This document shows positions 1 through 51,729 of a DNA stretch of 51,729 bases, piece by piece. Location: positions 1 through 51,729 of the IMG/VR virus record IMGVR_UViG_3300049893_000693, one strand, 5' to 3'. Source of the stretch: a virus. Lineage: Duplodnaviria > Caudoviricetes. The notes below the pieces were generated by a model. The model worked only from the letters and a program-made list of their open reading frames with translations, did no database searches and had not been told where the DNA came from. Made by a program: the position numbers and the translations under genes. Numbering within the stretch: the stretch's first letter is position 1; each line of letters starts with the position of its first letter.

Positions 1-34
1 TATATATACTATAGTATAGTAAGGAGTTAGATCA

Positions 35-90
35 TTTCCTAGGTAATTTTCTAGGTCATTTCCTAGAGAGTTTCCTAATATTAGGAAACT
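35..90. repeat. AT-rich region with TTTCCTAG-like direct repeats and perfect palindrome AGTTTCCTAA-TA-TTAGGAAACT (69-90)
   Basis: tttcctagg, ttttctagg, tttcctag and tttcctaa read directly. Confidence 0.7.
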
Positions 91-186
91 GGCCGTAGGC
101 TATGTGTTACGTCCGCACACCCTCAAACCCATTTGCGCCATATTTGGCGCATAGCTAAGTCATACCCTAGCCCGTAGGAGATTCCC

Positions 187-681
187 ATGCCCCTCAAAAT
201 CAACCCCAACAAGCCCTTCCCCCCGTCCATGTTCAAGAAAGGCATGCGCGTCAGGTTCCGGCGCAAGTCTGAGATGAAATACGACCCCCACCATGGCTGG
301 AATACCGACGGAGATATGGACCACCTGTATGGCAAGTCCGGCATCCTAGCCAGCCAACCCGATGCCCAGGGTGTCTATGTCGAGATTACCGGCCTCAAAG
401 GTCGAGGGGTGAAGGGCTGGGCTATCAGCACAGACATGCTCGTCCCAATTATCAACAAGCGTGAGATGAAGCGGCTGGAAGCCGAGCAGAAGCGCGAAGA
501 AGCGGCAGCGGCAGAAGCGGCCAAGATCCGGGAAGCGCAGCTTGCTATGCTACCCGCCTCGGCACGTAATGTGGTGAAGCTGCTTGAATCCACTCCCGCG
601 GCGTTCGGTTGCCAGCGCCCATATGTCATCGCCCTCTGCTCTGCCATCTTCGGCCTCGATCTGTCCAAGGTCGTGAAGTAA
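187..681 (+). CDS. Hypothetical early protein, 164 aa
   Basis: AGGAG SD before ATG; Ala/Glu-rich helical segment. Confidence 0.75.
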   Translation: MPLKINPNKPFPPSMFKKGMRVRFRRKSEMKYDPHHGWNTDGDMDHLYGKSGILASQPDAQGVYVEITGLKGRGVKGWAISTDMLVPIINKREMKRLEAEQKREEAAAAEAAKIREAQLAMLPASARNVVKLLESTPAAFGCQRPYVIALCSAIFGLDLSKVVK

Positions 682-822
682 TATTATGCCATCCCCCATC
701 ACCTTCCCCTCATGGCTAGAAGTCCTAGCCAGGGCCGACGAACAGTGGCAGCACCTCCTCAAAGGCCATGCCACACTTCACCAGTCATACATAGCGTGTG
801 GCTGGGTGTTAGGAGACTAGCC

Positions 823-1068
823 ATGCCCAATAAACCTCACACCCCCGACCCTCGCCCAATCAAAGGCGCCCAAGGCTGGACACAAGGCTGGACACAAGAC
901 TGGCGTACCTTAGAGTATGCCTTCAACGGCGAGGTCATTAATGTGTATGAGCCATGCGCTCACATGGTCCTGCATCCGCAGGGCGTGTTTGTCATACAAG
1001 GTCATGAAACGCTGTCCGCGTATGACCTGCACACCGGAAAGCTGATAGCCGAGAAACGTACGCGCTAA
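823..1068 (+). CDS. Hypothetical early protein with QGWT tandem repeat
   Basis: AGGAG SD before ATG 823 (the ORF track starts upstream at 712). Confidence 0.6.
   Translation: MPNKPHTPDPRPIKGAQGWTQGWTQDWRTLEYAFNGEVINVYEPCAHMVLHPQGVFVIQGHETLSAYDLHTGKLIAEKRTR
871..903 (+). repeat. 12-bp tandem repeat CAAGGCTGGACA x2 plus a partial copy
   Basis: Read directly; in frame, encodes QGWT QGWT QDW. Confidence 0.9.
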
Positions 1069-1097
1069 CCCTATTTCCGGCCAATTCTAGCCACACA

Positions 1098-1125
1098 AAC
1101 CATGCTAGGATACCCTAGCATGGTT
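1098..1125. other. Perfect 12-bp intergenic hairpin AACCATGCTAGG-ATAC-CCTAGCATGGTT
   Basis: Inverted repeat read directly; no U-tract. Confidence 0.8.
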
Positions 1126-1197
1126 CTACGCCTTTCCTGGCTATAACAGGCTAGGAATGGCAACAACACCAACCCTATCCAACCATAGAGGTATGAT

Positions 1198-1494
1198 GTG
1201 CTAGTCGTAACCATCCAACCAGTCGAATCAAAGCGGCAGTCGTGGCGAAGTACAGACCAGGAAAATAAGGAGCGGTCCATCTTCACCACCACCGTCAAAA
1301 CATGCACAGTAGAAGAGTTGGAACTGCCTCTCGTCCTCGACCGACGCCCCATGTGGCACTATGTTGAGCGCAATGGCCGCGTTAGCACATTCCATGGATC
1401 CACGCAATTCACAGTCACCATCTACACGTTAGACGACGAGGATATAATGAAGATCCAGCTAGTCGCAGGATTGACAGGATACGACACGCCATGA
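1198..1494 (+). CDS. Hypothetical protein
   Basis: GAGGT SD, GTG start, ATGA overlap with next ORF. Confidence 0.6.
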   Translation: MLVVTIQPVESKRQSWRSTDQENKERSIFTTTVKTCTVEELELPLVLDRRPMWHYVERNGRVSTFHGSTQFTVTIYTLDDEDIMKIQLVAGLTGYDTP

Positions 1495-1751
1495 TCTACA
1501 CCCTCCAAGCCACACCAGATGAAGTGCGGTCATATAAGACATGGGCGCGTAATACGTGCCGTACGCCGGGGGATAGAGTGTTTAGGCACAAGCCACTCAC
1601 GCAAGAACAGCGCGATAATTTGCAAGTATCCAATTCATTGTTCTGGCCATACATATGCCACGGCGATCTGTCCAGTTTTCATTACTGTGTAGGTATGGGA
1701 TGGCTATACTATCTGACGGCGTGGTCATTAGAAGACACTCCACCTACATAA
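1491..1751 (+). CDS. Hypothetical protein
   Basis: Coupled ATGA start, AGGA SD. Confidence 0.55.
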   Translation: MIYTLQATPDEVRSYKTWARNTCRTPGDRVFRHKPLTQEQRDNLQVSNSLFWPYICHGDLSSFHYCVGMGWLYYLTAWSLEDTPPT

Positions 1752-1782
1752 CCACAACCAACCCGATCCAGAAAGGATCTAT

Positions 1783-1956
1783 ATGCGCATCATTCCCTGT
1801 ACCTGTACCCACCAATTCCAAGACGAACGCTACGGAAAAGGTATGCGTTTGCATAATGAAACCATGAAAGGTGAAAAAGAAAATCGGCAGTATCGCTGCA
1901 CAGTCTGCCGTACATTGCACACGAAAAATACTCCAGGATCGAGAGCAGTCGCGTAA
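1783..1956 (+). CDS. Small putative Zn-binding phage protein, 57 aa (not in ORF track)
   Basis: AAAGGA SD; MRIIPCTCTHQFQDERYGKGMRLHN...YRCTVC. Confidence 0.7.
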   Translation: MRIIPCTCTHQFQDERYGKGMRLHNETMKGEKENRQYRCTVCRTLHTKNTPGSRAVA

Positions 1957-1981
1957 GACAACCCGTACAATAGGACTAACC

Positions 1982-2179
1982 GTGAAACATATCATCACTG
2001 TATCTATATGCGGCGGATTCCAAGACTATAAGGAAACATTCACATACCGCACGGAGGCTGCGGCCAAAACTAAAATGGCCCAACTAAGGGAGACAGGAGC
2101 TATGTGGGTGGAGTACAAGATAGTTGGGAGCGAGAGGGTAATATTCTCTGGACCCCTTATATGCGATAAGACCGAGTAA
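1982..2179 (+). CDS. Hypothetical protein
   Basis: AGGA SD before GTG 1982 within ORF 1871..2179. Confidence 0.55.
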   Translation: MKHIITVSICGGFQDYKETFTYRTEAAAKTKMAQLRETGAMWVEYKIVGSERVIFSGPLICDKTE

Positions 2180-2188
2180 GACAGTCGT

Positions 2189-2215
2189 ACATAGCACTAT
2201 CTCATAGTGCTATGT
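2189..2215. other. Perfect 12-bp hairpin ACATAGCACTAT-CTC-ATAGTGCTATGT
   Basis: Inverted repeat read directly. Confidence 0.8.
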
Positions 2216-2301
2216 TAGCCTAGCCTTACATCGTATCGCAGGCAGCGGGCAATAACACCCGCTTGTATCTAGCCTAAACGCTAGATTTCCAGGAGGCCAT
2301 C

Positions 2302-2550
2302 ATGGCCAAGCTCATCGTCACCGCCACCAACAAGAACGGCCAGACCCTCGCGGCTGACCAGTTCCTCGCCATCTACAAGAAGGCGGAAGGTGGCCTGTTC
2401 ACCGGCAACAAGACCTATCCCACGGTCGTTGCCGCCATCCGTGCGAATGACGCCGCTGTTGGCGCCATCCGTGTGGATGACTGGCTGGCTCTGGCCAAGG
2501 AGGGAGGCATTGGCAACATCAATGCGGCCCTGGCCTCGTATTGCGGGTAA
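2302..2550 (+). CDS. Hypothetical protein, 82 aa, probably highly expressed
   Basis: AGGAGG SD; codons strongly biased to C/G in third position. Confidence 0.8.
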   Translation: MAKLIVTATNKNGQTLAADQFLAIYKKAEGGLFTGNKTYPTVVAAIRANDAAVGAIRVDDWLALAKEGGIGNINAALASYCG

Positions 2551-2622
2551 TGCCCGCAAACCCAACGCACAGGGTAGCGTCAAGCTAAAGTGCCGGTCTA
2601 GCCCCACGATACGGGGCCTTAT

Positions 2623-2653
2623 CAAGCTACATAGCTAGTTGCTATGTAGCTTG
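2623..2653. other. Perfect 13-bp hairpin CAAGCTACATAGC-TAGTT-GCTATGTAGCTTG
   Basis: Inverted repeat read directly. Confidence 0.8.
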
Positions 2654-2682
2654 TCCAGTCCATACCAACCTATGGAATCACT

Positions 2683-4758
2683 ATGCCACTCAATCCAAAT
2701 ATGCGCTACCGTGATCGCCTGGGTCGTATTCATGGCCCATTTGTACCGCTATGGCAGCAATTACTTCATGATCCAGAACATAGGCGACAGCATTCTCCCC
2801 AATCCGATCGGCAGATGCGCGAAGATATACAAGAGGATCTCGTATCTACACCAGAACAATTAGCTAGACGATGGACAGAGGGACAAGTATCGTGGACTAT
2901 TACATCCGCGCATACATATTGGGGTGGTCGGCGTTTGCCAGACCTGTCAACATACAACTTAGACCTCGATAATCCCATACCAGTCAACCATCTCTCACTT
3001 GAATCCGATCCATTCCAATACGTTCCAAACCTTTCTACCCAATACGGTCTACCCCTTTCTACCCAACCCTCTTCAAATACGGAGAGCACTATGCCCGCCC
3101 CAATCCAAGTCCGTTTCGTTCCCCCACCCAGCAACGTGCCAGCCAATGCGCGGTGCGACGAAATAGGATGTATAAATCCTATTCGTGTGCGGTTCATCAA
3201 CTGCCTTGAAGACGACAAGGTATTCTATGTGTGCAAGGAGCACGGTTACCGCACCATGGCGGCACCGTTTGAGTACCGTGAAGACCTCGACGCGGTGCTG
3301 CTGTATCCATTCTACAAAGGAGACAAGCCTGTTACCAAGGCTGAGTATGAAGCGGGTACGGCGGTGTGCCCAAATTGCGGTGATCGCGTCGATGCTGCCG
3401 CACTCACCATGCCAGCACCGCAAGGCGCACTGGTGTATTCTGGCCCGCCAATCTGTCCATCGTGCCAGTCTAACTGGTTTACCACATGCCATGGATGTGG
3501 CGTGGCAATGTTGCGCAATCAGGATAATCCTGATGATAGACACTGTCCGGCTTGCGCAAGGTATCGGATCTTTGGCTCGAAGCGGCGTCCTACGCCCGTT
3601 TTCTTCAAAGCCAGCGAAGCCGATGATGCTCGCTTCACTGGCGCAGAGATCGAGTTGGAGCTTGATGGTGCATTCTCACGGGAAGAGGTGACACGCAAGC
3701 TCCTCGAACCCCTGCCTGTCGGCCTCATCCATGCAGAGGAAGACGGATCTCTCAATTATGGCGTGGAGTATGTCACCATGCCCTTGAGTGCCTCGTACAT
3801 CAACCAGAACATTGACCTGTTCCGTAAGTTCTATGACACGGCGCAGGAATACGCCAATCCGGCCAACACACGTAACAATGCTGGCTTGCATGTGCATATG
3901 TCTCGCGCTGCGATCCAGCCGAATGAAGCAGTGAAAATGGAGGAGCTTGTCACCAAGCCCGGCCTCATGCAGCGGTGGCTGCTGCATCTCACTCGTCGCA
4001 GTCCTGATCGGTTCGCTCATTGGGCGAACGCCAGTCCCGATCCTGTGGTGTTGGACACCCTGGCTCGTGGAGCACGGCCCAACGTATCGCGGTATCGCTT
4101 CCTCAACTGGCAGCCTAAGGCCACAGTCGAATGTCGCGGCTTTGCTGGCGATACGGACTTCGAGCACTTCCTTACGGCGACACAATTCGTCCGGGCTTTG
4201 CATGACTTCACCAAGTCAAGTGAGTTCGACCTGAAATGCACGGCGTTCCGTCGCTTCATCCAGAATAGTCAGTACGAAGTGCTGGCCAAGATGGATGCCA
4301 AGTTCGTCGATTCGCGTGGTTCCAATACCATCAAGGCCCAGCTCGCGCCAGGACATTTCAACCATAAGGGACATGGATACTACCTCAAGGCTGAGCCTAG
4401 TGTGTATGATGAAGCCGGATTGTGTGGGTTGAATCGTAGCAAATACGCCTCGGTCTTCGACAATCGCATGCACATTTCGCATGCCAAGCAGACCATACAC
4501 GATCCAGTCACTAATGCGACCTATATGTACTCATCTGGCACGCCAGTCGAGGTTATCCAGACGAACATCGAAGTCGGCAAAGCGCTGTCCATCACCACGA
4601 ATCGTGAACGTGTCCTCGAAGAAGCGCGAGACTACGCCAACTCGCAGCGCATTAAGTTCGGCTCTACCTGCTTCTATGTTGGGGCTTATGTGTTCAACCA
4701 GTTGGAACAGTTGCACACGATGGGTCTCATGTCAAACGAACCTAGCATGGCCGAATAA
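2683..4758 (+). CDS. Putative amidoligase (COOH-NH2 ligase, glutamine synthetase-like fold) with N-terminal Zn ribbons
   Basis: Motifs GAEIELE, EEDGSL..GVEYVT, AGLHVH, YRFLN, TVECR; CPNC/CPSC/CHGC/CPAC pairs; alternative start at 3091 with GGAG SD. Confidence 0.85.
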   Translation: MPLNPNMRYRDRLGRIHGPFVPLWQQLLHDPEHRRQHSPQSDRQMREDIQEDLVSTPEQLARRWTEGQVSWTITSAHTYWGGRRLPDLSTYNLDLDNPIPVNHLSLESDPFQYVPNLSTQYGLPLSTQPSSNTESTMPAPIQVRFVPPPSNVPANARCDEIGCINPIRVRFINCLEDDKVFYVCKEHGYRTMAAPFEYREDLDAVLLYPFYKGDKPVTKAEYEAGTAVCPNCGDRVDAAALTMPAPQGALVYSGPPICPSCQSNWFTTCHGCGVAMLRNQDNPDDRHCPACARYRIFGSKRRPTPVFFKASEADDARFTGAEIELELDGAFSREEVTRKLLEPLPVGLIHAEEDGSLNYGVEYVTMPLSASYINQNIDLFRKFYDTAQEYANPANTRNNAGLHVHMSRAAIQPNEAVKMEELVTKPGLMQRWLLHLTRRSPDRFAHWANASPDPVVLDTLARGARPNVSRYRFLNWQPKATVECRGFAGDTDFEHFLTATQFVRALHDFTKSSEFDLKCTAFRRFIQNSQYEVLAKMDAKFVDSRGSNTIKAQLAPGHFNHKGHGYYLKAEPSVYDEAGLCGLNRSKYASVFDNRMHISHAKQTIHDPVTNATYMYSSGTPVEVIQTNIEVGKALSITTNRERVLEEARDYANSQRIKFGSTCFYVGAYVFNQLEQLHTMGLMSNEPSMAE

Positions 4759-4818
4759 GCCATACTCATCTTACGTATTAAACCTCCTCATTCAACTTCC
4801 TCCAACCAAGGAAATCTC

Positions 4819-5817
4819 ATGTGTATCATCGTCTTTGTACCTCACGACTCTCAACGCCCGTCACTTGACACGCTTCGTCAGTGTTGGACTTCCAATCCTG
4901 ACGGAGCGGGCCTGATGTGGTCAGATGGTGAGCATCTGCTCCATGTCAAGGGGCTTATGACGTTGGACCACTTCTTCGATGCGTGGGATAAAGTCCCGCC
5001 CGGCGTGGCAGTAGCAGCGCACTTCAGGATTCGCTCACATGGCGCGTCCAATGCTGCCATGACGCATCCATTCATCCTGAAGGGTGGCACCATCGGGGTA
5101 ATGCATAATGGTATGATTGCCGACACTGGCTCCACCCATGGCTCCGAATTGTCTGATACGGCCATGTTCGTGAAGGATGAATTGGATAAATTGCCTCATG
5201 AATGGGAATGCAATGAAACTATCAGACGATTCCTGGCTTATCGTATTGGCGCAGGCTCAAAGCTGGTCTTCATGCGCAATGACGGCGTGGCGTGGTTCAC
5301 GAACGAGAGTGCTGGTGTATGGCATGAAGGAGTGTGGTATTCCAATACCTCCTTTCGCGTGACACGAGTACGGAGGATAAAGGCATGGAATGGGTATGGA
5401 AGCTCGTATTATGACGATGATGATCGGGACATGCCTAAGCACACGGCTTCAAAGTTTGTGGCGTTTGGTGTCAAGGATGACGAAGAGAAGTACGGCTCAG
5501 TTGTGACTGGCTCGACCAAAGGGATATTCTGGAACATGCCAGCAGGCCGATGGTGCCGAGCCGTGCAGTCTGGTAAGGGCTGCATGTTGTATGACTGGGA
5601 TTCGACTCTCCAACGATTCGTCGTGTCTGGCTACGCCGAATGGAGTAGCGTTAATAAGATGAAACCAGCATCTGGTGAAGAGAACATCTCTAGTTCAGTG
5701 GCCCGCGATCATTTCCATATTCCAGAATGGTGGGCGGAAGAGGTAGATAAGGACGATCCGGTTACGACTGCGGGCCACTTGCCTTATTCGTCATCCAACC
5801 CAGGACTCCATGTGTGA
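4819..5817 (+). CDS. Class II (Ntn-hydrolase) glutamine amidotransferase
   Basis: N-terminal MCII (Cys nucleophile), NPDGAG, HFRIRSHG, HPF, MHNG, SDT, YSN. Confidence 0.9.
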   Translation: MCIIVFVPHDSQRPSLDTLRQCWTSNPDGAGLMWSDGEHLLHVKGLMTLDHFFDAWDKVPPGVAVAAHFRIRSHGASNAAMTHPFILKGGTIGVMHNGMIADTGSTHGSELSDTAMFVKDELDKLPHEWECNETIRRFLAYRIGAGSKLVFMRNDGVAWFTNESAGVWHEGVWYSNTSFRVTRVRRIKAWNGYGSSYYDDDDRDMPKHTASKFVAFGVKDDEEKYGSVVTGSTKGIFWNMPAGRWCRAVQSGKGCMLYDWDSTLQRFVVSGYAEWSSVNKMKPASGEENISSSVARDHFHIPEWWAEEVDKDDPVTTAGHLPYSSSNPGLHV

Positions 5818-6526
5818 CACCATGCCCTACCCACAATACCCATATCCAGGTGATGTCTGGCAGTTAGAAAGTGGGGAGATGGTCACTATGCAAGTACCAG
5901 ACTCCTCGCGCATTTACTATGGGCCATTTAATGTCACAGCTACATTCATATTGAATGGCACTCTCTACATAGCCGGGTTTCGTAATGAAATACTAGCGGA
6001 TAACACGTATGGTCCAGTGTACCTAGCGGTAATGGCGGATAGTATGATGGGGCGGCGACTACTCACCATACGCCGCATATCTCAAGCAGATCCGGATACG
6101 TGCCCGTGGTTTAGTATGAATGTGCATACGGTATTCCAGGTACGGCATAAGATATTGACAGCGATTCAGCTAGTTAACTCCTCGTTCTATCAGGTTAGCT
6201 GGCAACTATCCAAGCGCCATCCTTTGTACTCAATTCATCCAAATGGAGTGCAGGCGTTGGATGGGCTAATTACCTGTCCTGATACCTACCGTCGGCTCGA
6301 ACAAGCGTGGCAGCGCAATTTATCTGGTGGAATGACTGATGTATGGATGTGGCGTTGTCGGTTTAACGACCCACAACTAGATAGTATGGCACCACGAATG
6401 ATTGAAGGTAACCCATGGCGCGATTTTGCGTATGCTGAAGCCATGGCCGACCGCGTGGCTGAACAACTCTTAGCCTTGGGTAAGGCCCGTGGCTATCATC
6501 CAAGGATGCCCAAATGCCCGACATAA
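5810..6526 (+). CDS. Hypothetical protein
   Basis: 238-aa ORF overlapping both neighbours, AGGA SD. Confidence 0.65.
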   Translation: MCDTMPYPQYPYPGDVWQLESGEMVTMQVPDSSRIYYGPFNVTATFILNGTLYIAGFRNEILADNTYGPVYLAVMADSMMGRRLLTIRRISQADPDTCPWFSMNVHTVFQVRHKILTAIQLVNSSFYQVSWQLSKRHPLYSIHPNGVQALDGLITCPDTYRRLEQAWQRNLSGGMTDVWMWRCRFNDPQLDSMAPRMIEGNPWRDFAYAEAMADRVAEQLLALGKARGYHPRMPKCPT

Positions 6527-6726
6527 CCATGTGCGCCGCTCTATGCGCCAGGAGTCGTCATTGCTATAGGCATGAGGATTCTGGCACCGAGCCTAATCCT
6601 GGGCGTCAGTCCTACTTTATGGGTAATCCCTGTATTGACTCATACGAGTGTTATGTGTCAATATCGACTATCCCGACTGAGCGATTGACCAAGAAGTCTA
6701 AACGTGAGGATACGCGCAATGACTAA
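6514..6726 (+). CDS. Small Cys-rich phage protein
   Basis: MPDITMC...C.....CYRH...QSYF...C pattern; AAGGA SD. Confidence 0.65.
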   Translation: MPDITMCAALCARSRHCYRHEDSGTEPNPGRQSYFMGNPCIDSYECYVSISTIPTERLTKKSKREDTRND

Positions 6727-7072
6727 TCCAATATCTGACACCGACACTGACGCCTTCATGGCTCGTAGGGCGCAAGACTTGCGAGATAAGGAACAGGACG
6801 ACATATATGATAAGGATACGGCACTAGAGAACCGACGCCGCACCGCCTTCATCGAGACACGAGATACCCTCGTGGCATTAATGAAAGCTAAATGGCCTAC
6901 GGAACTCGTATCATCTAATCAAGTGGCTCGGGAACTCAAGTGCTCACCTGATCTGCTATCTCGTACGGTTCGACGTTTCCCTATGTATTTCACCGTTCAA
7001 CTAGCACCAGATGCCAGTACGCGGCGCTGTACATGGTTCACTCTTCATCCACACTTAGCGAGGACAGCATGA
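6719..7072 (+). CDS. Putative helix-turn-helix DNA-binding protein
   Basis: SSNQVARELKCSPDLLSRTVRR; GAGGA SD before ATG 6719. Confidence 0.55.
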   Translation: MTNPISDTDTDAFMARRAQDLRDKEQDDIYDKDTALENRRRTAFIETRDTLVALMKAKWPTELVSSNQVARELKCSPDLLSRTVRRFPMYFTVQLAPDASTRRCTWFTLHPHLARTA

Positions 7073-7308
7073 TACAACAAGAATATACCATCTCATATGG
7101 CATATCAGGCATGCTGCCTGAGCCAGTACGACGCGCTATATCTAACATCGCTAGCGGACTAGAATTAGGGCATTCCTCATATTTCTATCTGTCCGAGGAC
7201 GCAATCGCAGAGGAACCTGAAGGAGATGATGCAACCATATTAACCTGGGCGAAAGCACAAAATCCAGGCGTTACGATAGAAAACCTTTTAATTAAATATG
7301 GTTGGTGA
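7069..7308 (+). CDS. Hypothetical acidic protein
   Basis: ATGA coupling, GAGGA SD. Confidence 0.6.
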   Translation: MIQQEYTISYGISGMLPEPVRRAISNIASGLELGHSSYFYLSEDAIAEEPEGDDATILTWAKAQNPGVTIENLLIKYGW

Positions 7309-7311
7309 TCT

Positions 7312-7584
7312 ATGAGCTACTTCCATATCGTCAAGTCCCAGCAATCCTGGCGTGATGTCGGTAAGTACAACACAGAAAGCACCCCACGCATTGCCGTGCG
7401 TCCAGCCATTATCAGTTGGCTTCGCGCCAATCCTGCCCGCACATTTAGTGTGTATGAGATAGCCCAGCACATCACACATCGGTCAATGACGGCTGTCCGT
7501 ACCTGCCTGCTCCGATTGGCCGATGAAGGTATACTTAAATCCTTGCGGAATGATATGTTCGAAAACACTGGTAAATCGGCTTGA
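7312..7584 (+). CDS. Putative winged-helix DNA-binding protein
   Basis: IISWLRANP..FSVYEIAQHI....TAVRTCLLRLADEGIL pattern. Confidence 0.6.
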   Translation: MSYFHIVKSQQSWRDVGKYNTESTPRIAVRPAIISWLRANPARTFSVYEIAQHITHRSMTAVRTCLLRLADEGILKSLRNDMFENTGKSA

Positions 7585-7644
7585 TTCATTACTGATTCGA
7601 CTTATCTTGCTGGCCCAACCCACCACCATTTCCAAAAGACTCCC

Positions 7645-9987
7645 ATGCCCGAAACACTCGACCACGTTGCAGTACAACGATATATCGCCTCGGCTGGAAA
7701 TGACCTATGTCGAATTGCGCATGATAAAGCGTTGTGGGTTTCGCCTGATGATGAGGACGCATGTACGGCCTTGGATAAGCTGACGGCTTCAGTTGCCGAC
7801 CGATGGAACCCTGACAGACCACTGTCCCCATTTACGGTAGAGGTACTGACCCGCTTCATCCAGCTTTGCCCGACATTCGACCTCATACGAACACAGCATG
7901 ACACCGACCAGGACGAGTTTCACTGGGCCTGGGTGCGCCTCGTGTTCGCTGCTGCGGGGTATGAGGCGCACGGCCCTCTGGCTAGTGCGGCTTGCATGCT
8001 GTACCCCCAATGCCCCTTGTCAGTTTCAGAGAGTCGCGACGAGTGGTTGAGTGCCCTCGACTCAGCACACCGTACTTGTGGTTGGCCTGTTACGGTGGCC
8101 TTTCTACCCTGGAAGGCACTCGTTCGCGCTCTCCCTTATGTTGAACGTGACGAATATATCCCATCCACATTCGGTCGCGCTATCGCCCTACTTCACGCAT
8201 TGAAGCATGTCCGAATTGACCATGGCGAAGATAACCCACAATTCATTGTGTCATTCGGTGGGGTATCCAGCTTTGCCGCGACACGTAATAGCGCAGGTAT
8301 CCTCAGCGAGATGCGAGATACCATGTCAGCCATCACCACCATGTTAGGATACTATGGATCAAGTACTGAGAAATCCCAGTCACCGCTTCGCATTTGCTGG
8401 CGATCGCTCGCCAACCGACTTACCGCAGGGAGTTTCTTGCCTCGCCGTCCTATTGCCCAACTGCCCGGATATGTTCTGGCCGGACCCTGGTCAACAGTGG
8501 TTCCGACAACCGACACAGGACGATTCGCGCAGACTGGTCTTAGGCTGGATGGTGTATGGCTCGCCAAGGATGGTCGCATTGCCGAATATCACGGCGATGA
8601 CGAAGATGTTGTCACCTACTCCTGGAATATCAAGAATCACACGATTTTCAATACAGATCGTACACGATTCGTAAATGGTCTGCCCGAAACCTACACGGTA
8701 GGCGAGTATCCGGCTGACTTGTGGGCTAACTACTTCCCCAATCTGGATGAAGCACACTTCCCCTCGCCGCTGCATAAGCATGCATTCAGATCCCTGGTAG
8801 ACTCAATAGTTGTATCCTCCTTCCTTGTCGATGAGTTCCAGCAGTTTACTGGCGAAAAGCCTATGTTACTCTGCTTCCCCCAATCCCCGGAGATAGAAAG
8901 TTGCACAAACCAAGGCAAAACGACTGCGGCGCTGGCTATAACACGGGCCATTGTCCCTGGTATCACCCAACCAGTGAGTCTGATGACAGGTGCGTCAGCA
9001 CCGGATCAGAGGTCATTTGCCCAGCAGCTATTGCGCTACGGTACGGCCTGCATCGACGAATGGTTCCCTACCGCGAAGGACGGCCATGTCCTGAGCAACC
9101 GGAACCTCCAAGCTGCGATGACGGGCGGGAGGCTGACGATCGGCCTAGCAGGCGAGAATGCCCCTGGTGTGTCGTTACGGTATAGCCTGACCGCATCATG
9201 TAAGGCTGGCGATTTCCCCCCGGATTTGGTCAATCGCGTCATTCCAGCCTTCCTCGGCCCCCTCCCGGAAACCTCTAGGACTGGCGTAAGTGGAGATAAG
9301 CTGACCAGTGGACAGGCCAGCCTGGAGATACGACTTGCTGCGCTGCACTACATTGATTCGACCGACTTAGTAGAGTATCTAAGGTCTTGTGCCAAACCAA
9401 CTAACGCCTGGCGATACCCATGGCATCTGGCTGTAGCTACTCACATCTGCGCTACCCGGACTGGTCTGCCTATCTCAGAGGTTGAGCATGCGGTTGCCGA
9501 AGCTGTGAAGCTCATGGCTATCCGCATGCTTGACCACGCCAAGATCGCTGAAGAGTCCGGCCTCCTCACTCAGTTGCGTGAGGGTGTACATATCGAACTG
9601 CCTATTCGCGCCTTCTTCGACAACCTGACGGACGTGGATCTGCTTCAGCTAGTCCATTTGGCCGAGCCGCACGGTTCGACCATTGGTGGCGTGCGCTGGC
9701 TCACGGCATCTAGTCTGGTGAGAGCGCGCAAAGAGGCTCATGGCACTAATCGGGCTGGCGTCCTACTTGAATCAATCACCGGCCTTCGCGCTGGTATTAC
9801 TGACCGATCACTTGCACGAACCTTGCTCGTAGATGTACGTAAGACTATGAAGCCTGATGAAGCCGTGCCGCTTCCAGGCACATCATATCAGTTACGCCGA
9901 TCCTCCGAGGCTATGGAACAGCAATACGACAACAAGGTGTGGTTAAGGATCGAACCACGCCAACCAGTTAAACCAACAACGCTCTAG
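7645..9987 (+). CDS. Divergent P-loop NTPase, probable replicative helicase or primase-helicase
   Basis: Walker A-like NQGKTT, Walker B ACIDE; directly upstream of the DNA polymerase. Confidence 0.6.
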   Translation: MPETLDHVAVQRYIASAGNDLCRIAHDKALWVSPDDEDACTALDKLTASVADRWNPDRPLSPFTVEVLTRFIQLCPTFDLIRTQHDTDQDEFHWAWVRLVFAAAGYEAHGPLASAACMLYPQCPLSVSESRDEWLSALDSAHRTCGWPVTVAFLPWKALVRALPYVERDEYIPSTFGRAIALLHALKHVRIDHGEDNPQFIVSFGGVSSFAATRNSAGILSEMRDTMSAITTMLGYYGSSTEKSQSPLRICWRSLANRLTAGSFLPRRPIAQLPGYVLAGPWSTVVPTTDTGRFAQTGLRLDGVWLAKDGRIAEYHGDDEDVVTYSWNIKNHTIFNTDRTRFVNGLPETYTVGEYPADLWANYFPNLDEAHFPSPLHKHAFRSLVDSIVVSSFLVDEFQQFTGEKPMLLCFPQSPEIESCTNQGKTTAALAITRAIVPGITQPVSLMTGASAPDQRSFAQQLLRYGTACIDEWFPTAKDGHVLSNRNLQAAMTGGRLTIGLAGENAPGVSLRYSLTASCKAGDFPPDLVNRVIPAFLGPLPETSRTGVSGDKLTSGQASLEIRLAALHYIDSTDLVEYLRSCAKPTNAWRYPWHLAVATHICATRTGLPISEVEHAVAEAVKLMAIRMLDHAKIAEESGLLTQLREGVHIELPIRAFFDNLTDVDLLQLVHLAEPHGSTIGGVRWLTASSLVRARKEAHGTNRAGVLLESITGLRAGITDRSLARTLLVDVRKTMKPDEAVPLPGTSYQLRRSSEAMEQQYDNKVWLRIEPRQPVKPTTL

Positions 9988-9994
9988 GGGGACG

Positions 9995-12061
9995 ATGAAC
10001 TACTTATACATAGACTTCGAGTGTAAGTATAATTCAAAAACCCTGTCCCTCAAGAAAATGACGCTTCGCAACTACTTAGCCAGCACGGCTATACTAGGCG
10101 GGGCCTTCGCGGAGAATGACGATGCCCCGATCTGGCTTACTGAAACAGACATGCGAAGCGATAGTGTGCTGTCCTACTTGCGGGAGATCGCACTATCAGA
10201 AGAGTGGACCGTTATTGCCCACAACGCAGCATTTGATTTGCGTGTGTGGCGGTATCTGCTCGATCTACCATACCCACGTCACAAGCTATGCTCACTGGAG
10301 TTGGCCTGTGCAGCGTTCCCCTGCCAACCCGGAGGCTATAGTCTCAACAATCTGTCCCGTACATTGGACCTCGGTGGACGCAAACTCGAAATCAACCTCC
10401 AAGACCACACGCCGCAAGAACTCGAAACATACTGCATTAGCGACGTGTCGCTGTGCAGAACTCTAGCCAAGCGATGTCTTGCCCGCCTCACCCCCGAAGA
10501 AATCAAGATTGCGGAGCTATGCAACAATGCAAGAGAGTTCTACTTCCATGTCGATTCGGCTCGGGTACTTGAGTCCGTACAAACACTCTCCGATGCTGCT
10601 ACATCTCACGCTGTTGCGGCCATTGACCTGGGAGACGAGGATGCATTTGGGTGGGATGGCGATGTCGTTAGGTCCGTTAAGCCTGCCGCAGTCAAGAAAG
10701 CCCTCCTCGAAAACCTAGGCTTTGATACAGCGTCCATCTCATTCAAAAAGATCAACCCGGAGAAACTTCGTGACAACCCTAAAGCGGCGACCACACTCAA
10801 AGCGATTGAACGGACGAACAAGACGCTCTCGCACAAGCGTCGAGTCGGCGCTTTCGTCGGCGCTAATGTCATCGACGTGGAGTTGGGATATTTCAGAGCA
10901 CATACAGGACGTTTTAGCTCGCCACAAGTTGGCGGGTCGAAAGGCATCAACATCCATAATCTGCCGAAACGTGATAAAACGCTTGCTAAGTCCATCAGGA
11001 CTCTGTTCAGACTCCCACCAGGATACTGCTTTGTCCGAGGAGATCTCGCCAACGTCGAGTATCGGATCGAGGGATGGCTTACAGGGTCACGCCATACAGA
11101 CGAGCTATTCCGACGAGATCGACTGGCAGATCCATATGCGGCGTTCTGGCTTGCTGCCACCGGGCAGCGGTGCAGTAAGACCGAGAATGTCGCTGCAAGA
11201 CAGCTCGCAAAGGCAGCAGTGCTTGGGCTTGGCTACGGAATGGGCCTCGCTAGGTGGGTCGAGGAACTGCTCAAGGGACTTGCAGACCCAACTTTCGGAG
11301 TCACCCTTCACGATCTGCGATCTATATCGGATGCAAACCGTTGGACCCTCCCCAACGACAAGTACGTCCGAAGCGTCCTCGTCAAGTCCCGCGCCCCGGA
11401 AGTCGTGGTGGCAGTGGCTTACCACACTAGAGAGCAGTTCCACAAACTCCATGCTGAGTTCTTTACTTGTACGCGTTGGTTGGAGAGCACTGTGTTGGAC
11501 GCTATTAGGGGCCTTGATCCTAGGGCTGGGATTGAACGAGCCTACCAACTCGCTACTGCTCCTGATCGGGGCCGTATTAATCTCCATTGGGATAGCGATT
11601 CTTTTGGTCCTTCGATCCGATCCCTCCGCGTTCAGTGTGGAGTTTGGCCAAACCCTACTGTTACATGGCGTGACCTCTGCTTTCGTGAAACGAGTATGGG
11701 TGGGTACTGTCTCCACTGTGTCCACCACGCTAAAGGGTATAGGCCGCTTACTAAGAATCTGCTAATTGAGAATGTCACACAATCTGCCGCACGCAACGCC
11801 CTATGCAAAGGACAACTAGAACTTGAAAACCTTGGATACAAATACCAACTCAGCGTCCACGATGAAATCCTACTCATTGTGCCACGTAACGAACGAGATG
11901 TGCGAGATGCCAGGGATGCATTGCTTCGGGTGTTCGGTCCGCAAAACACACTCGGATATGATTGGGCGGTCCTTATCGATCCCAACGAAATCAATGTATC
12001 CCAATCCCTCTACGAAACCCCCACAGACTGGTCTAACCTAGACCTGGAGAACTTACCATGA
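9995..12061 (+). CDS. polA: DNA polymerase family A with 3'-5' exonuclease domain
   Basis: Exo motifs DFE, HNAAFD, YCISD; HTGRFSS; motif A DLANVEYR; motif B RQLAKAAVLGLGYG; motif C VHDE. Confidence 0.95.
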   Translation: MNYLYIDFECKYNSKTLSLKKMTLRNYLASTAILGGAFAENDDAPIWLTETDMRSDSVLSYLREIALSEEWTVIAHNAAFDLRVWRYLLDLPYPRHKLCSLELACAAFPCQPGGYSLNNLSRTLDLGGRKLEINLQDHTPQELETYCISDVSLCRTLAKRCLARLTPEEIKIAELCNNAREFYFHVDSARVLESVQTLSDAATSHAVAAIDLGDEDAFGWDGDVVRSVKPAAVKKALLENLGFDTASISFKKINPEKLRDNPKAATTLKAIERTNKTLSHKRRVGAFVGANVIDVELGYFRAHTGRFSSPQVGGSKGINIHNLPKRDKTLAKSIRTLFRLPPGYCFVRGDLANVEYRIEGWLTGSRHTDELFRRDRLADPYAAFWLAATGQRCSKTENVAARQLAKAAVLGLGYGMGLARWVEELLKGLADPTFGVTLHDLRSISDANRWTLPNDKYVRSVLVKSRAPEVVVAVAYHTREQFHKLHAEFFTCTRWLESTVLDAIRGLDPRAGIERAYQLATAPDRGRINLHWDSDSFGPSIRSLRVQCGVWPNPTVTWRDLCFRETSMGGYCLHCVHHAKGYRPLTKNLLIENVTQSAARNALCKGQLELENLGYKYQLSVHDEILLIVPRNERDVRDARDALLRVFGPQNTLGYDWAVLIDPNEINVSQSLYETPTDWSNLDLENLP

Positions 12062-12495
12062 CGTATGACGAGCTTGCAAAAGCCTTCCCACGCGTATTCC
12101 GACACTATGATTCACAAAATACCGGGTATGGTATTGACCGTACTCGTGACGGCTATTTTGCCAGTCCGTTCCATGAGCGAGGCTTTGAGCATCCAGATGG
12201 CTGGACTCCTCTCGTCATACGGCTGGCGCAGACTCTTGAAAACCTTATGTCGGCTCATGGCGCGGACATATGGTGCGAGCAGGTCAAGAGCAAGTTTGGT
12301 GAGTTACGCTTCTACGTCGGGTATGACTACGCACCGTATGAGTTTGTTATTCGCACTGATGCCGCTATTCGGGCTATCGAATCCGAAAGCCGCCGTACAT
12401 GTGAACAGTGTGGCAAACCTGGACAACGCAAAACGTCAGATGGCTGGGTATACGTCGAGTGCGACGACTGCGCGAACAAGGCGGTGCGGGCATGA
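12058..12495 (+). CDS. Conserved phage hypothetical protein with C-terminal Zn finger
   Basis: GW..L, QVKSKFGELRFY, TCEQCGKPG, GW....CDDC. Confidence 0.75.
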   Translation: MTYDELAKAFPRVFRHYDSQNTGYGIDRTRDGYFASPFHERGFEHPDGWTPLVIRLAQTLENLMSAHGADIWCEQVKSKFGELRFYVGYDYAPYEFVIRTDAAIRAIESESRRTCEQCGKPGQRKTSDGWVYVECDDCANKAVRA

Positions 12496-12728
12496 CACTT
12501 GAAGTACGACAATCACCATGGCACAACATCAGGGCCAACGAACGGGTACTGTATCGTGAAGTTAGTCGTAGAGCATGTGGTATTGGCAGCGCGCTCGACT
12601 ACAGAGACTACCAACATGGGCCTGTGCAATCGGGCCTCGTCATTGAACACGCCCGTTCAGGACGATACATCAGATTAGACCAGAAATGGTTCGACGTTTA
12701 CGACCTCGAATTGCTGGAGGTATTATGA
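12492..12728 (+). CDS. Hypothetical protein
   Basis: ATGA coupling at both ends. Confidence 0.6.
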   Translation: MTLEVRQSPWHNIRANERVLYREVSRRACGIGSALDYRDYQHGPVQSGLVIEHARSGRYIRLDQKWFDVYDLELLEVL

Positions 12729-12913
12729 CTATTGTCGATCTAATGAAACAGCACGTCTCGCCAGAGATGGCGGCTAATCCCGGCAAGGACTGCGCATGGC
12801 TAATCAAACGCATCATTAAACGCACTGGCGGGGCGGCTGATCCCGCTAGGATAACAGAATGCTGGCATATGTTCAACACCGTGAAACAAGACCTCAAGGA
12901 GAATGAAGAATGA
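12725..12913 (+). CDS. Hypothetical protein
   Basis: GGAGG SD; ATGA coupling. Confidence 0.6.
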   Translation: MTIVDLMKQHVSPEMAANPGKDCAWLIKRIIKRTGGAADPARITECWHMFNTVKQDLKENEE

Positions 12914-13098
12914 CCCGTCCACCCTGTCCCGCTGGCGTCGATCCAGAGAATTGGCACGATGCCTGCCTTGAAGTGGAACGTCTACTCCGAGTCCTATCGG
13001 GTATGGACATTCTACTTCATACCTCCTACAATCCACACCACTACCATCTGGAACCTATGCACCAGCCTAAGACTTCTACAATTACTGAGGCCATATGA
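12910..13098 (+). CDS. Hypothetical protein
   Basis: AAGGAG SD; ATGA coupling. Confidence 0.55.
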   Translation: MTRPPCPAGVDPENWHDACLEVERLLRVLSGMDILLHTSYNPHHYHLEPMHQPKTSTITEAI

Positions 13099-13247
13099 CC
13101 GGCTCATGTAATGTTTGCCATCACGATGGCACGATCTACGCAGAACATGACGCGGAGACTGGCGAGATCATCCCGTTCTGCCCAGTGTGTCTGAGTGAAG
13201 ACGTGAACACGGATACGGATATCGAATCTTCAAAGGTAGGACGATGA
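13095..13247 (+). CDS. Small Zn-ribbon protein, 50 aa (not in ORF track)
   Basis: MTGSCNVC...FCPVCLS; GAGG SD; ATGA overlaps at both ends. Confidence 0.65.
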   Translation: MTGSCNVCHHDGTIYAEHDAETGEIIPFCPVCLSEDVNTDTDIESSKVGR

Positions 13248-14854
13248 CATGCCATCTGACGTACACGATAAACGGACTACCCGACGCCAGAATGCAAGCC
13301 GTATCCAGCGCAGATCGAAAGGCTTGCGCTCTGACACATGCTCTGAATGCGGCACTAAACCAGAGGCGCTTAGGTGGTCTGCTTCCTTCTACTGGCACCA
13401 TAACTCAGGCTTGCCTCGATGAACTGCACACTCACAATGTCCCCGAGTCCCGCGCCAGACTTTGGTCGGCGGGACTTGACCTCATCCGGCCAAACGGATC
13501 GGTATGCGAGACTTTCGCTGGCCGCACCCTCGACCCGTACCAAAGCGATGCTCTTCGCAGGCTTACCTGTGCCGGAGGAATCCTGGCGCTCGGCTGTGGC
13601 CTCGGCAAAACCCTTACAGCCCTATGCGCCGTCGAATATTATCAATCTCAACTAGCCACTAAGCGGTTATGGATCATATGCCCGCTCAATGCCATGTCGT
13701 CTTGGAAGCCTTACGTCTCATTCATGGACGGATGGGATGTTAAGATCATATCCATGGATTCGCTACACAAACTGGCCGCAGCGCCAGTAGGAGGAGTCAT
13801 AATATATGACGAGGCCCATCTCCTCGGCGCGTCAACAGCGCGAAGAACAAAGGCAGCACATACTACGCGAATTGCGTTCGATGTTGGCCTATGTCTCACA
13901 GGCACGTTTCTCCACGGAGGAGTCGAAAAGACTCTCTCAATGCTTGACCTTGCTATTCCAGGCGCAGCAGGCTTTGCTTCCAAGTGGAGTGCGGGCGAGT
14001 ACTTCAAGTGCCTCGTTCGAAAGAAAATCGGAACCAGAAGCGTCACCGAGATTGTCCGACCTGGGGGCGTGCAGCGCGAGCGATTATTCCAGTATCTCGC
14101 ACGTTACGTGGTCATGCTCTCCTCGTCATCTGATTCAGTACGAGCCAGCCTCACCGTACCCGACCAACACATCCACACCATCCAACTAGCCGAACCCTGG
14201 AGATCCTTACATGAAGAAGCGTCGCACGTCGCGCTCACGGAATATGACGCCACGGGTGTCCTGCCCAACGCACAGGCTACGGCGCATGCCTTGTGTCGAG
14301 CGGGTGCCGACGCTAAAATTGCCTGGATTTTCGAGCACTTGGACAATGAGGCGTGTGTCATTTACGCGCATTATCACGAGACACTTGACGCCGTACAGGC
14401 CGAACTTGAGGCTGCTGGCATTACATATGTGCGAGTTGACGGCAGCACAACCGCCAAGGAGCGTATCGAAGCGCGCGACCGTTTTGCTGACGGCACTGCA
14501 CAAGTATTTCTTGGACAGGTTGTGGCGTCAGGGATCGGTGTGGACGGCCTCCAAGAACGAGCGATTTACTCGATTTCGCTGGACCATTCCTGGCGGCCTG
14601 ACGTGTACTCGCAGAGTCTCGCACGTACCTGCCGTCGAGGACAGACCCAGGAAACTCATCACTTCGACCTTGTGGCGAACCGATTGCAGCTACACGTCTT
14701 AAATCGAATCAGAGCCGGTGAACAATTCAACGCGGAGTGCCAAGAATGGCAAGAACTTAGAACCATAACTCAAGATTTGGCTCGCAATACCTCTCCCGAT
14801 CCTACACTCACTCCTCCATGCCCCGCTACCGGCCAAGGTAGCACAGAACCGTAA
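13244..14854 (+). CDS. SNF2-like superfamily 2 helicase
   Basis: LDPYQ, GCGLGKT, DEAH, LTGT, GIGVDGLQ, QSLARTCRRGQ. Confidence 0.92.
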   Translation: MTCHLTYTINGLPDARMQAVSSADRKACALTHALNAALNQRRLGGLLPSTGTITQACLDELHTHNVPESRARLWSAGLDLIRPNGSVCETFAGRTLDPYQSDALRRLTCAGGILALGCGLGKTLTALCAVEYYQSQLATKRLWIICPLNAMSSWKPYVSFMDGWDVKIISMDSLHKLAAAPVGGVIIYDEAHLLGASTARRTKAAHTTRIAFDVGLCLTGTFLHGGVEKTLSMLDLAIPGAAGFASKWSAGEYFKCLVRKKIGTRSVTEIVRPGGVQRERLFQYLARYVVMLSSSSDSVRASLTVPDQHIHTIQLAEPWRSLHEEASHVALTEYDATGVLPNAQATAHALCRAGADAKIAWIFEHLDNEACVIYAHYHETLDAVQAELEAAGITYVRVDGSTTAKERIEARDRFADGTAQVFLGQVVASGIGVDGLQERAIYSISLDHSWRPDVYSQSLARTCRRGQTQETHHFDLVANRLQLHVLNRIRAGEQFNAECQEWQELRTITQDLARNTSPDPTLTPPCPATGQGSTEP

Positions 14855-14864
14855 GGAAAAACCT

Positions 14865-15749
14865 ATGGGTCTCGCCGACGCAGCCAAAAAGGCTGTCCCT
14901 TCCCCCTCACCCGCTAAACCCGCTGAGGTTCCGAAGGAGGCGCCCACTACGGCCCTTTCGGTTCCAGCCGCTGGCATCATGGCCGTGATTAGTGCCGCCG
15001 ATGCTGGTCAGGGTTTGCAATTCCCCCTGCTCATGGTGGCTGGCGGCGCTCAGGGCGGTACAATCGCTCCGCACAAGTCCGTCCCCCCTGAAATTGCTAA
15101 TTCCATGCCCCAGGGTAAGATGCCGATTGAAGGCATCTTCATCGGTCTCAGGACTGATCTGTCGTCCTGGCCGACTGGATATGACGACCGTGATCCGAAC
15201 GCCGAACAGCAACCGCTGTGGAGTGTGGCGGTGTCTGCGCACGATCAGGTTGGCGCACTGGCTGTGCAGGACGCATGTAAGCAGTACCAGTTCACCAAGA
15301 AAGACGACAAGGCGATTTTCGACGCGGCTAAGTCGGGTGTTGGGCACATCAAGCCCACTCTACAGATGCTCGTGTGGAGCAAGATGTTGGGCGATCTGGT
15401 GGTTGTGCAGTCACCCGCCTCGTACGAGTCCTGGATTGAGGGCTTGCGCGGCATCATGCGGCTGGCCGATCCTCAGACTGGCGCACTGAATCAGTTCCCC
15501 ATGTCCATGCGTATCACCTCAGTTCCCAGGTCGTCTAAGGCCGGTAACTCCTGGCTGGTGCATGTGTTCAGCGTGGACGTGGCTCCGAATGCGACGGGCG
15601 TGGAAATGATGAACACCTTCAAGGCTTGGCGGGCTGGACTGCCGGAAGAGAAGGTGAAGCAGGTTAACGAATGGCTCGCGGCGTCTGACCGTCCGATGAT
15701 GCCCAACATCATGGAGGCGCTGACCAAGGCGAAGACACTCAGGGCCTAG
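14865..15749 (+). CDS. Replication-module protein, possibly ssDNA-binding
   Basis: AAGGA SD, biased codons, position between helicase and Cas4-like nuclease; function inferred from synteny only. Confidence 0.45.
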   Translation: MGLADAAKKAVPSPSPAKPAEVPKEAPTTALSVPAAGIMAVISAADAGQGLQFPLLMVAGGAQGGTIAPHKSVPPEIANSMPQGKMPIEGIFIGLRTDLSSWPTGYDDRDPNAEQQPLWSVAVSAHDQVGALAVQDACKQYQFTKKDDKAIFDAAKSGVGHIKPTLQMLVWSKMLGDLVVVQSPASYESWIEGLRGIMRLADPQTGALNQFPMSMRITSVPRSSKAGNSWLVHVFSVDVAPNATGVEMMNTFKAWRAGLPEEKVKQVNEWLAASDRPMMPNIMEALTKAKTLRA

Positions 15750-15789
15750 AACCGGACTAGGACGTAAACCACCCAAGCCTCTACGTATT

Positions 15790-15889
15790 GTTGAGAATAC
15801 GAATGCTCAACCCGGGTGCCGCACCGTAAGGCGGCGGGCGTATACGGTTTCCAATTACGCCGTCTGACCCCACGTTACGGGGTCTTTAT
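15790..15889 (+). ncRNA. Run of four hairpins upstream of the tRNA-like element; the last is terminator-like
   Basis: GTTGAG/CTCAAC; GCCG..CC-GTAA-GG-CGGC (GNRA loop); GGCGTA/TACGCC; GACCCC/GGGGTC followed by TTTAT. Confidence 0.45.
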
Positions 15890-15890
15890 G

Positions 15891-16001
15891 GGTCACATCG
15901 TCTAATTCTTCGGCCTAGTATAACGCGTTGAAGAGCCGAAACGGTTAAGTTCCAGCGATAACATGCTGGCGATGTGGGTTCGAACCCCACTGTGACCCCC
16001 A
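15891..16001 (+). tRNA. tRNA-like element with non-canonical anticodon loop and 36-nt D-loop insertion
   Basis: Acceptor GGTCACA/TGTGACC, discriminator C and encoded CCA; T-arm GTGGG-TTCGAAC-CCCAC; stem CCAGC/GCTGG with 8-nt loop GATAACAT. Confidence 0.8.
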
Positions 16002-16017
16002 CCCTCTAAGGAGCATC

Positions 16018-16122
16018 ATGGCTAAACTAAAGACACCACGCCGAAAACCCCCGGCGCATGAAATCTCTACTAAACGTGTGCTAGGCAAGGGCTGGCGTAA
16101 AGGTTCGCGTCATGCCAGATAA
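16018..16122 (+). CDS. Small Arg/Lys-rich peptide, 34 aa (not in ORF track)
   Basis: AAGGAG SD; MAKLKTPRRKPPAHEISTKRVLGKGWRKGSRHAR; overlaps next start. Confidence 0.6.
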   Translation: MAKLKTPRRKPPAHEISTKRVLGKGWRKGSRHAR

Positions 16123-16915
16123 CCTATGGCGTCCACGATCAAGCACGCTGGGCGCCTATTTTCTTTGTGACTACCGTGCGGCTCTTGACCGCGCAATCTT
16201 CTATGGTGAAGCTGAAGCGATCGACGACGCGCAGGACACCAAGTATGCTGATTTCGGAACCCTCATACACTGGCGCACCCAGGAGCTAATCAATGCCCAC
16301 TTCGCGGAAGACGCAGAACCTCCAACTGCTGAACAATTTGAGTCGGCTTGTCAGTTGCATGGAGGGGACCCCGGAACTTGTCGAGATATGGTTGAACGCG
16401 TCGCTGAACGCGCTGCTCTCAGACTTGCAGGACTTGGACTCTCATGGGATGCTGAGACCCACTGGAAATCCGCCGACCTCACTGGACACATCGACTTCCT
16501 TAGTACCGACCGCGACGTAATCGTTGACCTCAAAACAACCTCGCGTAAGCCGACTCACAACCGAATCAAACCCTCACACCTGATCCAGATGGTGGCCTAT
16601 TGGTTACTCACGGATCGGACACCCACGAAAGGCTATGTCCTCTATGTTGACGCTCAGAAGTCCGCTTGGAGTCTCCTTTGTCCACTCGATTATGGAAGCG
16701 ATGGGGTACAAAATCTTGCCCAACAAGTCCAAGAGTATCTCGCGTATCTGCGGTCCCCCCGGCTTTCGGCGGCTTGTGTCCCGCGACTCGGCGCCCACTG
16801 CTCCGAAGAGTTCTGTCCCCATCGTGCTCGCTGTAAGGATTACTACGTCCCACCACCCGGCGATTTAGACGAGACCAAAGACCGTATCCCATCCCTCCTA
16901 TGCCAAGGACTGTAG
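16112..16915 (+). CDS. Cas4/RecB-like PD-(D/E)XK exonuclease
   Basis: FGTLIH, GHID, VDLKT, QMVAY; Cys near N-terminus plus C....CP....C cluster. Confidence 0.85.
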   Translation: MPDNLWRPRSSTLGAYFLCDYRAALDRAIFYGEAEAIDDAQDTKYADFGTLIHWRTQELINAHFAEDAEPPTAEQFESACQLHGGDPGTCRDMVERVAERAALRLAGLGLSWDAETHWKSADLTGHIDFLSTDRDVIVDLKTTSRKPTHNRIKPSHLIQMVAYWLLTDRTPTKGYVLYVDAQKSAWSLLCPLDYGSDGVQNLAQQVQEYLAYLRSPRLSAACVPRLGAHCSEEFCPHRARCKDYYVPPPGDLDETKDRIPSLLCQGL

Positions 16916-16916
16916 A

Positions 16917-17138
16917 ATGCCAGACAACCTTACTCACCTCATCGAACTGCTCGCTATCGCCTACACTGGCGATCCCGAGTGGATGGACATGATGCACGAA
17001 CAGCGCCAGGAGGTCCTGCGTAAGATGACGCGGGCCTTTGAGGCGCTGCAAACGTATGTGATGTCACTCCCCGAGACCGCTTTCGACCCTGTAACTCAAG
17101 CCACTACTCCAACCCCCGAGGACCCTCCACATGCCTAA
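16917..17138 (+). CDS. Hypothetical protein
   Basis: AAGGA SD; tight gene packing. Confidence 0.6.
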   Translation: MPDNLTHLIELLAIAYTGDPEWMDMMHEQRQEVLRKMTRAFEALQTYVMSLPETAFDPVTQATTPTPEDPPHA

Positions 17139-17328
17139 GCGCCTTACAATCTACATGACGGACGAAGACGTTATGAAACTAGATCATCTTCAGGCTACTA
17201 CGCACTTGAAGCCGTCCCAGCTTATCCGCATGGCGCTGGCGGCACTGCCCCAGTATATCGAAGCCGCAACGGTTCCAGTTCCCGAAGCCGCAACGGTTCC
17301 AGTTCCCGAAGCCGTGGTGGAGGAATGA
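17131..17328 (+). CDS. Ribbon-helix-helix (CopG-like) DNA-binding protein
   Basis: KRLTIYM beta ribbon followed by L..L......PSQLIRMAL. Confidence 0.75.
   Translation: MPKRLTIYMTDEDVMKLDHLQATTHLKPSQLIRMALAALPQYIEAATVPVPEAATVPVPEAVVEE
17259..17314 (+). repeat. 24-bp tandem repeat CGAAGCCGCAACGGTTCCAGTTCC x2.3
   Basis: Read directly; encodes EAATVPVP x2. Confidence 0.95.
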
Positions 17329-17329
17329 C

Positions 17330-17911
17330 ATGGACCATCCAGAGTTTAAGGGGTGGCCGTCTATCCAGCGGCTCTCCTCTGAAACCATGTATATCACGGA
17401 GAAAATAGATGGGACAAACGGTATTATTCACGTATCAGAATCCGGGACGGTACTCGCTGGTTCACGGAATAGATGGCTGTCGCAGCCGGATGGATCACCA
17501 CCATCCAGTAAATCGGACGATAATTTTGGTTTTGCCCAATGGGTCTACGAGAATACAGACGGTTTGCGAAGACTTGGACCAGGGTATCATTACGGAGAAT
17601 GGTACGGTTCAGGTATCCAACGTCGATACGGGTTATCGACGCGACAGTGGTGCAACTTTGCGTATTATAGAACGGACAGTGACGTGGTTTGGCAACAGGT
17701 TCCACTTCTTTACTCAGGCCCTTTCTCGCCCGAGGCCATCACTGAATGCGTGGAACGGCTCAGATCCACTGGGTCCGTCCTTGTACCAGGATTCATGGAC
17801 CCCGAGGGAGTAGTCGTAACCTTCAAGCATATTCCAGGCAAGTTCAAGAAGTTCTGCAAGAATGACGCGCTCCACAAGTTCCAGCAGGCGGATGCATGCC
17901 AAACACCCTAG
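17330..17911 (+). CDS. RNA ligase (Rnl2-like nucleotidyltransferase domain)
   Basis: TEKIDGTN (motif I), GSRNR, GEWYG.GIQ, PEGVVV, C-terminal KK. Confidence 0.85.
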   Translation: MDHPEFKGWPSIQRLSSETMYITEKIDGTNGIIHVSESGTVLAGSRNRWLSQPDGSPPSSKSDDNFGFAQWVYENTDGLRRLGPGYHYGEWYGSGIQRRYGLSTRQWCNFAYYRTDSDVVWQQVPLLYSGPFSPEAITECVERLRSTGSVLVPGFMDPEGVVVTFKHIPGKFKKFCKNDALHKFQQADACQTP

Positions 17912-18435
17912 ACCATGAAGTATGGATCGGAGTTGTGGGGTATGAAGGACGATACTCCGTATCGAACTTAGGTAATGTACGCCGCGAGAACCATACTATC
18001 GTACGCCGCGACGGCGTACCGCAGAGTTACTCTCAGCGACCAATGCTTCCGGTTATCCGAGAGGATGGTAGGTATGATGTCGTAATTGGTGGGCGTAGGC
18101 AGCGTATAGCCCATTTAGTTGCTCGCGCTTTTCTCGGCCCGCGCCCGAATGGGTATGTAGTTAGTCATAAGGATGGGAACAAAACGAATGATAGGTTGAC
18201 AAATCTAGCCTATATGTCTAAATCACAAAACCAGACTAATGTCGCGGATGGCCTACATAAACATAATACTTCTGGCTATCGTGGTATTACTTTTAGTAAA
18301 GGGCAGAACATCTGGCGCGGGGTCGTTGTGGTAGAAGGTAAACGATACGGCAAATCAAGTGTAAACAAAGAGGTCGTAATAGCGTGGCGTAAACATATGG
18401 AACAAAAATACCGACTAGACCAGAGGATAGCATGA
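17896..18435 (+). CDS. NUMOD4-HNH homing endonuclease
   Basis: EVW..V.GYEGRYSVSNLGNVR; HKDGNKTND...NL; NTSGYRGI. Confidence 0.9.
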   Translation: MPNTLDHEVWIGVVGYEGRYSVSNLGNVRRENHTIVRRDGVPQSYSQRPMLPVIREDGRYDVVIGGRRQRIAHLVARAFLGPRPNGYVVSHKDGNKTNDRLTNLAYMSKSQNQTNVADGLHKHNTSGYRGITFSKGQNIWRGVVVVEGKRYGKSSVNKEVVIAWRKHMEQKYRLDQRIA

Positions 18436-19136
18436 AACCAACCCTACTGATCTCCGATCTGCACCAGCCGCATACACACCCGGACGCTTTAGCCTTCTTA
18501 TGTAAGGTACGCGATACGTATCGAACAACCCAAACTATTTGTCTAGGAGATGAGGCAGATGGCCACGCCATATCTTTTCATACTCCAAACCCGGATCTAC
18601 GCTCACCAGGAGACGAACTAGAAGCCGCAAAGCAGGGGTTACGTAAGTTTCACGCAGAGTTTCCTCGCATGCGCTTATGTGAATCAAATCACGGTTCTCT
18701 GTACTATCGTCGGGCGATTGAGCACGGATTACCTCGCGCAGTCCTACGCAATTACGAGGAAATCTACGGTCTGCGCGGATGGAGTTGGCACCACGAAATT
18801 GTCGAAACCGTTGGTGATGGTATTCCGATTGTATTACGTCATCAATTCGGTTCTAACACAAAAACAGCTTTAGCCCGAGCGGGAGGAACCTGCATTGTAC
18901 AAGCACATTACCACTCTTCGGCAGATTGCGTATGGTATAACAGTCCTCGTGGCCGTCTGTTTGGCCTTACAGTTGGGTGTCTTATTGACTCTGCTGGCCT
19001 TGCCTTTGCTTACAATCGTCTCGATCTGGCGCGGCCTATCCTCGGTTGCGGCGTCATTGTGGACGGGCTGCCGATATTTGTTCCGATGTGGTTGACCAGC
19101 CGGGGTCGCTGGACCGGGCGGGTAAGCCATGCTTAA
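18432..19136 (+). CDS. Calcineurin-like metallophosphoesterase
   Basis: ISDLH.P, LGDEAD, SNH, AHYH. Confidence 0.9.
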   Translation: MKPTLLISDLHQPHTHPDALAFLCKVRDTYRTTQTICLGDEADGHAISFHTPNPDLRSPGDELEAAKQGLRKFHAEFPRMRLCESNHGSLYYRRAIEHGLPRAVLRNYEEIYGLRGWSWHHEIVETVGDGIPIVLRHQFGSNTKTALARAGGTCIVQAHYHSSADCVWYNSPRGRLFGLTVGCLIDSAGLAFAYNRLDLARPILGCGVIVDGLPIFVPMWLTSRGRWTGRVSHA

Positions 19137-19329
19137 CCTGCTGGACCGAGCGCCAGAGGACGATGAGGATACCTTCATCCGCCAGTCTATGGATATGTCA
19201 CGCCGCGTAGACTGGTATGTGTTCACCTGTTATCTTAGCAATCGTCGAGTAGTTGTATACTCCAGGACCAACCTGTGTCCGATCAGGTGTGACAAGTTCG
19301 ATTCCATGCTCCTAACAGCGTCGAGGTAA
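19129..19329 (+). CDS. Hypothetical protein
   Basis: ORF fills the gap between neighbours. Confidence 0.45.
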   Translation: MLNLLDRAPEDDEDTFIRQSMDMSRRVDWYVFTCYLSNRRVVVYSRTNLCPIRCDKFDSMLLTASR

Positions 19330-19330
19330 T

Positions 19331-19432
19331 ATGGACGATCGTTTCCTTTTCATGTGTGGTTTAGTCCTGGTTCTCCTAGCTATCATCTACACTCCACCCC
19401 CTTCACCACCCCCATCCATGAGGCCCTCATGA
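19331..19432 (+). CDS. Small membrane peptide, 33 aa (not in ORF track)
   Basis: GAGGT SD; FLFMCGLVLVLLAIIY followed by Pro-rich tail; ATGA overlap with next gene. Confidence 0.55.
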   Translation: MDDRFLFMCGLVLVLLAIIYTPPPSPPPSMRPS

Positions 19433-19653
19433 ATAAAGATCGCATCGTAGACCGCAAAAAGCAGGTTGGTGGCAATCATTACAATAAGTATAAGATCCAA
19501 CCGTGGGATGTGATATTGGCTTATAAACTAGATTATTTCGAGGGCAACACGCTCAAGTACCTGTTACGTCATAAGGCCAACAGACTGGAGGACCTAAAGA
19601 AGGCTGCCCACTACTTAGAGCAGGCCATATACAACCTAGAGGCCACGAAATAA
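19429..19653 (+). CDS. DUF3310 / T7 gp1.7-like nucleotide kinase family protein
   Basis: QVGGNHY..YKIQPWD, FEGN.LKY..R, EDLKKA.HYL. Confidence 0.85.
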   Translation: MNKDRIVDRKKQVGGNHYNKYKIQPWDVILAYKLDYFEGNTLKYLLRHKANRLEDLKKAAHYLEQAIYNLEATK

Positions 19654-20096
19654 TGCCCTTCAAGACCCCCGAAGAGCGTAAAGCGTACCAGCGCGCATAC
19701 TACAAAACCCATGCCGCTCGATATCGAGCCGCCGCGAGGGCTAGATACCAGCTAGAACGTGAAGGTAAAATCTCATACGTACGCGACTGGGTAGCGCGCA
19801 ACCGCGATAGAGTGCGTAAAACTTCCCTTAACTCGTATCTGAAACGGACATATGGTATCTCATATGAGGACTACCACGCACGGTTGGAAGCACAGGGGCA
19901 TAAATGCGCCATCTGTGGGGTTCATGCCGACGATCTGTGGAGCAAACACCGCCGCCTAGTCGTAGACCATAATCATGCCACGGGACTCGTGCGCTCGTTA
20001 CTGTGCCAGCAATGTAATACAGTGATAGGGATGGCGCGCGAGTCGCCGAGCGTTTTAACTAGTGCCATAACCTATTTGACCACGGAGCGCAAATGA
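19653..20096 (+). CDS. Recombination endonuclease VII family nuclease
   Basis: YGIS..DY....Q...CAICG, LVVDHNH.TG.VR.LLC..CN. Confidence 0.9.
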   Translation: MPFKTPEERKAYQRAYYKTHAARYRAAARARYQLEREGKISYVRDWVARNRDRVRKTSLNSYLKRTYGISYEDYHARLEAQGHKCAICGVHADDLWSKHRRLVVDHNHATGLVRSLLCQQCNTVIGMARESPSVLTSAITYLTTERK

Positions 20097-20266
20097 ATAT
20101 ACACATATATGTAAGTTCAACCCCGATTAGTCCTCCAAATGACGATTGGGTAAGGTTCAATTTCCCTGAGACTAGACCTCTTCCATCCGCTAATTGGATG
20201 GGCGAGGTCTTATCTAGTGCTATAGATATACTCTTGGAGACCAAAAGTGTCGATACTAGCCATTGA
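20093..20266 (+). CDS. Hypothetical protein, 57 aa (not in ORF track)
   Basis: GGAG SD, ATGA overlap, fills the gap. Confidence 0.45.
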   Translation: MNIHIYVSSTPISPPNDDWVRFNFPETRPLPSANWMGEVLSSAIDILLETKSVDTSH

Positions 20267-20684
20267 CTGTGACTTCAAGAAGCACTACGCGGTGGACACG
20301 ACCGGGTTGGTTTGGTTAAAGGCGTCGGACAACTGGGGCGCTCCATACCACGAATGGAGCCATTTCGACGCGATTCTATTTGAAATAGCTTCGCCAGTAG
20401 ATTATACCCCAGATGGTAACAAAGCCATCGCGTATAACAAACGGAAATGGACCATCTGGAACGTGGCTCAGGCCGTCCATCTGGCAGATGTCAATTCATG
20501 CCGCAATTTCCTGGTCGCCTCCTCCTCCCAATGGACCAAGGGCTACGACCTCAAGACGCGGCACCATATGGCTGGGTGCAAGCAGAAACAGAAGGATCTG
20601 CGCGAATGCGAAGCGATGATTTGGTTCTACAAGCAGGACCCAAGTGCCTGGGTCCCGCTACCGCAGTACTTATCCGCGCTTTAA
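20247..20684 (+). CDS. Putative RuvC-like (RNase H fold) resolvase
   Basis: N-terminal ILAID, ILFE, W.K, C-terminal EA pattern. Confidence 0.5.
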   Translation: MSILAIDCDFKKHYAVDTTGLVWLKASDNWGAPYHEWSHFDAILFEIASPVDYTPDGNKAIAYNKRKWTIWNVAQAVHLADVNSCRNFLVASSSQWTKGYDLKTRHHMAGCKQKQKDLRECEAMIWFYKQDPSAWVPLPQYLSAL

Positions 20685-23600
20685 TCGACCATATCGGCCA
20701 GACTCTCCAGCCACATATCCTGTAGGCGGATCTGGCGCATCGCAGTAGGTCCAAGGGTTGCGCGTAGTGCGCGTTCGGCTGCCCAGCGTTCGTCACTGTC
20801 CTCACCGCCCTTGAGTTTGTCCAACAAGCGGCGGTCGAGGATGGCATTACGCAAATCCGCCGTATCTTTGTCCAGCTTGAACAGCATACGTGTGGCATCG
20901 CTAATAGCTTTTCGGCGAGCCGTGCCGTCTTTATTCTTGGCTGCGATGATTATACGTTTAGCCGCTTTGCTGACTTCGCTCAATTCGCCCATTCCGCCAG
21001 TCAATGGCCGACTCATCATATCAGGATTCTTCTCGGCCCATTTATAGAAGCTATTGGTTGCCATCCGGCGATTAGGGTCTTCTCCGATCGCCGCTGACCA
21101 GCCCAGCATATCCCGCATAGCTCCAGCGGCCGGAGTCTGATTGATCAACATACCACGACGACCTAGGACCGCGTCATAGAATCCATCATCTTCAATCGCA
21201 CCGTAGGTCTTTACTAGATCCGCAACCTTAGCACCAGGATAGCTCAGTGCCCTAATAGCATCTTCGGCCGTGAGTTTACCCGGCTTTCTAGCCGCGCCGA
21301 TCGTGTCCAGAGCCGCTTGCATAGACCCGCCAACAAAGGCTCGCCATGCGGTCTCATACACAAAGTTATCAAGATTTTCTACCTTCTGCTTAACTCCAGT
21401 CGTACCCCCACGCAGGAAGGCCAGCGCCGTGACAGTTGCCGCGCCTCCAAGGCCGAGTCCGGCGACCTTAGATAGCAGATTGGCGGCATGTCCAGTTGCT
21501 TCCCATCCCTCCCCCCGATTCATGGCCGAGACAAAGTTGTCGGTCATACGGACGAAGTTGCGCATCTGTTGTTCAGCGAATGAGGCAAACGCTGGCCCAT
21601 ATTTACGCAGCAGGCCGTATCGCTGCAAGAGACCTTGGGACGCTTTACTCGCTCCTTCACTGGTAGTAGCTTCTACGACCTTCCTAGCAAGTAAGCCCAC
21701 ATCTGATTGCTTGATCTGGCCGTCTAACATACGCATAGCCTCAGCTTCAGAGAAGCCGAGATTCTTCAGGCGGGCCATCTCGTACTTAGATCCCCGCAAC
21801 TTCCCACTTGCCATAGTCGCTGCGTAGTCCACTGCCGCGTTTGCCGCAGTGAGCGCCGAGAAGCGATTCATACTAATCTTGTGTGACATCGTACGTATAA
21901 GATTAGCCGCGACGTTCGCCGCCGAGCCACCAAGATCGACCATATCAACGGGCAGCGCCCCAATCTTTTCAGCCGCTTGACCTGATGCCCTGTATTCAGT
22001 GATCGCTTGGACTAACCCCTTAGCGAGACTCTTAGCCGGAACAGACCCAGCGTGGCCTAACACTCCAAGTGTATTACCTATGCCGCTTAACGACAGATTC
22101 AACGCTCGACCTGGAATAGTCAGAGCATTATTAAACTTATCCAGCAGTTTAGGCGTCTGCACTCCCAAGTCCCGGCCATGCAGCGACTGGAAAGCCTTAT
22201 GAATTGCCGCGCTCGCCGTGGAACCAATTTCTGCGTCTTCAAACCGCTCCATACTGGAGGGGTCCCAGGCTTTACCAAACTCCTTAATGAAGGCGATACG
22301 ATTAGCGGCGCCTCCTGTTACTTTACGGATATACGACGGTAGGTTTAGGTCCAACACCGGAATATGCTTGCCATTAACGTAGATGTCGGATGGAAACCAC
22401 TTGAAGACACGCGTCATTTCCATGGCGTCGCGTTTGATCATTGCATCACTAGCTGAGTGCCCGATCTGTTGAATCTGATCCATCCAGGCTTTGATCGCCT
22501 CGGGGTTCTCGCCATGGCGTTCCAGGGCCTTAGCAAATATCTCGCGTGTGCCCTTAGTATTCTGCAAAGCCGAAACAAACTCGTCAGTGACAAAGCGGTT
22601 AAAGCCCCGTCCACCTTCATATCCCTTAAATGTGCCTCCAAGCACTTTCTCTACCCCAGCTTTGCGCGCCCAATCACCTGTCAGTTTGTTGACAGCGTGT
22701 ATGGCTTTTACCGCTCCAGCCAGGAACGGCGAAAGCCCCGTGGTATTCCCCGTATCCAGCGCATGAAGTAAGGGACTACGTACTGCTGCCGTAGCTTTAG
22801 TCTCGATTAATTGATTATGATTGGAGGGCAACGATGCCCGCCGAACCTCTTTTGCTTTGACTAAGTTAAGGCCCGTAGATACATCTCGAATAGCCTTACT
22901 CACGGTTTCGCCCGCTTCTCCTTGCAGGCGAGACGATTCCATCTCCGTTTTGCGGATACGTTCGGCGGTCTTGGTAGCCCCAAGAGACTTCACCTGTTCC
23001 CAAGCAGATTTTACCGGACGTGTGAGGAACCCCCACGGTTTGGTTACAGTTTCGGGCGGTAGACCAGCGTGCATCTCAAGTTCCGCCCGCGCCAATCTTT
23101 CCTGTTCGGCTTGCCACGCTGCCGCGTCTTCAGCGGTTCCAGCGGGAGCGACCTCTTTCGGCGTATTCGCCTCAGCCGCCGCGCGGGCGCGTTCAGTTTC
23201 GCGCAGTCTGATTTGTTCGGCGGCGTCGTGCGTAGCCTGTGGCGTATCCACGACCTCTTCATCGAGCTTCGCCGCCATCTCTTCCTGCGCCTGCTTGGCT
23301 TTAACATCTTCCCGAGCACTACGTTCGAGGTCACTAAGACTAACGTCGCCCTCAGCCGTCGCTACAGTGTCATAGGTTTGTTTCAGTTTACGAGTAGCAC
23401 TATTACCTTGTCCGACGATTCTGGATATGGCATTCTCCAGTTTGCCGAGTTTGTCTATTGCTACTGGATCTCCTCTATCCGCGCGCGCCCGCAACTTCCC
23501 AGCCTTCTCGTACAAAGATATAAGCTGCTTTTCTTCAACTGGATTGAGGGGACCCCGTTCGACCTCTTGTGGTCCTTTAGGTTGAATGCCTTTCTTGCGT

Positions 23601-25285
23601 CTTGACTTCTCCGCTCGTGCAGCAGCCTCCGCGCGCTTCTGTTCGAGCGTTTTTGGGGTGCGCGGAGTTTTCGCTTTGGGTGGGGTCGTGGTAAGCGGGA
23701 CCGCCTCTACTTGCGGCAATCCTTCGGCGGGCTGGACCCCTGCTTCGCGGACTTCGGGTTGGACCTGGGCGGGCTGGACCCGGCCTTCGGGTTCACCGAG
23801 CGGTGCTGGAGATCCCCGCTGCCCTGGCCCGAGGTCCTCTGGCCGAGGCTGGCCTGGCGGGCTTTCAACTGCGCTGACTGGCGCTGGGGCGTTGTCCCCT
23901 TGGTTCGTGGGCGGAAGGCTTCGCTGAGGTTCATTTGGTATCTCCGGTAAAACGGGAGGTTTAGGTGGTTCTACCTGTACGGTATCACCGATATGAGTGG
24001 TCGCAGTAAGTGGTTTCGCTTCAACTGGTGGAACACCTGGCAATTCGGGCGGCGCGGTAGGTTCAGGAGTAGAAGGCGCAGTATCCTTCGGAGCACGGAC
24101 TTTCCCGCGCTCTGCTCCTACCGGTGGGGCGGGCGGTTCCATCGCTGGAGGTGCCACCGTATCTCGCGTATTCCACAAAGGCGGCTGAGTCGGTTCCGGC
24201 ACCGGAACCGTCGTATCGTACAGCGGCGGCTGTGTCGGTTCTGGCACCGGGGGACGATCCAGCCCCAACTCATTAGGCGGGACCATGCGATCCGGCATAG
24301 GTTTAGCGCGAGTCATGTCCACAGCGACCGGAGGCGCTATTTCAGGTGGCGTCACCCCAGGAGCGACTGGACGTGGTTGTGGAAGATCGACGACTACGGT
24401 ATCTCCTGTTCGTGTAGTTCCGGTGGTCTGTGGCCGTGTGCGACCTCGCCCCAAGAAGGCCATCGCTACTCCAAGCCCACCACCAATTCCAGCGGACATT
24501 GGCGTTGATCGGAGTTCTTGCATCGCTCGCTCACGGTCCCCCGCTATACCAGATGCACCCGCTGCGATTGCTGGAAAGGCTATACCGAGACCTGTCGCTT
24601 TAGCTATCGTCGGAATAAAAGCTCGAGACGGGGCCAAACCTTCCAACGCTCTCGGAAGTGCTGCTGCTGATACTCCTTCAAGTACTCCCGCTGTAGCCGA
24701 GGCATAGGGATTTGCCCCAGCTTTATCTGAATCATACATACGTGCCCCAGCTAAAGCCGGGGCTTTTATTAACGTAGCACCAGGTATCATCCAGGTAGCC
24801 AAATCACTGCCAACTCGTCCGACCTCAGCCCCGAGCGTTTCATTCTGCGCTTTTACCGCGCCGCCCATTTCGGCTAGACTGTTTGGATCGCTTTCGCCAC
24901 GCATCTGGCGGGCACCCCGTTCCAGGTCTTCGACAGTTCGGGAACCTAGTCCACCCATCACCCGCAACGTTTTAGCCCCCTGCACCACAAAATCCCCAGC
25001 CGCCTGCCTAATACCAGCACCAATCTCCCCTGGCAGTTCTGTAGTTTTACGGAAAGCTGAACTGAGGACACCTTCAGGCGGGGCAGCGCGCGAGGTCTCT
25101 AGTGGACGGGACTGCGCCCATACATCAGTGTCAAACCGTTTCTTGTTAAACTTGGGATTCGCAAATAAACCTTGCTCACTCGCGCGACTGGCCACCCGCG
25201 AAGCAATATTTTCTTGGGACAAGTCCTTGCCTTCAGAGGACAATTCTTGTTTAGCCAACTCGATGAAGCGTGAAAGATCGGGCAT
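20681..25285 (-). CDS. Large internal virion / DNA ejection protein, 1534 aa
   Basis: Last late gene; Gly/Ala hydrophobic helices, long Pro-rich linker with PVPEPTQPPL repeat; podovirus synteny. Confidence 0.7.
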   Translation of the reverse strand: MPDLSRFIELAKQELSSEGKDLSQENIASRVASRASEQGLFANPKFNKKRFDTDVWAQSRPLETSRAAPPEGVLSSAFRKTTELPGEIGAGIRQAAGDFVVQGAKTLRVMGGLGSRTVEDLERGARQMRGESDPNSLAEMGGAVKAQNETLGAEVGRVGSDLATWMIPGATLIKAPALAGARMYDSDKAGANPYASATAGVLEGVSAAALPRALEGLAPSRAFIPTIAKATGLGIAFPAIAAGASGIAGDRERAMQELRSTPMSAGIGGGLGVAMAFLGRGRTRPQTTGTTRTGDTVVVDLPQPRPVAPGVTPPEIAPPVAVDMTRAKPMPDRMVPPNELGLDRPPVPEPTQPPLYDTTVPVPEPTQPPLWNTRDTVAPPAMEPPAPPVGAERGKVRAPKDTAPSTPEPTAPPELPGVPPVEAKPLTATTHIGDTVQVEPPKPPVLPEIPNEPQRSLPPTNQGDNAPAPVSAVESPPGQPRPEDLGPGQRGSPAPLGEPEGRVQPAQVQPEVREAGVQPAEGLPQVEAVPLTTTPPKAKTPRTPKTLEQKRAEAAARAEKSRRKKGIQPKGPQEVERGPLNPVEEKQLISLYEKAGKLRARADRGDPVAIDKLGKLENAISRIVGQGNSATRKLKQTYDTVATAEGDVSLSDLERSAREDVKAKQAQEEMAAKLDEEVVDTPQATHDAAEQIRLRETERARAAAEANTPKEVAPAGTAEDAAAWQAEQERLARAELEMHAGLPPETVTKPWGFLTRPVKSAWEQVKSLGATKTAERIRKTEMESSRLQGEAGETVSKAIRDVSTGLNLVKAKEVRRASLPSNHNQLIETKATAAVRSPLLHALDTGNTTGLSPFLAGAVKAIHAVNKLTGDWARKAGVEKVLGGTFKGYEGGRGFNRFVTDEFVSALQNTKGTREIFAKALERHGENPEAIKAWMDQIQQIGHSASDAMIKRDAMEMTRVFKWFPSDIYVNGKHIPVLDLNLPSYIRKVTGGAANRIAFIKEFGKAWDPSSMERFEDAEIGSTASAAIHKAFQSLHGRDLGVQTPKLLDKFNNALTIPGRALNLSLSGIGNTLGVLGHAGSVPAKSLAKGLVQAITEYRASGQAAEKIGALPVDMVDLGGSAANVAANLIRTMSHKISMNRFSALTAANAAVDYAATMASGKLRGSKYEMARLKNLGFSEAEAMRMLDGQIKQSDVGLLARKVVEATTSEGASKASQGLLQRYGLLRKYGPAFASFAEQQMRNFVRMTDNFVSAMNRGEGWEATGHAANLLSKVAGLGLGGAATVTALAFLRGGTTGVKQKVENLDNFVYETAWRAFVGGSMQAALDTIGAARKPGKLTAEDAIRALSYPGAKVADLVKTYGAIEDDGFYDAVLGRRGMLINQTPAAGAMRDMLGWSAAIGEDPNRRMATNSFYKWAEKNPDMMSRPLTGGMGELSEVSKAAKRIIIAAKNKDGTARRKAISDATRMLFKLDKDTADLRNAILDRRLLDKLKGGEDSDERWAAERALRATLGPTAMRQIRLQDMWLESLADMVD

Positions 25286-25298
25286 TGTATTCCTTTAC

Positions 25299-26141
25299 TT
25301 ACTCATCTGAATACGCGGTAGCCAGATCCGCCCAAGTCGCCGCTGGTTCAGCAGTTCCGGGCGACGAACCCTGTCGGGCGATTTCATCGTCCATCTCTTT
25401 TAATTGTTCCCCAAGATTAGCTTTCTCTTCGGGCGTGAGATCCCTAGAGGTATAACGTTTGAAGATTTTATTGCGCTCTTCTCTTAGTTTATCTAGCGGA
25501 ATATTCCGACCACTCGATCCAGTTGAGGGGGTCCATTTCTTCGCCTTCTCAGCTAAAGCCTCCTTCAACTTAACATCGGCCTCAGTTCCTCGGCGTTTAA
25601 GGTCCATATCTTGCTGCCGCGAAACAAATGCCTGTCGCGCCGCCGATTCATCAGGAGACATCGAGATACGCCCCGGACTCATCGGTATCGCCCCAAAGGC
25701 CGTAGACATGAACTTTGGCGCCTCAGCCCCAGTGATAGTTGGCGCTGCTCGACCTTCAGAAATATCGACCAGCCGCTGATGAGTCTGTGAGGCGTCATGC
25801 TGCCGTTTCGTCTCCTCTAGTGTAGCGCGCTGCTGTTGTTCCATACGTTGACGATGAAGTTGGTTCTCAAACGTATCAACTTCCCGCAGTCCGAAGTCTC
25901 GTTCCGCCAGTCCACGCAGCCACTGCGACTGGTCCTGTTGTGCAGCGAACTGTTGCTGTCTAAACGCATCATCGCGCTTCTGATTCTCGAACGCCATGGC
26001 CATGCGCTGGCGATCCATGTCTTGCTGCTGTTGCTGCATACGGTTCTGCTGCATCTGCGCAGGCAGTTGCATAGAGGCGTTGATGAGACCTTGGAATCCG
26101 GCAGCGAGGCCACCTGGAGTCATGATTGCTTCGGCGTTCAT
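25299..26141 (-). CDS. Gln-rich internal virion (ejection) protein
   Basis: Q/R-rich coiled coil; synteny. Confidence 0.6.
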   Translation of the reverse strand: MNAEAIMTPGGLAAGFQGLINASMQLPAQMQQNRMQQQQQDMDRQRMAMAFENQKRDDAFRQQQFAAQQDQSQWLRGLAERDFGLREVDTFENQLHRQRMEQQQRATLEETKRQHDASQTHQRLVDISEGRAAPTITGAEAPKFMSTAFGAIPMSPGRISMSPDESAARQAFVSRQQDMDLKRRGTEADVKLKEALAEKAKKWTPSTGSSGRNIPLDKLREERNKIFKRYTSRDLTPEEKANLGEQLKEMDDEIARQGSSPGTAEPAATWADLATAYSDE

Positions 26142-26142
26142 A

Positions 26143-27081
26143 TTATAGTGTCCCGTCGTCGTAGTTGTACATTGGCTGCTGGTACTGCCGAGGCTGTTGG
26201 TACTGCTGCGGTGTCTGGTAATACTGCATCATCTGATCGTGAAGTTGCTTATTCTGTGCTTGATTTTGAGCTTGCAAGCCGGATTGCTTGTACATCCCAG
26301 CACCGGAGTTAGCTAAATTAAGCCCGGCGTTAAGCATTGCGCCATACATCATCTGCTCACTACCCGCCGAGTTGGCCTTGGCCATCTGGTTCTGCGCAGC
26401 GCCCATCGCCGCCGCAAAGTCCCTATCAATCTCCGCGCCACGAATCGCCTGGAGGTTGCCGAATTGCCCAGCCTGCTGATGTAGGACACCATGCTTGAGT
26501 TGGGTGTCTTGACCAAGATTCGCGCGGGCCTGCCCCATCTGTTGTAGGGCTTGAGTATAAGCCCCTGGCAGTTGGGCGTTTAGCGCCCTACCCTGGGCAG
26601 TATTTGCCATATTGCGTGCATACGCCTGCTGGGCCGCGCTACGCAACTGGGCTTCAGGGATCTGGCTCTGAGCCGTACCCATCACGCCTTGAGCGCCTTG
26701 CAGTGCACGAGCATAGGCATTCTGCATATCTGCACCGGCGTTACGCGCCATGGCCGTACGGTTTGACATCTCACCAAGCTGGGCCTGTTGGTATTCGTTC
26801 TCGGCTTCGGCCCCGAAGCGACTGCGAATGTTGCCTTCTTCGGTCTGACGCCCCTGGTAGTTCGTCACAGCCGCACGCATTGCCTGTTCAGCCTCGTCTT
26901 GCGCACGCTGTCGTTTGCCGACCCCACGGCCTCCTAAGTAACCAGAGGCCCCTCCGACTATCGCACCGACTCCGGCCCCAATAGCCGTGCCATATCCCGG
27001 CATAATCTGTGTCCCAGTCGCCGCGCCGGACGCAGCGCCGGACGCCGCCCCGGTTCCAGCCATTCCCCATTCACTTGGCAT
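26143..27081 (-). CDS. Ejection/pilot protein with Gly-Ala-rich N-terminus
   Basis: GAASGAASGAATG...PGYGTAIGAGVGAIVGG; Q/A-rich helix. Confidence 0.7.
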   Translation of the reverse strand: MPSEWGMAGTGAASGAASGAATGTQIMPGYGTAIGAGVGAIVGGASGYLGGRGVGKRQRAQDEAEQAMRAAVTNYQGRQTEEGNIRSRFGAEAENEYQQAQLGEMSNRTAMARNAGADMQNAYARALQGAQGVMGTAQSQIPEAQLRSAAQQAYARNMANTAQGRALNAQLPGAYTQALQQMGQARANLGQDTQLKHGVLHQQAGQFGNLQAIRGAEIDRDFAAAMGAAQNQMAKANSAGSEQMMYGAMLNAGLNLANSGAGMYKQSGLQAQNQAQNKQLHDQMMQYYQTPQQYQQPRQYQQPMYNYDDGTL

Positions 27082-27114
27082 ACTTACTCCGTTTGTTTAG
27101 GTAGATCGTACGAC

Positions 27115-27768
27115 TTAGCTTGCACCACTGGTACCAAAGGATCCCACAGCATTTCCAGTCGTCTGCAGCTGCTGCCCCCACAACTGACTATACATATTCT
27201 GTATAGCCTGCTGGTTCGCTATAGACTGCTGACCGATCGAGTTCATCATCGCATTGGCTTGGCTACTCGCCTGAATCCCCTGCAACTGGCCCCGCGCGCC
27301 CATATTCTGGTACGGATTACCCTGCATACCGGCGCGCTGCTGATACGCCTGCTGCAAGTCCTGTTGCCGCTGCGAGTCTGCAAGTCTAGCCGCGTTCTGC
27401 TGGGCTTGACCAAGATTGGTCTGGAACGCCTGACTTAGCCCAGCCTGGGCCTGCAAGCCTTGCGAACCACGATGGACGCCACGCTGGATATTCTGCAATG
27501 CTGTTTGAGTCTGGCCCTGCTTATACGCCGCATCCAGTCCAGGACGTACAGCGTCCATGTACCCCTTTTGAAGTTGAGGATACCACTGTTCCTGCGCATT
27601 CAGGAAGCTCTGCGTCTCGCGCTCACCACGCTGCTGGTTCTGGTAGCCCTGGTAGCCTGAGCGTAGGAAATCAAGCTGTTGGCGTGACATATTACTGGTT
27701 GGCATGCCATAGCCAGCCAGCCGCTGCTTCTGCTGGTCCATCCAGGCATTTTCAGAGAGATCGGGCAT
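27115..27768 (-). CDS. Gln-rich internal virion (ejection) protein
   Basis: Q-rich, RG..GS motif, synteny. Confidence 0.6.
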   Translation of the reverse strand: MPDLSENAWMDQQKQRLAGYGMPTSNMSRQQLDFLRSGYQGYQNQQRGERETQSFLNAQEQWYPQLQKGYMDAVRPGLDAAYKQGQTQTALQNIQRGVHRGSQGLQAQAGLSQAFQTNLGQAQQNAARLADSQRQQDLQQAYQQRAGMQGNPYQNMGARGQLQGIQASSQANAMMNSIGQQSIANQQAIQNMYSQLWGQQLQTTGNAVGSFGTSGAS

Positions 27769-27776
27769 AGAGATCC

Positions 27777-29171
27777 TTACAGCTTGATAATGAAGGTAAT
27801 AGCGAGACTGGGCTGCATTACGTTATGCGCCGTATTAGACCCAGTATCCTGAATGATCTGCTGGGCCGTACCATCCTCATAGGACGAGAATCCGACGGCA
27901 AAACCAGCCACACTATTCGCCGCTGCGATAGTGCTCAAGGTAGCGCCGGGGCCGTTTGCCACCTTATGGTGGTGAGCCGCGAGTTCACCTATCGTAAGAG
28001 CGTGAGCCTCTTCTCCATATTTATCAGCGATGGTCTTAGTCGTTGTGGTCTTGCTATTACCCGAAATCAGGTCCGTGTAGGTCTGCCCACCACCTGTGCC
28101 GACTGGGACCATCCCCGAGAAATTGGGCACCTTGAAGTTCGAGGCCCCGCCGGAACTACCAAAGCGCACGCCAATCGCCGCATACAGCGCCGCATAGGTT
28201 GGATTAGCCCCATCGTAGTTCGTACCGTCACACAGCACCCAACCACTAGGCGCACTGGTGCCGCCGTACATCACAATCGCGCCAGCCGGTGAGTTATTCC
28301 CAGCAATCTGAGACACCGTGGCGGCGTCAGTGCTGGCCACACCGGGAGCCAACCCAGTTATCTTGTTCGATCCCATCTGCAACGCGCCGGTCATCGCCAC
28401 GCTACCGTCTTTATTCACAAACTGCGTATACAGTTCGTTGAGCGAGGCAGTAGCCGAGGTAAGCTGGCCTACCGTGGCCGCGTCAGTATTATTCGTGCCA
28501 TCTGCAAGACTGACAATCTTCTGGCTCCCCGCGTTGAACGAGGCGGTCATGGCGACCGACCCATCCTTCTTCAGATAGTTCGAGATGGTGCCAAGGTTCG
28601 TAATAAGTAGATTCAGTTTGGTCATCACTTCGGCAAAAGCAGTCTCACCATTCGAGGCAGTGTACAATCCACCCGCATCCTCTAGTCCCACCAATGACTG
28701 GCCGTTGCCATTGGCTGTGGACTGCAATCGGGTAAGCAGCCCGGCCCCACTGGCAAAAGCCGCGATGAAGACCACATCGCCAACAGTGCGTCCAGTTCCA
28801 AGGGTGACACGCAGGTTTCCAGCATTGTCGGCCACGGTGACAGTGCTTGAGTCGATCTTTGTTCCATTGGCGAACACCTCGACATTCAACGCCGTGAAAG
28901 CCGAATCCCAGGTAATCGACGTATCGAACTGGGTCTGACTAGCCGTAGCCACGAACCGTTCGGCTCCGACTAGCGATTGCGCGGTTTCAGCCGCAAGGTT
29001 GACGAGATGCCCGGTCGAGTCAGTTATGCCACGGATCCACGAATTGATCGCGTTGACGACATCAACCGTGTTGTCCGCTTCAGTGTCCATGTCGGCGTAC
29101 GACAGCGTTTGCCCCGCCGAATTGGCCTGGGTGAAGTTAGCGATACGCGAAAGGAAGTTGGGATAAGCCAT
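27777..29171 (-). CDS. Tail fibre with phage tail collar domain
   Basis: PAGAIVMYGG..APSGWVLCDG, YAALYAAIG, FKVPN, HNVMQP...FIIKL; repeated KDGSVAMT..KI..LA....DAATV.Q. Confidence 0.85.
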   Translation of the reverse strand: MAYPNFLSRIANFTQANSAGQTLSYADMDTEADNTVDVVNAINSWIRGITDSTGHLVNLAAETAQSLVGAERFVATASQTQFDTSITWDSAFTALNVEVFANGTKIDSSTVTVADNAGNLRVTLGTGRTVGDVVFIAAFASGAGLLTRLQSTANGNGQSLVGLEDAGGLYTASNGETAFAEVMTKLNLLITNLGTISNYLKKDGSVAMTASFNAGSQKIVSLADGTNNTDAATVGQLTSATASLNELYTQFVNKDGSVAMTGALQMGSNKITGLAPGVASTDAATVSQIAGNNSPAGAIVMYGGTSAPSGWVLCDGTNYDGANPTYAALYAAIGVRFGSSGGASNFKVPNFSGMVPVGTGGGQTYTDLISGNSKTTTTKTIADKYGEEAHALTIGELAAHHHKVANGPGATLSTIAAANSVAGFAVGFSSYEDGTAQQIIQDTGSNTAHNVMQPSLAITFIIKL

Positions 29172-29172
29172 A

Positions 29173-30819
29173 TTAGAGGTTTCCAGTGTCAAAGCGGTGA
29201 GTGAAACGGTCCATACGGAACGGTTCGGTGCCAGTCAGCTTCACAGCGACATGATTCGCTATCAATAGCGGATAGGTACGACCAGGGATGTCCGTCTGGC
29301 TTATGATAGCCGGATTGACGACGAAGGACTCATCATTCGGATCAGGCATGTACGAGATGGTCGCCTTGCCACGAACCGCGTAATCAACTATGCGCCAATA
29401 CTTCGGGATCGTATGATCCTCGCCATCATAGTACGCAAACTGGGTGGTCCATGAGAATCCAGATTCGTTCTCATACGCCGGATCGAAGATATAGATAGTA
29501 TTATCCGAGGTGAACCGGATGTACAACTGGCCGTTTAGTTCGACCATCGCATCTACCGTATTCGGCAGCGTGTAAGTCGTCCAGCCGCTCACTCCGCTCA
29601 TCGGTGAGTAGGTGAAGACGTACATGGTCGTGCCGATGGCGCACAGGTATTGCGCCCGCGCAGGCGACCACAGACTAGCAGGTTTGGGTTTATCGGTGAA
29701 GTCGATCGCGGCAGTTAGTGGCTGGATCTTAGCGCCAACGTCGCCTTCGTTCAACTGGCCAGTAGTGACGACGGCCTTGAGGCTGCGGAATCCACCCTGT
29801 GAAAAGTAGAACACGTCGCCCATGATATTGGCGATAGATCCAGGCTGCTTCGTGCCCGCACCGCCGACCACCCCGCGCAATTCGTGTTCAGCCGGGTCAG
29901 CCGAGATGTGCCACTTCTGTACCATGGTCTCGAAGAACACGACGAGCGAACCATCAAATATGCCATAACCCTGGAGCGTCTGAGTGCCACCGCTGTACTG
30001 GCTGGTTGGCAAGAATCCAGCATCCGCCTCATTCGACCAGTCACGCGGTCCATTAACACTAGAGCTAAACCATGTATCACCGCTAAACCGCTCACTCGCC
30101 CATATCTTCTGTGCCGCAGCGATGACAGCTTGACCCGGCTGGAACGGGAGGGCCACCTTCGTAGCGCGCGGCGTGTAGATCGACCCGACTACTGTTCCGG
30201 TCGTGCCAGTCCAGGTCGTATTGAGCGTCATAGTAATGCCCGACACCGAGCAGGTATAGGTCGTCGCTACTCCCTGAAACCATACGGTGCTGCCGCTCAC
30301 AACGGCTTCGGGCAATGCGGTATTAAGAGTTACAGTCGCAGATCCATTCGTCGCCGTACCAGTAAATGTAACTGGCGTCTGATCCAGATAGTGATGCTCG
30401 TACGACCGACCCTTCGCCGGGAAGCCCGGTACACTATCCCGCCCCAGTACCACATAGGTCTTGTCGTCCCACGCGGCAGCCGAAACGACTTTGTAGTTCA
30501 GGTTAGTGGCCGGTACGGCAGTCGCGCTATCACCTACAAAATCGTACGCCATCCCAGCCGGGGGCAGCGGGATAGCCGAGTTCAGCCGGAACGGGATCGC
30601 GCAACGCAATCTATTCGCCGTGACGTACAGCCCAATACTGGCAGCATCCACCTGTGCGTACGCGCGAAGCTGATCCCGACTCTTGAAACCACCACCAGTC
30701 GTAAGATCGACATTGTTGGCCACCCGCATAGCTTCAGGCGGAACGGCTTCGGCAAGCCTACGAAGATCGAGGCCCGTGAAGTTAGTTACGGTTTTATTGC
30801 CGCCGCGACGTTGAGGCAT
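29173..30819 (-). CDS. Tail nozzle / DNA stabilization protein (P22 gp10 / T7 gp12-like)
   Basis: NFTGLD..., ANNVD...G, beta-rich, GWT.Y; follows the adaptor. Confidence 0.75.
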   Translation of the reverse strand: MPQRRGGNKTVTNFTGLDLRRLAEAVPPEAMRVANNVDLTTGGGFKSRDQLRAYAQVDAASIGLYVTANRLRCAIPFRLNSAIPLPPAGMAYDFVGDSATAVPATNLNYKVVSAAAWDDKTYVVLGRDSVPGFPAKGRSYEHHYLDQTPVTFTGTATNGSATVTLNTALPEAVVSGSTVWFQGVATTYTCSVSGITMTLNTTWTGTTGTVVGSIYTPRATKVALPFQPGQAVIAAAQKIWASERFSGDTWFSSSVNGPRDWSNEADAGFLPTSQYSGGTQTLQGYGIFDGSLVVFFETMVQKWHISADPAEHELRGVVGGAGTKQPGSIANIMGDVFYFSQGGFRSLKAVVTTGQLNEGDVGAKIQPLTAAIDFTDKPKPASLWSPARAQYLCAIGTTMYVFTYSPMSGVSGWTTYTLPNTVDAMVELNGQLYIRFTSDNTIYIFDPAYENESGFSWTTQFAYYDGEDHTIPKYWRIVDYAVRGKATISYMPDPNDESFVVNPAIISQTDIPGRTYPLLIANHVAVKLTGTEPFRMDRFTHRFDTGNL

Positions 30820-31532
30820 TACCAAGCTCCGGGTGGATTCCAATCAGGCGTATACGGAATACTACGGGCACGATCCCAGTAGGCTGGTCCGTCTATCTTT
30901 CTCGACGCGACCGGGAAGCACTGAGGCGGACCCTGATTGACTCGAATGCGATCCAAGTAGCGCATATGCGCGGCCATGGCCAGTTCTATCGGCCCACCAA
31001 TGCCCAACTGCGCCTGCACCTTGATGACGGAACGCTGGATCAGCGCCTCGCCATCAACACTAGCCCGATCTGTATCATTCACCAGCCGCGTTGGGGCAAG
31101 ATAGTAATCCAGATGGAACTTGATCCACGAAGTCGCGTCTGGCGCGGGCATGAAACGAATCACGCCGTCCTGGATCGTCCAGAACCGGGGCATGCTAGGG
31201 GTCTTGTACGTGTTCTTGAAATCAACCAGGAAATCGAACTTAGGTTCATAGAATGAACCCTTATCGTTCTCAAGGTATAATCTATTAATCCCTCCCGGAT
31301 CGCAGTCGTCCGGGATATTGTAGTCGGACACGCCATCCGTGAAGTTGAACGAGGAAGTCACACTACGCCGAACCCATTCGGACTCGTAGTACAATTCATA
31401 TTGGCTCTGGTTGATTAACTCATCAACCTGAACCTGCTGGGCCGCGTTCGATGGTCCGGGCGAGCCAACGCCCGCCCGGATCATAGTCGAATTACGGATT
31501 TCCGTCAGCGTCAGTGGTAGCGATAGCGTCAT
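30819..31532 (-). CDS. Head-tail adaptor protein
   Basis: TLTEIR, INQ....Y, P.FW...DG.IRF.PAPD; synteny. Confidence 0.7.
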   Translation of the reverse strand: MTLSLPLTLTEIRNSTMIRAGVGSPGPSNAAQQVQVDELINQSQYELYYESEWVRRSVTSSFNFTDGVSDYNIPDDCDPGGINRLYLENDKGSFYEPKFDFLVDFKNTYKTPSMPRFWTIQDGVIRFMPAPDATSWIKFHLDYYLAPTRLVNDTDRASVDGEALIQRSVIKVQAQLGIGGPIELAMAAHMRYLDRIRVNQGPPQCFPVASRKIDGPAYWDRARSIPYTPDWNPPGAW

Positions 31533-32145
31533 CCGTCTTTACCTCGGTTGCAAGGCTCAAGCGCAGGGCCACTTCAGGGCTGACCCCAGCTTCGCACAGT
31601 TTCACGATGTCCGCACCGATGCACGAATCACGGTCGGGGAAGCCAGCCGTCTGAAGCGCGATGGCCAGCTTGGTGGATTCCTTATTGTACCTATCAATTC
31701 CGTCGAGCTTATCTTTCTTGGTCGAGTCGGTGTCCACCACGGTAGGATCTGCCGGACGCTCGAAGTCGGTCAGACCGAATACAAGGAACGACGCATGCGG
31801 GATCTTGGAAGTCTCGCGCAGCTTGCGCGAGCGCGCCAGATCCTTGTCGATCTCGCGCTCGATAGCCTTGCGCAGATCCGCCTCACCCTCCGGGAACACC
31901 ATGTCGTACATCTCTCGCCCAAACTTAGCCTGAAGCATGCGCGCTTCAGCTTCGATGCTATCAATCTGGTGATACTTGGCGTCGGGATGTGCGGTCTCTT
32001 CCAGCGGTTCAACCTTCAAGTTCTCGCCCTGCAAGCGGATACCCCACACGCGACGGTAGAACGGGGCGTAGTACGCCGGTTCCATCCGCACAAATGAGGC
32101 GTTGTTCGAGGCAACCCCGACAATGCGGGAATTGGGAATCTTCAT
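31492..32145 (-). CDS. Hypothetical protein downstream of capsid
   Basis: AGGAG SD before ATG 32145. Confidence 0.65.
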   Translation of the reverse strand: MKIPNSRIVGVASNNASFVRMEPAYYAPFYRRVWGIRLQGENLKVEPLEETAHPDAKYHQIDSIEAEARMLQAKFGREMYDMVFPEGEADLRKAIEREIDKDLARSRKLRETSKIPHASFLVFGLTDFERPADPTVVDTDSTKKDKLDGIDRYNKESTKLAIALQTAGFPDRDSCIGADIVKLCEAGVSPEVALRLSLATEVKTDDAIATTDADGNP

Positions 32146-32167
32146 GGTACGTCTCCTGGTACGGACC

Positions 32168-32196
32168 AGTATTACAGGCAAGTGGATAAATGCAAG
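32168..32196 (-). promoter_or_regulatory. Putative late promoter CTTGCAT-N15-TAATACT
   Basis: Shared motif; lies just after the capsid terminator. Confidence 0.55.
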
Positions 32197-32197
32197 T

Positions 32198-32233
32198 AAA
32201 CAAACTCCCCCGATGGACCATCCACCGGGGGAG
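32198..32233 (-). terminator. Rho-independent terminator after major capsid gene
   Basis: CTCCCCCGGTGGA-TGG-TCCATCGGGGGAG followed by TTTGTTT. Confidence 0.85.
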
Positions 32234-32265
32234 AACCTCGCCAGGAGTCGAAGTTTTTGGGACGC

Positions 32266-33381
32266 TTAGGACGCGATATTGACGATCGCGTTAGCGTTGG
32301 TCACGATCGGCAGCAGGGACAGCTTGCTATCCAGGCTCAGCCGGGTGATGCGCTGGTCGCCGTCGTCCATCGGGGCGCTGAAGTACTTCTTCTTGCCAGG
32401 AGCGTACGCCATCTTCCAGGTCTTGCTGTTCAGCAGGTACATGCGGCGGGTCCAGGGCAGCGACGGGGCATCCTTGGCATCCAGGATCTCGAACGTCGGA
32501 TCATGGACGATGGGGATGCCTTCGAAGTGCAGACCGCTATCCGGAATACCAATGTCATACTGACGCTTGGCGTCGCCGCTCTGCGTCATGTAGAACAGGT
32601 TGTTAGCCCGAGCATACGAGACATAGCGGTCGATAGCGCCCGCACCAGCCAGGATGAAGTCAACACCGCCACCAGTCCGCCCACGAGCGCGCAGGTTGGC
32701 CTCACGGCGAGCGGTCGTGAGAGCGCCAGCCAGAGTACCACCAGCCGCGTAGGTCGCGCCAGTGAAGTTATAGTGCTGCACTTCAGGAGTGCTGGAACGA
32801 GTCAGACCACCGATCGAGCCGCTGGTGACATAGCCGGTCGTGGCTGCGGTGGGCAGGAACGCGTCCAGACCCTGGGGCAGCTTGGGATCAGCCGAGTTGT
32901 CACGATGCAGCGTCTCGTCAAGCTGGACATCAAACTTGTCCATCATGCCCTCGACGTACTCCTCCAGGTAATTCACCATGCGGTAGGCTTCGCTCTCGCT
33001 GTCAGGCTTGGCGAAGTTCTTGCCGCGAGGCTGGTTTGGAAGCACGACGTAGCCCATGGCCTCGATGTCGTCGTGGACGATCTCGGTGCCCATATGGACG
33101 TTCGACCAGGGGTACTTGGCCTGCAATTCGATGCTGCCCTCGGAGAAGGCGAGCGGATCCTTGCGTTCCCAGCCCTGGATATCCAGACCGATATCGGTCT
33201 TGTACTTGACGATAACACCATCCGCGCCAGCGAGAGGAGCAGTGTCCTCATTGCGGGCGAGGAACGACCAGAACGGCATAGCCTTGCGGTCTACGACGAA
33301 CGGGTCGCGCTTGTTGAGTACACCGTTGTACACGGTATACGCGATTTTCTGAAGCCCCTCGGGGGTAAAGGTACTGGCCAC
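32266..33381 (-). CDS. Major capsid protein
   Basis: 371 aa, AGGAGG SD, very biased codons, follows scaffold, followed by terminator; PQGL and FEGIPIVHD HK97-fold-like motifs. Confidence 0.85.
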   Translation of the reverse strand: MASTFTPEGLQKIAYTVYNGVLNKRDPFVVDRKAMPFWSFLARNEDTAPLAGADGVIVKYKTDIGLDIQGWERKDPLAFSEGSIELQAKYPWSNVHMGTEIVHDDIEAMGYVVLPNQPRGKNFAKPDSESEAYRMVNYLEEYVEGMMDKFDVQLDETLHRDNSADPKLPQGLDAFLPTAATTGYVTSGSIGGLTRSSTPEVQHYNFTGATYAAGGTLAGALTTARREANLRARGRTGGGVDFILAGAGAIDRYVSYARANNLFYMTQSGDAKRQYDIGIPDSGLHFEGIPIVHDPTFEILDAKDAPSLPWTRRMYLLNSKTWKMAYAPGKKKYFSAPMDDGDQRITRLSLDSKLSLLPIVTNANAIVNIAS

Positions 33382-33448
33382 GTTGACCTCCTGCGCGCTA
33401 GGCGCTTAAATCCCCGTGGCCGTGACTACATACCATAGGGACAGTTAG

Positions 33449-34504
33449 TTAAACTTTACCAGTCATCAGATCAGAGATCAGACTGGATTTCCAATCCGCG
33501 CCACTGGTGGCTGCCGAACTGGATGCGCTCGGTTTGAGCGTGCTATCCGGTTTCACCCTAGCCGCAGATGCGGGTTTGGTGTATTTCATCTGCACTTCAC
33601 GTACAGTTTCGTTGAACAGGGGAAGCCACTGGATAGCTGGGGCGCCCTGATGTTTAGTCGCAATGGTCTGGTATACCTCAGCCCGAATCTTGTCCCAATT
33701 AGGGACTTTGGTCGAGTACTGGACATCCAGCCGGTCAATCTCAAGCGAGGCCGCTCGTTCGACCGGATCAACAACTGGAGCAGCCTGAGAGGTATAGGTC
33801 GGTTCCGGCTCAGGTTCGGGCTTGTGGTACTTAGCCACAATCGCCTTAGCCTTGGCCCTCGCCGCCTCTTCGGTCATGTCCGCATTGTTCACCGCATCGG
33901 CAAACAGTTCGGTATAGACCTGTTCCTCTGGCGCGACCGCAGGTTCTGGCGCCTTCGTAGCGACTGGGTTAACCCCGATCATACGAAGTAGGTCGGACTT
34001 GGCGGTGGTATCACCTGCACGCATGCGCGCGCCCAATCCAACCCAGTTGGCCATCTCGTCCGGGGAGATCCCCGCTTGAGCACCAACTTGCGCTAGGATG
34101 TGGCCGAATTGGCCTTCTTCCTGCGTCTTCTTCAGTTTTGCTTTGAGCTTACCCCAGGCGATCTTTTCGCCTTGAGTGGCATTTTCGCCAGGACCCTGAA
34201 GTTCCTCGTCCTCTTCTGGTTCAGCCTCAACGGCTTCCTCAGTGGCAGGATCGGGAGCCTTCTCCTCGGACTTAGCCTCAGCCTCGGGGGCTTTCGGCGG
34301 TTCTGAAGGTTTGGCCTCAGCGGCCTTCTCTTCAGGTTTAGCCTCGGGGGTTGCGGGAGGGCTAGGTTCAGCGCCTTCCATCAACTCTTTTACGAGAGTC
34401 TCTTTATAGTCCGGCTGCGCCTCAGCGGCGGGTGTTGCCGCAGTATTAACACCCTGGCTCTGCTCGGTGGTGGGAGAACTCTGTGGTTCTTGCTCGTCTG
34501 ACAT
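33449..34504 (-). CDS. Capsid scaffolding protein
   Basis: Acidic Pro/Glu/Ala-rich N-terminus, helical; between portal and capsid. Confidence 0.75.
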   Translation of the reverse strand: MSDEQEPQSSPTTEQSQGVNTAATPAAEAQPDYKETLVKELMEGAEPSPPATPEAKPEEKAAEAKPSEPPKAPEAEAKSEEKAPDPATEEAVEAEPEEDEELQGPGENATQGEKIAWGKLKAKLKKTQEEGQFGHILAQVGAQAGISPDEMANWVGLGARMRAGDTTAKSDLLRMIGVNPVATKAPEPAVAPEEQVYTELFADAVNNADMTEEAARAKAKAIVAKYHKPEPEPEPTYTSQAAPVVDPVERAASLEIDRLDVQYSTKVPNWDKIRAEVYQTIATKHQGAPAIQWLPLFNETVREVQMKYTKPASAARVKPDSTLKPSASSSAATSGADWKSSLISDLMTGKV

Positions 34505-34544
34505 CTTATCCTCCTGGGGATTTTGTCAAGCAGTGTTTACTTAC

Positions 34545-36743
34545 TTATGCCTGGGTCGGAGGACCCGGCGGGAGACGGTTCATAGGACTGTTCGGGACCG
34601 CTGCGGCCCCGTCAGTAGCGACATCGCGTTTGGTCATATCTGGCGCACCACCACTAGGGCCTGCGCCCTTGTTCGGCGCCTCAGGCGGAGATCCTGGGGA
34701 CTGGCCCGGCCCACCCCCTGGGGGCGCGGCGGCTGGACCCATCATCTGCGCACCGAGGATCATCTTCTCCACCGGCTTGCGGATGTCCATGGCGTCCATG
34801 AGGTTACGTAGAATCTCGATGGCGCCGAGCGGCCCAATCGGTAGCATGAGCGACGAAGCGATCATGCCGAAGTTCTTGTACAGTTCCAGTTGCTTGGCTG
34901 CGTCAGGCTTGCCATTCAAGCCACCCTTAACCTCGATGCTGAGTTTGGTGTACAGTTCCTCGGTCGTGAGTGACGGCCACACGGTCTGTGGGCCACACAC
35001 CTGGGCTACGTACTCAGCCGGGAACACTTTGAGACTGACCTCAAGCATGTACCACAGAATGTCAGTCAAGCAACGCGCAGCCTGTATGCGGCGACGGTTG
35101 ATACCAGTCTCAGCAGACTTGGCGGCGATGGCGTCCTGTGTAGCCGTATCACCAGTACCAGTCGCGCCCTGCGCAGCCATGGGAATACCAGCCATAAGCT
35201 GCATATCCATCATCGCCATGCCGAGACCCTGCTGGAACATCCCAGCGTTATAGGGAATAGGCTGGGTCTCGTGTAGCGCCTTGTTGATCTCTTCGTGCCG
35301 TTCCAGTTCGATCACTGAGAACGGGAAGCGGTTACGGTACAGATCCTTCTCTGCTTCGGTCATCGCGTTCTTCGGAATGAAGAGCACGGGGTAGGCCGAG
35401 CGCCGAGCTTCGCGGTCGTGCGACCGCAACATGTTGATTTCGTCTTGCAGAGGCCGCATCAGTTTAGTGTCAGACAGCGGCAGTACCTGTCCCGTCACGC
35501 GATTGAACCAGAGGAAGAAAAACGGATACCACTGACGACCACATGCCTGCGGAACGTCGTTGGCCAGGAACTTCTTCATCCCATGGACCCAGACATACCG
35601 GCGCGAACTGCGGCGATCCCACATCTCCCATACGGCCACGCGATTATTCCGCTGCGGCGATTCGATGTCAGGATTACGGCGGCTAGGCTCTTCGTCTAGG
35701 TAATTGCGCTGCGTGTACAGGCCGCGCTCATCATACAGCTTCGCGCCATTGATGTCGCGCTTATTGATATTAAACTTGGAACTGACCTCGTCCGGCATCA
35801 TGTACACACGATGCGCGAGCCACGAGGCAGATAGGATATCTTCGGGCCGAGTCACGTCAGTCCACGCCCACCGGAAGTCCTCGGGCAGAATCTGATTCAC
35901 CTCGAAATTCATCTGATACGGGATCTCGCTGGATCCGAGCAAGTCAATCTCCTGACCGTCGATGATCGCCTTGGCCTTCTGGCTGCGAGGGTCCTGCGGG
36001 TCGGGGATAAGCGTAGGCATCCCGGTCATCGGATCCACGCTCGGCACCATTGGCACGTTAGCCTGCTTGATTTCCTCGGCCAACCGCTGCGCCATCCAGA
36101 TACGAATGGTCTGATCCAGATCGGTCATTTCCTTACCGAGCGGGTCATCCATAGTGAAATTACCTGAAGCAAACTCAGCCTTCAACTGGATGAGCCTAGC
36201 GACGTTGTCCTGCTGATCCGCAAAGCGCGGCTTACCAATCGGATCTTTATAGTAGTCCGTGCTGAGGTTCACCTTGAGGATGGACCAGGGATTGGTCATG
36301 GCGTCCTGAATCGCACCATCAAATACAGGGGCAAACTTCATCTGCTTGATGCAGTGCTGGAGCCAGATTTCCGCCGTCTGGGCGAACATGTCGTCCATCG
36401 GGTCTACGATGCCACCGACCTTACGAGTAGGCTGGACTTCAGGCTGCGGATCGGTCAGGCCGATGTTAGCAATAGAGGTTTGCTGGAGACGCAGGCAGTG
36501 GTTGACCGCGACGGTGTCCTGCGTCTTCAGTAACATGGACTCTTCGGCCACATACTTGCGGTCGAGTTCCATCTCACGGAAGCTATTGATGAGGAATTGC
36601 GGAGCCTGAACGAGCGAGGTGAATTTAGCCACTAGAGCCTGTTCGCCCCCGTCGCCTGACCCGCCGACGTTGACAGTAGTGCGATCGAGTTCGGCCTGCT
36701 CGATGGGCGGAGTCGGATTCATAGCGGTATCGACTGGGTTCAT
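34545..36743 (-). CDS. Portal protein
   Basis: 732 aa; VWEMWD, YPFF, LMRPLQDEIN, TATQ, Pro/Gly tail; synteny. Confidence 0.85.
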   Translation of the reverse strand: MNPVDTAMNPTPPIEQAELDRTTVNVGGSGDGGEQALVAKFTSLVQAPQFLINSFREMELDRKYVAEESMLLKTQDTVAVNHCLRLQQTSIANIGLTDPQPEVQPTRKVGGIVDPMDDMFAQTAEIWLQHCIKQMKFAPVFDGAIQDAMTNPWSILKVNLSTDYYKDPIGKPRFADQQDNVARLIQLKAEFASGNFTMDDPLGKEMTDLDQTIRIWMAQRLAEEIKQANVPMVPSVDPMTGMPTLIPDPQDPRSQKAKAIIDGQEIDLLGSSEIPYQMNFEVNQILPEDFRWAWTDVTRPEDILSASWLAHRVYMMPDEVSSKFNINKRDINGAKLYDERGLYTQRNYLDEEPSRRNPDIESPQRNNRVAVWEMWDRRSSRRYVWVHGMKKFLANDVPQACGRQWYPFFFLWFNRVTGQVLPLSDTKLMRPLQDEINMLRSHDREARRSAYPVLFIPKNAMTEAEKDLYRNRFPFSVIELERHEEINKALHETQPIPYNAGMFQQGLGMAMMDMQLMAGIPMAAQGATGTGDTATQDAIAAKSAETGINRRRIQAARCLTDILWYMLEVSLKVFPAEYVAQVCGPQTVWPSLTTEELYTKLSIEVKGGLNGKPDAAKQLELYKNFGMIASSLMLPIGPLGAIEILRNLMDAMDIRKPVEKMILGAQMMGPAAAPPGGGPGQSPGSPPEAPNKGAGPSGGAPDMTKRDVATDGAAAVPNSPMNRLPPGPPTQA

Positions 36744-36750
36744 ATAAGCC

Positions 36751-37149
36751 TTAGATTAGGTAGACGATTGCTTGAGCCGTAACAGGCGAGACGGTCGCGC
36801 CCCGTACACTAGAATACACGTCTCCGTCAGCCGGTTCGTAATACTCTTCGCCAGCAGGAACGTACGTAGCATGTGTGAAGTCTGACGAGCTAGGAGTTTG
36901 GGCCGCTCCAGTAGCAGTGTACCGTGGGCTGGTTACTTGGAAAGCTTCCCGATTTCCGCCAGTCGAGGTGTATGCTGAGATTCTGATGCCATGTAGGAAC
37001 GAGGCCCCGGCGCTGCGGTCATCCACTGGGACGAATCCAGCGGCCTTGATCAGATCGAACAGCGTCGAACCCGCCCCACCATTCTGCGCGTTACCGGGAA
37101 TGGTGATAGAATACCGGCCTATCCTAGATGCGGTAACTGGGCTGCCCAT
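36751..37149 (-). CDS. Hypothetical, probably virion protein
   Basis: Beta-rich 132 aa; TAATG coupling. Confidence 0.6.
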   Translation of the reverse strand: MGSPVTASRIGRYSITIPGNAQNGGAGSTLFDLIKAAGFVPVDDRSAGASFLHGIRISAYTSTGGNREAFQVTSPRYTATGAAQTPSSSDFTHATYVPAGEEYYEPADGDVYSSVRGATVSPVTAQAIVYLI

Positions 37150-37298
37150 TACTTCCTAAACCTCCACATGCCACGCCGAAGTCCTAAGCCGAGACCAAGC
37201 CGGTGCCGGATAGACCGAACGACTGCGACGACACTGCCGCCGATCCCGTATAACGGGGCCAGAAACCACACACCCGTAGGTCCGATTATCCAGTGCAT
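37149..37298 (-). CDS. Small hydrophobic/basic protein, 49 aa (not in ORF track)
   Basis: MHWIIGPTGVWFLAPLYGIGGSVVAVVRSIRHRLGLGLGLRRGMWRFRK; exactly fills the gap. Confidence 0.55.
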   Translation of the reverse strand: MHWIIGPTGVWFLAPLYGIGGSVVAVVRSIRHRLGLGLGLRRGMWRFRK

Positions 37299-37299
37299 A

Positions 37300-40200
37300 C
37301 TAATTACCCTCAAGAGCCTGGAACGACTGTAACGGAGTTCCTGTCCAGGTCTTAGATAGTATGACCGTTGCGGTACCTTTCAACCGCTTTTCGATTACCG
37401 CCGAGGTATGAACTTCATCAGCTTCAACCAGATCCTTGACGGTGTCAATCGCGGCAAGCTGGGCCGATTCGGTGGGGGTAAGGCCAGATACGCCAGTCTC
37501 GGCGATGAGGATGGTGTTCTTCCATACTACGTCGATGCCGCCGCCACCGCTCGACTTGACTGGGTAGGCGTCATCGGCGCGGAAGATGCGGCGGTTGTCT
37601 AGTTGGCGCAGATTCGTGGCGGTGGTGTTGTCAAGGTACAGATTAACAATCGAGTTGTTAATACGGAAGTTAGCCTGATCTATCGCGGTAATACCGCCAA
37701 CGAACTCTTGGATACCTTGGTCGCTTTCGAGATTATACGACCACCATGCGTACATGTCCGCAATGTTGAAGTTGGCTGCGACTGTGACGTTCACCTCGTC
37801 GTTGACATAGTCTGCGGCGAATCCCGTAACCGTACTCCCATCAATGCCGAGCGCAACGTACACAACGTCTACTTCCTGCCCAGCTAGTACCGTCCAGCCA
37901 GACGACGAGGCGACAACTGTAGTAACGTAGGTTAGATATCCTCGCTTGTGTATCGTCACTCGCACGGTATCGCCAGCCGTGTAGTCTGTGCCTTCCGTAT
38001 AAGTATCGCTATAGCTAGTACCAGGAGTACCGAGATAGATTTCGGTGTCTGTGGTCACGTTGTAGACGCGGACCTTGCTGCCAGACACGATATTGGTGAT
38101 CGTGGCCGAGCCGACAGTAGGAGGCGTGCCATAGGTTCCATCGTCGGACTGGAAGCGGGTGAAGTCAGGGTGCGGAGTGCCACCAGTGCGGATGACGCGA
38201 ATGCCGACAAGATCATCTGGACTGTTATGGAGGATACCTCGCAGAGTCTCATAAGACGCTCCATTATCCAATACCATCTCAGGCCAGAAGAATGGTTCCT
38301 TGCCTTGAAACGTGGCGTCTTGAGCGAGGTTGTAATTGAGCCAGCGCAGGATCGTATCACCGGAATTGGCCGCGCTGTCTGTGATAGTGACGCTATAGTT
38401 CTTTGCCCCGTCGCCCGCGTCCCAAGACACGGGAGAAGCGCTATCATCAGTCAAGGTAAGGTTCGTCGCTGACGGATCGCCAAGCGTAAGGCCGTCAATC
38501 GCCGACATCGTGAGGGTGATGATGTAGAGGACTGGCTCCATCGTAGCGATGCCGTACACAGTAAGCACGTCAGTCTCGGCTTGCCGGTATCCGTTCCTCT
38601 GCACCTTGAATTGCAGATTGCTGCGCTTGTTGAAATTGCCGTGCGTGGCATCACCGTACATTTTGATAATTTCGTTTACATTGCCCGTAGCGCGAGCATC
38701 AGCTATCGCACCAGACCCAAGCTCATACTCAGGTTGCGATCCGGCGACTACGCCTTGCGAGAGTATGCCGACGAACTCAGCCGTCACAACTTCCGCTGCG
38801 CTCAAGTAGCGAACGCCGCCGCCTGTCATGTTCGTGATAGACGCGTCTGTTGCACCTTCCGCGCCATTAAGCAGGAATAGAGATGTGGCACCATTCATGC
38901 TGAGATTGAACGGGGTATTTCGTAGGCTCGTCTCGCTGATGAACGAGTCAATCATCAGAGAGTACACGTCACGGATGTTCGGTCCCCACGTCGGCACTGT
39001 CAGTTGATTATTAGCGCGGCTCCAGCTTGCGTCGGTCGTGTAGGTCAGGCCGTGGGCAGCGTTGTAGTTGTAGTCCGTGACCATCGTGAACGGCTGCGAC
39101 ATCGTACCTGACAGCACCACGCCCGTCAGTCGCTGCGGGATGAATCCCGCCTTTTGCGCCACGATGTCCACCGTTTCGCCGCTATGGGTATAGACTAGGC
39201 TTGTTCCGGTAGTTGAAGCGAGGACGGTCTGCGTACCAGTCGTGAAGATTTGCAGTAGTGTATTTGTTTCGGTGCTGGTGACCGTGATGTCCGCCGTGGG
39301 CACGACAATAGAAACGGTAGCCCCTGCGCTGGTGATGTCGCCAGCCGATAGCGATGTCGTTCCGGCGACGGTGATGGTGACGGTTCCAGTCGTCTTCAAG
39401 ACGTGGATCTTGTCGGTTCCAGGTGTGCCCGAGAAAGTAACATCGGTAAGCGTGAACGCCGTCACCGACGTACCTAGCTCGATATGATATCCAGCCGACG
39501 TGCCGGTAAGGTCAATTGTCGTCCTGGTCATTGACGAATTGGTGTCGAACTTGATTGCAGCTTGGGTTGATGTCGCCAATGTCTCCGTGATTACACAATC
39601 GACAACCGCCGCTCCTTTTGCGTCTATAACCTCGCTACCAATTACGGATATACCGGTAAAAGGGACACCCGTTTTCCAGGTTAGCTTTGTTCCGCGTGCG
39701 ATCCATCCCTGCGTGTAGGTCGTCGCGCTAGTGCTGTAATCCGCGTGCAAGGTAATGTTGATTATTTTAGCCGACGACACCGGCCATTGCCGTAGGTCAA
39801 TCGTATCAGATGCGCTTGCCTTGAAGGTGATGGTGTTGACAAGAGAATCGACAATATAGTTTTTGACGAGATACGGGTATTCAACAGATGCGGCCACACC
39901 TGCAAACGTAGTTATATTGGTTCCATCCCCGATCTGAACGTCGGTGCACCATACATCCTGTAATTCGCCTTGCGACGATGCACGGAAACCGTCACCGAAC
40001 CCATTAAGGTAACGCGATACCTCTCTTGGGGTCAACCCTCCGGTCAGGATTAGCGGGGCGGCCTTGGCCAGACCAGTCAGCGTCACATAGCGTGTTGCGG
40101 TGTTGGTTCCGCTTCTTTTCCACACAAGCCCGAAATACTTGATATCCGTGATATCTAATACACCGCTGGAATCAATCAGTGGTAGTTTGGTAAACTCACC

Positions 40201-41490
40201 GTGAAACATCGTTACATTGGTTGCGTTGGCACCGCCAGAGGATGATGCAGGCGGGTAGTACGTCCTGCGATACGCCCAATTTCCTGCACTGTCTTCAAGG
40301 TACATTCCGAAAGTTGCAGGTGCGATGTTCATTCCAGTCTGACCATACCCGACTGTGAAGACACCGCTAAGGTCAGCAGACGATAAAGCTGAGATTACAA
40401 ACCCATAATATAGCGCACCATTAGCCGGGTGCGCGTGAGCCACCGCAGCCCACGAAATAAAGCCGCCAGCAAACGGTGGGGATGGGATTCTCTGCGTTTC
40501 GTCCAGGGTAAGCGTGGTAAAGGCGTCTGTGTTTACTCCTAGAAAGGAGGCTCTCCTTGTAGTAATCTGCGCGACTGACGACGCGGGATCGGAAGTCCCG
40601 AACCTTTTGACGTATTCAATCCCGCCAGTTGCTATCGGCGCTTTTCGCCCACCACTTTTGTTGCGTAGGACAAAACGTACAGATAAATAGCGCACGTTTG
40701 CCGAGCTTGTTATTGTCTCTGACGCTATAGCCGCCGCCGTGCCCTGACCGAATGCCTGCGAGAATATCACCCTACCGGTTTGATTGTACAGGACGTTCTG
40801 CTTGCGAGTCGTGATATTGTAATAGGTGTTACCTGCTTGCTGCATGATCGTATCTACGATCAGACCACCGTTGTTCGCCGGGGTTATCGTAGCGAGCACG
40901 CACGACGTTGTGACAGAGTTTCCAGAATGTACTATTTGCGCCGGGGCCTTTTTAACGGTAACGTTTGACACCGTTGTTGATGCAGCCGTCGCCAAGGTGG
41001 CAGTCCCCGCGCCAACAGATGAGACATACGCCAGCAGGTTCGCTCCAGACACCCCAGCCCCTGGCACCATGATGGTGACGCCTGCCACGAAATCACCAGT
41101 GGCACCAGAGAAGGTCAGTGTCGTTGAACCGGAATTGATAGACCCCGTGCAAAGCGTTACGTCGGTTACATCGAACGGGGCCGTTCCATCAACGTCCCGG
41201 TATATTTCAGCCCCGACAGTGAAAGCGACTGGCGACGCTACGCTAACCGTAGGGTTTGGTTCATTCGCACCCGCTATCTTATAGCACGCGCCGAAACGGC
41301 AAACGGCGGAGGTGCCCTGCTGTGCCACGAACTCCGTGTATCCGGCAGGGTATGTGATTACATGCGAGTTGGTTTCATTGACGAATAATACAATGAGATC
41401 GCCTGCCTTTGTCTCTCCAATGTCAACCTCGACCGACGATACCGTCGTATCCTCTTGCGCCGTGAGAATTGCGTTGACGAGGTATGCCAT
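37300..41490 (-). CDS. Large Thr-rich beta-structured virion protein (fibre/adhesin-like)
   Basis: ~1396 aa, T/V/G-rich multi-domain. Confidence 0.6.
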   Translation of the reverse strand: MAYLVNAILTAQEDTTVSSVEVDIGETKAGDLIVLFVNETNSHVITYPAGYTEFVAQQGTSAVCRFGACYKIAGANEPNPTVSVASPVAFTVGAEIYRDVDGTAPFDVTDVTLCTGSINSGSTTLTFSGATGDFVAGVTIMVPGAGVSGANLLAYVSSVGAGTATLATAASTTVSNVTVKKAPAQIVHSGNSVTTSCVLATITPANNGGLIVDTIMQQAGNTYYNITTRKQNVLYNQTGRVIFSQAFGQGTAAAIASETITSSANVRYLSVRFVLRNKSGGRKAPIATGGIEYVKRFGTSDPASSVAQITTRRASFLGVNTDAFTTLTLDETQRIPSPPFAGGFISWAAVAHAHPANGALYYGFVISALSSADLSGVFTVGYGQTGMNIAPATFGMYLEDSAGNWAYRRTYYPPASSSGGANATNVTMFHGEFTKLPLIDSSGVLDITDIKYFGLVWKRSGTNTATRYVTLTGLAKAAPLILTGGLTPREVSRYLNGFGDGFRASSQGELQDVWCTDVQIGDGTNITTFAGVAASVEYPYLVKNYIVDSLVNTITFKASASDTIDLRQWPVSSAKIINITLHADYSTSATTYTQGWIARGTKLTWKTGVPFTGISVIGSEVIDAKGAAVVDCVITETLATSTQAAIKFDTNSSMTRTTIDLTGTSAGYHIELGTSVTAFTLTDVTFSGTPGTDKIHVLKTTGTVTITVAGTTSLSAGDITSAGATVSIVVPTADITVTSTETNTLLQIFTTGTQTVLASTTGTSLVYTHSGETVDIVAQKAGFIPQRLTGVVLSGTMSQPFTMVTDYNYNAAHGLTYTTDASWSRANNQLTVPTWGPNIRDVYSLMIDSFISETSLRNTPFNLSMNGATSLFLLNGAEGATDASITNMTGGGVRYLSAAEVVTAEFVGILSQGVVAGSQPEYELGSGAIADARATGNVNEIIKMYGDATHGNFNKRSNLQFKVQRNGYRQAETDVLTVYGIATMEPVLYIITLTMSAIDGLTLGDPSATNLTLTDDSASPVSWDAGDGAKNYSVTITDSAANSGDTILRWLNYNLAQDATFQGKEPFFWPEMVLDNGASYETLRGILHNSPDDLVGIRVIRTGGTPHPDFTRFQSDDGTYGTPPTVGSATITNIVSGSKVRVYNVTTDTEIYLGTPGTSYSDTYTEGTDYTAGDTVRVTIHKRGYLTYVTTVVASSSGWTVLAGQEVDVVYVALGIDGSTVTGFAADYVNDEVNVTVAANFNIADMYAWWSYNLESDQGIQEFVGGITAIDQANFRINNSIVNLYLDNTTATNLRQLDNRRIFRADDAYPVKSSGGGGIDVVWKNTILIAETGVSGLTPTESAQLAAIDTVKDLVEADEVHTSAVIEKRLKGTATVILSKTWTGTPLQSFQALEGN

Positions 41491-41548
41491 CACCCACCCC
41501 GCTTGCCAGGGTGGGTACGGATTACTGCACCTATCTCGTTACGTGGCA

Positions 41549-42034
41549 TTACGCCTTAGCGATGAACGCTTTCAACTCTGCGATCTTCGCTTCCCGTTCA
41601 AGCAGGGTTTTGTGAGCCTGTTCCGCTGCACTCTGCAACTGCTTGGCCATCTCCATAGCCTTGCGTCCATCAGTTTCATGGCGACACTTGGCGTGGTCAG
41701 CTTCAGCACACTCAGACTTCAACTTGGCGAGCCTAGCCTCTTCAACCTCGACGGCCTTGGCGTAGCGGGACTTGATCTCGGCATTAGACTGCTCGATGGT
41801 CTTGATTACGTTCGCGCGAAGCTCTTCGAGGTCCTTAGCCATGAGAGCCTTGGCCTCAGCGGTGTGGGCCTCGGCGTCTTTGGCTTCCTTCTCGGCCTTG
41901 GCCAGCCTAGCCGCCACGGACGACTGTGCTTCGGCGGCAACGATACCCGCCTCACAAGCCGCGATGAGTGCCGCGATGCGCTGCTGTTCAAGTTTAAGGA
42001 GGGCAAGATGGTCAGACAGGGGATTGGCTGGCAT
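41549..42034 (-). CDS. Coiled-coil protein
   Basis: A/E/K-rich heptads throughout. Confidence 0.65.
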   Translation of the reverse strand: MPANPLSDHLALLKLEQQRIAALIAACEAGIVAAEAQSSVAARLAKAEKEAKDAEAHTAEAKALMAKDLEELRANVIKTIEQSNAEIKSRYAKAVEVEEARLAKLKSECAEADHAKCRHETDGRKAMEMAKQLQSAAEQAHKTLLEREAKIAELKAFIAKA

Positions 42035-42036
42035 GG

Positions 42037-42648
42037 TTAGGCTTTCTTATTAGTCGAGAGCGCGGTCGCGAGGACGGCAAGACTCTTCAAGGTATCAGGG
42101 GTAATAGTGGTACGAATGTGCTCAGGAAGTGCGGCGTGATTCATCACAACCCATTCAATTACCGGCGTTGCAAGTTTAGCGGCTGAAGTGACTTCGGTTG
42201 AAATAGCTTCGGCTTGTTTCTGATTACGGTTGGCTATGATCTCCCACACCATGTCAGCGGTCTTACCTACTAGCGGACCAAGTCCAGGAATACCAGGTGC
42301 CACGCGGCCCACACCCCACAGCACAGCCAAAGCAGTACCAGTAAGAAGGCCCCAAGGAGATGAAGGAGTAGGTTCGGGCGGGGCGGCATCGCTGTACTGC
42401 TTGACGTTAGCCGCAATCTGCTGCGGTGTCATTGCGGGGGCGGGCAGTGCGGCGAATGGCTCGTTAATCGCCGCAAGTTGGTAATGTATTACCGAGTCGA
42501 GCGTCTGTTTTGCCTCAACCAGCTTATTCACGTCAATCAGGATAGCCGCCGCTTTCGTGCCAGCGATGCCATCAGCCGCCGCCTGCTTCTGCTCACGCGA
42601 AGCACAGCTAGTGAACAGAAGAGCTAGGATAAGTGTATACTTCAGCAT
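42037..42648 (-). CDS. Lipoprotein with internal hydrophobic segment (possible spanin-like lysis protein)
   Basis: MLKYTLILALLFTS-C lipobox; WGLLTGTALAVLWGVG segment. Confidence 0.6.
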   Translation of the reverse strand: MLKYTLILALLFTSCASREQKQAAADGIAGTKAAAILIDVNKLVEAKQTLDSVIHYQLAAINEPFAALPAPAMTPQQIAANVKQYSDAAPPEPTPSSPWGLLTGTALAVLWGVGRVAPGIPGLGPLVGKTADMVWEIIANRNQKQAEAISTEVTSAAKLATPVIEWVVMNHAALPEHIRTTITPDTLKSLAVLATALSTNKKA

Positions 42649-42654
42649 GGCGCA

Positions 42655-42683
42655 AGCCTAGATGGTAAGTTAACAAATGCAAG
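42655..42683 (-). promoter_or_regulatory. Putative late promoter CTTGCAT-N16-TAGGCT, likely leaderless
   Basis: 6 nt from the -10-like hexamer to ATG 42648; no SD. Confidence 0.55.
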
Positions 42684-42687
42684 CCTA

Positions 42688-42921
42688 TTAGTCTGATCCG
42701 GCTTTATCCTTTACTACTAACGCCACAGTGGAACCGATATGACGTTCTACGACCGCAGTCAGTCTATCAACCTTCTCAGATAAGTCAGTGAATCGAAGCG
42801 CATATGTCGTAAAGGTTCCGCCGAGCACAAAGGCAGCTACGAGGATAGTGACGATTGTCCCCATCGTGAAGCGTATAGGTTGGTCGGGGGACACAGTCGG
42901 ATCGTTAGGATGTCTGCCCAT
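42688..42921 (-). CDS. Single-TM small protein (holin-like)
   Basis: GTIVTILVAAFVLGGTF followed by short coiled coil; AAGGAG SD. Confidence 0.55.
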   Translation of the reverse strand: MGRHPNDPTVSPDQPIRFTMGTIVTILVAAFVLGGTFTTYALRFTDLSEKVDRLTAVVERHIGSTVALVVKDKAGSD

Positions 42922-43072
42922 TGGTCGGCTCCTTCACTTCTTTAGGGGTCGTAATAGTGCTGAATGCCTCATTAGCCATTTTGACAAACCCAACTCGAAC
43001 GCTAGGCGTTAGAGTCGAAGCATAATCGGTCATAGCCTGCTGGATAAACATGAGGGCTTCGTTGATCTGCAT
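42905..43072 (-). CDS. Hypothetical protein, 55 aa (not in ORF track)
   Basis: AGGAG SD; MQINEALMFIQQAMTDYAST... Confidence 0.65.
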   Translation of the reverse strand: MQINEALMFIQQAMTDYASTLTPSVRVGFVKMANEAFSTITTPKEVKEPTNGQTS

Positions 43073-43085
43073 GGAGTTCTCCTGG

Positions 43086-43403
43086 TTAAATAATAGGCGG
43101 AATGCTTGTCAGGTCAGCGACTTGTGCGGGGCCATCTACAGCGTTCACGCCTGCGGCCCATGATGCGATCCATTCGATAACTTGCAAGCCAGTAATACCC
43201 CCATAGGTCACGTCAATAAGGGCTTCGATGGGCGTTGAGCGCATGAAGTTCTTGATCGGCTGGCCCATCACCGTTCCGTAGACCGGGCGCAGCGACTGGT
43301 ACACGTCCACCCGCTTGTGGTCGGGGTCTTGATTGCGGATGACGATTTCCTCCGTCCGAGCCTTGACGGTCGTGGGGAGGTTTATGAGGATGTCGTCGGG
43401 CAT
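43086..43403 (-). CDS. Hypothetical protein, possible fibre chaperone
   Basis: AAAGGA SD before ATG 43403; follows the fibre gene. Confidence 0.55.
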   Translation of the reverse strand: MPDDILINLPTTVKARTEEIVIRNQDPDHKRVDVYQSLRPVYGTVMGQPIKNFMRSTPIEALIDVTYGGITGLQVIEWIASWAAGVNAVDGPAQVADLTSIPPII

Positions 43404-43413
43404 GGCGGGTCCT

Positions 43414-46400
43414 TTAGGTTGATGCAAGAAGTTTGTAGGTGGTACCGTTGATGGTTATGGTCACATATCCGGTAGCCGTGGGCGGCGTAGCAGAATACGT
43501 CCCTAGCGCCCATCCGTAATTTCCACTGAACCCTGCGTAGACCACCGTTTCTGAAAACACCCAATCTTTGGACCACACTTTTCCGCCGCCGATTTGGACC
43601 TCTCCAGACGCCACGGAAGACGGAGAGGCCCCTCGGCACACGGTTACGCCTGTACTAAGCCACTCTATCGGATAATTATTGTCCGTTCTATTGTAGAGGG
43701 CCAACGCATTAGCGGTGTTACCGTTAAGATAGAACTCCCACCTCCGACCACTAGCCGCTGTATCGCCAAGGATAAGCCCTGGGCCTCCACCATTCTGCGC
43801 GGACCATACACGTCCGCCGCCAATCTTCACTTCTCCAGACGCCACAGACGAAGGCGCTGATCCAGTGAACGTTACCGCTCCCAGCGCATTGATCTGATCG
43901 CTTGCACCGCTGCCGTGCGAACTGGCGTGTGGGGCGACCGCTGCCGTTCCGCCACCTGGAACCGTGCTGCTAGTGCGATAGTCGGTCGCGCTAATGAAGG
44001 TTGGCGAGCCGCCCTGGTTCCGGTAGATCACACGGTAGAGCAGTTTCAATTCTTGCAGACTCAGACCGGTCCATGCCGCAGTCGCAGTCGATAAGGCTGC
44101 CTGGGCGTCAGTCAGCGTGGCGTATTCGGTAGTCCCGACGCGAATCCAGATTGGACTGGTGGTGTCGGTCGTAGCGTACACATCGTTGATGACGTATTTG
44201 CCCGAGGCCACGTTCGTTGCGGTTCCTGCGCTGTCGAATTGCAATGTCCCACCACTCACCAGATACGGCGTCGATTCAGTGGTAAAATACATCGCGGAAT
44301 TGGTCCCGCTATACCGCCATAGACGACAGGTGGTTGACGTTCCTGAGGCGGTGAAATTAATGTCCTCGTCGTGGATCACGCCTTGCGTAATCGACAATGT
44401 TGTATTGTCGAAAGTTCCAGACAGCCCCGTCTCATACCGTGTGCCGATGGTCTTGTGCGCCCACAGATGCCACGGCAGGTTTCGTCGTGCCCCGTGTCGT
44501 TCCTCGTTGATGGCATATACCGTTGTCGGATGGTAGTAATAGATCGTGGCCACGGGAATGGTCGTCGTCAGCAAGAGGTCCCATGGATTCGTACTCTGTA
44601 CCAGATTCGGCACACCATTGGTGACTTTGAATGAGATGAAGTATAGTCCTGACGCTGCTGGAAGCGTGCAGGAATCCTCTGCTAAATCATATTCGCGCCC
44701 CTCGTACCATATCTTGAAGGTGCTACCAGTAGGCGAGATCGTGAACACGCGGAAGGTCGGGTCGAAGCTGTATGTTGCGTCTGTTCGGCTATCGAACCCC
44801 TGTTGCCGGTGGAAGTCCTGATAGTGGACTCCGTTGTCGATGTGGACGAAGATGGTTCCGTCGACCGTGCTGTTAAGAGCATAGCCAACAATCACGCGAT
44901 GATTCGGGAATGCTGGTTCGACGTTGGTCAAACCGCCCGCCACAGTCGGGGACAGATAGAGTACGTCGCCGTCTGCGAATCCCATAGTATTGATTCCACG
45001 CACCAACCCAAGAACCGTTACATACCCCTCCGCATTATTTGCGGTATCAGCGGTCACGACGCCGATGGTATGGTGCGGAGAATCCCCGGTGTCTCCGATG
45101 GCCAAGGCCATGCTAGGCCGGTTGCCTTGCGCCCCGTCCACGTAGACGACCTGCCCGTTGGTTATCGTGCCGCCCGTTTTGTTGACGCAGCGGACCCAAT
45201 TCTCTTGGCCGACCTGCAACGTCGCTCCTGAGATTTCAGATTGCAAGGACAACGTGTGATCGACGCTGTCCCAATACATCCGGCCTTCGAGATGCGCCGG
45301 AACCACTGATGGGGTTAATTGAAAATACCCATGCGCTGCGACAACCCCTCCACCTATCTGTACCTCGCCAGGGTCTACTGTTACTGGTATTCCGCCACGA
45401 AACCGCGCCGTTTTAGTTGCGTGGTGGAAATCTAAATAGAAGTCGGTTCCTGGCGCTGTGCCGACACTGAGGATAGCCCCATTGATTATAGTTCCTCCAC
45501 CGATACTCGTCTGGTTGGAAATCCAAGCTGACGGTTTTTGCCCCGTGATTTCCGCATAGTCATACCACTTGGCGAGATTCCCGCCGTGACCAGCGAAGCG
45601 CATCCCCTCTGGCATCAGCTCGAAGGATACGTCTAGGTGTCCAGCCTCACTATTGCTGATGCCGATGTGCGCCAACTGATACCCAATTTTGCTAGCAAAC
45701 ATCAAGTGCATGCCGTCCGATGCGAACCCCGCTGCTGGAGGTTGCAGGATGATACCGCACGTTCGTGGCTCGCCGCCACCGGGACGGGTTATTGTGTCCC
45801 CACCAAACACACGAAGGCCGCCGCTCGCCCAAATCTTGCCGCCACCGATTCGCGTTTCTGCCGTCAGGGTTATTCCGACCCCCGGTGTAGATACCGGCCC
45901 GCCACCAAGGAACTGCGCCCATTTCGTGTCGTTGTCGAAGATAGCATAGGCCGAAGCAGTCGGCAACGCGCCGACGCCCAGGGTTTCCCCGGCCAAGACC
46001 ATGCCGCCGCCAAGCTGGACTTCAGAAGTAGTAAGAATCGTGGGAGCAAAACCTAATACATGCTGCCGCTGTGTGAAGGTCTGTTCCCGCTCCAGCAACG
46101 CCATCGTGCCGCTAAAATCGGGGATCGAGATTGTCCGGGCCTGTGACAGATTCGCTTTAAGCGTCAAGTCCGCGTTCACGATATCAGTAACTAGATGCTC
46201 CAGATCCAGTTCAACCTTGCCCGCATCGCCATCGAACAATCTAACCCAGTTCCGGCCAAACGCCGACATATCGGTAATCTGGTCAGTTGTGATTGAAATA
46301 GGCCCAGTACTGCCAGATCCAGATCCAGCAGTACCAGGATTGATTAGAATACGCGTAGCTGACGTGGCTTTACCAATCGACCCACCAACCACCAATACAC

Positions 46401-46617
46401 CATCCGTTCCACATCCATAGCCAGTACCAGGAACCAGACTAGCCAATTTCAGTTCAGCTTCCCCAACAGTCTCAACACTAAACCTATCCCCATCCTTTAC
46501 ACTCGTGACAATACCATCCGGCGTATCGCTAGGCTGTGCCAACCGGTATTTACCCGACTCAGACACCACCCAACGATACGCCGAAAGGCCATGCGAAGGC
46601 TGATATACACTCCGCAT
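43414..46617 (-). CDS. Fibre-like virion protein with repeated GEV(Q/K)IGGG motifs
   Basis: Five copies of an E(V/T)x(I/L)GGG motif; C-terminal ITINGTTYKL. Confidence 0.7.
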   Translation of the reverse strand: MRSVYQPSHGLSAYRWVVSESGKYRLAQPSDTPDGIVTSVKDGDRFSVETVGEAELKLASLVPGTGYGCGTDGVLVVGGSIGKATSATRILINPGTAGSGSGSTGPISITTDQITDMSAFGRNWVRLFDGDAGKVELDLEHLVTDIVNADLTLKANLSQARTISIPDFSGTMALLEREQTFTQRQHVLGFAPTILTTSEVQLGGGMVLAGETLGVGALPTASAYAIFDNDTKWAQFLGGGPVSTPGVGITLTAETRIGGGKIWASGGLRVFGGDTITRPGGGEPRTCGIILQPPAAGFASDGMHLMFASKIGYQLAHIGISNSEAGHLDVSFELMPEGMRFAGHGGNLAKWYDYAEITGQKPSAWISNQTSIGGGTIINGAILSVGTAPGTDFYLDFHHATKTARFRGGIPVTVDPGEVQIGGGVVAAHGYFQLTPSVVPAHLEGRMYWDSVDHTLSLQSEISGATLQVGQENWVRCVNKTGGTITNGQVVYVDGAQGNRPSMALAIGDTGDSPHHTIGVVTADTANNAEGYVTVLGLVRGINTMGFADGDVLYLSPTVAGGLTNVEPAFPNHRVIVGYALNSTVDGTIFVHIDNGVHYQDFHRQQGFDSRTDATYSFDPTFRVFTISPTGSTFKIWYEGREYDLAEDSCTLPAASGLYFISFKVTNGVPNLVQSTNPWDLLLTTTIPVATIYYYHPTTVYAINEERHGARRNLPWHLWAHKTIGTRYETGLSGTFDNTTLSITQGVIHDEDINFTASGTSTTCRLWRYSGTNSAMYFTTESTPYLVSGGTLQFDSAGTATNVASGKYVINDVYATTDTTSPIWIRVGTTEYATLTDAQAALSTATAAWTGLSLQELKLLYRVIYRNQGGSPTFISATDYRTSSTVPGGGTAAVAPHASSHGSGASDQINALGAVTFTGSAPSSVASGEVKIGGGRVWSAQNGGGPGLILGDTAASGRRWEFYLNGNTANALALYNRTDNNYPIEWLSTGVTVCRGASPSSVASGEVQIGGGKVWSKDWVFSETVVYAGFSGNYGWALGTYSATPPTATGYVTITINGTTYKLLAST

Positions 46618-46630
46618 GTTTTACCTGCTA

Positions 46631-47242
46631 TTAGCGGACGTTAGCAGGAACGATATTCGCAATCGCCGCACCGTTCTTCAGGAAGTCAGTAGCCTTGATG
46701 GTGTAGACGGTATTGGCCGTCAGATTACCACCAGTATGCTGCACAATAGCATTGGGGTCAGGGATGATAATCTCAAGCCACTTACCGGCAGCCAGAGTAT
46801 CGCCAGTCGTGATGCCGGTGCCGTTGATCTTCCACTCACCAGCGCCGGGAGTCGCATCTGAACCCTTACGCAGAAGCAGGGTCGCATCGACTTCCATGCC
46901 GCGCTCTTCAGGCAGCACAAGCGCGATAGCCTGGAGGTAGTTGGCCGCAGTGATCGAGGCATCAGCGGTGGTCGGATAGGTCACGCCAGTCGGAGCGGTC
47001 GGGAGAGTGAAGGTCGTCGCCGAGCCGTCACACTTGAACCGGAACACGCGCTGGGGCGAATTGATACGACCGGGGTGATTGACACCATACAGAGTGGCCG
47101 CGCCGGGCGACCAGACAGTCAAACGCTGATCGGACGTAAACGCGCGAATACGCCGATTGAACGCGGCGCTAGTAGCGCCAGTGGCAGTGAGGGAGAGCGT
47201 GAGAGCAACGGGATTGGTGCCCACACCAGTGTTAAGAGCCAT
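46631..47242 (-). CDS. Probable virion structural/decoration protein
   Basis: AAGGAGG SD; T/A-rich beta protein; biased codons. Confidence 0.6.
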   Translation of the reverse strand: MALNTGVGTNPVALTLSLTATGATSAAFNRRIRAFTSDQRLTVWSPGAATLYGVNHPGRINSPQRVFRFKCDGSATTFTLPTAPTGVTYPTTADASITAANYLQAIALVLPEERGMEVDATLLLRKGSDATPGAGEWKINGTGITTGDTLAAGKWLEIIIPDPNAIVQHTGGNLTANTVYTIKATDFLKNGAAIANIVPANVR

Positions 47243-47309
47243 GACGGCCTCCTTATTTGGCGGGGCGTGCCCGCGAGTGATACCGCTGGCTATAGCCTAC
47301 GGCACCGTC

Positions 47310-47337
47310 ATGCTACAGTCCAGGATAGATATGCAAG
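47310..47337 (-). promoter_or_regulatory. Putative late promoter CTTGCAT-N15-TAGCAT
   Basis: Shared motif in an intergenic gap. Confidence 0.45.
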
Positions 47338-47349
47338 CACTAATTTACA

Positions 47350-47580
47350 TTAGTCAACTAATTTAACCAGGAGGATCTGGTACCCTGGTATTACCTCATC
47401 AGCCTTGCGTTTTATGCCTGCACCAAAGTAGAGCCACATTTGTCCATCATGTCGTTGGTACGCCTTCCACTCCCGGTACTGCTTGTACTGCTGAGAGGAC
47501 AGCACGATGTAGACACCATGCTTGTTCACGACAGGCTTGGCCCCTTGGGGTAGTTCGATAGTCCTCCACTCTGCGGCCAT
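47350..47580 (-). CDS. Hypothetical protein
   Basis: GGAGG SD; TAATG coupling to terminase. Confidence 0.65.
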   Translation of the reverse strand: MAAEWRTIELPQGAKPVVNKHGVYIVLSSQQYKQYREWKAYQRHDGQMWLYFGAGIKRKADEVIPGYQILLVKLVD

Positions 47581-49148
47581 TACTTCCTCCGCATCTTATA
47601 CGCCGACCCGTTGAGTCGCCTGAACGGTGCCTCATCGTTTCGGGTGATGTCGCTCGTACGGGCGATCATGTACTCGTGGGTCCAAATCTTACGACCATCC
47701 TTATCGCGCGTCTCATCTGGCCCTTCTGGCTCTTTTGGCTTAGGCGGGGGTATCACGTCCATGTCGAGGGCCAAGAACCCATTAGCCAGCGCGTCTACAA
47801 GATCGTCCTCACCCTCTGACTCTGGCATGAACTGAAGCAGTTGGGGCTTTAATGTATGGGTGTAGAAATCACCTTCGGGGAAAAAGACTTGTCCAGCCTC
47901 CATACGCGCCCGAAAAGCGTGGGCGTGGACGTGTTTTGCGGCAGTTCTACTGTGCCTAGATAGCGAAACATACCACTTTTGCTTGGACATTTCAGCCCTA
48001 AACACGGGTTCCAGAGTGGACTGAATCGGCCCCTTTTCAGTAGCCAGGACCCTAGATTTTAGGGTTTTAGCGAGTTTTATGGTCTTTTCTACTGAGTCGA
48101 GTGACTCGAACCGCCCATAATGGATGGTAGGGTGGATATAGACATTCCCCTTATGGTCCACTCCCAGCGCCACCACGGCGGTATGGTCGGCTGTGGTCTT
48201 GGTAGACACAGCGTAGTCAGCCGCGACGAGCCACCGCAACTCAGTATCTTCAGGCAGGGTCTGGTATGTACGGAAGTGCTTGGCTTGGAAGAACCCGCCC
48301 TCTTCGATATACGGGCTACACTGATACATAGAGGCCCACACCCTAGGCGGGAGGGACTTCTTCAGCATAGCGGCTTCAGATGCTGGGTATCGCTCTGGAT
48401 GCAGTACCTCGCCCTTCTTCCGATACAGTTCGTCTACCTTGGCTTCCTCGGGGAACTCGTAGACAATCCAGTTCTCGTGAGAATGGTCTCTAAGAACGCG
48501 TCCAATAAGGTCGTCCACATGCCAGCGTGTGGCAGTAATGATAACACCACCGCCAGGATGAAGGCGAGTGCGAGCGACAGAATTATACCACTCACCAGCG
48601 CGATCTCGAATAAGCTGAGAATCAGCATCTTGCTGATCTTTGCAATAGTCGTCAATACAGAGGATGTGCGCGCCCATGCCCGTGAGCGCACCTCCAATGC
48701 TTGTGGATTTATACATGCCTCCGAGCTTCGTACGAACGAAGTCTGCGGCATTGGATCGGGGGTCGAGTTTGACATCGAATAGGTCCTGATATACGGGGTT
48801 ATTGAGGAGTTCACGGACTTCGCGCCCAAAGCCGTCGCTGAGGTCCTGCCCATATGTAGCAGTGATCCACTCCCACTCAGGATGCTTGGCCAGGACGTAG
48901 GGGGGCAGCTTGCGCGACACGATTTCAGACTTGCCACGGCGCGGCGGGCAGGTGAGAATGAGCCTAGGCGACTTCTTCTGCTCTACGCCTAGGATGAAGT
49001 CGTCAAGCAGTTCACACAGCCGGGTATGGAACCAGCCAGCCTTGTACTCACGGTGGAACAGTTGGATGAACGGCAACAGGGACCGTCTGGCCATCTCCCG
49101 GTTAAGGAGTTCCAGATCCAACGCCGCCACCATCTCATTGTGGTCCAT
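47580..49148 (-). CDS. terL: Terminase large subunit
   Basis: PPRRGKS Walker A, LCIDD Walker B, TRWH.DDL.G, YQ..P, AAD.A, DDLVDA nuclease motif. Confidence 0.97.
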   Translation of the reverse strand: MDHNEMVAALDLELLNREMARRSLLPFIQLFHREYKAGWFHTRLCELLDDFILGVEQKKSPRLILTCPPRRGKSEIVSRKLPPYVLAKHPEWEWITATYGQDLSDGFGREVRELLNNPVYQDLFDVKLDPRSNAADFVRTKLGGMYKSTSIGGALTGMGAHILCIDDYCKDQQDADSQLIRDRAGEWYNSVARTRLHPGGGVIITATRWHVDDLIGRVLRDHSHENWIVYEFPEEAKVDELYRKKGEVLHPERYPASEAAMLKKSLPPRVWASMYQCSPYIEEGGFFQAKHFRTYQTLPEDTELRWLVAADYAVSTKTTADHTAVVALGVDHKGNVYIHPTIHYGRFESLDSVEKTIKLAKTLKSRVLATEKGPIQSTLEPVFRAEMSKQKWYVSLSRHSRTAAKHVHAHAFRARMEAGQVFFPEGDFYTHTLKPQLLQFMPESEGEDDLVDALANGFLALDMDVIPPPKPKEPEGPDETRDKDGRKIWTHEYMIARTSDITRNDEAPFRRLNGSAYKMRRK

Positions 49149-49528
49149 TACGCTACTCTCGCCACGGACTTGATGAAGGAGGTAGGAATCATGAATCTGC
49201 CTTGGGTTTGGGTGTCAGCCGCGATGGACTGGGCCAGGGTGATGAAGTCAGGCTTCTGGTCAATAAGGAATCCTACCGATACGATCTCTACTGGTCGGAC
49301 TTGCTTGGAGTCTTCCATATCCTTCCACGCTGGCTCATCTGGCGCGTCGTCCTGCGTCGCGTCGAGCCATGTAATACGTACGACTTTATATACGGACTTG
49401 GGCGGCTGCGACTTGCGCAGCTTTGGCGGCTGCTTCGTCGCGGAGCTTGATGAGGTCGGCGAGCGGGAGACTCTTGAGCACTTGCGATTTGCGAGCGATT
49501 TCGTCAAGGGAGGATGATGATGGCGCAT
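49148..49528 (-). CDS. Small conserved phage protein (W.DA...SVG.L type); start uncertain
   Basis: VRITWLDA, VSVGFLI, ITLAQS, IP..FI; TAATG coupling to terL. Confidence 0.65.
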   Translation of the reverse strand: MRHHHPPLTKSLANRKCSRVSRSPTSSSSATKQPPKLRKSQPPKSVYKVVRITWLDATQDDAPDEPAWKDMEDSKQVRPVEIVSVGFLIDQKPDFITLAQSIAADTQTQGRFMIPTSFIKSVARVA

Positions 49529-49754
49529 CGGTTGCCTTTGCTTGTGGAACGGTTTTGTCGGTGAGGTACTTCAGCGCGTCATAGCGCATCTGTGGGGTGG
49601 CTGGGGTAGCGTCTGGCGTAGGATGGCCGTGGCTGTCGAGGATAGGCATGGTACCAGTCAGCGCGATCTGCGTAAGCATACGTATGAAGGCTTCGGTTGG
49701 AAGCGACATACGCAGCGATTCGAACGACTGCATGGTGGTTGGGATTATTGGCAT
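49386..49754 (-). CDS. Possible terminase small subunit
   Basis: Position upstream of terL; helical, RYDALKYLTDK motif. Confidence 0.4.
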   Translation of the reverse strand: MPIIPTTMQSFESLRMSLPTEAFIRMLTQIALTGTMPILDSHGHPTPDATPATPQMRYDALKYLTDKTVPQAKATDAPSSSSLDEIARKSQVLKSLPLADLIKLRDEAAAKAAQVAAAQVRI

Positions 49755-50254
49755 GGATCAGGGTCCAATACTATTGGTTCGGCTGGGTCGGGCGTGCTAG
49801 AGGAGTCTGGAGAGTTAGACGTGGCTGGCTTGTCGGGCACACGACTGTAGCCTGGATTGGGTATGGTGGATGGTAGGACTGGGGTACGGTTGAGCACGAC
49901 TACCCGCTCTGCCGACAGCAGTTTGGCATGGGCCTGGACCGAGCGGTTGTACTCTACCATGCACTGGTGCACGATCTGCCACATCTTATCTAACAAGGCA
50001 GTCGGCTCTGCGAAGGCGGCGTGTGGGATGGGGTCGGTGTTGTCTGCCAGGGCGTACCGCTGTAGGTTGCGGAGTGCGAGTTCGTACAGATTACGGTACT
50101 GGAGAAGGATTTGCAGGGCAGGTTGATCTGGCGGGGCGAACATGGTCTTACCCGCGCCGAATAGGATAACTTTGAATGAAGCGGCGACTTTAGATAGGGA
50201 TGCCTCGGTGCGATCCTCCACTTCAGGTATCATCATACGCGGCAATTTGGGCAT
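49745..50254 (-). CDS. Hypothetical first late protein
   Basis: ORF; ATG 50254 lies 7 nt after a -10-like element. Confidence 0.6.
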   Translation of the reverse strand: MPKLPRMMIPEVEDRTEASLSKVAASFKVILFGAGKTMFAPPDQPALQILLQYRNLYELALRNLQRYALADNTDPIPHAAFAEPTALLDKMWQIVHQCMVEYNRSVQAHAKLLSAERVVVLNRTPVLPSTIPNPGYSRVPDKPATSNSPDSSSTPDPAEPIVLDPDPCQ

Positions 50255-50261
50255 GCTAGGC

Positions 50262-50290
50262 AGCATTGCAACGATCGGGGGGATTGCAAG
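50262..50290 (-). promoter_or_regulatory. Putative late promoter CTTGCAA-N15-CAATGCT
   Basis: Shared motif at the head of the late operon. Confidence 0.5.
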
Positions 50291-50328
50291 CCAAGTATAG
50301 CCAAAATGAGCTATACTCGGCTAGACTT

Positions 50329-50359
50329 AGTTAGACTTGGCTGGACTTATTAGGTGTTA
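50329..50359. repeat. 10-bp periodic repeat GCTAGACTTA / GTTAGACTTG / GCTGGACTTA
   Basis: Read directly. Confidence 0.75.
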
Positions 50360-50532
50360 CAACCTCATACTAGTTCAGATTTTGATCCGCGCGGTATTGA
50401 GGCCGTGTTAAGTACGCCCAGCCGCCCGGCTCGACTAACCCCCCGGCGTACCCCACCCCTGACCAGTCTGACCAGCCCCAATAGCTTGTATGGTGTCATT
50501 ATTGACACACTATGGGTAGGACGTGTGACGTA

Positions 50533-51052
50533 TGAGGGTATTATGGATAGCGACAACAAAGCGCGGCGGGCTGGACGGAAGCCCGACGTACCGATCGGAG
50601 AAATCCCCCGACAACAAGGGGGCGGGGTATGCCTCAAACCTGGGCTTACTCTGTGGTCCGACCACGGGAACGGTGCTGCGCCTTCGAGACTTGCGGCGGG
50701 TTCTAAACCGCCACATCGTCTGATCCCTGCCCTAGGCTGACAGTGCTTTACTGCGGCACGATACCCTAGGGACAGTGCGACCGGTAGTCATGGTGATTGC
50801 CAGACGGTCGCACAAGGCACACTAGGGCGGAACGCTCGTCCTAGTCCTAAGTCCTGCAATCCCGTGCGCGGGATTGGTGCAAGCCGTCCGGTGAACGGCA
50901 TCGCTAGACAATCGCATCCCTAGGAAACCCTCGTACCGTCCGAACGGTGCTCGCAAGCCCTAGGGTTTGACGAGTCCGAATGGCTTAGGACACTCAAGCC
51001 TAAGCCTTTCGATGCTCGCCAATCCAGGCAAGCCCTATGCGCCAACCGCGCA
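50533..51052 (+). ncRNA. Candidate large structured non-coding RNA or early leader
   Basis: About 12 consecutive stems with G-U pairs on the + strand; no convincing ORF. Confidence 0.65.
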
Positions 51053-51062
51053 GGAGTATCCC

Positions 51063-51503
51063 ATGCCTTCTACCCTCGCCCCCACCCTGGAACAGTCCGC
51101 CACCAATGCCGTGGAGGTCCAGACCCCTGATGTCGTGGTCCTGGCGTCTACCGAGAAATTGAGCGCCAGCGAGGCTGGCAAGGTCGCCAAGCGCGCCGGT
51201 CATCTCGTCTTGGATGCTGGTGATGCGCTTGTGGTCGTCCGTGGCGACAGCGCCTTGGCCACCAATGTCGAATCCCGTCGAGGCCTCCGCAATTATGACA
51301 AGGTCATGGACAGCTTCGACAGTGCCACACCCGCCAGCATCCGCGCCGCGTGTGATGGCGCAAAGGCCCATCTCATGGATATGGTCAAAGCGACCAATGA
51401 AGCGGCCTTTGCGGCGCGGCGTGACATGCTGAATCAAGCCGCATCAGCCACTGGTTGGCGTCGCACGGTCCTGTTGCGCATGGCGCTCAAGGGCCTGAAG
51501 TAA
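51063..51503 (+). CDS. Hypothetical early protein, 146 aa
   Basis: AGGAG SD before ATG 51063; biased codons. Confidence 0.75.
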   Translation: MPSTLAPTLEQSATNAVEVQTPDVVVLASTEKLSASEAGKVAKRAGHLVLDAGDALVVVRGDSALATNVESRRGLRNYDKVMDSFDSATPASIRAACDGAKAHLMDMVKATNEAAFAARRDMLNQAASATGWRRTVLLRMALKGLK

Positions 51504-51515
51504 GTCTAGCCATCC

Positions 51516-51559
51516 GCATCATACTACCCAAGCCCTACTAGGTTAGTGTAGTATGATGC
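51516..51559. other. 12-bp inverted repeat GCATCATACTAC/GTAGTATGATGC
   Basis: Read directly; downstream of 51063..51503. Confidence 0.75.
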
Positions 51560-51729
51560 TATTACGTTTGACGATTCTCATGCGCCAAGTCTGACTTGAC
51601 GCATGGATGATCGCCATGCATCCTCACGCTCTAAAAGTGTCCTAACCTAAAAAGGTATTATTTCTTAATACCTTTTCACTTTTTAGGTAAAAAACGATTG
51701 AAACTCATGGCCCAAGGTTTGTTATGACT

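What the first reader, a model, noticed from the sequence alone, without database searches (positions are those of the whole stretch)
1136..50622. Recurring hairpins with 8-nt AYAACA loops link the early intergenic regions, the tRNA-like element and the large RNA
Seen: five unrelated stems all close an 8-nt loop containing A(T/C)AACA on the + strand: CCTGGC-TATAACAG-GCTAGG (1136-55), TGG-CAACAACA-CCA (1158-71, short stem), AGCGGG-CAATAACA-CCCGCT (2244-63), CCAGC-GATAACAT-GCTGG (15952-69, the anticodon arm of the tRNA-like element) and CCCCC-GACAACAA-GGGGG (50605-22). Another GACAACAA sits at 50552, and ATAACG lies in the D-loop insertion. All are non-coding. A variable stem with a conserved loop is the signature of a protein- or RNA-recognised site (established analogues: lambda boxB/N, CsrA GGA loops). 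Inference: a phage RNA regulon or decoy system, with the tRNA body acting as a stable scaffold that displays the loop.
Basis: partly seen in the sequence, partly recalled or inferred. Interest (0 to 1): 0.82.

Follow-up and report, generated by a model that had tools for sequence, protein, structure and literature searches.

The report
Early-leader RNA hairpins sharing AYAACA loops
Several small hairpins between the early genes of an uncultured phage carry the same A-rich loop sequence somewhat more often than chance predicts, but the only related phage does not repeat the pattern, so a shared control system is possible rather than shown.

Summary
Four of the five are real, stable + strand hairpins: 1134-1157, 2244-2263, 15952-15969 and 50605-50622. 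The 3-bp one at 1158-1171 does not form in the folded spacer. A sixth copy lies in coding sequence at 8933-8950.

The count is above chance. Five occur on the + strand against 0.42 in shuffles and none on the - strand. After correcting for the motif having been chosen after the fact, p is about 0.001 to 0.02, or 0.26 if loop length is left free.

The only close relative (G001, about 68% nt identity) keeps hairpin 3 within a leader of the same hairpin layout with different stem sequences. Its loop is AAUACA, so the strict hexamer is lost. G001 has no recurring AYAACA loops and no tRNA-like element. I found no RNA-binding protein and no RNA data.

Best reading (0.45): separate cis-acting hairpins in early mRNA leaders plus the anticodon arm of a degenerate tRNA. 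The shared hexamer would then come from A/C-rich unpaired leader sequence and after-the-fact selection.

A real loop-recognition set stays open (about 0.3). The T4 gp43 translational operator is a close analogue in form. The tRNA-scaffold decoy idea has no direct support.

The parts
1134..1157 (+). Hairpin 1: TTCCTGGC-TATAACAG-GCTAGGAA. In the fold it is a 9-bp stem with a 6-nt AUAACA loop. It contains G.U pairs that exist only on the + strand. The loop ends 49 nt before GTG 1198.
1158..1171 (+). 'Hairpin 2': TGG-CAACAACA-CCA. It is unpaired A/C-rich spacer in the fold of the whole intergenic region. It shares GGCAAYAACACC with hairpin 3.
2180..2301 (+). Structured leader of gene 2302-2550: a 12-bp hairpin, a sequence-conserved middle block, hairpin 3 and a fourth hairpin, followed by the Shine-Dalgarno sequence. 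G001 has the same layout with different stem sequences.
   Evidence: (z -4.89)
2244..2263 (+). Hairpin 3: AGCGGG-CAATAACA-CCCGCT. The loop ends 45 nt before ATG 2302. The G001 counterpart is GUGGU-AAUACA-ACCAC.
2302..2550 (+). Gene for an 82-aa protein (P0001) of unknown function. It is the first early gene shared with G001. Three further relatives are known as proteins only.
8933..8950 (+). Extra copy inside a coding sequence: TGGCT-ATAACACG-GGCCA.
15891..16001 (+). tRNA-like element. It scores 25.3 bits against Rfam tRNA (gathering score 29). It has a 43-nt insertion in the D region and an encoded CCA. ARAGORN does not call it, and G001 lacks it.
15952..15969 (+). Hairpin 4: CCAGC-GATAACAT-GCTGG, the anticodon arm of the tRNA-like element. 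The loop ends 54 nt before ATG 16018.
50550..50564 (+). GACAACAA copy flanked by only a 3-bp GCG/CGC stem. It is weak.
50605..50622 (+). Hairpin 5: CCCCC-GACAACAA-GGGGG. It lies in a stretch with no excess structure and inside an unsupported ORF.

Best explanation
The hairpins are real RNA-level structures on the + (early) strand, but they are a mixed set and not one system.

- Hairpins 1 and 3 are secondary hairpins in strongly folded intercistronic leaders of the early operon. Each follows a 12-bp perfect hairpin and precedes the ribosome-binding site of the next gene by 45-49 nt. They most likely act in cis on stability, processing or translation of the downstream cistron. This role is inferred.
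- Hairpin 3 is one of four hairpins of a leader whose layout is kept in the related phage. This is shown.
- Hairpin 4 is the anticodon arm of a degenerate, insertion-bearing tRNA gene that the relative lacks. This is shown.
- 'Hairpin 2' is unpaired spacer.
- Hairpin 5 is an isolated GC clamp in a region that is not otherwise structured.

On this reading the shared AYAACA comes from three things: the A/C-rich, G-poor make-up of unpaired early-leader sequence, some paralogy between leader modules (GGCAAYAACACC in 2 and 3; AGCGAYAACA in 4 and at 50553), and the motif having been picked after the hairpins were read.
For: - Leaders 1069-1197 and 2180-2301 fold far better than shuffles (z -6.62 and -4.89), and each holds several hairpins.
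- The G001 leader folds into the same four-hairpin layout with different stem sequences and conserved single-stranded blocks.
- In G001 the strict hexamer is lost at the homologous hairpin (AAUACA). No 8-nt AYAACA loop recurs among its intergenic hairpins.
- G001 has no tRNA-like element.
- Loop size and motif register differ among the copies. Hairpin 1 folds with a 6-nt loop and 9 bp. In hairpin 3 the motif sits at loop positions 3-8, against 2-7 in hairpins 1, 4 and 5.
- Hairpin 2 is not formed.
- AYAACA ranks only 132nd of 25,746 degenerate hexamers by count in intergenic DNA. CWAGCC, CAARCC and CCMACC are commoner.
- Early spacers share other repeated modules.
- With loop length left free, 105 of 400 shuffles match the observed maximum. 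For pentamers, 130 of 1000 do.
- No RNA-binding domain was found in the 30 early and middle proteins scanned, nor in the 10 large ones.
Against: - The enrichment survives several corrected nulls: 6 of 400, 5 of 300 and 2 of 300, and 6 of 5000.
- 5 of 6 intergenic + strand AYAACA sit in hairpin loops, against about 13% elsewhere (10 of 75 on the other three strands).
- By the strict definition, A-rich G-free hexamers as a class sit in loops only 10 of 44 times, and seven of those ten positions lie in the AYAACA hairpins themselves. Composition alone therefore does not explain the placement.
- At the one comparable locus the stems differ while the loop stays nearly the same, AAUA(A)CA.
- Three copies lie 45-54 nt before a start codon.
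Confidence: 0.45

Rival explanations
1. The loops form a real recognition set. One trans-acting factor, a phage early protein or a host RNA-binding protein, reads the xAYAACAx loop on a short stem about 45-55 nt upstream of the start codons of several early cistrons. It represses or times their translation, as in the T4 gp43 translational operator. The tRNA-like element shows the same loop and could compete for the factor.
For: - Corrected statistics.
- The pattern is confined to the + strand, and hairpin 1 has G.U pairs.
- Hairpins 1, 4 and 5 share motif register and a C-G closing pair.
- Loop-to-start distances are 49, 45 and 54 nt.
- The loop is nearly kept in G001 while the stem differs.
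- The other hairpin of the G001 leader carries UUAACAC.
Against: - No candidate binding protein was found.
- The polymerase here is family A, and no such hairpin precedes it; the gap before 9995 is 7 nt.
- G001 has no recurring motif.
- The motif register is shifted in hairpin 3.
- Hairpin 5 is 440 nt from the next supported gene.
- All statistics were computed after the motif was chosen.
Confidence: 0.3
2. The loops mimic an anticodon arm and act in defence or counter-defence. The tRNA-like element and the leader loops would be substrates or decoys for an anticodon-loop nuclease or an ACA-type mRNA interferase. The phage's own RNA ligase and phosphoesterase would reseal the cuts.
For: - An RNA ligase (PF09414 E 2.1e-10; phrog_548 E 4.5e-23) at 17330-17911 and a metallophosphoesterase (phrog_221 E 6.2e-48) at 18432-19136 lie 1.4-2.5 kb downstream of the tRNA-like element.
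- G001 lacks both the ligase and the tRNA-like element.
- Phage tRNAs that counter tRNA-targeting defences are in print: PMC10264068 and PMC11555353, seen as search listings with the first lines of their abstracts only.
Against: - The co-occurrence rests on a single genome.
- No nuclease target motif was tested.
- The element scores below the tRNA threshold and has no usable 7-nt anticodon loop.
- Nothing links the mRNA leader hairpins to nuclease attack.
- That MazF-type toxins cut at ACA is recalled, not checked.
Confidence: 0.08
3. The hairpins work at the DNA level, as extruded single-strand hairpins that serve as promoters or origins (as in N4 early promoters) or as protein-binding palindromes.
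For: - Variable stems with a shared loop resemble N4 hairpin promoters (recalled, not checked).
- The hairpins lie upstream of early genes.
- Three very large late proteins have no known function.
Against: - No RNA polymerase was recognised in the 1534-, 1397- and 1067-aa proteins by Pfam, PHROGs, PDB sequence search or Atlas features.
- Hairpin 1 depends on G.U pairs, which would be C.A mismatches on the other strand.
- The loops are 6-8 nt, not 3 nt.
- One copy is the anticodon arm of a tRNA-like gene.
Confidence: 0.05

Closest known systems
Translational operator of T4/RB69 DNA polymerase (gp43)
   Same: A short hairpin upstream of a start codon. The review passages describe an 18-base hairpin-loop about 40 bases upstream, with -UAAC- in the loop and -CAAC- as the SELEX variant (PMC3014915). 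Here hairpins 4 and 5 are 18 nt (5 bp plus an 8-nt loop). All copies hold UAAC or CAAC. Three lie 45-54 nt before a start codon.
   Different: The T4 site is a single autoregulatory site in front of a family B polymerase gene. Here there are four to five sites, none in front of the polymerase, which is family A. One site is inside a tRNA-like element. No binding protein is known. That the T4 hairpin has a 5-bp stem and an 8-nt loop is recalled; the review gives only '18 bases'.
Lambda boxB / N antitermination sites
   Different: boxB is recalled as a 5-bp stem with a GNRA-like pentaloop next to boxA, lying downstream of early promoters and upstream of terminators. Here the loops are 6-8 nt, no boxA was looked for, and the hairpins lie just after terminator-like hairpins. 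No N-like protein was identified.
Phage-encoded tRNAs that counter tRNA-targeting defences
   Same: A tRNA-shaped gene in a phage with an unusual anticodon loop. An RNA ligase and a phosphoesterase lie nearby.
   Different: The published cases are working tRNAs with 7-nt loops (PMC10264068, search listing and start of abstract only). This element is below the tRNA threshold, has a 43-nt D insertion and an 8-nt loop, and is missing from the relative.
A-rich single-stranded sites for Hfq (ARN/AAN repeats) or ribosomal protein S1 in mRNA leaders
   Same: AAYAACA and ACAACAA read as two A-A-N/A-R-N triplets in unpaired sequence upstream of ribosome-binding sites.
   Different: The resemblance is recalled, not tested. 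Known sites are longer and need not sit in hairpin loops. The host is unknown.

Membership tests
T4-type gp43 translational operator | Hairpin of about 18 bases with -UAAC- (or -CAAC-) in the loop | tested here: met
   Hairpins 4 and 5 are 5 bp plus an 8-nt loop. Hairpin 3 has 6 bp and hairpin 1 has 8-9 bp. All hold UAAC or CAAC. Criterion taken from PMC3014915 passages.
T4-type gp43 translational operator | Lies about 40 nt upstream of the start codon of the regulated gene, with the bound region reaching the ribosome-binding site | tested here: inconclusive
   Loop end to start codon is 49, 45 and 54 nt for hairpins 1, 3 and 4. Hairpin 5 has no supported gene nearby. Contact with the ribosome-binding site cannot be tested.
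T4-type gp43 translational operator | The regulated gene is the phage's own family B DNA polymerase, which is also the binding protein | tested here: not met
   The polymerase at 9995-12061 matches family A (PF00476, phrog_17). Only 7 nt precede it.
tRNA (Rfam RF00005) | Score at or above the gathering threshold, with a 7-nt anticodon loop | tested here: not met
   25.3 bits against a gathering score of 29, with an 8-nt loop and a 43-nt D insertion. ARAGORN finds 0 genes. E-value is 0.51 over the whole window.
Lambda boxB/N nut site | 5-bp stem with a GNRA-like pentaloop (recalled) | tested here: not met
   Loops are 6-8 nt with AYAACA.
CsrA-binding hairpins | GGA in the loop (recalled) | tested here: not met
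   None of the loops TATAACAG, CAATAACA, GATAACAT or GACAACAA holds GGA.
N4-type hairpin promoters | A virion RNA polymerase is encoded, and the hairpins have 3-nt loops (recalled) | tested here: not met
   No polymerase was recognised in the large proteins. Loops are 6-8 nt.
   Only one locus is comparable: CAAUAACA against AAUACA, with the stem replaced. The other sites have no homologous locus in G001.

The most novel reading that the evidence does not exclude
This phage runs a post-transcriptional circuit in which one factor reads an xAYAACAx loop on at least three early mRNA leaders. A tRNA-shaped RNA carrying the same loop in place of an anticodon titrates that factor. This would be a multi-site, tRNA-buffered version of the T4 gp43 operator principle, with a family A polymerase phage and an unknown binding protein.
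Probability: 0.2. Interest if true: 0.75.

Novelty: new member of a known kind. Interest (0 to 1): 0.38.

Why it matters
If the loops are read by one factor, this would be a rare multi-site translational operator set in a phage. It would also give a tRNA-derived RNA a role as a competitor, a function not yet assigned to the many odd tRNA-like genes in phage genomes. If they are not, the finding is ordinary: early phage leaders are dense with hairpins, and a shared hexamer in four of them is the kind of coincidence a large scan will turn up. The firmest result here is smaller: a four-hairpin leader in front of a small conserved early gene that keeps its layout while its stems change.

Tried and rejected
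- Relatives by DNA: blastn of three stretches against the phage collection found nothing.
- Relatives by terminase: one close relative (G001) and five distant fragments at 21-39% identity, too far to compare spacers.
- Both metagenome scans found no relative.
- A scan of viral contigs with the P0001 alignment found only G001.
- The conserved leader block used as a DNA pattern hit three unrelated coding sequences, which are chance matches.
- P0001 has three more relatives as proteins, but their DNA could not be fetched.
- The 3' half of the tRNA-like element as a pattern gave 0 hits in viral contigs and 0 in genome contigs. A looser pattern gave one hit that is not a tRNA. The element's ancestry is therefore unknown.
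- No RNA holder was listed among sequencing runs. Only one DNA run was listed, which may be the source sample. I did not lay reads.
- Structure of P0001: pLDDT 74.8, with no fold match at E <= 0.001.
- I looked for a virion RNA polymerase in the three largest proteins and found none.
- A literature search for AUAACA loops in phage found nothing relevant. A search for the recalled T4 loop octamer found only unrelated papers.
-, a null from random coding samples, gave 48 of 300 and 39 of 300. It was flawed because the samples could overlap and count one hairpin twice. One search repeats it without overlap.
- One search counted overlapping hairpins and was replaced.
- The MAFFT alignment misplaces hairpins B and C, so I compared separate folds instead.
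- I first placed the start codon after the tRNA-like element at 16009. Translation shows it is 16018.
- Supplementary files of papers were not consulted.
Full report
WHAT THE WINDOW IS. The window is a whole virus record of 51,729 bases, rated 100% complete. Genes run on the + strand from 187 to 20684 and again from 51063. They run on the - strand from 50266 down to 20681. Recognisable products:
- an amidoligase-like protein, a family A DNA polymerase, an SNF2-type helicase and a large terminase;
- a PD-(D/E)XK nuclease and an RNA ligase;
- an HNH endonuclease and endonuclease VII;
- a metallophosphoesterase.
About 2.8 kb (5.3%) is intergenic by my gene calls.

THE OBSERVATION. All strings are at the stated places. 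A mechanical scan for AYAACA inside an 8-nt loop closed by 5 or more pairs (G.U allowed) finds five on the + strand and none on the - strand. The five are at 1134-1157, 2244-2263, 8933-8950, 15952-15969 and 50605-50622. The strands hold 17 and 16 AYAACA hexamers respectively.

How each one folds:
- The 3-bp 'hairpin' at 1158-1171 does not form when its spacer is folded.
- In that fold hairpin 1 is a 9-bp stem with a 6-nt AUAACA loop closed by U.G.
- Hairpins 3, 4 and 5 do form in the folds of their surroundings.
- Hairpin 1 needs G.U pairs, so it is an RNA-strand feature of the + strand.

IS IT MORE THAN CHANCE?

Naive tests:
- Whole-window shuffles give 0.418 on average, and 1 of 1000 reach five.

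The motif was chosen after reading, so I asked how often any hexamer (with at most one two-fold degenerate position) is shared by four non-overlapping hairpin loops in the intergenic DNA:
- Shuffles: 6 of 400 if the loops must have one length, 105 of 400 if not.
- Non-overlapping coding samples of the same sizes: 5 of 300 (window) and 2 of 300 (G001).
- Taking the 39 stable intergenic hairpins as given and re-dealing their loop letters: 6 of 5000 reach four for hexamers, 130 of 1000 for pentamers.

Placement of the hexamer:
- It occurs 6 times in + strand intergenic DNA against 1.39 expected (4 of 2000 shuffles). It ranks only 132nd of 25,746 such motifs there.
- 4 of the 6 lie in strict hairpin loops, against 10 of 44 for A-rich G-free hexamers as a class.
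- By local folding 5 of the 6 do, against 3 of 16, 2 of 23 and 5 of 36 on the other strands examined.

The real intergenic DNA holds more hairpins than the nulls (286 against about 200), which makes those nulls somewhat generous to the finding. My reading is a real but moderate excess, with p roughly 0.001 to 0.02 under most nulls. Across a scan of many windows an excess of that size is not decisive.

THE RELATED PHAGE. One close relative exists in the collections, G001 (47,657 bases, 93% complete). It is collinear as a reverse complement at about 63-75% nucleotide identity. Protein identities run from 33% to 86%.
- The early genes 187-2179 and the gene at 51063 have no counterpart, so hairpins 1, 2 and 5 have no homologous locus.
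- At the locus of the tRNA-like element, G001 goes straight from the same terminator-like hairpin to the next gene. It has no such element anywhere.
- G001 carries a true tRNA-Arg(TCT) elsewhere.
- The leader of gene 2302 is comparable. The single-stranded blocks are nearly identical and the hairpin stems differ. Each leader folds on its own into the same four-hairpin layout.
- Hairpin 3 is AGCGGG-CAAUAACA-CCCGCU in the window and GUGGU-AAUACA-ACCAC in G001. The stem is replaced and the loop is the same apart from one missing A and its ends. The strict AYAACA is therefore lost.
- The first hairpin of the G001 leader has the loop UUAACAC.
- Among G001's intergenic hairpins no AYAACA loop recurs. 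The best shared hexamer occurs twice.

So the one test of conservation gives a mixed answer, and the 'regulon' is not seen in the relative.

THE tRNA-LIKE ELEMENT AND THE 'LARGE RNA'.
- The element matches the Rfam tRNA model end to end, but at 25.3 bits against a threshold of 29. It has a 43-nt insertion in the D region and an 8-nt anticodon loop. ARAGORN rejects it.
- Searches for its 3' half in viral and cellular genomes found no relative.
- It is best called a degenerate tRNA-derived gene. Nothing shows that it displays its loop to anything.
- Hairpin 5 lies in 50480-50700, which folds no better than shuffles (z -0.68). The well-folded part is 50700-51062 (z -4.9 on the + strand, -3.25 on the - strand).
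- No Rfam family matches there.
- Hairpin 5 and the copy at 50552 also lie in an ORF with a Shine-Dalgarno-like GAGGG before ATG 50543. I could neither support nor exclude that ORF.

HOW IT MOST LIKELY WORKS.

Shown:
- Hairpins 1 and 3 belong to leaders that fold much better than chance (z -6.62 and -4.89).
- Each follows a perfect 12-bp hairpin and precedes the next start codon by 49 and 45 nt.
- Hairpin 4 precedes the start of a 34-codon basic ORF at 16018 by 54 nt.

Inferred: these are cis-acting leader structures that set the stability, processing or translation of the next cistron. The shared loop then reflects A/C-rich unpaired leader sequence and partial paralogy of leader modules. Examples are GGCAAYAACACC in copies 2 and 3 and AGCGAYAACA in hairpin 4 and at 50553. 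Other repeated leader modules appear. I give this 0.45.

The main rival (0.3) is a true operator set. [quoted passage not shown] In form that is very close to what is seen here. It is not the same family: the polymerase here is family A and no such hairpin precedes its gene. No RNA-binding protein was found among the proteins scanned.

A decoy or repair reading (0.08) rests only on the RNA ligase and phosphoesterase downstream and on published roles of phage tRNAs (search listing). A DNA-level reading (0.05) is disfavoured by the G.U pairs and by the absence of any recognisable phage RNA polymerase.

VERDICT. The interpretation as a regulon or tRNA-scaffold decoy is not shown, and the one relative partly contradicts it. 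I rate the novelty as new members of a known kind (leader hairpins, a degenerate tRNA) and the interest as 0.38. The bold reading keeps about a one-in-five chance.

Noticed in passing
window 15866-15884 and 2601-2617; L017 3134-3150; G001 (reverse complement) 15493-15507: The hairpin CCCCACGWTACGGGG sits directly in front of the tRNA-like element in the window. In G001 it sits directly in front of a true tRNA-Arg(TCT), at a different locus (L017 3155-3231). The same hairpin also occurs without any tRNA at the reciprocal locus in each phage. The tRNA slot seems to move between two copies of one terminator-like hairpin.
   Followed up: partly
window 17330-19136: An RNA ligase (PF09414, phrog_548), an HNH/NUMOD4 homing endonuclease and a metallophosphoesterase (phrog_221) lie in a row, 1.4-2.5 kb downstream of the tRNA-like element. 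It looks like an RNA-repair module. The ligase matches only profile positions 3-214 of 341. G001 lacks the ligase and the HNH gene but keeps the phosphoesterase at 75% identity.
   Followed up: partly
window 1174-1192 and 2659-2676: A second recurring loop: two hairpins with a CCAACC hexaloop (CCTAT-CCAACC-ATAGAGG and TCCATA-CCAACC-TATGGA). Each lies just before a start codon (1198, 2683), and its 3' arm overlaps the Shine-Dalgarno sequence.
   Followed up: no
window 1098-1125, 2189-2215, 2623-2653, 50294-50317: Perfect 8-13-bp hairpins stand at the head of early spacers, and several share ATAGC/GCTAT in the stem. They may be terminators without a U tract, processing sites or operators.
   Followed up: no
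window 2214-2243: A 30-nt block, GTTAGCCTAGCCTTACATCGTATCGCAGGC, is nearly identical in G001 (27 of 30) while everything around it has changed. It folds as a small hairpin but could equally be a promoter or a protein-binding site.
   Followed up: partly
window 16018-16122: A 34-codon, very basic ORF (12 of 34 residues are K or R) with an AAGGAG Shine-Dalgarno sequence follows the tRNA-like element and overlaps the start of the nuclease gene. Its start, CATCATGGCNAARCT, coding MAKL, is the same as that of the gene at 2302.
   Followed up: no
window 50700-51062: This non-coding stretch folds far better than shuffles (z -4.9 on the + strand, -3.25 on the - strand). It has no Rfam match, and blastn finds no alignment to G001.
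   Followed up: partly
window 28-90: Three 12-nt tandem units (TAGGTNATTTYC) are followed by a perfect palindrome, AGTTTCCTAATATTAGGAAACT, at the left end of the record.
   Followed up: no
G001 (L005-L007), both ends of the contig: Both ends of the G001 contig carry long runs of TCG-rich hexamer repeats (CTCGTA/CTCGCG/CTCGGG), with similar sequence around them. This may be a terminal repeat.
   Followed up: no
window 15770-15818: A weak match to the Rfam abiF RNA motif (20.6 bits against a threshold of 37, E 0.29) lies in the spacer upstream of the tRNA-like element. It is probably chance.
   Followed up: no

Follow-up and report, generated by a model that had tools for sequence, protein, structure and literature searches.

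The gap between the divergent late and early units of this phage holds a 520-nt stretch (50533-51052) that is noncoding, folds exceptionally well, and ends one base 5' of the Shine-Dalgarno (SD) sequence of the first early gene. A phage relative, G001, carries a structured analogue at the same place. The reading that fits best, to which we give about an even chance, is that the stretch forms an untranslated, structured 5' leader (approximately 50546-51062, + strand) of the first early transcript; we infer its transcription, its strand, its 5' end, and every functional step proposed for it. The preliminary description of this DNA had suggested either a large phage noncoding RNA or a cis-acting leader, and it is the second, plainer half of that suggestion that matches the anatomy. 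The stretch is real and new in sequence, and its kind is already familiar. Coordinates refer throughout to the window, the whole 51,729-nt piece of viral DNA that was analysed, and the features discussed are collected in Table 1.

Table 1. Features in and around the structured stretch, with predicted folding energies and pair probabilities for the + strand.
Feature	Position	Strand	Description
Less structured part of gap, adjoining late operon	50267..50519	.	Probable promoter/operator DNA, as judged from sequence
Motif TGTGAC-N-GGGTAT(T/G)ATG	50520..50545	+	Sole piece of the gap alignable with G001
Proposed hairpin-dense untranslated leader	50546..51052	+	~507 nt; core of structure signal 50675-51050
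Hairpin 1	50563..50589	+	Extended CGGGCT/AGCCCG stem, -13.9 kcal/mol
Hairpin 2	50605..50622	+	CCCCC/GGGGG, 8-nt loop GACAACAA, -10.0 kcal/mol
Hairpin 3	50650..50668	+	TCTGTGGT/ACCACGGG, G-U pairs present, -8.9 kcal/mol
Hairpin 4	50692..50715	+	GGCGG/CCGCC extended, -11.4 kcal/mol; pair probability 0.99
Hairpin 5	50728..50774	+	CCCTAGG/CCTAGGG outer stem, internal loop, inner 5-bp hairpin; -18.4 kcal/mol; probabilities 0.95, 0.91
Hairpin 6	50775..50813	+	16 bp in two helices, 4-nt bulge; -21.8 kcal/mol; longest duplex; probabilities 0.97, 0.89
Hairpin 7	50815..50848	+	ACTAGGGCG/CGTCCTAGT extended, -14.9 kcal/mol; pair probability 0.96
Hairpin 8	50857..50876	+	8 perfect pairs, loop TGCG; -11.0 kcal/mol, same on either strand
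Hairpin 9	50883..50899	+	GCCGT/ACGGC, -5.5 kcal/mol; weak; - strand better
Hairpin 10	50907..50976	+	Basal helices, CCCTAGG/CCTAGGG, 8x8-nt internal loop, inner 7-bp hairpin; -26.2 kcal/mol; probabilities 0.83-0.97
Hairpin 11	50977..51011	+	GGCTTAGG/CCTAAGCC extended to 13 pairs, -17.0 kcal/mol; probability 0.97
Hairpin 12	51014..51033	+	6 pairs, -7.1 kcal/mol; absent from the earlier list of stems
Hairpin 13	51038..51052	+	TGCGC/GCGCA; probability 0.94; ends one base 5' of SD
Ribosome-binding context AGGAGTATCCCATGCC	51052..51067	+	Start codon at 51063
First early gene	51063..51503	+	146 aa, orphan; codon signal typical of the phage's genes

The stretch is noncoding and matches no known RNA family

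The gap adjoins the terminase (TerL) operon, with the start of the late operon 280 nt to the left, and the phage genome outside it is tightly packed. The position at the head of the early region, noted in the preliminary description, is borne out by the end of the last hairpin at 51052. The GC content of 50546..51052 is 0.605 vs 0.545 genome-wide, the reverse of the AT-richness usual in noncoding phage DNA, and we count this in favor of a selected leader.

A hidden gene is ruled out. The open reading frames (ORFs) at 50354-50740, 50532-50723, and 50543-50740 all lack a codon signal, the log-likelihood ratios of leader ORFs being -0.06 to 0.07 vs 0.15-0.58 in most accepted genes, and no leader ORF has a Pfam or PHROG match. 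A 128-aa frame in the gap has no homologue. The lone phmmer match of a 65-aa frame, to P0009 (E 4.5e-33), is an artefact: the target is a 4171-aa tandem-repeat pseudo-protein, the score sums 34 weak repeat matches, and one repeat taken pairwise gives an E value of 1.3. Against G001, the same frame yields nothing below E 2.2. Because CTAG is frequent in the stretch, we also considered recoding of TAG as glutamine (TAG=Q), which produced no sensible reading frame and is likewise ruled out. With neither a codon signal nor a real homologue, the stretch is noncoding.

The preliminary description had recognised no known RNA family in the stretch, and Rfam 15 agrees: at gathering scores the window as a whole gave 0 matches, as did 50200-51729 with E values up to 10. 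Searched with ARAGORN, the window yielded neither tRNA nor tmRNA. A CRISPR-like or tandem-repeat RNA array (e.g., ToxI-type) was rejected on the grounds that the stretch contains no regularly spaced direct repeats; its self-matches amount to one 10-nt pair, with no internal duplication.

The stretch folds beyond shuffles and genome background

Comparison of the fold energy with that of shuffled sequences, the check proposed in the preliminary description, set the stretch clearly apart. On the + strand it folds at -235.8 kcal/mol vs -195.8 +/- 7.5 for shuffles (z -5.31), and on the - strand at -225.9 kcal/mol vs -202.1 +/- 6.7 (z -3.57), with 0 of 100 shuffles as good on either strand. Local folding with a pair span of at most 60 nt, which allows hairpins only, gave z values of -5.99 (+) and -3.35 (-), again equalled by 0 of 100 shuffles each. 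For comparison, 21 windows of 520 nt taken from elsewhere in the genome have a mean z of -0.42 on the + strand (sd 1.1, minimum -2.6) and -0.16 on the - strand (minimum -3.03). Paired bases make up 63% of the stretch, and its longest unpaired run, at 9 nt, is the shortest among the 10 stretches compared. The stretch therefore folds exceptionally well, beyond both its shuffles and the genome background.

This structure is unevenly distributed. In 150-nt windows on the + strand, z is -4.6, -2.9, -1.8, -4.7, and -2.5 across 50675-51050 and only -0.2 and -1.2 over 50525-50675. Hairpins 1 to 3 are thus near chance, and structure in the leading ~140 nt of the proposed leader falls short of significance. 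The claim of a densely structured ~520 nt stands for 50675-51050 and is not supported for the first ~140 nt.

All 13 stems named in the preliminary description (13/13) were found where it had placed them. Ten are fully Watson-Crick, three G-T pairs occur within two stems, and there is no other mismatch. The pairing TGAGG/CCTCA, proposed to close a 5' multiloop, is present in the sequence but absent from both minimum-energy folds, global and local. The predicted local fold is for the most part a row of simple hairpins rather than a multi-junction architecture. The 13 hairpins of Table 1 are unrelated in sequence and free of duplication, which fits selection on pairing and not on the binding site of one protein.

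Strong structure is likewise seen in all the other early intergenic spacers of the phage (z -7.0, -6.6, and -5.3 on the + strand), with stable hairpins between early genes at 1046-1270, 2171-2320, and 2546-2770. Given these spacers, structured noncoding RNA segments look like a general habit of the phage's early transcripts.

The flanks place the structure between a candidate promoter and the first early gene

To the left of the stretch, 50267-50532 has local-fold z values of only -1.45 (+) and -2.16 (-), and 150-nt windows from 50225 to 50450 range from -0.6 to 0.0 on the + strand. This part of the gap contains three direct repeats of T(A/G)GACTT(A/G)(G/T), 10 nt apart (50322, 50332, and 50342), and an inverted repeat (50289-50301/50310-50322). 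The segment 50267..50519 is probably promoter and operator DNA.

The motif at 50520..50545, lying where the stretch has its 5' edge, is a candidate for an early promoter or other regulatory site. It contains a -10-like hexamer, TATTAT (50539-50544), with no recognisable -35 element, and is identical at 19/26 positions to 45166-45191 of the reverse-complemented G001 record, a marginal match (E 0.37 in a small search space). The composite motif occurs once in the window and twice in G001, both times within the G001 gap. The aligned site precedes the first early AUG by 518 nt in this phage and by 485 nt in G001. A consensus scan of 50000-51729 returned 0 sigma-70 promoters, a consensus that may not be of the host's type. 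GGTAT(G/T)A(T/C) sites share no common upstream motif. Among the 32 proteins listed, none has the D.DGD-type motif of a phage RNA polymerase, and searches of Pfam, PHROG, and PDB sequences returned nothing for the three giant late proteins.

An intrinsic terminator or attenuator is ruled out, there being no GC-rich hairpin followed by a U-tract: 50000-51729 contains 0 terminator-like sites on either strand, with at most three T after any hairpin. None of the specific roles raised in the preliminary description (antiterminator, sponge, decoy) is supported, and this region offers no such site for an antiterminator to act on.

At the right-hand edge, the pattern AGGAGWWTCCCATGCC has two copies in the genome, one at the end of the leader and one where the next early gene begins (176-191), vs 0.12 expected by chance. 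The first early gene has a log-likelihood ratio of 0.43 per codon; the source record calls it as 163 aa with a start at 51012. The 146-aa protein matched only itself among 5.8 billion proteins and has no Pfam or PHROG family and no usable Atlas look-alike. In the global fold, 50618-50652 is predicted to pair with 51053-51083, covering the SD and AUG (probabilities 0.82-0.97). The energy of this duplex was equalled by 29/500 shuffled leaders and 22/500 shuffled targets; nothing like it appears in G001, where 500/500 shuffled leaders were as good. We treat the predicted long-range "anti-RBS" pairing as a weak lead.

Read together, the structure begins after the motif at 50520-50545 and ends by the SD, and the 250 nt on the late-gene side are unstructured, which fits a + strand RNA read rightwards.

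A relative keeps the fold potential and not the sequence

G001, whose TerL is 80% identical, is collinear with the present phage around a 3.8-kb hypervariable early block. Its gap at the same place measures 738 nt (1983-2720), and the last 518 nt of this gap reach a z of -4.94 when read in the early sense, against -3.85 in antisense. The signal is strongest over the 300 nt immediately 5' of the first early AUG of G001, where z is -5.6 and -5.2 for the sense strand vs -3.3 and -3.4 for the antisense. Neither the gap DNA nor the first early gene is homologous between the two phages, apart from the marginal 26-nt motif. Eight sub-threshold Rfam matches occur in G001, none inside 1983-2720. G001 thus carries a structured positional analogue in which fold potential is kept and sequence is not, and we count this for the leader reading.

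The comparison of sequence and fold with relatives rests on one relative, G001. A blastn search of a phage collection gave no match, and single-protein scans of viral contigs found none. In TerL scans, G001 alone was close, and five further loci (L003 and L008-L011) share TerL only, at 21-39% identity. An alignment scan with the family of the 173-aa neighbour protein found G001 only in viral contigs and none in metagenome or genome contigs; five further relatives of this protein (P0002-P0005 and P0007), encoded on contigs of 629 to 15,742 nt, exist among protein sequences. A pattern scan with the conserved motif returned G001 and four unrelated chance loci. About half of one DNA sequencing run, which may derive from the source sample, was read, and nothing was placed.

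How a structured leader might work

In the mechanism we propose, an early unit would start at a promoter or other control site around 50520-50545 and extend into the 146-aa orphan gene at 51063. The leader between them would have been selected for a near-continuous chain of ~13 stable hairpins, with no ORF and no U-tract terminators. Such hairpins would leave no long single-stranded RNA for Rho or single-strand-specific RNases, and the long untranslated RNA might thereby survive and transcription get to the gene. PMC12360218 describes Rut sites as preferentially regions of C>G with limited secondary structure and an optimum of 60-90 nt, and Rho as blocked where a Rut site is sequestered in structure. 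The bulged long duplex at 50775-50813 may be a processing site. Set against an RNase III-type duplex (~20 bp plus an internal loop), hairpin 6, which may be an RNase III-type substrate, has 16 bp with a 4-nt bulge. The last hairpin, abutting the SD, would set the 5' context of translation.

Alternative readings

The same structural evidence (z -5.31; local -5.99) would serve one or more stand-alone + strand noncoding RNAs, with ends of their own or cut from a leader, acting in trans as a decoy, sponge, or regulator. Phage early regions are the usual seat of host-takeover and counter-defence functions. The stretch lies in the hypervariable early block and, at ~375-500 nt, exceeds the usual need of a leader, and GOLLD and ROOL (PMC12286853) give precedent for large structured RNAs of unknown function in phages and prophages. 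We nevertheless consider this reading unlikely: no terminator-like or other 3' end signal precedes the gene, the last hairpin running into the SD; Rfam gives no match at any threshold; the fold is mostly a simple-hairpin string in place of a multi-junction one, the long-range helices of the global fold being a prediction; and the sequence is not conserved in G001. A bolder proposal, which we think equally improbable, is that the core 50675-51050 represents a new class of ~0.4-kb phage structured RNA acting early, perhaps by luring away a host factor that binds RNA in defence or decay. The function would then be kept at the same slot in related phages with the sequence replaced, as in the adjacent orphan gene.

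The stretch could also act as DNA, with the RNA fold a by-product of an array of palindromic protein sites, above all CCCTAGG(G), serving as roadblock operators or as a packaging or replication signal. Both strands beat their shuffles with no clear strand asymmetry in pairing, as expected of DNA palindromes, and the gap adjoins the terminase operon. Four of the five genome copies of CCCTAGG fall within 50730-50965, and 7/19 copies of CTAGGG or its complement lie in the stretch (P ~7e-11, inflated by overlapping palindromic counts); enrichment in the G001 leader is modest (2/16 copies, P 0.009). This concentration of CTAGGG could mark a sequence-specific DNA site. However, CTAG-type stems occur in only 4/13 hairpins, leaving nine unrelated ones that a single DNA-binding protein does not explain, and imperfect stems, loops of 3-9 nt, and the nesting of inner hairpins also count against this reading. 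The ends of the record lie outside the stretch. A replication origin in particular was rejected: the stretch fully contains no family of direct repeats above 10 nt in length, iterons are absent, and the GC content is high where origins would have it low. An iteron-like array is found elsewhere, at 28-75 of the window, with a 12-nt period and next to the AT-rich start (region 1-90). On this balance, we find a DNA-level element no more probable than a stand-alone RNA.

Pairing is weak evidence on strand. The preliminary description had taken G-T positions as pointing to the + strand, which is literally true for the stems it named and does not set the strand, given 14 G-U pairs on the + strand and 16 on the - strand in the whole local folds. 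Summed over the 13 hairpins, the energies are -172.3 (+) vs -166.6 (-) kcal/mol, with 9 vs 7 G-U pairs; seven hairpins are more stable on the + strand, five on the - strand, and one is equal. A - strand RNA, either a long leader of the late (terminase plus structural) operon or an antisense RNA to the early leader, would draw on these five hairpins, on a fold that beats all shuffles (z -3.57 and -3.35), and on a late operon 280 nt to the left in a region where no sigma-70-like promoter was found. In both phages, however, z is more negative in the early sense than in antisense, and the value of -3.35 is close to the background minimum of -3.03. Moreover, the unstructured part is the late-gene side (50267-50532), whereas the structured part abuts the early SD. 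We rate this reading below those acting as + strand RNA or as DNA.

Equally doubtful is the view that the stretch has no function of its own and is spacer or remnant DNA that accumulated palindromes in a fast-turnover early region, which would suit the lack of sequence conservation in G001, the hypervariability of the whole 3.8-kb block, and the chance-level first 140 nt, but not a z near -6 far outside shuffles and genome background, a GC content raised and not lowered, the same property at the same place in the nonhomologous G001 stretch, or the otherwise tight packing of the present phage's genome.

Significance and comparison with known systems

If the structured leader is transcribed as we propose, ~1% of a tightly packed genome is spent on folded untranslated RNA before the first gene. 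That G001 does the same with unrelated sequence would point to some need at the RNA level, under selection as infection begins, possibly transcript survival, escape from Rho or RNases, or the timing of translation, all hardly studied outside model coliphages. The 375-nt core with its sharp boundaries offers a test case, in which conservation of structure only is visible where sequence comparison fails. Should the stretch prove no more than a leader, it would add one more case to a familiar theme.

Several known systems invite comparison. HK022 put is an RNA-only processive antiterminator of ~70 nt, with two defined stem-loops, that acts on downstream terminators. The present stretch resembles it as a putative cis-acting structured RNA just 3' of an early promoter, here a candidate one, and differs in its length of ~500 nt and in having no terminator-like site between it and the record end. 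GOLLD and ROOL, whose models are presumably among those searched in Rfam, have a conserved multi-junction architecture backed by covariation and frequently have tRNA genes nearby. They are large, ornate RNAs of phages and prophages, given as of unknown function (PMC12286853). Our stretch shares with them its standing as a candidate for a large structured RNA (~0.4-0.8 kb), and the phage genome that carries it comes from an aquatic sample, a freshwater sediment. It differs from them in that Rfam gives no match, the window contains no tRNA genes, the prediction consists mainly of simple hairpins one after another, and the structure runs into the SD of a gene. Also comparable are the candidate cis-regulatory structured RNAs predicted from IMG/VR upstream of phage genes (PMC10690425), which rest on covariation among many homologues. 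The present stretch is likewise a structured noncoding element upstream of a gene in uncultured viral contigs, resting instead on fold energy and position.

Turning to model phages, the lambda pL-N leader is ~220 nt long and contains nutL, with boxA and boxB for the N protein. Its structure at the ribosome-binding site of N is sensitive to RNase III, and terminators lie downstream. The present stretch runs to ~500 nt, with no Rfam match, no terminator-like site in 50000-51729, and no N-like protein identified. The likeness lies in a long untranslated leader that heads an early operon and is folded as far as the ribosome-binding site of the first gene. In T7, three tandem sigma-70 promoters, A1-A3, precede a long AT-rich leader of gene 0.3, and RNase III sites lie between early genes. 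The present phage differs in its GC-rich, wall-to-wall hairpins and in 0 sigma-70-like promoters by a consensus scan that may not suit its host. It shares with T7 several hundred noncoding nucleotides before the first early gene, stable hairpins both before and between early genes, and a first early gene that is variable and orphan-like.

Genomic setting of the structured stretch

The record comes from a freshwater-sediment metagenome, is 51,729 nt long, and is classed as linear, with a CheckV completeness estimate of 100%. The phage is far from all cultured phages; its TerL is 36% identical to the best match in the phage collection. Late and early units diverge from a gap that holds the structured stretch; early products include a family-A polymerase, an SNF2-type helicase, and a PD-(D/E)XK nuclease. 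Three giant late proteins have no PHROG match (E up to 1e-5) and no match among PDB sequences, and their Pfam matches are sub-threshold only (E 0.011, under the curated cut-offs). The early region has two more long gaps lacking a convincing ORF; the second had been flagged as tRNA-like, and ARAGORN calls no tRNA there.

Features of the phage genome discussed in the text
Feature	Position	Strand	Remarks
Putative origin or protein-binding array	1-90		AT-rich run, then repeats
Perfect palindrome	69-90		11-nt
Early spacer	1046-1270	+	z -7.0 (150-nt windows)
Early spacer	2171-2320	+	z -6.6 (150-nt windows)
Early spacer	2546-2770	+	z -5.3 (150-nt windows)
Early gene flanking the variable block	2302-2550		82 aa, 61% identical in relative
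Long early gap	12496-13243		about 750 nt
Long early gap	15750-16111		362 nt
Late genes	20681-50266	-	
Giant late protein	20681-25285	-	1533 aa
Giant late protein	37300-41493	-	1396 aa
Giant late protein	43414-46617	-	1066 aa
TerL	47580-49148	-	within late genes
Late gene flanking the variable block			173 aa, 47% identical in relative
Divergent gap	50267-51062		796 nt
Inverted repeat	50289-50322		13-nt, 92% complementary
Direct repeats	50322-50350		three, exactly 10 nt apart
Piece shared with relative	50520-50545		26 nt
Early genes	51063 across record end to about 20 kb	+	
Early spacer	51500-51725	-	z -6.2 and -6.5 (150-nt windows)

The stretch is strongly folded and has no coding signal

All 13 stems named in the preliminary description are present at the coordinates given there, and the fold is far stronger than expected from shuffled sequence: the global z-score is -5.31 on the + strand and -3.57 on the - strand, and on neither strand did any of 100 shuffles fold as well. 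Restricting pairs to a span of 60 nt or less, so that only hairpins form, gives -5.99 and -3.35, respectively. For comparison, 21 windows of 520 nt from elsewhere in this genome have an average z of -0.42 on the + strand (sd 1.1, minimum -2.6) and -0.16 on the - strand (minimum -3.03). Ranked by GC-corrected energy on the + strand, 50601-50900 comes second lowest among all 300-nt windows. Paired bases make up 63% of the stretch, with unpaired runs of at most 9 nt. Of the proposed extent of about 520 nt, only 50675-51050 carries the signal in 150-nt windows; the first 140 nt, which include hairpins 1 to 3, are near chance. The 265 nt of the gap on the late-gene side are unstructured.

Codon log-likelihood ratios of the + strand frames in the stretch are about 0, compared with 0.15 to 0.58 in most accepted genes tested and 0.43 in the adjacent 146-aa gene. 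A 128-aa frame in the gap has no homologue. A 65-aa frame behind a GAGGG motif was rejected as a gene, its sole database match being an artefact of a 34-fold repeat, and G001, the relative described below, lacks a counterpart; reading TAG as a sense codon opens no plausible frame. An Rfam search of the stretch was empty at every threshold; the preliminary description likewise recognized no known family. Nor does the stretch contain a tRNA, an internal duplication or repeat array, or a terminator-like hairpin with a U-tract.

A start of the first early gene at 51063 is supported by a strong AGGAG context, AGGAGWWTCCCATGCC, whose only other site is at the next early gene. The source's own call is a 163-aa gene starting at 51012 without a Shine-Dalgarno sequence; its 17 additional codons, at a score of 0.49 per codon, are too few to decide.

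A folded gap recurs in a relative without shared sequence

The relative G001 (IMGVR_UViG_3300021182_000017; 47,657 nt) is collinear with this phage, and its TerL is 80% identical. None of six proteins tested from a block of about 3.8 kb (50267-51729 plus 1-2301) matches G001, and genes on both flanks are kept; on this comparison the early block is hypervariable. At the equivalent position G001 has a 738-nt gap, and the first early gene beyond it is not homologous. The two gaps do not align, except for one 26-nt piece that is identical at 19 of 26 positions (E 0.37, marginal alone), contains a -10-like hexamer, and lies upstream of the first AUG by 518 nt in this phage and by 485 nt in G001. 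It is a candidate promoter or regulatory site.

Over its last 518 nt, the G001 gap has z-scores of -4.94 (early sense) and -3.85 (antisense), and the fold is strongest within the 300 nt upstream of the AUG. Since this gap is unalignable yet strongly folded, a long, GC-raised, hairpin-dense noncoding stretch at the first early ribosome-binding site recurs without shared sequence. Two metagenome scans found no further relatives, and a comparison with one DNA sequencing run, about half of it read, placed nothing.

In the unstructured part of our gap, three T(A/G)GACTT(A/G)(G/T) repeats adjoin an inverted repeat, and together they look like operators of divergent promoters. Half of the exact copies of GGTATGAC/T in G001 (7 of 14) lie, in both orientations, in its early control region (about 1980-2720 and 1000-1520), and one forms a perfect palindrome, GGTATGATGTCATACC; the motif is likely an operator or promoter element there. 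The window has only six copies, unclustered.

A rightward RNA is favored over a DNA site

The preliminary description took G-T pairs as pointing to a + strand RNA, which whole local folds leave undecided (14 G-U pairs on the + strand versus 16 on the -). Summed over the 13 hairpins, energy is -172.3 kcal/mol on the + strand versus -166.6 on the -, with 5 of 13 better on the - strand. We nevertheless favor a rightward RNA, because in each phage the early-sense strand consistently has the stronger z, because structure begins past the conserved motif, stops 1 base before the Shine-Dalgarno sequence, and is missing beside the late gene, because the hairpin sequences are diverse, and because all other early intergenic spacers of the phage are strongly structured too. 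Between early genes, such structure may reflect terminators or processing hairpins.

We keep the alternative of a DNA site alive: the stretch holds four of the five CCCTAGG copies in the genome and 7 of the 19 CTAGGG copies, but stems of this type occur in only 4 of the 13 hairpins. A replication origin here is unlikely, because an iteron-like array with an AT-rich flank sits at the record start. There, an AT-rich run (TATATATACTATAG...) precedes three to four TTTCCTAG-type repeats with a 12-nt period and the perfect 11-nt palindrome, an arrangement resembling an origin with iterons and an unwinding region, or else some other protein-binding array. Because the second gap of G001 reads through a TATATATAT-like motif (16-nt match), the record ends (window 1-90 and 51650-51729) probably join in the real genome.

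Proposed function as an early leader

We give about an even chance that the stretch serves the first early transcript as an untranslated, structured leader; each step of the following mechanism is one that we infer. An untranslated RNA of about 500 nt would normally be open to Rho and RNases, to which this leader would expose no single-stranded run longer than 9 nt. A 16-bp bulged duplex at 50775-50813 could be a processing site, and the final hairpin would frame the ribosome-binding site. Long-range pairing of 50618-50652 with the Shine-Dalgarno/AUG region is thermodynamically favored in the predicted fold; it is barely above chance and is missing in G001. Such pairing would act as an RNA-folding timer of the kind exemplified by the MS2 maturation gene. 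One account of Rho (PMC12360218) describes Rut sites as preferring C>G regions of limited structure, with an optimum of 60 to 90 nt, and Rho as blocked when a Rut site is sequestered in structure.

Comparison with known systems

In function, the closest known early leaders are those of lambda (pL-N) and of T7, the latter with RNase III sites. Nearest by size are GOLLD and ROOL, large phage-borne RNAs (PMC12286853). We consider it improbable that the core acts in trans as an RNA of a new class. For none of the lambda pL-N leader, the T7 leader, GOLLD, and ROOL does the stretch show the defining features that were tested; it is unique in sequence and familiar in kind.
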